A stretch of DNA of 44,780 bases from Catajapyx aquilonaris (lineage: Eukaryota), in assembly GCA_000934665.2 (NCBI GenBank), contig KZ538967.1, forward strand, positions 1 to 44,780. Direction: 5' to 3'. A program made the translations under genes and the position numbers. Shown one piece after another: positions 1 to 44,780 of the stretch. The notes below the pieces were generated by a model. It ran no database searches. It saw only the letters and a list, made by a program, of their open reading frames with translations, and was not told where the DNA came from. Position 1 is the stretch's first letter. Every line of letters starts with the position of its first letter.

Positions 1-808
1 GACATATTTTGCAACTGTGCCAATCCTCAAATAATTGATTCGCAATATGACTTGTTCAAAAATATATCCATACATTTTTTTAAAGCAACATGTGGTTTAA
101 AAAAAGGCAGATAACATCTTCAGCTCCCAAGATCATAAAGTTTCTCAGTTAGATTTTATCTTCATTCGACAGTACGGCTACTGAGAAACAATTGGTCCGC
201 GTGACGGGACCATTTATCCCAACGATTATTATTCCCCAAGCTAGATTGCTACCCTGCAAAACTCGTGAAGAAAGTTACCCATCATGAGAATCACAATTTC
301 TCAATCTGCAGGAAATGTCTAGTTGAAAATGAGCAAAAAAAGGCCAAAAAATCGGAGCAGCGTGAGAAGATATCGGAACTTTCTTGTATCCTGACGTAAC
401 ACAAGTAGCCTTCATTATTTTGGATGAATTTTTTTTAATATTGTTGCCCTTTGGTTGGTAGGTGTTCATATTGTTCAGAAAAATTGTTGCGTAAGAGTTT
501 TACAACCGTGTTAATCGGAGTTGAATGGGGAGAGTGAGCTTCACACGATGTAGGTTTTTCACCTCTTCTTTTTTTTATTATCACATGTGAGGCTCCCAGT
601 ACTTGTGAAATGTCAGTGCATGAAGAGTGTGTACTGTTGGTCAGTTTACAGTTAAATAAGTGGATAAGAAAGGCCACGAAATATTGCAATAAATTGCCTG
701 AAATCGAAGAATTTTCTGGTCATATTTTTCACATAAATGACCACACCTTTTTATGCTTAAAATAATTAATGAAAATGAATGGATTTATTTACGTTTTTAA
801 AGTGGAAA

Positions 809-1163
809 CTAGGAAAACCCTCGCATTTTCCTATAGGGAGCAGTTCGCTCGCTCTTTTCTAGGCCTGCGGACTGGGGTACCTATTCGGTGCGCCATATCG
901 CCAGGGGAGGGTGTAACGTGAGAACATGTCTGTCCTGTGTCTGTCGTTCCATAAAGGGAACTGACTCTGTAAACAACTTCACAGTAGTGCCAACTGGGCA
1001 ACAATACAGAGAAAGGAATGGACAGTTTCCCCAGCAACTCACCAGGGCGTTGTTTACACCACATGGCGCATGAGTAGAACGCGGGCCAATGGGGAGTCGC
1101 GGTAACAATATGCGTCGGACCAATCAGAGGGCATGGCCACCACTGCAATTTTAATATTATAGA
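809..1163 (-). mobile_element. non-autonomous Helitron-like element (~355 bp)
   Basis: Minus strand begins A|TCTATAATATTAAAA (1163) and ends ...GGAAAATGCGAGGGTTTTCCTAG|T (809): 5' TC, 3' CTAG with a small stem-loop, inserted between A and T, no TSD; more GC-rich than the flanks. Confidence 0.55.
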
Positions 1164-2880
1164 TGGAATAATTCAAGTGAAAAGAAAATATAAACAATTT
1201 CCCCCCAATGTCATTAAAAATTAGGTCTCAAAATGAAATATTAGTGTATTTATTTACGCTGCATTCTCTATGTACATGATAACTATAATTATGTCGTAAA
1301 TTCATTCAGGCTGAATGGAGATTTATTCAACCAATTCTATACGCAAATAGCAAATTTTGTGCATTAAACAAGTGAAAAACCACTTACAATAACCAAGTAG
1401 ATATGCCTCAAAAATTTGCTTTCATTTTTTGGATCGAAAAAAATGGCCGTATCAAAATATCAACAAGGTCGCTAACTAGGGTATTCTTCTTCTAATCCTG
1501 CGACAAGGCTTCTTTTCTGATGAGCCCAACCGTGAAAACGCTTTATCCATAACCTTAACCGACTAAGCAACAGAAAATTTAGTGACCACCACAAGAATGT
1601 TTCACTTTTTTTTTACAAGGAAAGGACAGTGGGCTTTAAAAAATTACAGCCTTCATCTCCCCCTGTACTTTTTTTTCATCCTCCTTCTCATTACTTTTTC
1701 TGCTTCAAGAACCAGTTCATGACATGGTATCTTTGCTGTATCTAGCGACTGTTGCCACCTGGAAACACCAAAGGGGTGTTACATGACGCCATTTTTTTTG
1801 CTAATGAGTAATTGATCATGGATGACCTGGAAGGCCCCTGAAATGGGTCAAGGAAGAGCAAGAGTAGGCTAATGCACTAATACTAATCTGGTGTAGTGTA
1901 CTGCCAGAATTATCAGCTTGATTTGTGTTAACATTTTTGAAGTACAGGCCTACACTTTACCATATTCAGTAGTAGTGGCTAAAATCGAGCATTTTCTTCC
2001 ACTTATTTCAGTGGGGAGACAGAATAGGTGGAAGGAATTTCCACTCAGTGGTATAGCAGGAAGGATTCAACATAGTGGCATAATTTTTCATCTGCACTAT
2101 GAAGAGGTGAAAATAAAATGCAATAGGTGAAAGTATTACACGATGAACCTCGTGATCACCTTATTTCTTTGGATAGAAAAGAAGTAATTTTCGTTCTCAA
2201 AAACACATAAGAATTTTCATTTTCAATTTACATTGTCCATCAAATTTTTCCATAATTATATGTGGCATGTGGCAAGATTCCACGATTATTACTAAAATAC
2301 ACATAATTATCATTACTTAAGTGAAGACCTACAAAAAGATCATGGTCACATTTCGACTAATTAAAAATTGCATTATCTTATTAATAAAATTTTATTCAAA
2401 TATTCCTATATGAGAAAATCTAACACTGCATAAGTTAACTAAATTTTGACAAAAGCGTGTTGAAGTCTTAAAATGTTTATTGACTCATCGTATTAGTAAT
2501 GAATTATTTTACTGCCCCCCCTATTCGTCCTTATCTAGTCGTCTTGAGAAGGTATACTATGAAGGTGCGCTTCGAAGCCAAGTATCATCCCCAAACTCCT
2601 GCCATATAGTTCACTTTCACCAACTTGATCCTCCCTCACCAATCGGTGCCTCACACGCCACGTGACACGACTACAAAAAAAAACTGTTAAAATAGATCCC
2701 CCGCCAGGTTAGACCTATGAGAATGACGTTATGGCCACACTGAAGATTTTTGAGGTTAAGAGGATGGATGGTGTGGTTGTTTGTGGGGTAGCAGGGGGTA
2801 CAAGGAAAGGTGGTGGGGGAAGGTATTCTCCACCCCCTCCACCCCCTCCCATACACATACACACATCCTTTTTTCGCATC

Positions 2881-2918
2881 TATATAAACAGCTGAAAGAA
2901 TAGAGACGACATGCAGTT
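2881..2918 (+). promoter_or_regulatory. TATA box plus initiator-like motif of the resilin-like gene
   Basis: TATATAAA at 2881-2888 and GCAGTT at 2913-2918 (arthropod Inr-like, ~30 nt downstream), ~100 nt before the ATG at 3018. Confidence 0.65.
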
Positions 2919-3017
2919 GAAGCTTGTTTGTACCTGAAGAAAGAACTAGATTAACAGTGCCGTCAGACTTTCACTTTCTGTTTCTTGTGGGGATCACTTT
3001 TTTTCGAGGCCTGCAAT

Positions 3018-6000
3018 ATGGCAAACCGGCTTGTGGTAAGTTTTATTACTGGTTTTATTACTAGGAGACTTTCAGATGATGGTTATGAAGGCAGGGAATA
3101 TTTAAAGGTGCAATACTAGGAGGCAATTTAATGATTTGAAAATTAATCGTATAACTCAACGCAAACGAAGGGAAATTTCCTTATCACCAATTAAATACTC
3201 AAATGTTCACAAAAACATATTTAAATTATTCTCATATTAATATGAAAATTGTGAAATTTTCAGCAGAATATCATATAGGTTGAAACAATAAATTTTATTG
3301 TTTCAACCTATATGATATTCTGCTGAAAATTTTATAAGATTATGCAGCTTGTTAATAACAGGAATATTAAAAGTGATGTCTAATGATACACAATGTCTAC
3401 GTCAGTTAGCGACTAATTTGCAGTTTGCATTAATGCTGAAAATTTAATTTTGATAGGCATGTTCTATCAGGTTTTGGCGTGACAGGTGACAGAAACAGCT
3501 TTCAGCACAAATGTGGTGAAACGGGTTAATGGTGCAAATCCAGCACACAGTTGAAGGTTGGATGTTTCGTTTTAATTGCCCTTCTTTTTAAATCTGAGGA
3601 TTTTATGAGGAAGATAGTAGTTTTGCAGGTCTAGCTTTTTTTTACTCTGAATAGAATTCAAATATTCCTTTACTGTTGAGTGTAGCACAGAAAAGGTTTA
3701 GCAAAAATTAATTCTTAAACGTAATTGCAATCATGTCTCAATACTTAAAATGTAAATATTTACCAATTAATTATGCATTGCAATATTATTTGTTAATTTT
3801 TTAAACAAATACTTCGTGATTCTATTGCAGTTAAATTTCGCTTATGTCTACAACAATTACTTTTCGACATAAATCATGCTACAATGCATTAGTCACTTTC
3901 CTATAATCATTGTCACGAACCATATTTTTCACCGTTCATCGGTGAGCAAAGTGTTAGAAATTATGTAACTTCTGACCAACAATTAACCCTTCAAACACCC
4001 CCATAATCACCATACTTTCTCCACTGATGAATACCTCTCATTCATACACCTCTTACATGCAGACTGCAAATGAAAAAATATTATACAATAACCTAAAAAA
4101 AATAAGCAAGCGAAAGTTCCAGGTCAAAATGTGTCGAATATTGAACCATCATCATAGAGGAAACAGCATCCAATTCCGTTTCATATCAAACAATGTGCGC
4201 CAAAGTGTGCCGGAGGAATATTTATGTGACATTTACGGTTTCCTTTTTCTTCATTCATTCATTAGGTGATTGTGGTCCTGTCCCTATTGGTGGGATCCCT
4301 CGAGGCTGTTTCCGAGGAGAAAGCTTCCAGCAAGAAACGAGAAGGTGAGGTTGAGGACTACGATTTTTGTCAATATATTGACGAAGTTTGGCCTAGGTCG
4401 TTAGAGGGATAGGGGGCGAAGTTTTCAAAATTGAGTTGTGCATCATTAGTCTTTTAAGATTAGGCTTAAAATATTCAGTTGCCAGTTTTTGATATCATGA
4501 TTTGTGAAAAAATTATTTTTAAAATTCAATTCGTAATTATTTATTTGTAGCCTTTATGTGTCACTTATATATTTAGTCTGATGATATAATTACCAATTAA
4601 ATATTAAACAGGCCCTACACTACTATACATTGAAAACAGCAGCAGCTCTGAAACTAATAATGTAAAATATTAATTACAAACTGTACACTTCCTGTTCTTA
4701 TACTACATATTAATAAAGTAACTTTCATTTCTTATGGTTCCTAACAGCATCAAATTATATTCTCCAAATCCTATAGCAACAATGCACTACATTAAATATT
4801 ACAATGCCAGGCCATGATCTTGTTCATTTTTTAGATGGCCTGAGTGACCTTCAGTCAGGCCTTTGACTTTTATTTTCTTACCGTTATCTAATATTTCAAC
4901 AGCCCAAACTGGCTTCGCATCAGTTTAGGATTAGCCTACCTTGAAGGAAAGTTACCCTGGGGTAGTGCACGTCACTTCACTAATCGATTCATTCAGTGCG
5001 GAAATCAATGTCAGTGGGACGTTTCATTCATAGGAACACGTCTAGCCTACATTCAGGAGTAGCCAGCACTTTACGTCATCTGAAAATTGTTCCCTGAGGG
5101 CTAGTGTTGACATCCATTGCAGGAGGTGGGTTTTCACTTACCAGTCAAGGGTTTCAGATTACTACTGGTGTTAATTGTAACTTACTGTGGGAACATGTCC
5201 TCCTTTGATGTAACTTATTTTGAGACCGTATATATCGAGTTCATTTTTAAAACGAGAATGATGTCAAACATATCGTTAAAATACTAATAATAATGTGAAA
5301 GTTAGAGTGACGAATAGTAAAAATATATCCACATAATTATTGACCTACACTGTAATGATAAATATTTCTGGCTACTTTTGCCACTAACTATTTTTCATGT
5401 AGGCTACTATACTCTAACACTTACTAATGAACTATTTCATTTCCGTGACATAAACACCGCTTGCCTTCAAAAAGCTGACACTTCTAAGGACGAGGACGTC
5501 AATTTGCTCTTTCTAAGAGGTCTCACTGCGCTCGTCAATATTGCTCGAGAAAGTCAGATCTCGAGACGAGAAGGTAAAAGAAATTCACGTGGCAATTTGG
5601 GACACACTCTATTTCCAACACTTCACATCACTAAGAGGGCCATGGAATGTTTTTATTTAGTGTGTTACACGCGAGATGGCGCCTTTTTATGTGATGTAAT
5701 GCACGCTAACAGGTGGCGCCACTTGACTAATGTGAACACACTGGACTATGTGGTTTTATGGTGAGCGCTCTAGCTGTTGGGTTCAAGGATTTTCGACATT
5801 ATATTAATTGGGTTGCGCACAGTATGCCTGCTTTGGTTTTTCTACTTATTTATCGTCATTTTGACATTTTTGTCAAAAATGTGTTGGGTATCTCAATTTT
5901 GGAGCGTTTCTTGCAATATGAACGCAATTTTTGCATCACATTTGACTATTACATACTTATTTTCAGCGCCTGTGAGTGGAGGTTACGTTTACCCTTCTCC

Positions 6001-8008
6001 TGATGGCAATGCCTTGTCATACAATCGGGGAACTCACCTTGCTGGTGTTGGCAGTGGCCAGACACCATCTGGTTCCTATGGTGCCCCTGGAGGAGGGTCA
6101 TCCTCCTACAATGCTCCCCAGCAAGGATTTGACGGATCCCTAAACGGAGTGGGCGGATATCAAAACCAGAGGGCGCCATCACAGAACTATGGTGCCCCTG
6201 GTGGTCACAACAATGGTGGAAACAACGGAGGATTCAGCCAGGGTTTGTCCTCACAGTATGGCGCTCCTCAGAGGCAGCAGGCGCCCTCTACCCAATATGG
6301 TGCGCCACAGAGGCAGCAAGCGCCATCATCCACTTATGGTGCACCACAAAGGCAACAGACGCCATCCTCTAATTATGGCGCCCCGCAGAGGCAACAAGCA
6401 CCATCATCCACATATGGTGCGCCACAAAGACAACAAGCTCCATCGTCCACATATGGCGCCCCACAAAGACAACAAGCACCATCAAGCCAGTACGGCGCAC
6501 CACAAAGGCAGCAGGCACCTTCTTCCACTTATGGTGCCCCACAGAGGCAGCAGACACCATCAAGCCAATACGGTGCTCCACAAAGGCAGCAGGCGCCATC
6601 ATCTACTTATGGTGCTCCTCAGAGGCAGCAGGCCCCGTCATCTACTTATGGCGCTCCACAAAGGCAGCAGGCGCCATCGTCTACTTATGGTGCCCCTCAG
6701 AGGCAGCAGACCCCGTCGTCTCAATATGGTGCTCCACAGAGACAACAGGCACCATCATCCCAATATGGCGCACCCCAGAATGGATTTTCGGAGCCTTCCA
6801 CCCAGTATGGTGCACCCAGTGGTCAGCAGGCACCATCTCCCCAATATGGAGCACCATCAAGGCAGCAGTTTGGTGGTCAGCAAAACGGATTCAGAATGCC
6901 TTCCACACAATATGGCGCTCCTGACACTGGCTTGCTAAATGGCGGAGGTTCCGCACCATCTACCCAGTATGGCGCACCACAAAACGGGTTTGGACAAAAT
7001 GGTGGTTCCGCACCATCAACACAATATGGCGCACCCACCACAAGTTTCCAGTCCCCATCGACCCAGTACAACGCACCATCATCGCAATATGGCGCTCCAG
7101 CAGCGCCAGCTACCCAGTATGGCGCACCATCCAAGCAGTCAAACGGTTTTGGAAGGCAGCCATCCCCACAATATGGTGCCCCTGAAGTCGGATTCGTCAA
7201 TGGTGGCGGTTCCGCGCCAGCTACTCAATATGGTGCACCTGAGAGCGGCTTTGAACAAACTGCTGTTGAAGGTTACAGCGTACCATCGCCATCTTCTCAA
7301 TATGGCGCCCCACAAAGTAGCTTTGGACAATCTGGTGCCGGTGGATTCAGCGCGCCATCCAGCCAGTATGGTGCACCCTCAGCACCATCCTCTCAATATG
7401 GTGCTCCCCAAAGGCAGCAGGCTCCATCCAGCCAATATGGTGCTCCCCAGAGGCAACAGGCTCCATCTAGCCAGTATGGTGCACCTTCAGCACCTTCTAC
7501 CCAATATGGTGCTCCCCAGAGGCAACAGGCTCCATCGAGTCAGTATGGTGCACCTTCAGCACCTTCTACCCAATATGGTGCTCCCCAGAGGCAACAGGCT
7601 CCATCGAGTCAATATGGTGCACCTTCAGCACCTTCTACTCAATATGGTGCTCCCCAGAGGCAGCAAACTCCATCCAGTCAATATGGCGCACCTGAACGAT
7701 TCGCTCAGAACGGATTCGGCCAATCTGCATCAGGATTTAGCCAGGCACCATCATCACAATATGGCGCACCAGGAAGGCAGTCTCAACCATCAAGCCAGTA
7801 TGGTGCTCCTCAACAGGCGCCTTCAGCACAATATGGCGCTCCACAAGGAAATGGAGCTTCCTCACAATACAGCGCTCCTTCAAGCCAATATGGCGCACCA
7901 CAGGGAAGCTTTAACCAGGCGCCATCATCCCAATATGGTGCTCCGTCAGCACCATCGCAAAATTACGGGGCTCCCAGAAATGGCGGGTACTCCAGGAATG
8001 GTTATTAA
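3018..8008 (+). CDS. secreted pro-resilin-like elastomeric cuticle protein (YGAP repeats), ~712 aa; exons 3018-3035, 4266-4344, 5967-8008
   Basis: ATG GCA AAC CGG CTT GTG|gtaagt (phase 0); ttag|GTG ATT...CGA GAA G|gtgagg (phase 1); tttcag|CG CCT GTG. Spliced N-terminus MANRLVVIVVLSLLVGSLEAVSEEKASSKKREAPVSGGYVYPSP gives a signal peptide and KKR-EAP, followed by dozens of PS(S/T)(Q/T)YGAP repeats typical of resilin. The ORF-track start at 5777 is intronic. Confidence 0.88.
3254..3332. repeat. perfect palindrome, 39-bp arms with 1-nt spacer, in intron 1
   Basis: AAATTTTCAGCAGAATATCATATAGGTTGAAACAATAAA-T-TTTATTGTTTCAACCTATATGATATTCTGCTGAAAATTT. Confidence 0.95.
6248..7973 (+). repeat. coding tandem repeat (39-nt QRQQAPSS[T/Q]YGAP units, later alternating with SAPSTQYGAP)
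   Basis: Directly visible in the translation and in the DNA; synonymous positions vary between units. Confidence 0.95.
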
Positions 8009-8058
8009 AATATGCTCACCGAACAATTTTTGTACATTTTAAGTATTACATTTTTTTA

Positions 8059-8070
8059 AATAAAAATAAA
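8059..8070 (+). terminator. tandem AATAAA polyadenylation signals (candidate)
   Basis: AATAAAAATAAA ~50 nt after the TAA stop; another AATAAA near 8403. Confidence 0.5.
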
Positions 8071-9475
8071 TCGTGCTTAAGGCACCCGCTGCCTATACAT
8101 TTGAGGCCTGATTAACTTATATTGCTACTTCTCACCAGGCGAGAGACGTGGCAACGCTGTAATATCAAAGTAATATTTCCTGCCTGTAACAGATGGCACT
8201 TGAGATTGTGCCATGTCTTACTGTGGGAAATATAGAGTAAAGACATCTCTGTAAATACAACAATTGCTGTAAGGGATCAAACCAACACCGGGAAAACTAG
8301 ACAATAAAAAAAATATCCCCATATATTTTTTATTATGGACATTACTTATGTAAAACCAAACATTCTCTAATTAAAAAATTGTATGCGCTTGGTTACGTTG
8401 TAAATAAAAAATATATGTGTCATATATTTGGCCTTTAATTAATATATAAAATTAACATCACATAACCTAAAACATTAACATCCAAGGAGTAATCAACGTA
8501 ATGTAATAAATTATTAAATCCATTTACAATTTTCAAATCTATATGAAACAAATAACGTAATACTTCCGGTAATGATCCACATCCGGAGAAATTGCCATAC
8601 ATTTTTTATATATGATATTATTTTAATTTTTTTTTTTACAAAACACACTGTACCATGCAGTCCACGATAAACTCTCCAAGCTTCATGATCGTGCCAAATC
8701 AATCCAAAGCACTTTGCTTTGATCTAGATATTAAATTAAAGGCTCTGTTCTTACTGCCTGAATTTCTAATTATTAATTAATAGAATACCCTTCATGACTT
8801 ACAGCTAGGGAAGATTACCTTGGACCATCTGGTATAGTTCTATGTACAATTACATCACATCAACAATACAATGCACTGCGACCTGCTCAGTGCTTATCTT
8901 TTTTTATATTATTATTTAAATTATTACCAAGTGACATCAGCGATATTTTTTCTAGGGTACCGGTCCAGCCCGAGAAAGGTCAAAAGGAAAGCGACAGGTC
9001 AACGGTTACGACTTGAGGTTGTTTGTAAGGCTCGATATGTATTTATTCTTTTTTCTTTCAATAACAGGAATCACACAATCCTATTTTTAAATATGGCGGA
9101 CTCGCACAGCCTTGTAACACAAGTGTGGGGGATAGATTTTGAATGGGGACAAAGGTCATAGACACGGTTACCAGTCCCGGAAAAAAATGGTAAAAACTAA
9201 AGCACATTTGAGTTAGACTTGTATATCCCGCATTGCCTAAAGTACATCCATCATGCACACGACGTATGACTATTCTTCTGGGCATACGATATGTTTATTT
9301 ATTTTTTCTTCTTACGAACATCCTACGGTGGTATTCATAGATCAGTTTTTTTTCTATGATTGGGCTGGGGAGGAGGTGAAGACGAGAAAAAGGCGATATG
9401 TGCAAAGGTTACTATTTTCTACAATCACTCTAGCCACCAGTGAGGTTCCATCAACCAGCGATGTAATAGGCCTGC

Positions 9476-9568
9476 GTCCGCAAGTGTTTGTAACGCCAAC
9501 GTAACGCCAACGTAACGCCAACGTAACGCCAACGTAACGCGCACGGTTGGAAACAAGTACTTGCGGAC
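9476..9568. repeat. 11-bp minisatellite (GTAACGCCAAC x4.6, 9490-9540) between ~16-bp inverted repeats
   Basis: GTCCGCAAGTGTTTGT ... ACAAGTACTTGCGGAC flank the array. Confidence 0.85.
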
Positions 9569-10403
9569 AATTATTTATATTTAAAAAAATAACGATGCAA
9601 GCATTCCGAACTAGACCTTAGGCGAAAAACTACCCAGGTTACATTATACATATAATTATACCTGATTACGTCACATTAATTTTTTAACAATATGTACCTG
9701 AATAGTTTGCCAAAAATGCCTGCCACACTCTTCCTACTGGACCTGTCATCTTTGAGCTCGCAAAAAAGAGCATAACTTAGAGGACAAAACACATATGCAC
9801 ACATCACGCTTCTTGACCACTGGCAAGCTAAGCTTAAGCGAAAGGGTTGGAAGTACGGCTAAAAAGCAACATAAGAGACAGTCGGCTCACATTCGTTGTT
9901 GCTTACCACACCGACACACTTAGATGGTTTTTCTTGAAACGGAGACAAAAAACGATCCATTTGATTCAAATGCACGCCTAATAATTTGGGGGGGTTTATT
10001 CACAGCGTCAGAACAACAGTACGTTTTAATCTCCACACAAACTTTGATATGTTTATATTCACGATATGTTTTTAACGGTAAGGCACCAGTAATAACTACA
10101 AAGAGCTTTTAAAAGTGCACGGTTAAAAAAAACAGGAACACCAATATTTAATAGTCTGTAAGCAGCGGGAAGGTCAGAGATGTTACTTAGAAGTGTGTTT
10201 AATTACTTCATGTACTTCATGTGTCATTGAGGACATACCAGCGGAGTTACAGACCTTTATGCGTAATAGATATCGACGCGAGGCAAAGCCAACAATTCGA
10301 TAAAATTATTATAATACAAACAATAGCATGTCCACTGCGGATTGTTGCACAATAATACATGCAGAATGTAACTGCTTCCAATGTATCACATTATAGCCGC
10401 ATA

Positions 10404-11063
10404 CAGGGTGCTTAAAATGGAAGATTTTTTTAAAAAAAACTAAAATATTAGTTAAGTTCGAAGCGACAGAGATAGCCTAACTTGTAGGAGATAGAGTCGG
10501 TTGTTTAACTGGTTTGTTCGTCCTTTTTTAAAAACCTTTAGTAAGTTGCAACAATGCAAAAATTCCGCCTGATTTGCTTGCGGTATATAGGATATATCAA
10601 AATCGAAACAGTTTGAAAATATAAATTACAACTGAGCGTTACAACTCCTACGTTCTAAGGTAGTAAAATCTAGATACCGGATATTTTGGTTTCTAATAGT
10701 AAAGCCCATTGTTCCATCCCATTCTTAATTTTTAAAGTTGTTTATCCTATAGTTAGGTTTAATAGTATATTTTACATATCTTGCACATACCTGAGTCGTT
10801 AAAAATACGAGTGGTGTTCCAATTAAAGAGACAATTATTTTTTATCCTCAGTATAATTATGCACGTATGCCACACAAAAAATTTAAATACTATGTACATA
10901 ATATTACATAGTGTACGGTATATAAAATATTTGTATTTAATTCGCAAACACCTCTCGTCGGTTTTCTTTCCTATTTATAGCAACTTGGCGGAATTTATTG
11001 CATTTTGCAAAACAAATGAACATTTTCAATAAAATTTCGAGATTTCCGTTTTTGACCACCCTG
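10404..11063. mobile_element. Tc1/mariner-type MITE (~660 bp)
   Basis: TA|CAGGGTGCTTAAAATGGAAGAT ... GATTTCCGTTTTTGACCACCCTG|TA: imperfect TIRs with TA on both sides. Confidence 0.7.
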
Positions 11064-11408
11064 TATCATTTGGCAACACGGCTTGTATCACGAGACTGCA
11101 AGGGAAGGAAAAAATAAATAAAAAAATGAAGATCTATGTACAACCGACAAGGGCGGATTTTTCTGAGTTACTTAGCTAATGCTGAAAGTAATTACAGTAC
11201 CCACATACTCACGTTTTACGACGTAACACGCATACATCCTCTATACACATACATACATTTTACATACAGCTGACGTGGATATTGCTTCTATACACTACGT
11301 ACATGGAATGTCTGGAGTTTTTCGTTCTGTACACCGTTACTATAATATAACACTCTTTTACAAATAAAAACAAAAAATTTAAAAATAAAAGATTTGGAGG
11401 ATATTACA

Positions 11409-11498
11409 CGAGGGCTGCTCGCAATTTACTCGGACTGATCCTAAATTTTTGTCACTTTTTTGGTGGGGTTCAGGAATTAATTTTTTGAGCAACCCTCG
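11409..11498. mobile_element. degraded mariner-like mini-element
   Basis: CGAGGGCTGCTC ... GAGCAACCCTCG inverted ends; TA duplication not preserved. Confidence 0.35.
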
Positions 11499-12507
11499 CC
11501 GACAGGATTAACCCATGCTCCTTCTACGGTGTGCACCGGTATACTACACGGAGGTCAAAGGCGAACCCTGAGCCATACTTACAGGTTAACAATACTACCA
11601 CATCGATACGATTACGTTACACAATTCTGGGATATTTGTTTTTTTTTCTCATATTACAACAACACATTCAACAATAATATTTTTAAAACTAATTATTTAT
11701 TTATTTTCTTTCTCACAACGTACCTGGTGATGTGCCACTAATGTCCCTGTAACGTTACGAAAAAACTGCCGAATCCAAACATATACGGTACGCATTATTG
11801 CTAACGTTTTGAACCTGTCGGACATTATTATTTTATAATTATGATATTTCTGGTAATATTTTTTGTGTTCGAAATAATAGCAAAGTGTGGCCCTATCTAA
11901 GCGTGAAGGCTGCGAAGCATATTTTTTGTCTGAATTACGAAGCATTGTTTGGACCTAAGAGGAACAGCGATGCGCAGGTGCACCGTTACATTGTCCTTTG
12001 TTGAGCGCACGTCCCCGTCTACTGCTTGCAATTGTGCTACCTTCCACTGACTAGTGATTTTTTTGTACAGTACCTGTGGTGGTACGGTACCCCCATTACA
12101 ATGCGGAAAAAGACATAGTTGTGCACGGTTTAATGTACGGAAGCGACAACTACGCTACGGTACCGAGTATTACAAAAAATGTTGGCTGTAACATTCACGT
12201 ACACTCACTCGGTAATACTGATGTCAAAATGAGCAACAGTGAAGTGTACCGGCGCCGTACCATGCTCATTGTAAAAAAACATCGTTTGTCCGGTATTGTC
12301 TAACCAAAAAACCGCGCACAACCGCTCGTTCCGCTTGTTCGGTACCGAAAGTATCTGCGCGTCTGTGCAATAGAGAAGCCCACGGTACCACCGGCGGTTA
12401 TACGTACACATTAAATTTCTCATGTTTTAAATATACGGCACAACTGAACTCTGAGCCTGTTTAATCGTAGCCTAAAAGTCTCGGAAAGCGGGTACCGGTA
12501 CCTGTCC

Positions 12508-15500
12508 TCATAGAGTCGTCTGGTCTTGAGTGTTGCTAGGCTTCCGTTGACGTGGAGGCGATGCAACGTTGGCCCCGGGGTTGGACACACCCGTCTTCTT
12601 AACGCTCTCTCGTCGGATACGCTCTTTTTCCTTCTCCAGTGCTTCGTCCAGGTCACCACTGAGAGACAATGCAGGGTTGATACGTCCGTTCATCTCGGTG
12701 GCAGAGTAGGTGGTGACCGATGTGGAATTCATCACCGAGAGTTCACCCTCAGCAGGTTCCCCGACCTTCAATGTGTCCTCTGGTATGTTGACAATGCACT
12801 GGAATACGTCGTACTTGGGTTGGAGCTTCCCGCTTTCGAAGAGGTACCGCGTGAGACCGGACACTCCAGCGAGGGTGAACAGAGACGCAAGCATGGCCAT
12901 GGTTCGAAAGGGGAACAGCTGGTTCTCCCCGTCCCAACCAGGGTAGTGTATGAGCGGGGGTAGGTGCAGCATGGGTTCGCCACCGGACAGGCGAACTGCG
13001 AAGGCGACGATGTACGCGGATAGGCTTCCGTAGCTGTTGCAGTGGTGCTTGAAGTGTACCACCATCAGGAGTTGAGGGAACAGGATCACGTACACCAGAT
13101 CTGAGCACATTGACCTGAGGACAAGTTGGTGGTACCCGCGCTTGTACACTTGTCCAACACGCTGTTCGACAACAATAAACAAACGTGCAGAGGTACTCAC
13201 CATAATCCGTAGATGCTAGGTATCGTCAGCGCCATAACAGTTGCTAAGCCTCCGACGACAAAAATTGACACCCTCATGACCCATATGATCTCCATCTCTG
13301 AAGCCTGAACAACAATTATCACTTTTACATGTCGTTGCGGTACACACACCAGACAATGTGTAGCAATGAAATGGTCTTACCCTTTGCCTGAATATGAGCC
13401 TGTAGACGTTACGAGCGAACATGGAACTAGCGGACAGGACGCTGGAGTCAGCAGAAGACATGACGGCGGCCGAAACGGCACCGAGTCCAAAAAAGGACAC
13501 TGCTTCTGGAGTGAGGTAGTCCAAGACCAATGGCAGTATCATACTGGTCTGCTCCGTCGTCAATGGGTAGGGTCCGTCGTAATCCGTCTCGTTCCAGGCT
13601 GTAACGATTCAATGGTATACGGTGAACATCCCGACTTGAAGACGGGAATTCGTACTTGTCCCGTCTCCAAGTCGGGACAGCGGTACTCACCAGTGACTTT
13701 ACCGATGGCACCTATGATAACGGGCGGTATGGCCATGAGGAAGCAACCAAAAGCAGCCACGTAGGACAGTATCTGAGCACGGAAGGCGCTCTTGCTGGAC
13801 AGCACCCTCTGGAAGTACACCTGCCAGGGTATACCACCGAAGACCAGCAGTAAACCATTGTCGATGTAACTCCAGAAAAACTTGGACTCGACATGCCCGA
13901 TCCAATCGATACCGGTGCCTGTGAGGTTTCCCACAGCAGGGTGGTACATGGCGAATGGGATGCACAACCACTGAAAGGCCGCAACCGCAGGAGGTCAGGA
14001 GACCCGCAGGTTATAAATAGTCGGAGGTCGGAGGTCAAACTCACCAGACCGACGAAAATGCAGAAGAGCTGGATGACGTCAGTGTAGGCCACACTGTACA
14101 GCCCGCCGAACAGGGTGTAAAAGACGGCGATGCAAGCGCTGACAATCACGCTGGTACGGTGGTCCATGTCGATTATGACGCTAAGCGTAGCTCCTGAGGT
14201 CAAAGGTCAAAAGGTAGGGTCAAGGTTAATCCGGACATTTATAATTAGTTGTGATGAATTTCATATTATCTGTACTGCTGAATAGCCACAGAATGGTGGA
14301 AAATGGCACTTTTCTATGATATCATAGCATCTGAGCAACCAGTGTGCCAAATTTCAGCATTATCAGTAGTCTGAAAGTGAGTTAGGTAGCCCGAACATGT
14401 ATACAAACAAACTTCCAGTTTTATATAAATATAAATATTACATCACCAATTTCGATGAAAGTAGAAGCCCAGTACCCGGAGGCATATACACCCCCGCAAA
14501 GCCCCGGATTCCGTTGGAAAAGGGCGTGGTTGTTCAGAATGCTATTGGTCCCCGGGTAACCCCCTCCGTCTGCATCGATCCCATCCCAGTCCCCAATTGG
14601 GCCGAGAGTCAGGGTATATATAGAAAGACACGATGTATATAGAGGAGACGTACCCAGAGCTGCGAGGATACCGGCTGCCCAGAAGACTTCGCCGCAGAGG
14701 GCGGGTAGGAAGAGCAATCCGCCCATGCGGTCGCCAAAATTGTCTTGTAGAGGGTCCAGCATAGTGACGTATCCCTGCTTGCGCATCTTATTGGCGAAGA
14801 ATAGACCGCCTATGGAAAGAACAATAGAGGAACCATAAGAAAAGCTCAAAAAAATGTTTCGGACATGTGTCTAACAACGCGCATGCGCATCTCGCGCCCC
14901 TTAGTGGCCACATTCTGAACCTACCATCACGGCGGGCAGTTTGAACAAACTGCAGCGTATCTAAGCCTAACTTGGTATACAAAGGCATGTCCGTGGGGAC
15001 TGGGGAGTAATAATTTATCGAGGTCTTCTTGTAACATTAATGCGGTGCAGTAATCTCTGCTCATCCAACAAGGCTTTACAATCATATTCGTCAAGTTTTG
15101 CTATTTCTAGGCGGGAAGGACTATATCGGAAATCGAAGTTTCGAATTGCGCCTCTGTATGACTTGCGCCATTACCGGCCTTCAATTTTATATACGAGGTG
15201 AATTCTTGTCGCAGCCACTTACGTGCACATAAGATGGAGGGTTGGATATGCATACAGAATGAAGATAAGATCAAATCAAACCTTTTTGCAATTCATGGCC
15301 TCAAGGATAAATGACGTATCTTGGACAGATTCATTGTGATAATTAATCAGTGCGAACCAATAATCATTTATGAATGGGCGGAGATTTGCATTACTGTGCA
15401 GTGGTACTTACCAAAGACGAGGCTAAGTGCATAGCCGAATGGAGCCTGGCACCATACCAGTCCTTGTGTGTATATGGCTTCCGCCGTACCATTGATATAT

Positions 15501-15758
15501 CCTCCTCCCACCCACGTGGCTGTCAGAATAAATAGTCAGGCGAATGTTGGATTTGGCAATATGGAAATATCAGGTCAAGCAGAGACCCTGACCTGTCATA
15601 GTGAAAATGCCGACGAACATCCCGATGTTCCGTCCTGCCAACATGACCTCCTCTTCGCTGTCATCGCCGGCGGTCTTTTTCCTGGCAGCCCAGATGCCCA
15701 CGCCAAGGATGAGCAGGTAAAAGAAGACGATGGAGATGACTCCTCCGATGTTGAACAT
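12508..15758 (-). CDS. SLC5A7: high-affinity choline transporter 1 (sodium:solute symporter family), ~595 aa; exons 15758-15593, 15519-15412, 14809-14654, 14193-14045, 13970-13691, 13598-13381, 13304-13201, 13114-12508
   Basis: Family motifs [83 protein letters not shown]. All introns are GT-AG with matching phases; the exon sum is 1788 nt (596 codons including stop). Confidence 0.96.
14244..14432 (-). mobile_element. possible degraded Helitron-like non-autonomous element in a ChT intron
   Basis: Minus strand TATATTTATATAAAACTGGAAGTTTGTTTGT...GCTGAAATTTGGCACAC resembles the 5' part of insect non-autonomous Helitrons; 3' CTAG not clearly intact. Confidence 0.3.
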
Positions 15759-16046
15759 GGTTGCTTCTGGCTGGAATAATATTATCGGATGAAACAGTGC
15801 AGCCAATATTTTACTTTCCTTTTCAACCGTTTTCAACAGTACGTAGCCTACATATTGAATATCATTGTTGACATAGCCGTTGGGCAATCTGTACTATTCT
15901 TAGCTATTGAATTGATTAAGTACAACTATACACCTTGGAGGTATAGTATACAAAATTGCACAATGTGTAGCGTGTCGAGTACGACCAACTATTGACTTTA
16001 AGTCGTCACTGATTAATATTGAAACGAACCGATACAAGCGGAATTG

Positions 16047-16536
16047 TGACGTAAGTCTTTCATGTCAATCTGAAAAAAATTCCGTGATATTGCCAAGTCT
16101 GTTTCTTGTTCTGTAAAATAATTATTGTGACGTCACACGAGCACCGTGATGACATCTTTAAATACATAATGTGTACCTGACGTCAACTGCGAGGTATTTA
16201 TAAAAGACAATTAATTTTCCACATGCAAAAGGCCTGTCTACTTCAGAGAGAATAACATTATTTAATGGCCACGTTTCATTCAGGTATTCTGATCGCGTAC
16301 CTGGCTAATCAGATTTAGTGAAGGAAATGGTAACCTCATTACCGGTCGTGATTTTATTACCGTCGTCGTAATCTGCAAAAAAGGTACTCACTATTAATAG
16401 ATGCGAGTCGAACCTACTTTCTATGGTAAAAATTCGCACCCAAAAGGGGAACGGAAGAGGGCCAAACGCCCCGAACCGGTATCGACGTCGAACCTGGTTC
16501 ATGAGGCCTATAGCGTCTGACGTCAACATGACGTCA
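16047..16536. promoter_or_regulatory. cluster of CRE (CREB/ATF) palindromes in ChT intron 1
   Basis: TGACGTCA at 16128, 16178, 16518 and 16529; TGACGTAA at 16047. Confidence 0.55.
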
Positions 16537-16787
16537 GGGGTTCAAGTAATGATCGTCCATCATGGCCGTGCAGGTAGTGGTCACCTGGATATTATGCAAG
16601 TCTAAACGCAAAAACAACTAGCGAAATTAAATTTTTTTCCTACAAATATGGCCAACTAATATTAACATGTTGCTACACACATTGGGTATGATAGCAAGTG
16701 TGTTCGCAAATGCTTTTTACAATATAAATTGGATTCCCAAATAGGGAATCCATTTTGTCTATACTACCACTAAACAAAATGGCTTAC

Positions 16788-17337
16788 CTTTCTGCAGCTC
16801 TTGTAGCGAAGTCTTGCGCACTGAAGTTTATCTCAAACTAACTGCAACTACGTATTTGTCACCGCACAAAAATAAACTCTATCACAAAATAACCGGCTCC
16901 CCTCCTCTTCTCATATAATTAAAATTTTTCTTAAAATCTCTTGTTCTTTATATTTTTCTAAAGCTTGTGTTAATTATTATTAAATTATTATTATTTTTTG
17001 GTTTGGCGCCCAGTCCGCTTCAGTCGTTTCGTTGAAGGCGACCAGATGAAGAAGCGGGAAGACGTAGTGTTGACCATAAGTGCGGGGGCGTCATTGTCGA
17101 GGTGTGGGGGCAAAAGGGTGGGTGGGAGGGTGGGTGGAGGGAAAAAAGGATGGGAGGAAGGGAAGGAGGGGGAAAAGGGATGGGTTTTAGAGTAAAGGAG
17201 GGTTAGAGAAGTGTGTGTAACCGCAGCAGTCACCCCAGCGCAATGATGTCTTCTGAGAGGGTGTGTTTCGCGTTCTGAAGCCAAGACCGCACATGAGGGT
17301 CCAACTCTACACTTGTGTATGGGTCCAACTACACTGA
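16788..17337 (-). other. putative non-coding first exon of the choline transporter
   Basis: Strong donor GAAAG|gtaagc at 16788/16787; acceptor ttccag just before the ATG exon (~15771); Inr-like TCAGTG at 17337-17332 next to a GC-rich region. Confidence 0.5.
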
Positions 17338-18781
17338 TTAAACCGGAAATTAATTTTCCCGCAAAAAAATAACGGTCACTCCCGGGTCACATGACTGTCA
17401 TGGCTGATCAACGGTTTTTTTTTGGCGGGAAAATTTGGGCGACCGTTCTCTAGGAGGGGACCTCACGTCTGGGGTCGCGGGATCCGGAAACTTTTTGGAC
17501 CGGGAAGGAGGGCTGGCTATTGATTGGGGCATGCGCAGATATCTGGAAGCTGATTTGCTCTAGCGGTGGGTATGGGAATGCGGTACACACGTACAAACCC
17601 CGAGTGTGTATGTGTAGATGTAAAGGGGGGGCGCCGGCGCCATTAACTCACGGCCCACTCACTGAAACTTTGTCGTGACGTAAGCGATAAGGACCCACCC
17701 CTATGGGGGGGGGCAAAAAAGGTTGACCTTTGAACTATACCAGGAGGTGGAGGGGGCATCCTACCTAGGGCTCTTTTGTTAGCCCACGCCTAACTCGTTT
17801 TGGGTCAACAACCACCAAAGTTGATGGAACTGTGGGCGGAGGATGCTGATTAAGGGCATTATTACGGGTGTCAGATTTGATGATGACTGGATGATGAGGG
17901 GATTGGGAAATCTGGGAGTGCCATGAGTAATATTGAGAAAAAAATGCTCTTATCACTACTAAAAATAGTGAAAATGGAACAATAGGACCTACCCCAGAAA
18001 ATATTTAAAACCCATAAATTTTCGCGTTGCTTTTGCATGTTGAAATTCGCATATTTTAGACTCCAATGAAATTAATAGTGGTATTTGAACTTTATGTTGG
18101 TTTTATTATTTTAGACGTTTCTGGCATATACTGGATGATAAGGTTGGCCCTGAAAATATGTACTTTACATTTTAAACAAAGCTATGGACATTGTACAAAA
18201 TAATATGATTGGACTTCACTAAATTTGACATAAAATTGCCATAAAATTACTTTTTATTATAAAATTAGGATGCTTCCTAAATACATACTGTAGTTCAGTA
18301 TGTTTCATTTACCCCATCTGCAACTGACCACCTGCTGATTATACTATTGGATTCTCCTATGGGGCAATTCAGACACTTTTGGGAAAAGGTATGTTTAAAT
18401 TTAATGTGCTATTTTTTCCAAAATAAATAACATATTTAAAAGGGAAGAGCTTATCCTTAGTGATAATTTTAGATTCATTTTGTACAATATTGTACTTTAG
18501 ATATACGGTATGAAAAAAGTTACCATTCGGTGTTGCAAATACCACATCTGACCCTAGATATTCCTCCATGGAATTCTCTGTATGATGAAATTAGAAAATC
18601 AACGTCTAAACAGGACATGCAGTATTTTAAACTGTATACTTCTTCTAAATATTCATAAATATTCGTTGCATTTTTCCATGCAAGTATAGACTGAAATACT
18701 ATTAAAAGAAGGGTGTAAGCAAATAATGTTACGGATCCCCATAACCTCACATTCAGAATCGGCTGATAAATGCTTCAAGAA

Positions 18782-20567
18782 GTAAAGGCCCAACTACTTT
18801 GTGCATTGAATCATATCATTAAGGATTGCAGTTTGATAAAGCATGGAGCAAATTGATGGATGGGGGAGCTTACAAAACCTATTTGCAGATCGCTACAGCT
18901 ATTGTAATTGCAACGTATGAATGATTCATGTGATTTCACACGACAGAATAAAGAACATCCTATGCAAATCAGCCTGGACAGGGCAATACGGTCAAGGTCA
19001 GCATAAGCGTGTGATGAAATGAATTCCTGTAAAGTGAATGAATTCCAGCCTAACTGCTAACTCACATGTGATGAGCAAGAAATATCGTTTGAATAAAATA
19101 ATTGTGGGAAAGCGTTTGCCAATCAGCTGAGAAAAGAATTCATTACAACCAAGTTTGGATCTAAGCAATATATTCATTAATTGATTGAAGTTAATTTTTA
19201 CTGCAGCGTGCAGTATACACATACATGGAACTATCATGCAGTGGAGTGGGGGGAAAAACACCTCGGATGTAATTTGAGAATTTGCTGATGAGTCCATGGT
19301 GCATCCATTATGGGTCACCCTGTACTTTAATTTTAATTATTTCTCGTGAATTGATATTTCATAAGCCTCTGCCATCAGATACAGCGAAGCACGGACAGGT
19401 ATGAGCCAGTTTCAGTCCATCTTGGAAGCTCAGTTACCCATTGGCAGCGCACTTGCCCACGCATGAGCTTCGAGTGTGCACAGAAATTGTGAAATTTTAG
19501 CCTACAATCTACAGTACATAAAATTTAAAATTTTATTGATATTAAGTGCAAATGAAGCTTCCTAAAAGTTTTGCAAGACCAGAGAAGTGGAAGACTGATG
19601 TTAACCACTATACAGGTTGACTCTAAAGTAAGGATACATAGATAGTTGGATTGCATTATTGGTTTACAGTAGTTGTGCCAACTAGCAGATTGTTGTCAGT
19701 CAGTAGAGGATTTAGTTGGTATGGTTGGCACTTGGAGTTGGCACAACTGAAAGCCAACAATGCAATACAATTACCTATGTATCCTGACCCTATAACCCTC
19801 GTCCCCATTATTCCAACCACACTTCCTATTTCAACCATGACGATGTTATGGAAATGGTCCCAAAAATAATTTTGCATCTATTCTATATACATATAGCACT
19901 AATGTGAATCATATTTAGAAACATGACTGTGTCACTTGTCTCAGATAGTCCCTAGAGAACCAGCTATAGTCCGTGTTTATGAATATGACCCCAAACAAAT
20001 AGAGTGCCATGGAATTCACAACATAGCCTTCAACAGATCTGCATTAGAAATAAAAACTCAGATTGCATTAAATATTATTCATCTTATTCCAAAAGAACTT
20101 GAAAAAGGTTCTTACAAAAATGCCCTTTTGGCTTGACAACATACTAATATTCTCCCTTTCAAAGCGTAGGGTCACTCATCCAATCATTACAAATGAACAT
20201 TTATAATTACTCTGGAATCAGTCTTAGCATCTTGTACTTCGTGGGTAGTTACCAACATGGTGTCTCTCAAATTTACGGGTCCCATGTTACTGTCGTCGTC
20301 TGCCATGATGAGATGAGCTGCCTCTTCTGCCCTTGCGCCAACCACCTCTTTGCTGCTGCTGTGGACCACTGTCAAACCTTTTCTTCTTAGAGGCGATCTT
20401 TTCAGGTGGGAATTAAGCTGGAGGTAAGATTTGCACGTACTTCCTCTGTCTGTTATGGACTTATGAATACGTTGTATGCCTTCCGTGTCATGCAATGCAA
20501 ACTGCATTTTATGCATCTGCATTATGACTTTCTCACTGACCTGCCAAATTAATTCACGCATCTTGTC
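18782..20567. repeat. segmental duplication block, direct repeat of ~28340-30005
   Basis: Collinear shared sequence, e.g. AAGGATTGCAGTTTGATAAAGCATGGAG (18820 / 28386), AAAACCTATTTGCAGATCGCTACAGCTATTGTAATTG, CAGGTATGAGCCAGTTTCAGT, TGGAAATGGTCCCAAAA. Confidence 0.92.
20287..20567 (-). pseudogene. 5'-truncated remnant of the ZCCHC7 C-terminal segment (copy D)
   Basis: DKMRELIWQVSEKVIMQMHKMQFALH matches DKMHEVIGQVSETVLTLMHKMQFTLH of the paralogues; an 8-bp insertion (CATAAGTCCATAA) shifts the frame and the homologous frame has CAA>TAA. Confidence 0.85.
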
Positions 20568-20832
20568 AAGGAAAAATCATAGATTGTGCATGATTCTCAG
20601 AAACACAATGGGGTGAATTTTCGTACCACTGATAGATATTGCTAAGCAGTGCCAGTGTTGGCAATGATACTGCTAAGTTAGCAGTAACTACTTAGCAGTG
20701 GGATGCACTGAAATAATAAAGAGGGTCATATCACGACCTGTTTGGATTGAATAGTTCTCTTCACTAATAGTCTACTGTATTAAGGGCAGATTAACCGGCA
20801 TGCATTAGTTGAGCTAATGATTCTGATTGTTT

Positions 20833-23576
20833 CAGGCTGGTTCCATTTCAATCCAGACAGAGGGTGCCCAGTCATGGTCTTCGATTTTTTAAAAAATTTA
20901 TATATGTGAAACCCACATCCAATTGAACCCTTATGGAGCAATCAGTTTTACGAGATTAAATTTAGTTATCGAGATATTAATATTTCTTTCAAGGGGTACC
21001 AAAATAACCTTCACGGGAAGGTGCACTTTTTCCATTGCTTTCAATGAGGACAATTCGGGAACTGTTCTGAAAACCAACATGAAATTTTAAACTCATGCTT
21101 TTGGAATAACACGCTGTTACGTAATGCATAAATTTACCTTATTTAATGGTACAGTCACCTGCAAAAAATCTCCAACATTGCATATTTTGGTCAAAATTTG
21201 CATATTTCGCAATTTATTACGGCGTTATGGTAAGCGTGACGGTTATGCCGATTACATTTTGTGATATACTCGGTGACCCCTTAAAGGTTATGCAATAAAA
21301 CCTTTGTTAGCTCCGCGTGTAGTTGAGATATGCGAGGTGAAAATATGGCAACAAGCGAAAACACGCATATTTCAAAAATTATTTTCTCAAAAACCCCATT
21401 TTTTATTTTTCATTTTTATTTTCTATTTTACACGGACAGACAGGTTTTAAAATGAGGTGGTGTCAAAACCCGGTGCATACTTTTTGTAAGTGAGATACAA
21501 TTTTTTTTTTTGATGACAAATTTCGTTATTGTGCTACAATATAGCACACTTCATATAAATATTTTCTCGAAGAAGCCATTTTAAATATTTAATAGTTATT
21601 TTTTGTATAACAAAGTAGCATGGGTTCTATTATAAAATTATATCAAAATTCGGTATGCACAATGCCGTAATTTACTGGTAGAGTCATCTTCAAAAAAAAT
21701 CGCCAAAAGTGCTTGTTTTGCTGCAAATTCACTTAGTACGCAATTTATTATGGAGTTATTATTAAGGCTATACAAATGAAACCAATTATGTACAATGTTG
21801 TTAAAGGGCATGTTGTAAGGACAAATAATTTCATTAATATCTGCATTCAAAGAAGAAGTAGACGTGGTCAAAGTATGGTCATATGAGAAAACATGTCTGA
21901 AAAATACATTTTTTATTCAAAAATGCAATTTTTTATTGATTTTATTTTCATTTGTGTAGATAATGACGCTCTCTTTCAAAAGATATAGTGTGAAAAAAAG
22001 AAACCTTATGACAATTTATACATTTGTCATGAAGTGGGTTTAACCCAGAGCAACATTCAAAAATATATAACTCAAGTATACGCATATGCCCCGGGTTTGT
22101 AATATATTTTTTGAAAGAGAGCGTCATTATCTACACAAATAAAAATAAAACCAATAAAAAATTGCATTTTTGAATAAAAAATGTATTTTTCAGGCATGTT
22201 TTCTCATATGACCAAACTTTGATCAGGTCTATCTCTTCTTTGAATGCAGATATTAATGAAATTATTTGTCCTTACAACATGCCCTTTAACAACATTGTAC
22301 ATAATTGGTTTCATTTGTATAGCCTTAATAATAACTCCATAATAAATTGCGTACTAAGTGAATTTGCAGCAAAACAAGCACTTTTGGCGATTTTTTTTGA
22401 AGATGACTCTACCAGTAAATTACGGCATTGTGCATACCGAATTTTGATATAATTTTATAATAGAACCCATGCTACTTTGTTATACAAAAAATAACTTAAA
22501 TATTTAAAATGGCTTCTTCGAGAAAATATTTATATGAAGTGTGCTATATTGTAGAACAATGACTAAATTTGTCATCTGAAAAAAAAAGTATCTCACTTAC
22601 AAAAAGTATGTACCGGGTTTTGACACCACCTCATTATAAAACCTGTCTGTCCGTGTAAAATGAAAAATAAAAATGAAAAATAAGAAATGGGGTTTTTGAG
22701 AAAATAATTTTTGAAATATGCGTGTTTTCGCTTGTTGCCATATTTTCACCTCGCATATCTCAACTACACGCGGAGCTAGCAAAGGCTTTATTGCATAACC
22801 TTTCAGGGGTCACCGAGTATATCACAAAATGTAATCGGCATAACCGTCACGTTTACCATAACGCCGTAATAAATTGCGAAATATGCGAATTTTGACCAAA
22901 ATATGCAATGTTGGAGATATTTTGCAGGTGACTGTACCATTAAATAAGGCAAATTTATGCATTACGTAACAGCGTGTTATTCCAAAAGCATGAGTTTAAA
23001 ATTTCATGTTGGTTTTCAGTACAGTTCCCGAATACTCATTGAAAGCAATTGAAAAAGTGCACCTTCCCGTGAAGGTTATTTTGGTACCCCTTGAAAGAAA
23101 TATTAATATCTCGATAACTAAATTTAATCTCGTAAAACTGATTGCTCCATAAGGGTTCAATTGGATGTGGGTTTCACACATATATATATATATATACTAG
23201 CAGGATACCCGGCGTTGCTCGGGTTATGAAATACTTTTCCATAGGAGTGACCCATTGATTTGGTAGTAATCTTTGCAATAATTATGGCTATACAATGTCG
23301 GCATACCTGTAACATGGAGCATTGCATGTATACATGAAGTCCAAGCAACACACTAAGGATGTCATATTGTAAGAAAATACACAATGCACCTCCAAAATCC
23401 AGCAAAAGTATGTAATGAAAAATTGAAGGTTGTGCAGTAAATGTAGAATGTAGAAGCTCCAGCATGGTAGCTTACAATCTGACATCCATTGTGTGTTTNA
23501 TATATATATATATATTTAAAAAAATCTAAGACCATGACTGGGCACCCTCCGTCTGGATTGAAATGGAACAAGACTG
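20833..23576. mobile_element. fold-back DNA transposon: ~1.15-kb inverted arms (20833-~21987 / ~22103-23576), ~115-bp spacer, no transposase
   Basis: Ends CAGGCTGGTTCCATTTCAATCCAGAC ... GTCTGGATTGAAATGGAACAAGACTG|TA; arms are near-identical, which is why the ORF track gives the same peptide at 21638-21871(-) and 22219-22452(+). Confidence 0.9.
23198..23515 (-). mobile_element. Helitron-like insertion nested in the right arm of the fold-back element
   Basis: Absent from the left arm; minus-strand 3' end CCCGAGCAACGCCGGG hairpin followed by TATCCTGCTAG|T; sits in a (TA)n tract. Confidence 0.7.
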
Positions 23577-23936
23577 TAGGTTAATTAATGGGTAAATATG
23601 TAAATATGTCTGAGGATAAGGCTTCCTTCGCTCCGGCGAGTAGAGGGGACGTCCCTGGCGGGGTCGTTGAGGTGCAAGGGAGGTGCCATACACGTCGGCG
23701 TGGCCAGGGCGTCCGGAGTAGTGGCTGGTGGCGAGGGGGGGCTTGTTTTTGACGAAGTACAGTATTGCATAGTGTAATATTTACATTTAATATTGAGTGT
23801 CTGTTTTTGAGGTGGGCAGGGGTGGGGGGTGGGACGGGTTGTTTTTAGGTTTATTCTCGTGAGTTTTATTAGTTGATATATGTTGGGTTAGCTTGCGTCT
23901 CCCTTCATCGCTGACTACCCCTCATAGGGAAATGTC

Positions 23937-23963
23937 GTGTTGTTGTTGTTGTTGTTGTTGTTG
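23937..23963 (+). repeat. (TTG)n microsatellite, possibly the tail of a retroelement fragment (~23580-23963)
   Basis: About nine TTG units; homology to the duplicated ZCCHC7 3' flank resumes immediately afterwards (GTCACTGATCTGCAATAG). Confidence 0.7.
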
Positions 23964-24354
23964 TCACTGATCTGCAATAGTCCTAATAGAGTAGACCAGG
24001 CTATTCCTGCCTAGATCCAGACCTTGCTAGTCCATGTTTCTGAGTATGACCTGATATGACCCCAAGCAAATAGAGCACCATGCAATTCACAACATATACC
24101 TGCAACAAATCTGCATTAGAAATATAAACACAGATTGCATTCAACATTATTCATTTTATTCCAAAAGAAAGTGGAAAAGTTCCTTACAAAAAAGCCCTTT
24201 TCACTTGACAACTTATATTCTCGCATTCAAAGCATGGGGTCACTCATTCAGTCATTACAAATGAACATTTATAATTACTCTGAAATCAGTCTTAGGATCT
24301 TGTACTTCTTGGGTAGTCACCAACATGGTGTGTCTCAAATTTAAGGACCCCATG

Positions 24355-25446
24355 TTACTGTGGTGGTCTGCCATGATGAGATGAGCTGCCACCATGAGAT
24401 GAGCCTCTGCCTCCTCTGCCCTTGCGCAAACCATCTCTTTGATGCTGAAGTGGACCACTGTCAAACCTATTCTTCTTAGAGGGGATCTTTTCAGGGGGGA
24501 ATTGAGCTGGAGGTAAGCCTTGCACATACTTCCTCTTTCTGTTATGAAGAAGTTGTATGCCTCTCATGCCATGCAATGTAAACTGCATTTTATGCATCAA
24601 TGTTAGGACTGTCTCGCTCACCTGCCCAATTACTTCATGCATTTTGTCTTTCATTTTCAAGTGCTCAATCCTTTCCACTGCTCCCTGATATTCTTGGATG
24701 TGCAGCTCCCACTGATTCAGGTCCCTGCGAGCAAACAATTCAATGTAATGAAACAGGGCGCTCCTGATGTCTTCCTCGCTCAAGGGTCCCACGGTGAGTG
24801 CTTGAAGGGCCATGAGCAAAGCCTGCACATGCTCCTCTCCACCACTGAGGCCTGCATGGCACATCACCACCAAGTTCAGCTGCCATTCGGTCATCTTGGC
24901 AGTTACCCATTTCTCCTTATGCCTCCTACTGTAATGGGTCTTGAGTGTCTCATACAAATATAGGGCTGACTCTCGCGGATTCTTTACGGAGTCCATGAAC
25001 CAGATGAGCTTGTCATTCAGGACCGCATGGTTTTGCAAATGGATTCGTTCTTCTTTTGGCATTGGAATAGGTGGCATGTTGACATCTCGGAGAAGTACTT
25101 CCGGAAAAGCTGGAATTGCCATCAATGAGGGCAACTGTGGGATCGGACAATAATTTGTTTGCGTTCTGCCACTACCACTTTCTGTCATGGTGCTAGGGCC
25201 TGGAAATCCTGAGCCAGCAGTCTGATCACTGCCTGCTTCTGTCTCCAAATCTTCAATCTCCTCTAACTTTACCAGGGCATCTTTTGGCAGAGCTGCAACC
25301 CCCTGGTTCACACTGGATGCAGTAACTTCACTCGTGCTTGGCATGGCCCTTTGAGCCTCTTCTGCTGCATCCTTCCTGTGGTTTTCCATGATGACCACAG
25401 GTATACATGGTGTAGGCTGCAATTTGGGACATACATGTAGGTGCAT
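24355..25446 (-). CDS. ZCCHC7 C-terminal-domain-only paralogue (copy C); likely start 25389 (MENHRKD, 344 aa) or spliced in at 25416
   Basis: Uninterrupted ORF collinear with 34965-36176: LNDKLIWFMDS...ESALYLYETLKT...WQLNLVVMCHAGLSGGEEHVQALL...MHEVIGQVSETVLTLMHKMQF. Expression not shown. Confidence 0.7.
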   Translation of the reverse strand: MHLHVCPKLQPTPCIPVVIMENHRKDAAEEAQRAMPSTSEVTASSVNQGVAALPKDALVKLEEIEDLETEAGSDQTAGSGFPGPSTMTESGSGRTQTNYCPIPQLPSLMAIPAFPEVLLRDVNMPPIPMPKEERIHLQNHAVLNDKLIWFMDSVKNPRESALYLYETLKTHYSRRHKEKWVTAKMTEWQLNLVVMCHAGLSGGEEHVQALLMALQALTVGPLSEEDIRSALFHYIELFARRDLNQWELHIQEYQGAVERIEHLKMKDKMHEVIGQVSETVLTLMHKMQFTLHGMRGIQLLHNRKRKYVQGLPPAQFPPEKIPSKKNRFDSGPLQHQRDGLRKGRGGRGSSHGGSSSHHGRPPQ

Positions 25447-26027
25447 GTAGGGGTAATAGGTGATATAGGCGAGAGAGCCATCTCTGGGTATTTTCTCGCA
25501 CTAATACGAGCGGCGGCCATATTGTAGAAAAAGAAAATTATTCCCAGTACAGAGTTAAGCCGTGGTTTCCAGCCTTTTACCAACTGCCACTCCCTAAACA
25601 TGTTTCCATAAATGTGCAACCCCCCTTCCTCCCACTCCTCGCTCTCCAGAAAACATACTACACTCGTCTGTACGGTGTCAAAAATTGTTCAATTGACACA
25701 GAAGAGGCACGGAAAAAAATTGATGATTTTGGCACCTAGTTGGTTTTTTTTTCCATTTTCGCCCAACAAAATAATTACTTTTACGGCGAGTGGAAGTGAA
25801 CGAAAAACGGCGTTTGCGAATGTGAATTTGATTAACATGGCGGAAGGAATGCGAGATAATAATCGGACACATTTCTGATGAGGTCGTGTGTCCACAATAA
25901 TGCAATCGTGTAGAGCAGCCCACGGACACTACCCCTATCTTCTGGGCTTATCACCTGCCGAGGGGTTTTGCAGCGGGTGCTCACCTGAGACCGCCACGAG
26001 ACATTTCCCAGAGCATTTATGTGGCCG

Positions 26028-26081
26028 GACCCTACCGGACTAAGGCTGAACTTTAAAGTTCAGCCTTAGTCCGGTAGGGTC
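26028..26081. repeat. perfect 54-bp palindrome, no spacer
   Basis: GACCCTACCGGACTAAGGCTGAACTTT|AAAGTTCAGCCTTAGTCCGGTAGGGTC. Confidence 0.95.
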
Positions 26082-26096
26082 GCCAAATGCAGAACA

Positions 26097-26441
26097 TTTT
26101 TTTTTACGTTACCCCGTGCTAGGGCCATGGGTCCTTATAGGGGGGTGGTATACCACCATTTTCTTCAATTTTCTATTTTTTCTTCTTCACTCCGGTGCAA
26201 GGATGAAAGGACATGGGGAAGAGATAGGGGATTTTTGGGGAGGGAACATGGGTGCAAGGTGCACGTCTGAAAACGGGTCATGTGCTGTTCCCCAGGAGGT
26301 TAGGTTGCCAGACACCTCCTTGGTGCAGGTCAGAGACCCTCCCGACGCAGGTGAAAGGAAAGTTCCCCAGGCGGGGATCGAACCTGGGGCCTTTCACACA
26401 GCAAGCCGTGACGTTACCATCACGGCCACCACACCTCCCCA
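26097..26441 (-). mobile_element. tRNA-derived SINE (family 2)
   Basis: Minus-strand head with A-box-like TGGCCGTGATGG and B-box GGTTCGATCCCC; an A-rich tail appears as the T run at 26097-26105. Confidence 0.6.
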
Positions 26442-28078
26442 ANTCGAACCTTTTGCTGACTTTCCCCGTCAAGGCCTGTTTATGCCCTCGCGAAGTGAGC
26501 CCAGTTCGCGCGACCAGGGTGCTTTGGCAACGATAACGGTGCCCACCAGAGATAATGTCGGAACGAATCGAGCGCATGCGACCGTTTTTTTCCCCAAGGA
26601 GTCTTTTCCGCAAGAAGGCAGCGGATTCGTAACCTCTGCTGTGCCCCTGCTTCTCCTCCTTCCCCCATCTACCCACTCCCTCTGCCTATATTGGTCTGGT
26701 CACCCCGCTGAGAATTTTAAATATGACCAATCAGGGTCCGGGTGGAGCCTCCCCCCTTGCAACTCTCCGTGTTCATCTGGCCACTCCACACTACGTCACA
26801 ACTCCGGAACTCCCTGGGCACTCCATCTGGCCAATCAGAGCCTTCCCCGTAAAACCGACATCCAGCACAACCATGTCCCATAGTAACGGAAATTAATGTA
26901 AAAATTGCAATTTCTTAACATTTTTTGTAATCATTGTGCCAAAATTATAAAATGAGCATTTTTTGCCATGAATGCCATGCATTTCCTCTAAAACACTGTT
27001 AGTCATCCCATTAGACAGTGTATATTTAGATAACTCTGTTCATGGATCATTCTGGGACTGATTAGGGCCAATATTTGGCCCCATTGCGTACTTTCAAGGC
27101 GCACATGCGTTCCTTCAAATGCAATTATTTTCCTTAAATCAAAAAACTCCTCCAGAGATTTTTTTCTATGTCAGGGAAAGGGTCTGATCTACAACATATT
27201 TAAAAATCGGATTTTTAAATTAGGCGGATTTTTTTGTTAAAAAAATTTGAAATTTTGAAAATGGGACAAAATTTTCAAAAAAGTCAAAATACGAATTTTC
27301 AATCTTTCGTGAGATTGGGCTCTCGAATCTCTTCAAAGGGAGGGGTCTACGACGTCTGTAGCTCAATTGGTTCACGAGATATGACCGATTTCGGAAACCC
27401 TACCTTCCGAAAAGGACGTTTTTTTCGGTGGGCCTATCTCCGGGGAGGGGGGGTAAATCTCAAAACCGTGCAAATGGTAATTTTGAAAGACGTAATTAAA
27501 GCGATTCCCCGATTTTCGTCAAAATCTGACAACCCAAGGGTCAGGGGGCTCGGTGAATTGACATGGAATGACCCTAATGCAAAATCAGATATGTCCATTT
27601 TTGGCATTTTGGCGTTGTTAAAAGATGGATATATACAATTGTTTCTGCAATAATAATGGCAACCACGATAGCATACTGCTCATCTAGTTTCCAAGCAAAA
27701 TCGGATAATTCTTAATTCACATATAGCTGATTTTCATGCAAAATCAGATGTATCCATTTTTAACAATGCCCTACCTCCACAATCACCATACATCGAAGTA
27801 AAACAATTGTGTCTACATAATGGCAACCCCTATAGCATACTGCACATGACAACTTCACTCTCACTTTTGCCACCAGCATTGATGAATCACTTATTGGCTC
27901 CTCCTGAAAAGTTGCAAATTGTGGATTTATCTGGATTTGCTGGCAAGCTCCTCAATTACGTATGATCAAATCCATTTCCCTTCTGCCTGGTATATCCTGA
28001 GTAGTTGGCATGACCGCAAGACATCCAAGGGCCTCGGGCAAAGTCGCGATAACTGGTAAGTACTGTACCGGGGGGGGG

Positions 28079-28088
28079 NNNNNNNNNN
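28079..28088. other. assembly gap (10 N) inside a poly-G tract
   Basis: Ns in the sequence; single Ns also at 23499 and 26443. Confidence 0.98.
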
Positions 28089-28339
28089 GGGGGGGACAAG
28101 CGGGCGGCAGAAAGGATTAGGATTAAAACTATACTGATAATGCGACAATATTGTTTCGAAAATAGCATGGTCACATACCACAACAACTCTGCTTGAGTTC
28201 TTTTCCTAGCAACCTTAATTTTTATACGAGGGCGAATCAGAAAGTCATATATTGAAAACTTTTTTTAATTCAGAAGTTTTTGATCAATTTAAGGGGCGAT
28301 AGCCCCTAGTAAGACCGTATCATAGATTTCAACAATGAC

Positions 28340-30005
28340 GTAAAGGCCCAACATTTTGGCCAACAATTTTGTGCATTAATCATTAAAGGATTGCAGTTTG
28401 ATAAAGCATGGAGAAAATTATTGATGGATGGAGGCGCTTGCAAAACCTATTTGCAGATCGCTACAGCTATTGTAATTGAAACATATGAATGATTCATGTG
28501 ATTTCACACGACAGAATAAAGAACATCCTATGCAAATCGGCCTGGACAGGGCAATACAGTCAAGGTCAGCATAAGCGTGTGATGAAATGAATTCCTGTCA
28601 AGTGAATGAACTCCAGCCTAACTCACCTGTGATGAGCAAAAAATAGCGCCAGAATAAAATTGTGGGAAAGAATTTGCTAATCAGTTGTGCAAAGAAGTCA
28701 TTACAACCCAGTTTTATTCTCACCAATTCATAAATTGATTAAAGTGGATTTTTACTACGAAGTGCAGTACACATACATGGAACTAACATGATATGTAGTG
28801 GCGTGAAAAAAAAACACACACACACACCTTGGATGAAATTTGATAATTTGCTCAGATTCCTTGGTGCATCAGTTATGGATCACACCGTACTTTAAATTTA
28901 ATTGTATCTCATGAATTTATATAATTATCATAATTCATAAGCCTCTGCATCAGTCACAGTCAGGCATGAACAGGTATGAGCCAGTTTCAGTTCAACTTGG
29001 AAGCTCAATTACCCATTGGCAGCACTTGTCCACATGATCTTCGAATGTCATAGTAATTTTGAATCTTCAGCCTATAGTCTACAGTCATATCAGTAAAATT
29101 TAAAGGGTGAAATTTTTAATCATAGTAAAGTACAAATGCTTCTTCCTAAATTTTTTGCAATACCTTAGAAGTGCAAGCCAGTGGAACTGGAAGACTCATG
29201 TTAACCACTCTAGACTAACCTTCGCCCCAATTATTCCAATGACATTTACCATTTCAACCATCAAGACGTTCTGGAAATGGTCCCAAAATATAATTTCGCC
29301 TCTATTCTCATAATAGGCTTAGACACAGCACTAATGTGAATCATATTTAGGAACATATGTCACTGGTCTGCAATACGGTAGTCCCAATAGAGTACACCAC
29401 GCTAGTCCTGCCTAGATCCCGACCCTGCTAGTCCATGTTTCTGAATATTACCTGATATGACTCCAAGCAAATAGAGTACCATGCAATTTACAACATAGCC
29501 TGCAACAAATCAGCATTAGAAATAAAAACACAGATTGCATTAAAGATTATTCATCTTATTCCAAAAGAACTTGAAAAAGTTCCTTACAAAAAAGCCCTTT
29601 TGACTTGACAACTAATATTCTCACATTAAAAGCATGGGATCACTCATTCAACCATTACAAATGAACATTTATAATTACTCTGGAATAAGCCTCTCAAATT
29701 TAAGGGTCCCATGTTACTGTGGTGGTCTGCCATGATGAGATGAGCTGCCTCTGTGAGATGAGCCTCTGCCTCCTCTGCACCAACCACCTCTTTGTTGCTG
29801 CAGTGGACCACTGTCTAACCTTTTCTTCTTAGAGGCGATCTTTTCAGGGGGGAATTGAGCTGGAGGTAAGACTTGCACATACTTCCTCTTTCTGTTATGA
29901 ATAAGTTGTATGCCTCTCATGCCATGCAATGTAAACTGCATTTTATGCATCAGTGTTAGGACTGTCTCGCTCACCTGCCCAATTACTTCATGCATTTTGT
30001 CTTTC
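28340..30005. repeat. segmental duplication block, partner of 18782-20567; the 3' UTR portion also recurs at ~23964-24354 and ~34705-34965
   Basis: Shared TTATTCCAAAAGAA..TGAAAAAGTTCCTTACAAAA and CATTACAAATGAACA in all four copies. Confidence 0.92.
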
Positions 30006-31738
30006 ATTTTCAAGTGTTCATTCCTTTCCACTGCTCCCTGATACTCTTGGATGAGTGGCTCCCACTGATTCAGGTCCCTGCGAGCAAACAATTCATTGTA
30101 ATGAAACAGGGTGCTCCTGATGTCTTCCTCACTCAAGGGTCCCATGGTGAGTGCTTGAAAGGCCATGAGCAAAGCCTGCACATGCTCCTCTCCACCACTG
30201 AGGCCTGCGTGGCACATCACCACCAAGTTCAGCTGCCATTCGGTCATCTTGGCGGTTGCCCAGTGATCCTGCTTCCTGCTGTAATAGGTCTTGAGAGTCT
30301 CATACAAATACAGGGCCGACTCTGGCTGCTGCTTTGCGGACTCCATAAACCAGATGAGCTCATCGTTCAGGATCGCATGGAGTTTCAAATGATTTCGTTC
30401 ACTTTTTGGAATAGGTGACATGTGGACATCTCGGAGAAGTTCTTCAGGAAAAGCTGGAACTGCTATCAGGGAAGGCAACTGTGGGTTCGGACCATAATTA
30501 GTTTGCATTCTGCCACCACCACTTTTCATCATGGCGCTAGGTCCTGGAACTGATGAGCCAGCAGTTTGATCACTGCCTGCTTCTGCCTCCAAATCTTCAA
30601 GCTTATCCAACTTTACCAAGCCATCTTTTGGCACAGCCGCAACCCCCTGGTTCGCATCTGATGCAGTAGCTTCTGCTTCAGATGTCACAGGATTGCTGCT
30701 ACCTCCCTGGTGCTGCAGTGGACCACTCTCAATCCTGTTCTCGGTAGAAGAGTTGGCAATCGTTTCAGGTGGGATTCGAGCTGAAGGGAAGGCTCGATTG
30801 TACTTCCTATGTCGGTTTTGAACATGTTGTATGCCTTTCCTGCCACGCAATGCAAACTGCATTCTATGCATCAGTGTTAGGACTGTCTCGCTCACCTGCC
30901 CAATTACTTCATGCATTTTGTCTTTCATTTTCAAGTGTTCATTCCTTACCACTGCTCCCTGATACTCTTTCATGAGTGACTTCCACTTCTTCATGCTCCT
31001 GTGAGCAAACAATGCATTGTAATGACACAGGGTGCTCTTGATTGCTTTCTCGCTCAAGGGTCCCTTGGTGAGTGCTTGTAGGCTCATGAGCAAAGCCTGC
31101 ACATGCTCCTCTCCACCACTGAGGCCTGCATGGCACATCACCACCAAGTTCAGCTGCCATTGAGTCATCTTGGCGGTTACCCGTTTCTCCTTATGCCTCC
31201 TGTAATGGGTCTTGAGAGTCTCAAACAAATACAGGGCTGACTCTGGCTGCTTCTTTGTGGAGTCCATGAACCAGATGAGCTTGTCATTCAGGACCGTATG
31301 GTTTCGCAAATGATTTCGTTCACATTTTGGCATTGGAATAGGTGACATGTGGACATCTTGGAGAAGGACTTCAGGAAAAGCTGGAATTGCCATCAATGAG
31401 GGCAAATGTGGGTTCGGACAATAATTTGTTTGCGTTCTGCCACAACCACTTCCTGTCATGGTGCTAGGGCCTGGAACTGATGAGCCAGCAGTTTGATCAC
31501 TGCCTGGTTCTGTCTCCAAATCTTCAATCTTCCCTAACTTTACCAAGCCATCTTTTGGCACAGCTGCAACCCCTTGGTTCACATTGGATGTAGTGACTTC
31601 ACTCATGCTTGGCATGGCCCTTTGAGCCTCTTCTGCTGCATCCTTCCTGTGCTTTTCCATGATGACCACAGTTATACAGGGTGTAGGCTGTAATTTGGGA
31701 CATACATGTAGGGGTAATAGAGGGACCAACACAAGCAC
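29714..31738 (-). CDS. ZCCHC7 C-terminal-domain paralogue with two tandem domains (copy B); likely start 31660 (MEKHRKD, 648 aa) or spliced in at 31687
   Basis: 2-kb uninterrupted ORF containing the domain twice (~31312-30853 and ~30391-29935); no CCHC knuckles. Confidence 0.75.
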   Translation of the reverse strand: MLVLVPLLPLHVCPKLQPTPCITVVIMEKHRKDAAEEAQRAMPSMSEVTTSNVNQGVAAVPKDGLVKLGKIEDLETEPGSDQTAGSSVPGPSTMTGSGCGRTQTNYCPNPHLPSLMAIPAFPEVLLQDVHMSPIPMPKCERNHLRNHTVLNDKLIWFMDSTKKQPESALYLFETLKTHYRRHKEKRVTAKMTQWQLNLVVMCHAGLSGGEEHVQALLMSLQALTKGPLSEKAIKSTLCHYNALFAHRSMKKWKSLMKEYQGAVVRNEHLKMKDKMHEVIGQVSETVLTLMHRMQFALRGRKGIQHVQNRHRKYNRAFPSARIPPETIANSSTENRIESGPLQHQGGSSNPVTSEAEATASDANQGVAAVPKDGLVKLDKLEDLEAEAGSDQTAGSSVPGPSAMMKSGGGRMQTNYGPNPQLPSLIAVPAFPEELLRDVHMSPIPKSERNHLKLHAILNDELIWFMESAKQQPESALYLYETLKTYYSRKQDHWATAKMTEWQLNLVVMCHAGLSGGEEHVQALLMAFQALTMGPLSEEDIRSTLFHYNELFARRDLNQWEPLIQEYQGAVERNEHLKMKDKMHEVIGQVSETVLTLMHKMQFTLHGMRGIQLIHNRKRKYVQVLPPAQFPPEKIASKKKRLDSGPLQQQRGGWCRGGRGSSHRGSSSHHGRPPQ

Positions 31739-32208
31739 ATTTCATAAGGAACCCGTATCCAGACACGCCATCTAGAAGCGGTTAATAGATGAGGAATGGG
31801 TGTGCGCGCTCAGACCCATCAGGAGGGATGCGCTAGACAAGCGGACCATTTAGTTGCTATGGCCCGCGTGGAGAGTAAACAATGGTGCAATTTGCAATAA
31901 CCTGGCAACAACAGCTCCGTTGTTTACTATCGGCAGGCTACCTAGCAAGCGGGCTTTAGTTGCTAGGTGGGTCTGTTGTTGCCAGGTTATGCCGAATTGT
32001 GCAATTGTTTACTATCCGCACGCGCCCTAGCAACTAAACGGTCCGCTTGTCAAGCGCATCCCTCCTGATGGGTCTGAGCGCACCTGTTCCTCGTCTATGA
32101 ACCCCCTCTATATGGCATGTCTGGATATGGGTTCCTATGTGAAAAATACTTGTCTTGGTCCCCTCTATTAACCCAACAAGTCTTTACAGAGTTACAGGGA
32201 ACACCATG
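31677..32208. mobile_element. Tc1/mariner-type MITE with long internal inverted repeats (31711-32174, possibly a nested GGG-ended element)
   Basis: TA|CAGGGTGTAGGCTGTAA ... TTACAGGGAACACCATG|TA; internal GCGCTCAGACCCATCAGGAGGGATGCGCT (31806) versus AGCGCATCCCTCCTGATGGGTCTGAGCGC (32053). Confidence 0.75.
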
Positions 32209-32277
32209 TATAGTCAGAATCAAAAATTAATATGCCCTTTCCACACACGCAACACATGATTTCTCCAACTGACATAC

Positions 32278-32836
32278 CTTACTAGTGCTTTCTGTGGTCA
32301 GCTGAACAGGATTATGCACTTCGTCAGTGGCATCAGGTGCTTCTTCCCGTCTCGTAGCCTCCTGATGGGCTCCTTCAAGAATGGATGAATCATCATCAAA
32401 GCATGATGGGCTTTCTTCCTTCAAGGCCAACTTCCAGGTCTCCTCCATAGTAACAGATTCATCTCCCGCTTCTTTCATCTTCTCCTTCACTGCCAGGTCC
32501 TCATCCTCTGCGTCAAGCTCCTTCATCATTGTTATGATACATAGAAAAGTAGAGTATTTGGCATTACACATTTGGATGTGACACTCACACTCACCTTTTC
32601 TACCAAACCTACCTGACTATTGCTTTCACAGGTACGTTGTGAGGGGGTATCCACTTCACCAATTATGTCTGGCATAGTACCCTCTCCCACGCAGTCAACA
32701 ATGATGGTGTCATCACTGACGAGATATGGGGATTCCTGCTTCAATGGCTGCTCCTCTTTGACATCATCATCCTCCAGATCATCATCATCCTCTCCACCCA
32801 CCGCCGTCTTGATAGTCGGAATGAATGACATCCTCC
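32278..32836 (-). other. two related acidic exon-like segments (32836-32613 and ~32528-32278), orphan or pseudo-exons
   Basis: Both translate as acidic linkers sharing LK(Q/E)ESP...DD..I...EV..P.Q.T.ES.S(Q/K); acceptor tttttcaag at 32837, donors CAG|gtaggt and AAG|gtatgt; the second segment lacks a clean AG acceptor. Confidence 0.5.
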
Positions 32837-32880
32837 CTTGAAAAATAAAAAATAAACAGCAGGTCCCTGATAATTAATTA

Positions 32881-33178
32881 ACAATTTGATACCCCATTAT
32901 CAGCCTACCGGTATTTTCTAAGGGGGGATTTCTCCATTTTTTGGGGGGTCTGGAACTCTTCCATTTTTACTACTTTTTCTCATCGGAATGAAGCAGGGAT
33001 AGGGAAGGAAGGAAGCGGCTGTGGCCTATGATTACGGTAACGACCCCGAAATTATCCTGCAAGGACCATGGGAAACCACAGAAAACCATGGTCAGGGTCG
33101 CCGGCCTCCGGGATTCGAACCCAGGACCTCCCGATTAGCAGTCGGACACCCTATCCACTCCACCACTACTGCTTCGGT
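32881..33178 (-). mobile_element. tRNA-derived SINE (family 1) with 15-bp target-site duplication
   Basis: B-box GGTTCGAATCCC on the minus strand; body ...GGCCACAGCCGCTTCCTTCC; CCTGATAATTAATTA on both sides (32866-32880, 33179-33193); second copy at 34421-34601. Confidence 0.85.
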
Positions 33179-33224
33179 CCTGATAATTAATTACTAACAT
33201 AGGAGTGTGTCTAGCTTCAGAATA

Positions 33225-33381
33225 CAGTAAAACCTCATGTAACGCTCTTCAAGGGACCGCCCAAAAGTAGCGTCATAAGTGGGAGAGCATTATATGCAGG
33301 AAAATTTACCTTATGGATATGATCAAGCGATCAGAAGAAAGGGGCGTTAAAGCTGGAAAGCGTTATATGGAGGTTTTACTG
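33225..33381. mobile_element. pogo/Tc1-mariner-type MITE (157 bp)
   Basis: TA|CAGTAAAACCTCATGTAACGCT ... AGCGTTATATGGAGGTTTTACTG|TA. Confidence 0.85.
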
Positions 33382-33383
33382 TA

Positions 33384-34164
33384 CAGGGTGTTCCCTGTAA
33401 CTCTGTCAAGACTTGCAGCCTGGGTAATGAAATTCTCCCCGAAGCACGGCATGGTGCTGTTGTTTCTAATGTTGTTTACTAGCTGGATGCCCCCTGACAA
33501 TAGCCAGGGGGCATCCAGCTAGTAAACAACAGCCGGATTGCCTAGTGCACTCATGTGGATCTATTGTCACGAACCCCGTGGCAAAAAATTGGCTCAGACT
33601 ACCAGTGAATTCTATGCCTCTGATACACTGACTGTGCCAGTTTCAGGCAAATCCGAGAGAAACAACCCTCCGTTGTTAGTACACGCACGTGCATCCCATC
33701 CTGCGGTTTACACTTCTCTGCCGCCGCCCCAAGGTGAAGCTCCCGATGTCCAAAACCAGTAATACCTCGTCTCCACTAGAGCTCGCCGATCCGGCCCGCA
33801 ACGGCAACAAGGAACACCCTGACACTGTTCAGGTCTTCTTCAGGCAGGAGGTGGATCAACATGCAACAGCATGCTGTCTGCTGTCAACAGGACCGGCAGG
33901 AAACAGCCCACTGCTGCCAGGTGCTATCCCCTTGCTGTCGGCAAATAGAGATGTTGCCAGGTGAAGGTCTGGCACTTTCAAATCACGATGGCGCAAATCT
34001 GGACCTTGATCTGTACCATCTGGACGCTGAGATTTCTCATAGTGCAGTGTTTTAGTATTATGTAACCATACTAACAATATTATATGCAGTGACTTTACAA
34101 ACTTAAATAAATTTAATCACATGTAAAGTTAATTGCACTTCAAAAAAAATTCTGGAACACCACG
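33384..34164. mobile_element. Tc1/mariner-type non-autonomous element abutting the previous MITE; contains a 26-bp-arm hairpin at 33471-33530
   Basis: Left end TA|CAGGGTGTTCCCTGTAACTCTGTCAAGACTTG is the inverse of 32177-32208; weak right end GGAACACCACG|TA; hairpin GTTGTTTACTAGCTGGATGCCCCCTG-8nt-CAGGGGGCATCCAGCTAGTAAACAAC. Confidence 0.5.
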
Positions 34165-34420
34165 TAGCCTAGATGAATTTTTCGGCATTTTACATTCAAA
34201 AGGACCACCACGAGTTAAAATGATAAATATTGGAGCATATTGTTTTTCATTCATATCACTCCTACTACAAATTATCATCAAGAAACAAACCTAAAAAAAA
34301 TAAAAAATAAAAAAATAATAAAACCCATCAAAGGGTTAAAAACACTGGTCTGCAGTAGTTCCAGGGTAGACTTTATAATTGATATTAAGGAGGTTGGCCC
34401 AGCATTGCCTTTCAACCTCC

Positions 34421-34601
34421 AGGGATAGGGAAGGAAGGAAGCGGCTGTGGCCTATTATACGGAAGCGACCCCGGAATTATCCTAGAAAGACCATGGAAAA
34501 ACACAGAAAACCACAGTCAGGGCTGCCGGCCCCGGGATTCGAACCCAGGACCTCCCGATTAGCTGTCGGACGCCCTATCCACTATGCCAACCTGCTTCGG
34601 T
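34421..34601 (-). mobile_element. tRNA-derived SINE (family 1), second copy
   Basis: A-box TGGCATAGTGG and B-box GGTTCGAATCCC on the minus strand; collinear with 32996-33178. Confidence 0.85.
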
Positions 34602-34964
34602 TTCCAGGGTAAACTGTGTAATTTCACTTCAGTCCATCGAAAGCTATCCCCTTTGCTGGCTGAGTTAGCCTACGAATGAGTGTCTTTCTTACAATAGATC
34701 CAGATAGTCCATGTTTCTGAATGTGACCCCAAGCAAATAGCGTACCATGCCATTCACAACATAGCCTGCAACAGACTTGCATTACAAATAAAAACACATA
34801 TTACATTCAACATTATTCATCTTATTCCAAAAGAACTTGGAAAAAGTTCCTTACAAAAGTGCACTTTTGACTTGACAAGTAACATTCTCACTTTCAAGGC
34901 ATGGGGGGGATTACTCATTCAATCATTACAAATGAACACTTATAAATACACTGTGTCAGTCTTC

Positions 34965-37900
34965 TTAACTACCTGTATTTCGTGGGTAGTCACCAGAATG
35001 GTGTGTCTCAAATTTTGGGGTCCCATAATATGGTGGTGGTCTGCCACGATAAGATGATCCTCCTCCTCTGCCCCCGCCTCCTTGGAACCTGCCTCCTCTG
35101 CCCCTGCGCCTACCACCTCCTTGGTGCTGCAGTGGACCACTCTCAACTCTTTTCTTGTTAGAAAAGTCGGTGTCAAGAGTAATGGTGATCATTTCCGGTT
35201 GGACTGGAGCTCGTTTTAAGTATCGCATGAAAGTCTTCTTTTTGTTATGAATACGCCGGATGTGCTTCACACCAGATGATTCAAACTGCATTCTATGCAT
35301 CAGTGTTAGGACTGTCTCACCTACTTGCCCAATTACTTCATGCATTATGCCCTTCATTTTCAAGTGCTCTTTCTGTTCCACTGCTACCTGATACTTATGC
35401 ATGAGTGTCTTCCACTTCTTCATGTTCCTGTGAGCGAACAATTCTTCGTAATGAAACAGGGCTTTCTTGATGGCTTCCTCGTTCAAGGGTCCCACATTGA
35501 GAGCTTGCAGGATTGTGAGCAAAGCCTGCACATGTACCTCTCCACCATTGAGGCCTGCATGGCCCATCACTACCAAGTTCAGCTGCCATTCAGTTGTATT
35601 GGCTTCTCTCTTTTTCTCCTGCTTCCCCGGGCACTCGGTCTTGAGAGCATCATACAAATACAGGGCCGACTCTTGCTGCTGCTTTGTGGAGTCCATGAAT
35701 GAGATGAGCTTGCTATTCAGGCTCACATGGTTTCGCAAATGCTTTCGTCCACTTTTTGTCATTGGAAAAAGTGGCATGTTATCTGGAAAAACTGGAACTG
35801 CCATCAGTGAAGGCAACTGTGGGATCATACAATGATTTGTTTGCATTCTGCCACAACCACTTTCTGTCACGGTGCTAGGTCCTGGAACTGACGAGCCAGC
35901 AGTTTGATCACTACCTGCTTCTGCCTCCAAGTCTTCAATCTTCTCCAAATTTTTCAGGGCATCTTTTGGCACAGCTGCAACCCCCTGGTTCGCATCTGAT
36001 GCAGTAGCTTCTGCTTCAGATATCACAGGATTGCTGCCACTAGCTTCCACTGCTAAGGGGGGCAATTCCAAATTATTGCTACCTTCCTGTATTGTAACGG
36101 TGCATGTTCCATTATCACTCGTGCTTGGCCTGGTCATTTGTACCGCTTCTTCCGCATCCTTCCGGTGCTTTTCCATGATGATGGCTCTCAGCCGGAGCAA
36201 CTCTATGGCCTTGTTCACATCTCCTGGGTTTCCTGCAATCTCCAACTTAGATTCAGGTAGATACGAGATAAGTGTCCCAGTCTTGAGCCCCACTGCCTTC
36301 AGATCATCTAGTGAGAGACAAGCATAGGCTTCTGCAGGCAGAATCGCAGGTGAACACTTCTGGACCACAGGTGTATTTTCAGGGAGAGGAATTTCAGAAA
36401 CTGGGATAGTTGTTGGGGCTTCCACCAATGGGGTTGTGGAGCATGAAGGTGCAGGGACTAGGGTTGAAGGGAGAGAGACATCCATTAGTGGGATGGTACA
36501 ACTTGTAGTTGCAATGGGTTGGGGTGCAGGGCATGGAGGTGGGGGTGGTCCTGGAGGGTCCGGAGAGGATGTGACAGTTGCAGTGGGTTGGGGTGCAAGG
36601 CGTGGAGGTGGGGATGGTCCTGGAGGGCCCAGAGAGGGTGGGACAGTTGCAGTGGGTTGGGGTGCAGGACATGGAGGTGGGGATGGTCCTGGAGGGCCCA
36701 GAGAGGATGTGACAGTTGCAGTGGGTTGGGGTGCAGGACGTGAACGTGGGCGTGGTTTGGTACCCGGAGAGGGCATGTCAGCCTCACAGTCAAAGGGGTA
36801 TGTAGCAGGGTATATGGAGGCCCGATTCTTCCCACACTCAAAGCCTAAATGGCCCCTCTTAGCACAATTATAGCAGTAGAATCGGCTTGACGAGATGTAG
36901 GAGGTCTGTGATGACTTCTGAGCAGCTTTACCCTGAAAAGATAATTCATTAATAATTCAGACTGCTTCATTGATATGAACTTTAAGTGGGTATTATACAG
37001 ATTAGCTGAAACAAGCAACTCACTATTATATCTGTGATCACACTACCCTATAAAATTTAAACAAATTTCTGCTTAGCAAGAGATGACCCTCACCATCATC
37101 ACAAATGCAATTCACCTGTTTTATTTTATTCAAAAAGGAATGGCCAAAAACAGTAATTTGAGTTTGAGTATGTAGTCAAAAAGTCCCTGTAATTAGCTTT
37201 GATTATTATTTACTTCAAAAATATTTGAGTAGGTCATTATCAAAACCAGGCTATCTTGGTTTGACAAAAGTGTGTTAATTCCTGGTCACAGGCACCAACT
37301 CAATGCTAAATTCGTATTTTCAATATATGGAATGTTTTCACCTCGGGTCCAACTCTCACTGGGCAAGGTCACTTGGGCCATGAAAATACTGTACTAACTA
37401 AATCTGAATTCCCTGTTTTTTTGAAGTGTTTGACTAGAAGAAGGTAGCCTGGTTTTGATAAACTGACAAACTCATTTATGCCCGTAGTGTACACGTACAT
37501 TAGATATCCCAGTATGACCAAAACACGATTCGAACCGAAAGACTGTATGCGTCTCACATGCAAAGAAATCGAACAGACTTTTTCCGGAAGGCAAACTAAA
37601 AATTTGTACATTTTATTATTTTGAATAAACCTGTAAAGAATAAAGTAGCACATGTATGTATAGTAGGTCATTAAAAACCTCTGAATAGCTCATTTTATGG
37701 TGTCTTCCAATTATCCATGTTTACCAATTATACAGGGCAAACCAGTGCATTAATTTGTACAGATAATTGGTAGCACAGTGTATTAACACTTTGACTTTGA
37801 GCCCTAGCCACCTAGAATCTAGGCGATGAGAACTCGACCGCGCAGTACCAGCCATAACCCGCCATCGATTAGTTTTCTGCTTACTCGTACGCTGAAGATA

Positions 37901-40900
37901 CGAACAAGATATTTTACAAATAATAACAGCTATACTTACCTGTTCAGGGAAAACGTTATGACTGTGTTGGAAACAATTTCCATCCCATAGAAGTACATAA
38001 ATGAATTCCCAAAAAGATCGCTGTATAAACCCAAAATTAGAGTATTTCCGGCCAACTGTTAGGCTGATTTAATTATGAAATACATTAAAATATTCTGAAT
38101 AACAATTTTGAAAAGGGTGCCAAATGAATTTGCCGAAATCGTCGTACTTTTCGAGAAATAAGTGCATTTGGGAGTAATCCGAAGCGACAGGCGAGTCTCA
38201 GAAAAGTAATAATTTGTCTCGGAAAGTACAACGATTTCACCATGAAGTCTTCTGGCATGGTTCTCCAGATTGTTAATCCATATATTTTAACATATTTCAT
38301 AATTAAATAAGCCTAACAGTTGGCTGGTAGTACTTGGATTTTCATATTTTACAGCGATTTCTTTGGAAATTAATTTACGGACTTATAGCGAAGGAAAATT
38401 GTTTCCAATACACACATTGTGTTTTGCATGAACGGGTAAGTATAGCTATTATTACTTGTTATTATTTGTAAAGTGTATTATTTGTAAAATATGTTGCCCT
38501 TACCTTCAGAGTACTTATAAGTTGAACAGGAGGGAAAATCTAGGAAAAAATATAGTGGGTATACCGTACAGCGATCTTTTTGGAAATTAATTTACGGACT
38601 TCTATGCGAGTACAATTGTTTCCAAAACATGCATTGTGTAGAGCATGAATATAAAAGTGTAGCTGTTATTATCTGTCAAATATCTTGTCCTTATTTGCAA
38701 GTGGAATGGAAGCGAAAATAATCTAGGTGATGCAGGTATAGCTGGTACCTGGCAGTCGCGTTCTCATTGCCTAGATTCTAGGCGGTTGGGGCTCTAGGGG
38801 TTAAAGGGCCAGAGATGCATACCAAGTTAATGTTCTGAGACATTGCTATCTCTGGAAAATGCATACGGTATATTAGTAACGGAAAATCGCAGGGGGTTGA
38901 TTCATTAATGAGTCTTAGTTCATTAGGCTGAAACTTTCTGCAATACTGGTAGTAATATTAATGACAATTGTCCTAAACTTATGGCATCATTACTGTATTA
39001 AAGCAATGCCAGTATAAAACAAGGTCGACCAGCATCCCTGTATAACCTGGGGGTGGCAGGCATGCCACAATAACCGAGGTAGATTTCCATGATTTTGATC
39101 CTTGTCAAATTTTTTGGAGACCCATGTTGCATGTATGCCTAGAACCCCTCTATCATTTTCCAAAGCAACGGTAGATTAAATTCCCGAACCCTGTACATTG
39201 GAAGTCCCCCATGTTACCCTATTTCAGACTCCAATAAAAATGCAATGTTGACTTTTCAGTTGTTTTCCTGTAATCCTATCTTTCTGATAATGTTCACTCA
39301 GAAAATACTGCATGTTCTTTATATTTAAAAAGGCCAGGTACACATGTATGGTTGGATTTCACTTAATTTAACTAAAAGTGCTACAAAATGACTTCCATTC
39401 AAGATAAAATTATAATTATTAGATATTTTGCAGAGTTCCTGTGTACCATTTGCCCCACTTGGGAGTAAATGCAACACTGACTGACTATTACCTACGATAA
39501 CGACACGTGTTGGAATTTCCCACATAATTACAACACTTGCTGATAAAAATGTATTCAAAAGTTTTCTGATATTTTTAACATAAAATAAATATCATATTAA
39601 ATAGAGAAGAGCTTCTCCCTAGAACAGTATTTTAATTTTTATATTCCATTTTGTGCAGACTGGTATGTACTTGTAACTTGTAAGTCTCAATTTGGTGTTG
39701 CAATTACCCCATTTACGATCTAGCAATTTTTATAAATGATGTATTTGATACTGCTGAGTTTACGAGACATTAATAATCAGTGTCGAAGATACACAATAGC
39801 CAATAACATTAAAAAGCCATCAGTGACCTCGTACAAGAGGTGGACAGCAGTCAAGGACCACCAGCTGCGATATAAACTTGCGCACCCGTACTCTGGACAA
39901 CAACCTTTGACATTGGAGGGCTTTGGAAATGCCAGAATTGAGTTCCTTGACCCCGAAAACCTAGGAAATGACACCAGAACGACCACCGTAGCCCAACAGA
40001 TACCCTGACAACACGCAATTTTCACCTACGCCAATTTCAAAACTTTGAGTGGAGCCTGTAAAAATTTAACCTGAAACTTTGGAAAGTGGCTCCAACTCTC
40101 ACAATACTCCATAATTATGGTGTCTAGAATGCGAAAAGAAAAAAAAAATAAATCGCTTTTTGACATGAAGTGCATAATTATGTCAAAAATCTGCATTAAG
40201 CCACTGGACTATTGAATCCTAATGTCCTCCTAGGAGGACATTATTCTTTTGTCATTATTTTGTCCATTTTTGAGAAGTACTCGTATAATTACTTTTTTCT
40301 CGTTTCTTATTGGCAAAATGTTCAAAAATTGCAACAGGAACTGACATTATGTTACAAACATCTTCGCGGGTCTCAGGAGGATAATTATTAGGACCTTCTG
40401 CACCTCGAACAAACCGGAGTTTCAATAGAAATTCCTTCTTCCGCCCATCCCGCACCCCCTGTTCAACTCCTCCTTTATCAAATCCGCACTGAATGTTTGA
40501 AGAGAAGGAGACAGTGAATTATCTGAACTGATACAACCAGCACTTTCCTGAACGCGTGGTGTTGTAATCCAGTGCACTGAAATGCATGGTTGTAGAGAAG
40601 CATTTCTTGCCACCCTGCGCATGATTATTCATTTTACCACATACTCACCGTGACATCATGAAATTTCCTCCACAAATCAGGACAGTATGCCTGGATGTGT
40701 CCAGGCATCAGGCACAGGTTACAACGGGGAGTCCTGCGGCACCTTACACATTCCCTCCGGAAAGATTGGGTCGCTGCACCACACTTCAGGCAGATGCTTC
40801 GAGGGCAAGAATCCATGCAGTGCCCCTGCACCCCACACATGAAACAGGTTGGTCTGCGCGCCTTGGTCGTACACTGCCATCGGACATGGCCCAATTCATT

Positions 40901-42430
40901 ACACTTTAAACATCGTTGGCCCCTGAAGTACCGTTGAGCCTCAGGATAGTAGTCCACATTATCCAAAGCCCACTTGCGCCTGTCATTTGGCATGGCAGCA
41001 TACGTAGCTTCCATATCAAAGTCGTCAAATGCTTCGCTGTAAAATCGATCCTGTGCAATAGTGTCCATCCTATCAAGCAATGTACGAGGCTGTTTGGCTG
41101 GCGGCTCACGAATTTGGGAGCCCCTGGCAGCATTGTGGGCACTGGGACGGGTTCCAATTAAATTTGTAGCCAGGTTTGTCTCGATCTGCTCCAGTTCTGA
41201 AGTCGGGTATACCTCATCATCTGAGTCCAATGCCTGGTGAGAGCGCTTCCGCTTCCGTCCTCGCTTGGAAGGTTTCTTTTTCTTGGGAGTTGCTTGGGCA
41301 ACCTCAGAACTTTGAGCGTCAACTTCCTGTGTTGTTGGCTGTACTATTCCTGGTGGGTCTGTGTTGTCTGGGTCATTGCAGGTACTGGAAGGTGTGATAT
41401 AAGCAGGTGGACTCACTGGTGGACCAGGTTCAGGATGAGATGGACTAACAGAAGGACTGGAGGGTATGTACACAGGAGAGGGAATCTTGAAAGGATTCCG
41501 CATACGTCCTCGCTTGGATGGTGTCTTTTTCTTGGGAGTTGCTTGGGCAACTTCAGAACTTTGGGTGTCAACTTCTTGTGTTGTTGGCTGTACTATTTCT
41601 GGTGGGTCTCTGTTGTCTGGGTCATTGCAGGTACTGGAAGGTGTGATATATGCAGGTGGACTCACTGGGGGACCAGGTTCAGGATGAGATGGACTAACAG
41701 AAGGACTGGAGGGTACGTACACAGGAGAGGGAATCTTGAACTCACTTTCTGGAGATGGATTATTCTCCTCTTTAAGATGAACAGGTGGATTGGGTTTGGG
41801 TTCACTGCCTGATCCTTCGTGGTCACTACCCTCATCTCCTGAGGACTCAACATTTATCATTGGTGGTGATCGTTTCTTAGGTGTTGGAAGTAATACAACT
41901 GAGATATCTGAGTCACTGTCACACACTATGACATCAGAGTCTGGCACTTCTATAGGATCTCCACACTTCGCCTCGTAGCCACCATGGTCCTCACGAACTT
42001 TCTGATGGCTCACTTTTTCACGGCCACGTTTGGCCTTCCTCTTTTTCTTCTTGCCATCTGCAGATTTTCTGGGAATTTTCAGTCCCTTGTGAGGTTTTCC
42101 ATGGCAGCTACCTTGGGGACGAGCTTTGCATATCTCCTCTTCCCTCTGCTGCACCTGCACTCCGTGTTGAAGAGAGTCACATTCTTGGTGGCTGTCTTGA
42201 TTGGAAGGACAATGTTGGTTGACACCTTGACTGAGGGTGCCCTCCTGCGTGCTCTCAGAATCAACATCCTGAAAGTCGTCAAGACCATAGTGGAGTTGGC
42301 TATACAACATGACTTCTACTTCTTCCATATCGCTATCATCCATTTCTCCTTCTTCCTTATCGACCATGGGCTCTACTTGGTGCCCCATTGGTCTTGGGCT
42401 GCTTCGTGATTGGACTGCAGATGCCATCAT
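34965..42430 (-). CDS. ZCCHC7: zinc finger CCHC domain-containing protein 7 (Air1/Air2 orthologue, TRAMP complex), up to ~1249 aa; coding exons 42430-40649 and 36932-34965
   Basis: N-terminal EVEVMLYSQLHY (recalled vertebrate EVEFQLYSQIHY); knuckles CLKCNELGHVRWQC, CFMCGVQGHCMDSC, degenerate CLKC, CNLCLMPGHIQAYC, then LWRKF (IWRxY linker motif). Phase-0 donor ACG|gtgagt (40649) joins phase-0 acceptor ttttcag|GGT (36932), which supplies knuckle 5, CYNCAKRGHLGFEC, 30 aa after knuckle 4 and in frame with ORF 34965-36776. Which Met is the start is uncertain. Confidence 0.88.
36507..36738 (-). repeat. 69-bp coding tandem repeat (~3.4 x PAPQPTATVTSSLGPPGPSPPPC)
   Basis: GGGTTGGGGTGCA recurs at 36516, 36585, 36654 and 36723. 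Confidence 0.92.
37787..38800. mobile_element. piggyBac-like (TTAA) fold-back MITE in the ZCCHC7 intron
   Basis: TTAA on both sides; ~250-300-bp diverged inverted arms (CCTAGAATCTAGGCGATGAGAAC / GTTCTCATTGCCTAGATTCTAGG); part of the right arm is internally duplicated. Confidence 0.75.
41243..41740 (-). repeat. 249-bp (83-aa) in-frame tandem duplication inside ZCCHC7 exon
   Basis: FKIPSPVY(V/I)PSSPSVSPSHPEPGPPVSPPAYITPSSTCNDPDN...ATPKKK(T/K)PSKRGR occurs twice, starting at 41740 and 41491. Confidence 0.95.
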
Positions 42431-42802
42431 ATGACCTGTTGATAAAGGGTGCTATTAATTATTTGCTTATTACACTGGGGTTCTAGTGCAACTAAAAGGT
42501 TTGAGTGGTATGAAAATAAATCCAATGGCTTTCTGAGCATTGTTACGAAACTGGCTCAGAAACAAACAAAAAACTCCTCCAATATCACTGATTCTCAAAT
42601 TGAGGTCACATCAAGCAAGGTCACTGACATGCTTTTGAGAGTATGTTGCCGAGAGGTCACAGGAAAGACGCAATTTCTCGAAAAACACGGATAGAAATAT
42701 CCTGATATGCTTGTATGAAACGCAATTCAGAATTTAATGTCCCCACTGAACTAAAAAAGACAGTAGTTTAAGGGCTGCTGGGTTAAAAGTACGAGAACCT
42801 AA

Positions 42803-42987
42803 GGCCCGCCGCAAACGAGGGGATTATGGAGGGAAAAGCTGCCCGTGAATCCACTCGGGAAAGCATGCAGCGCATGCGCCAGGAGGGAGCAACCACAACA
42901 CCCCAATATCTAACATGCAAGAAACTTGGAAGACGCTCGCTGCTCAGGCAACTTTTCCCTCCGGAATCCCCACATTTGTTGCAGGCC
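42803..42987. mobile_element. PIF/Harbinger (Tourist-like) MITE, 185 bp
   Basis: TAA|GGCCCGCCGCAAACGAGGGGATTATGGAGGGAAAAGCTGCC ... GGCAACTTTTCCCTCCGGAATCCCCACATTTGTTGCAGGCC|TAA: ~40-bp TIRs and TAA TSD. Confidence 0.85.
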
Positions 42988-43395
42988 TAACATGAATAAG
43001 AGAAAGGGCAGATTTAAAACAAGTGCGAAGTTGTTTGACTCACAAGTTACTCTCTCTAATAATTATGAAGGAAATAATTAAATATGAATCCAATATGTAT
43101 TCCTGAAAACACAACCTCTTAAAATGGCTAATCAAATTCCTAGCATGTCATTCTTGGCTGGGTACAGGAACAGAGAGGGTAAGTCTTGAAGTGGGACAAT
43201 ACTGGTAAAGTGCTGGACATTATTTCTGTCGTACTGATAATGATATTTTCCAATGAGGCAGAAGTGAAAAGTGAAGTGATGGAGTGCAAACCTCGTGAGG
43301 AAGAAATGGAAGACCTCAGGTGACATCACACGCTGTGGACAAGCCCTTGTCTCCATTGCCCCCATTTAGTGATGTCACCCAAGGCCTTCCATTCC

Positions 43396-44128
43396 TTACT
43401 CGTATGGCTCGCACTCTATCAATTCGCCTTGCACTTCCACGACAATGGAAAATGCTGCTAGCGGTATGACGTAATTAATGCCCAGCACTGTACCAAGTGG
43501 AATATCTGAACACTGGCTCAGGGGACCAATGATTTTATTGGCAATGATGAGATCAACAGTTCGATTTATAAATCTTATAGTGACCTTGGGCCATAGGTGC
43601 ACACGCACCTACCAATGGGAGTCCTGGGGCATAGCATAAATAATTTTTAAAAGGGTGCATTCTATATTCATGCAACATAGCTTGCCCCATTCAAACCACT
43701 CTAAAGTTTTTGTGGTAATTTTTTTGTGTTCGGCGTTTACTTCTTCCCATAAATAAATATTATAAAGCATCAATTCGTGATGATTGCCTTTATTTATTTA
43801 TATTAATAGGTGAAAATGTAGGTTTTCCAGAATGGTTTTTTAAACAAAATGGGCAATATCTGCGCCTCTGTTGAACCCAGAATGACCGTTCCTTTTTCGG
43901 TTTGTAGAGTTATTCACGGCGCTTTCAACGGTACCTCACACTTTCAATTTGCACTGTACGTTTAAGCTTTAGAAATAAACAAACCTCTCCTTGGGGGTGA
44001 TGCTCAACTTTTGACCAGTAGTGTAATGCTCCGTGCGTAATGTCACCACTACTTGACCGGCAGGGCAATATGTGCGCATAACTACTGTTGTCATCCACAT
44101 CGAAAATGACCAACTCAGGACGAGCCAT
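43396..44128 (-). CDS. uncharacterised two-exon 118-aa protein; exons 44128-43985 and 43608-43396
   Basis: GAAATGG start context; phase-0 donor GAG|gtttgt and acceptor ttggtag|GTG join two ORFs in frame across an AT-rich intron; protein-like composition; no family recognised. Confidence 0.5.
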
Positions 44129-44289
44129 TTCCGTTAAATCGCCAAAATCAGCTGTTCACGCAGTGCTTCGCCATTCAAATCACGCGCAAATCACCAGATC
44201 CTATGCCCAAATGGACCGTTGCGACAAATGGCGGCCTTCCGGAACTGCTAAGCCACGGACACAAAAAATGCCAGGAAGCTGGCGTGCGG

Positions 44290-44740
44290 CTTACGGAGCT
44301 TTCCCCTCCATCTTACTACTCCGTGCTGATACTCTAGAAAGTATCTCTTAGCAACGACCTGCTTATAAACAAGCAGCTTGCGCGATTTTTCCAATAACTG
44401 TTGGTGCCATAGAGTTGGATCACCCTGTATTAAGAGCACGCTCTAGGCTACGCTATTCATTGTTGCGGGTAGCCCGTCGCGGGCCGGCCCGTGAGTTTGA
44501 CACTTCTTCCTCTCGCTGTCACGGCCGCAAATATGGAGGTATCGGCATGAAACTGGAGTATCTGGACGCGAAAGGGTTGCCCTTTGAGATGGTGCGCTTA
44601 TTTTTCTCCTGGGGCGATATTTGCGGCCGCCGCGGCCAGATACAGTTTTTTATTTTGACCCGCAATAACTTCTTTCCATGTCAGTACCAGTGAAATTCGA
44701 GGCTGTCACGAGGTTTTTACGGCGAATTACCGTAAGTGTG
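44290..44740. promoter_or_regulatory. CpG-rich probable bidirectional promoter / first-exon region
   Basis: CpG-rich; minus-strand donor CC|gtaagc at 44294; plus-strand TCAGT at 44681 and donor CC|gtaagt at 44732. Confidence 0.45.
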
Positions 44741-44780
44741 TGAAAGGGCACGAGTGTGGCAGTCTTGGTTTGGCCAAACT

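Follow-up and report, generated by a model that had tools for sequence, protein, structure and literature searches.

The proteins closest to those described here are Air1 and Air2 of yeast and ZCCHC7/dZcchc7 of animals. In Air2p, the linker between knuckles 4 and 5 is defined by the motif IWRxY; according to excerpts of the same paper, Air2p mutants in this linker (linker-4) or in knuckle 5 lose Trf4p, and the first ~57 residues are required for Mtr4p (PMC3384339). A schematic of ZCCHC7/dZcchc7 shows zinc fingers and a Pro-rich domain (figure legend in bioRxiv 10.64898/2025.12.16.694471). We analysed a stretch of Catajapyx aquilonaris DNA of 44,780 nucleotides (the window) in which a parent gene resembles these proteins in having five CCHC knuckles, a W-containing linker after knuckle 4 and a Pro-rich region after the knuckles. 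The parent is followed by partial copies, which differ from the Air and ZCCHC7 proteins in having no knuckles, linker, N-terminus or Pro-rich repeats. They differ further in their helical C-terminal region, which is not among the protein parts described in the excerpts of these sources and has no Pfam, PDB or library match.

Two other kinds of locus can be compared with this one. Young chimeric genes formed when a partial tandem duplicate takes up flanking sequence, a class to which jingwei-type genes also belong, share with it a DNA-level partial duplicate, apparently joined to new 5' exons unrelated to the parent, as well as rapid evolution in a frame that stays open, next to sister copies that have decayed. 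Unlike such genes, for which an X-linked testis chimeric gene of Drosophila (excerpts of PMC1463047) is an example, the duplicate starts mid-exon, was doubled in frame to a two-domain protein, and was re-copied and recombined within one 25-kb array; the link between the upstream exon (X) and copy B would be a further point. Processed pseudogenes and retrocopies likewise reproduce part of a coding sequence and have no introns. A retrocopy origin was considered and rejected: in all copies the homology continues past the stop codon for ~270-390 nt (~1.3 kb between B and D), the copies start mid-exon, and no poly(A) tract is found at the unit ends, C ending in (CAA)n. Flank homology, mid-exon start and absence of an A-tract thus indicate segmental duplicates rather than retrocopies.

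The reading that we favour, with a probability of roughly 0.55, is that of a lineage-specific gene-birth locus: a partial duplication would have given rise to B, a three-exon chimeric gene, the frames would be under selection, and the product of B would act as a competitor or adaptor outside the polymerase module.

The parent gene and its partial copies

All features described here lie on the minus strand. Coding exon 1 of the parent (40649..42430), defined by its ORF, encodes an acidic/Ser-rich N-terminal region with a 249-bp internal tandem repeat, followed by CCHC knuckles 1-4 and a 'CPDLWRKFH' linker, and ends at the phase-0 donor ACG/GTGAGT. It is overlapped, at 40733-41391 and 41686-42436, by contigs of X5, a sequencing run from another study and sample whose kind is unrecorded and which is the single such run. 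The last coding exon (34965..36932), also defined by its ORF, begins at the acceptor ttttcag/GG at 36932 and encodes, from 5' to 3', knuckle 5, Pro-rich 69-bp repeats (36750-36507), a conserved acidic stretch, a helical core and an RGG-rich tail, followed by the stop. X5 contigs lie over this exon at 34904-36592 and 36711-36931, the second with 100 extra letters that were not placed.

The translations contain five CX2CX4HX4C knuckle-type motifs, four in exon 1 and one in the last exon. In phmmer searches, the best solved-structure match to the parent was yeast Air2 (2lli; E 3.7e-9, query residues 82-147), in an alignment that spans knuckles 2-4 and the CP..W+K linker. The parent linker aligns to 'CPHKWKKV' of Air2 and, over another, weak stretch, to 'CPSIWRAY'; compared with IWRxY, it keeps the W and the R/K, with L in place of I and F in place of Y. 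Since the Pfam scores do not reach the curated cutoffs (zf-CCHC 20.0 bits, obtained with the last exon, and 11.4 bits versus 20.8; AIR2-like_ZnK4 10.6 bits versus 27), the family assignment rests on the PDB match and the architecture. Judged by these, the parent is an Air2/ZCCHC7-type gene of the TRAMP RNA-binding-subunit family.

An earlier note on this DNA had described, downstream of the parent, tandem copies of the last ~1.2 kb of the ZCCHC7-type coding sequence with its 3' flank: B with two units and C with one, both open, knuckle-less and linker-less, and D, decayed. Self-blastn, the ORFs and the unit alignment bear out this description. The parental segment that was duplicated (unit A, 34696..36181, delimited by blastn and by alignment of the 5' junction) begins ~750 nt inside the last exon, 3' of knuckle 5 and the Pro-rich repeats, and extends from just before 'MEKHRKD' to ~270 nt beyond the stop. 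In self-blastn, the segment 36181-34696 matched B1 (31712-30701) with 78% identity, B2 (30702-29358) with 76%, C (25441-23962) with 77% and D (20567-19793) with 72%, and the copies matched one another with 85% (B1-B2), 88% (B1-C), 86% (B2-C) and 83% (C-D). Identities across all units are therefore 72-88%, and the E-values (1e-39 to 0) are far beyond chance.

The large exon of gene B (29714..31687), defined by its ORF and the unit alignment, has an acceptor-like aaattacag/CCT at 31687 and an ATG ('MEKHRKD') at 31660. The open frame (31741-29714) has 675 codons and comprises two units, B1 (31660-30701), which has lost the RG tail, being joined in frame to B2 (30700-29714). The first ~350 nt of the B 3' flank (28360..29713) are common to A, C and D and the remainder is common to D only, B positions 29177-28360 matching the far flank of D (18790..19593) with 80% identity. 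Copy C (24355..25416), defined by its ORF, has an acceptor-like aaattgcag/CCT at 25416 and an ATG ('MENHRKD') at 25389 that opens 344 codons; its open frame (25500-24355) has 381 codons and one unit, and its 3' flank (23962..24354), which ends in the (CAA)n run, is homologous to those of A, B2 and D. Copy D (19793..20567) breaks off at 20567 on its 5' side, its 3' flank being present. Only the last ~270 nt of its coding part are left, in which, compared with B2, 8 nt are inserted and 15 nt deleted, so that D is frameshifted and 5'-truncated. It is a dead pseudogene.

In the unit alignment, no CX2CX4HX4C knuckle and no linker were found in B or C. B and C descend from the parent but by defining features fall outside the Air1/Air2/ZCCHC7 family. 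A full-text literature search found no description of a knuckle-less Air/ZCCHC7 tail family, in agreement with the earlier note, whose author knew of none.

The array might consist of collapsed or expanded repeats or of pieces mis-scaffolded from other parts of the genome, and some features of the assembly are compatible with such an artefact. A run of 10 N (28079..28088) separates C from B, so that their adjacency rests on scaffolding, single Ns occur at 23499 and 26443, high-copy repeats surround the copies, and no contig among those listed spans the whole stretch. However, the units differ by 12-28% and have distinct indels, which identifies them as separate loci and not as haplotype or assembly duplicates. 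A check by read depth, which had been proposed as a means of exposing mis-assembly, points the same way: each of the 30 bins has depth from DNA contigs of X1-X3, and depth over A, B and C (17-59) resembles that over parent exon 1 (27-40), depth not being equal to copy number. Moreover, B2 is found exactly in X5, a run from a second study, and B1-B2 is contiguous with no N. We consider an assembly artefact highly improbable. As a separate observation, X1-X3 contigs contain joints with short sides (20-30 letters), for example from 26442 to 31675.

Origin of the copies and maintenance of their frames

The alignments show that the copies originated by partial duplication of DNA at this locus. The blastn matches, the alignment of the 5' junction and the mosaic structure of C indicate the following order of events. 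DNA-level copying of ~1.5 kb at the 3' end of the parent's last exon, together with its flank, gave a founder that began mid-exon, 3' of the Pro-rich repeats and knuckle 5, and gained an earlier stop. The premature stop is common to the copies, B2, C and D having TAA where the parent continues for 21 more codons. The founder was then duplicated internally and fused in frame to form B1-B2. The B-type block was subsequently re-copied, one copy collapsing to C through recombination or gene conversion between B1 and B2, and another being truncated to D. C is a B1/B2 recombinant. Sliding identity shows a mosaic in which the 5' part is nearest B1 and the 3' part nearest B2, with the switch near 24.9 kb, and the best breakpoint lies after aligned codon 140 of 299; to the left of it C has 41 differences to B1 versus 86 to B2, and to the right 71 versus 23.

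B and C could be dead or dying partial duplicates that are open since they are young and exchange sequence, in which case the cover of B in X5 would be incidental or due to read-through. The behaviour of the frames argues against this. When neutral sequences were simulated under HKY along the fitted copy branches, B1, B2 and C were all stop-free in just 8 of 20,000 runs. The per-unit rates were 0.080, 0.032 and 0.030 for B1, B2 and C, and the case for frame maintenance is weaker for C alone, since its per-unit probability is 0.03, shared branches included. Pairwise gaps in the coding parts were multiples of three in every instance (7/7 among copies and 13/13 against the parent, 20/20 in total), as opposed to 3/27 in the flanks, and gaps per mismatch were 3-6 times rarer in coding sequence (0.014-0.026) than in flanks (0.07-0.09). 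D, with its 8-nt frameshift within 270 nt, provides an internal control. Thus, it is shown statistically that the frames of B1, B2 and C are kept open by selection.

Mean substitution rates, by contrast, are those that a pseudogene would have: dN/dS is about 1, with NG86 estimates of 0.62-0.93 and ML mean omega values of 1.14 and 1.08, which do not differ significantly from 1. In addition, the 3' flanks are at least as conserved as the coding parts (A-to-copies 0.86 versus 0.80). A mean near 1, together with disabling mutations in other individuals or species, had been named in the earlier note as one of the outcomes that would speak against working copies. The mean does take that value, but it conceals heterogeneity among sites. 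A comparison of M0 with a two-class M3 gave 2dlnL 28.7 (p 6e-7), the two classes comprising 57% of codons (omega 0.38) and 43% (omega 2.6). The site-model tests used custom codon-model code and four recombining paralogues, and unmodelled rate variation may have inflated the heterogeneity. M1a versus M2a gave p 3e-4 and M0 versus M3 on the copies only gave p 8e-4, and none of 44 homogeneous-omega simulations yielded a 2dlnL above 7.2. Three conserved blocks, one acidic peptide and two helical segments, were picked with the alignment already in view (92 codons); in them, parent-copy dS is 0.26-0.28, the same as elsewhere, with omega 0.23-0.30; between copies, dS is 0.09-0.15 and omega 0.26-0.47. 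The mean omega of ~1 hides conserved blocks at ~0.25-0.4 beside fast sites, and it is shown statistically that the sequence outside these blocks evolves at or above the neutral rate.

Further points can be made for dead duplicates: D demonstrates decay within the family, C is itself a product of recombination, and neither a homologue, nor a confident fold, nor a canonical poly(A) signal at B was found. Set against these are the heterogeneity of omega, with its class at 0.38, and a spliced exon upstream, exon X, which has an ATG and is in frame with B. We regard it as unlikely that B and C are dead or dying.

An exon and a candidate exon upstream of copy B

X5 covers the parent exons and next to nothing of the 3.7-kb intron, and it contains contigs bounded by splice sites; its cover therefore looks like RNA. 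One such contig (contig 27, 417 nt) matches 32835-32612, between the parent and B, and its ends lie no more than 1 nt from a canonical acceptor and a canonical donor. The corresponding exon X (32613..32836, 224 nt) has the acceptor tttttcaag/GG, the donor CAG/gtaggt and an ATG at 32831, and encodes 73 acidic residues. Contig 27 carries 41 and 152 extra letters beside exon X that do not continue into the flanking DNA. A second contig (contig 26) extends for 851 nt over 30444-29594, that is, B2 and 3' flank, with no differing letters and no gaps. Between exon X and B lies a candidate exon Y (32278..32520, 243 nt), with the acceptor gaag/GAG, the donor AAG/gtatgt and phase 0 at both ends. It, too, is acidic, and its similarity to exon X is weak (41% over 49 aa, E 0.001); indirect support comes from bin 32296-32959, where the X5 depth is higher than exon X by itself would account for. 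X, Y and B together form a frame of 811 codons with no stop.

The coding sequence of gene B probably starts in exon X. This exon shows no similarity to parent exon 1 (E 0.9), the peptides of X and Y match nothing else in the window except one another, and neither has a Pfam match above cutoffs; no X- or Y-like exons were found upstream of C or D in the window. Joints X-Y, Y-B and B1-B2 are not among the X5 joints listed, and no AATAAA or ATTAAA was found near the ends of A, B or D. From the frames and splice sites we infer the link of exon X to B, and the 5' exons, unrelated to the parent, would have been recruited. B is probably transcribed, most likely as a three-exon chimeric gene in which the new acidic exons X and Y would be spliced to the B1-B2 exon, and its predicted product would have 811 residues and no knuckles.

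These data modify the picture of a stand-alone domain given in the earlier note. The absence of knuckles and linker holds, but the X5 contigs and the frames indicate that B is probably a three-exon chimera with a new acidic N-terminus. Transcripts had also been proposed as a check, and here the two copies have to be considered separately: the sequence of B is present in X5, with RNA-like cover, and C shows no positive sign of expression. X5 cover is absent over C (bins 24328-25655), which has no bearing on its expression, and C is best described as an open recombinant copy of undecided status. B is probably a real young chimeric gene.

Alternatively, B and C might serve as alternative last exons of the parent, yielding proteins with knuckles 1-4 and the linker, devoid of knuckle 5 and the Pro-rich repeats, and with a swapped C-terminal cassette. 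The copies lie downstream of the parent on the same strand, both B and C keep an acceptor-like ..aaatt(a/g)cag/CCT 27 nt before the ATG, and exon 1, with its phase-0 donor, gives an open frame when joined to either. However, the AG of this acceptor is inherited from parent coding sequence, so that its presence needs no selection, and the pyrimidine tract is mediocre. Exon X, moreover, lies between the parent and B with an ATG of its own and is out of frame with exon 1, meeting a stop after 32 codons. That no exon 1-B or exon 1-C joint is among the X5 joints listed is a weak argument in the same direction. A role of B and C as last exons of the parent is, in our judgement, rather improbable.

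Possible roles of a knuckle-less product

Searches for relatives of the C-terminal domain found none in the libraries covered. A word-indexed search with C returned 2914 candidates, of lengths 209-667 only, none of them at E <= 0.001. In a phmmer search of 1.84 billion representatives with the parent's last exon, two matches were obtained, to the knuckle or an RG-rich stretch and none to the domain. As the protein libraries searched are perhaps poor in animal proteins, this null result says nothing on related animals. The best ESM Atlas cluster (0.95, 145 shared features) was an unnamed fungal cluster that we took as chance, a PDB profile search with the domain gave nothing below E 0.7, and Pfam gave no match above cutoffs on the units. 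AlphaFold2, run on C with the four-paralogue alignment, produced no confident fold (mean pLDDT 35); helices at 112-290 of C are taken from this run as secondary structure only.

The earlier note had suggested that B and C might serve as decoys, dominant-negative modulators or adaptors in the surveillance of nuclear RNA or transposon transcripts. The gene-birth reading leads to a prediction about what B could do. The copies are devoid of knuckle 4, the IWRxY-type linker, knuckle 5 and the parent's N-terminus, so B could not be expected to join the polymerase module. It would keep only whatever the parent's C-terminal blocks bind, and would most likely be a competitor or alternative adaptor for that ligand.

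A bolder proposal is that the copies are a fast-diversifying, knuckle-less offshoot of a TRAMP scaffold, acting as decoys or adaptors in a genetic conflict by way of the parent's C-terminal docking blocks. They might, for instance, titrate or redirect a factor that recruits nuclear RNA decay to transcripts of transposons or viruses, and such a conflict would have left its trace in the codon class at omega ~2.6. The Piwi cofactors TEsup-1/2 of Drosophila engage several exosome-adaptor scaffolds, dZcchc7 among them (excerpts of bioRxiv 10.64898/2025.12.16.694471). We hold a role in genetic conflict to be very doubtful.

Should B turn out not to be functional, the locus would be a well-documented case in which a mean dN/dS near 1 misleads in either direction. 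If B works, a piece of a conserved RNA-surveillance scaffold would have been cut loose from its catalytic partners within one 25-kb stretch, doubled and given a new N-terminus, and would be evolving fast, with C, a recombinant, and D, a dead copy, adjoining it as controls. In that case, the parent's C-terminal blocks, to which no role is assigned, would be a functional docking module worth study in TRAMP biology.

The parent gene and its partial copies

A stop-to-stop ORF scan combined with self-blastn defined a two-exon parent gene on the minus strand, with exon 1 coding from 42430 to 40649 up to the donor ACG/GTGAGT and a last exon (36932-34965) preceded by the acceptor ttttcag/GG. Exon 1 encodes four knuckle motifs of the CCHC type and the linker 'CPDLWRKFH'; the last exon encodes, in this order, knuckle 5, a 69-bp Pro-rich repeat present 3.5 times and ∼400 residues, which divide into a conserved acidic part, a helix-rich core and a tail rich in RGG. 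Compared with solved structures, the knuckle region gave yeast Air2 (2lli) as top match (E 3.7e-9, knuckles 2–4 and linker aligned); since the Pfam knuckle scores lie below the curated cutoffs, some just and some well, the label Air2/ZCCHC7-type rests on this match and on the architecture. The parent tail (34968-35030, versus 29717 and 24358 in copies) ends ...RGG...YRGRPPPYYGTPKFE..., which we take to resemble an RGG region with a PY-type nuclear import signal behind it.

The segment 36181-34696 of the parent was found four more times on the same strand, at identities of 72–88% (self-blastn). Units B1 (31712-30701) and B2 (30702-29358) lie in a single 675-codon frame, copy B; copy C (25441-23962) is open over 381 codons; copy D (20567-19793) is a remnant truncated on its 5' side and carrying an 8-nt insertion. 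The array of same-strand, knuckle-less copies of the parent tail described in the earlier note is thus borne out, as is its contrast between open B and C and decayed D, with the caveat that a 10-N scaffold gap (28079-28088) separates C from B. The far flank of B (29177-28360) is 80% identical to that of D (19593-18790; self-blastn).

Retained in B and C are an acidic peptide (NQGVAAVPKD...EDLE.E.GSDQTAGS..PGPS), two helical blocks (WQLNLVVM.HAGL.GGE.HVQALL and EHLKMK..MHEVIGQV.ETVLTLMH.MQF) and, shortened in B2 and C, the RG-rich tail. No Pfam family matched the copied domain, a word-indexed search retrieved no relative, a library of 1.84 billion representatives gave matches to the knuckle and RG stretches only, and nothing usable for the domain came from the ESM Atlas or PDB. 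AlphaFold2 returned a pLDDT of 35. As animal proteins may be sparse in these libraries, 'orphan' means only that no relative was reachable by these searches.

Several repeats lie among the copies. Between D and C, a near-perfect palindrome (20896-23187, centre near 22045; arms 20896-21048/23035-23187, 98%; 21053-21507/22579-23033, 97%; 21594-21987/22103-22496, 98%) coincides exactly with the point where D loses its 5' side; it may represent a foldback-type element or result from misassembly. Two short repeats, 88% alike (32994-33178 and 34420-34601), flank the interval between the parent and the putative 5' exon X of gene B; their translations gave the impression of tRNA-derived or SINE-like elements. 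Summed contig depth in the public DNA runs reaches 40,000–96,000 in the bins of these repeats and over 25656-26983, upstream of C, versus ∼30 in unique sequence, indicating that all three stretches are very high-copy. Such elements may have mediated rearrangements.

Elsewhere in the window, a 744-codon open frame of 'QYGAPQRQQAPSS'-type repeats (5774-8008, plus strand) gave Pfam matches to Mucin-like (E 7e-32) and DUF4794 (E 6e-18). Both are arthropod families and would be consistent with an arthropod source of the window. On the minus strand, 12508-14206 comprises exon-like frames of a sodium:solute symporter, with Pfam SSF on 13712-14206 (E 2.4e-7); the adjacent frame 12508-13215, without a Pfam match, presumably resembles a choline-transporter-type protein in its C-terminal region.

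History of the array

Alignment of the 5' junctions places the start points of the copies within the parent last exon, near 'IIMEKHRKD', so that they have an ATG right at their beginning but lack the knuckles, the linker and the Pro-rich repeats. With homology extending well beyond the stop and no A-tract present, the copies are segmental duplicates, which rules out a retrocopy origin. A 105-nt in-frame deletion is common to B1 and C, as is a 47-nt stretch upstream that the parent does not have. B2, C and D have in common a TAA at a site from which the parent frame runs 21 codons further, and the parent's final coding stretch remains alignable in their 3' flanks; this common stop sits just ahead of PYY, the copies terminating in ...HHGRPPQ. 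B1 lacks the tail and is joined in frame to B2, whose start corresponds to parent 'GSNPVISEAE'.

As can be seen from sliding-window identities, C is a mosaic of B1 and B2, being nearest to B1 in its 5' part (0.89–0.95) and to B2 in its 3' part (0.92–0.98). At the best single breakpoint, C differs from B1 and B2 by 41 and 86 nucleotides on the left and by 71 and 23 on the right. B1–B2 identity is steady at 0.86–0.89 along the whole length, and together with the mosaic this implies that the B1/B2 doubling predates C, which arose when the two units of a B-type block underwent recombination or conversion. D is closest to B2.

Selection on the open frames

Pairwise Nei–Gojobori dN/dS values range from 0.62 to 0.93. 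Using our own GY94-type likelihood code on four recombining paralogues only, with no outgroup and in two partitions to respect recombination in C, we obtained an omega of 1.14 with all four units and 1.08 when the parent was left out; neither differs from 1. Parent–copy identity is at least as high in the 3' flanks (0.86) as in the coding parts (0.80). Mean dN/dS therefore gives no sign of constraint. The earlier note had taken a value near 1, with disabling mutations in other individuals or species, to argue against its proposal; the mean does lie there, but the stop, indel and site-heterogeneity tests point the opposite way.

In neutral simulations from an ancestor proxy (HKY, kappa 2.2, fitted copy branches, 299 aligned codons), 8 of 20,000 runs left B1, B2 and C all without a stop; taken singly, the units stayed stop-free at rates of 0.080, 0.032 and 0.030. 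All 20 pairwise coding gaps were multiples of three (7/7 among copies, 13/13 versus the parent), compared with 3 of 27 in non-coding flanks; these pairwise events are non-independent and trace back to no fewer than five separate in-frame changes (105, 6, 6, 6 and 3 nt) on lineages of the copies alone. Gaps per mismatch were 0.014–0.026 in coding sequence versus 0.07–0.09 in flanks. D, an internal control, is frameshifted inside 270 nt.

Two omega classes fitted better than one (2dlnL 28.7, p 6e-7), with 57% of codons at 0.38 and 43% at 2.6, whereas the statistic rose no higher than 7.1 in 44 single-omega simulations. M2a was favoured over M1a (p 3e-4) and, for the copies alone, M3 over M0 (p 8e-4). 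In three conserved blocks (92 codons), picked after the alignment had been seen, parent–copy omega was 0.23–0.30 at a dS of 0.26–0.28, as elsewhere, and copy–copy omega 0.26–0.47 at a dS of 0.09–0.15; codons outside the blocks gave 0.73–1.18. In our reading, the copies would represent a few constrained blocks within a fast-evolving protein rather than a neutral relic. This argument carries most weight for B1 and B2 and less for C by itself.

The AT-rich flank past the stop (34700-34960 and its homologues in B2, C and D) shows parent–copy identity of 0.86 versus 0.67–0.78 for the coding tail in the same alignment, and is likewise the more alike in dead copy D; either slower mutation or a conserved 3'-UTR element could account for this.

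Probable transcription and possible role of B

The public runs listed comprise four DNA runs from one sample and a fifth, X5, from a different study and sample and of unrecorded kind; none is labelled as RNA. Within 23000-42900, X5 contigs lie on 34904-36592, 36711-36931 (with 100 additional letters that do not place there), 40733-41391 and 41686-42436, corresponding to parent exons, and depth in bins across the 3.7-kb parent intron is 0 to 1.2. A further contig, 417 nt long, matches 32612-32835 apart from 41 and 152 terminal letters that do not align there; since the genome reads tttttcaag/GG at 32836 and CAG/gtaggt at 32613, its matched part stops no more than one base from a canonical acceptor and donor. 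Because two contigs end at splice sites and cover is limited to exons, we infer that X5 is RNA and treated it as such. Contigs of X5 and of the DNA runs both break in parent exon 1 at 41247-41740, where a 249-bp unit encoding a Ser/Pro-rich segment occurs twice in frame (94% matches).

The earlier note had proposed a search for transcripts of B and C. An 851-nt X5 contig matches 29594-30444 with zero differing letters and zero gaps, covering the 3' two-thirds of B2 and 120 nt beyond the stop, and is B2-specific since B2 and C differ by ∼5% there; cover over B1 is lower. Upstream on the same strand, in exon X (32836-32613, 224 nt), an ATG at 32831 starts a stretch of 73 acidic codons that reaches the donor in phase 0. 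Candidate exon Y (32520-32278; acceptor gaag/GAG, donor AAG/gtatgt, phase 0 at both ends) shows weak similarity to exon X (E 0.001), and an acceptor-like aaattacag/CCT at 31687 would mark the start of the B exon. Joined, X, Y and B form a stop-free frame of 811 codons. X5 depth is 2.45 in bin 32296-32959, about twice the contribution of exon X alone, and 0.28 in bin 31632-32295, in keeping with a lack of cover over the 590 nt separating Y from B; these depths indirectly support exon Y and its putative link to B. The putative intron between Y and the B exon contains an inverted repeat of ∼450 nt (31760-32212 versus 32123-31673, 78%).

Alternatively, B and C may serve as alternative last exons of the parent, a live rival because parent exon 1 joins either in frame, although it is out of frame with exon X. 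C has the same acceptor-like site as B (at 25416), and no X- or Y-like exons were found upstream of C in the assembled sequence. We favour B being a functional chimeric gene, with a probability only slightly above even (∼0.55).

According to the available text of PMC3384339, yeast Air2p mutants in linker 4 (IWRxY) and knuckle 5 show strong Trf4p and Mtr4p co-purification defects, and truncations without the N-terminus do not bring down Mtr4p. B and C, unlike Air2p, lack linker 4, knuckle 5 and the N-terminus. On the most parsimonious reading, B would bind the same ligand as the parent C-terminal region without bringing polymerase or helicase, and would thereby compete with, or diversify, that interaction; for this specific competitor or adaptor mechanism we put the odds well below even. 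In Drosophila, the available part of a preprint (bioRxiv 10.64898/2025.12.16.694471) places dZcchc7 among the strongest interactors of TEsup-1/2, which contact exosome-adaptor scaffolds via a proline-recognition domain. The copies here lack the parent's Pro-rich repeats, and a tie to transposon surveillance would have this context as its only support.

Full-text literature searches (tandem or partial duplication, paralogues, TRAMP, new genes) found no description of ZCCHC7-derived knuckle-less paralogues, in agreement with the earlier note; the nine papers pairing ZCCHC7 with tandem duplication are, by title, clinical or cancer-genomic, mostly on leukaemia. Partial tandem duplication with exon recruitment and fast evolution is a known process (e.g. 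PMC1463047, in the text available). The process is therefore familiar and its knuckle-less ZCCHC7-derived instance apparently new, and it would become more interesting if cross-species data and binding partners were to confirm a conflict-driven decoy.
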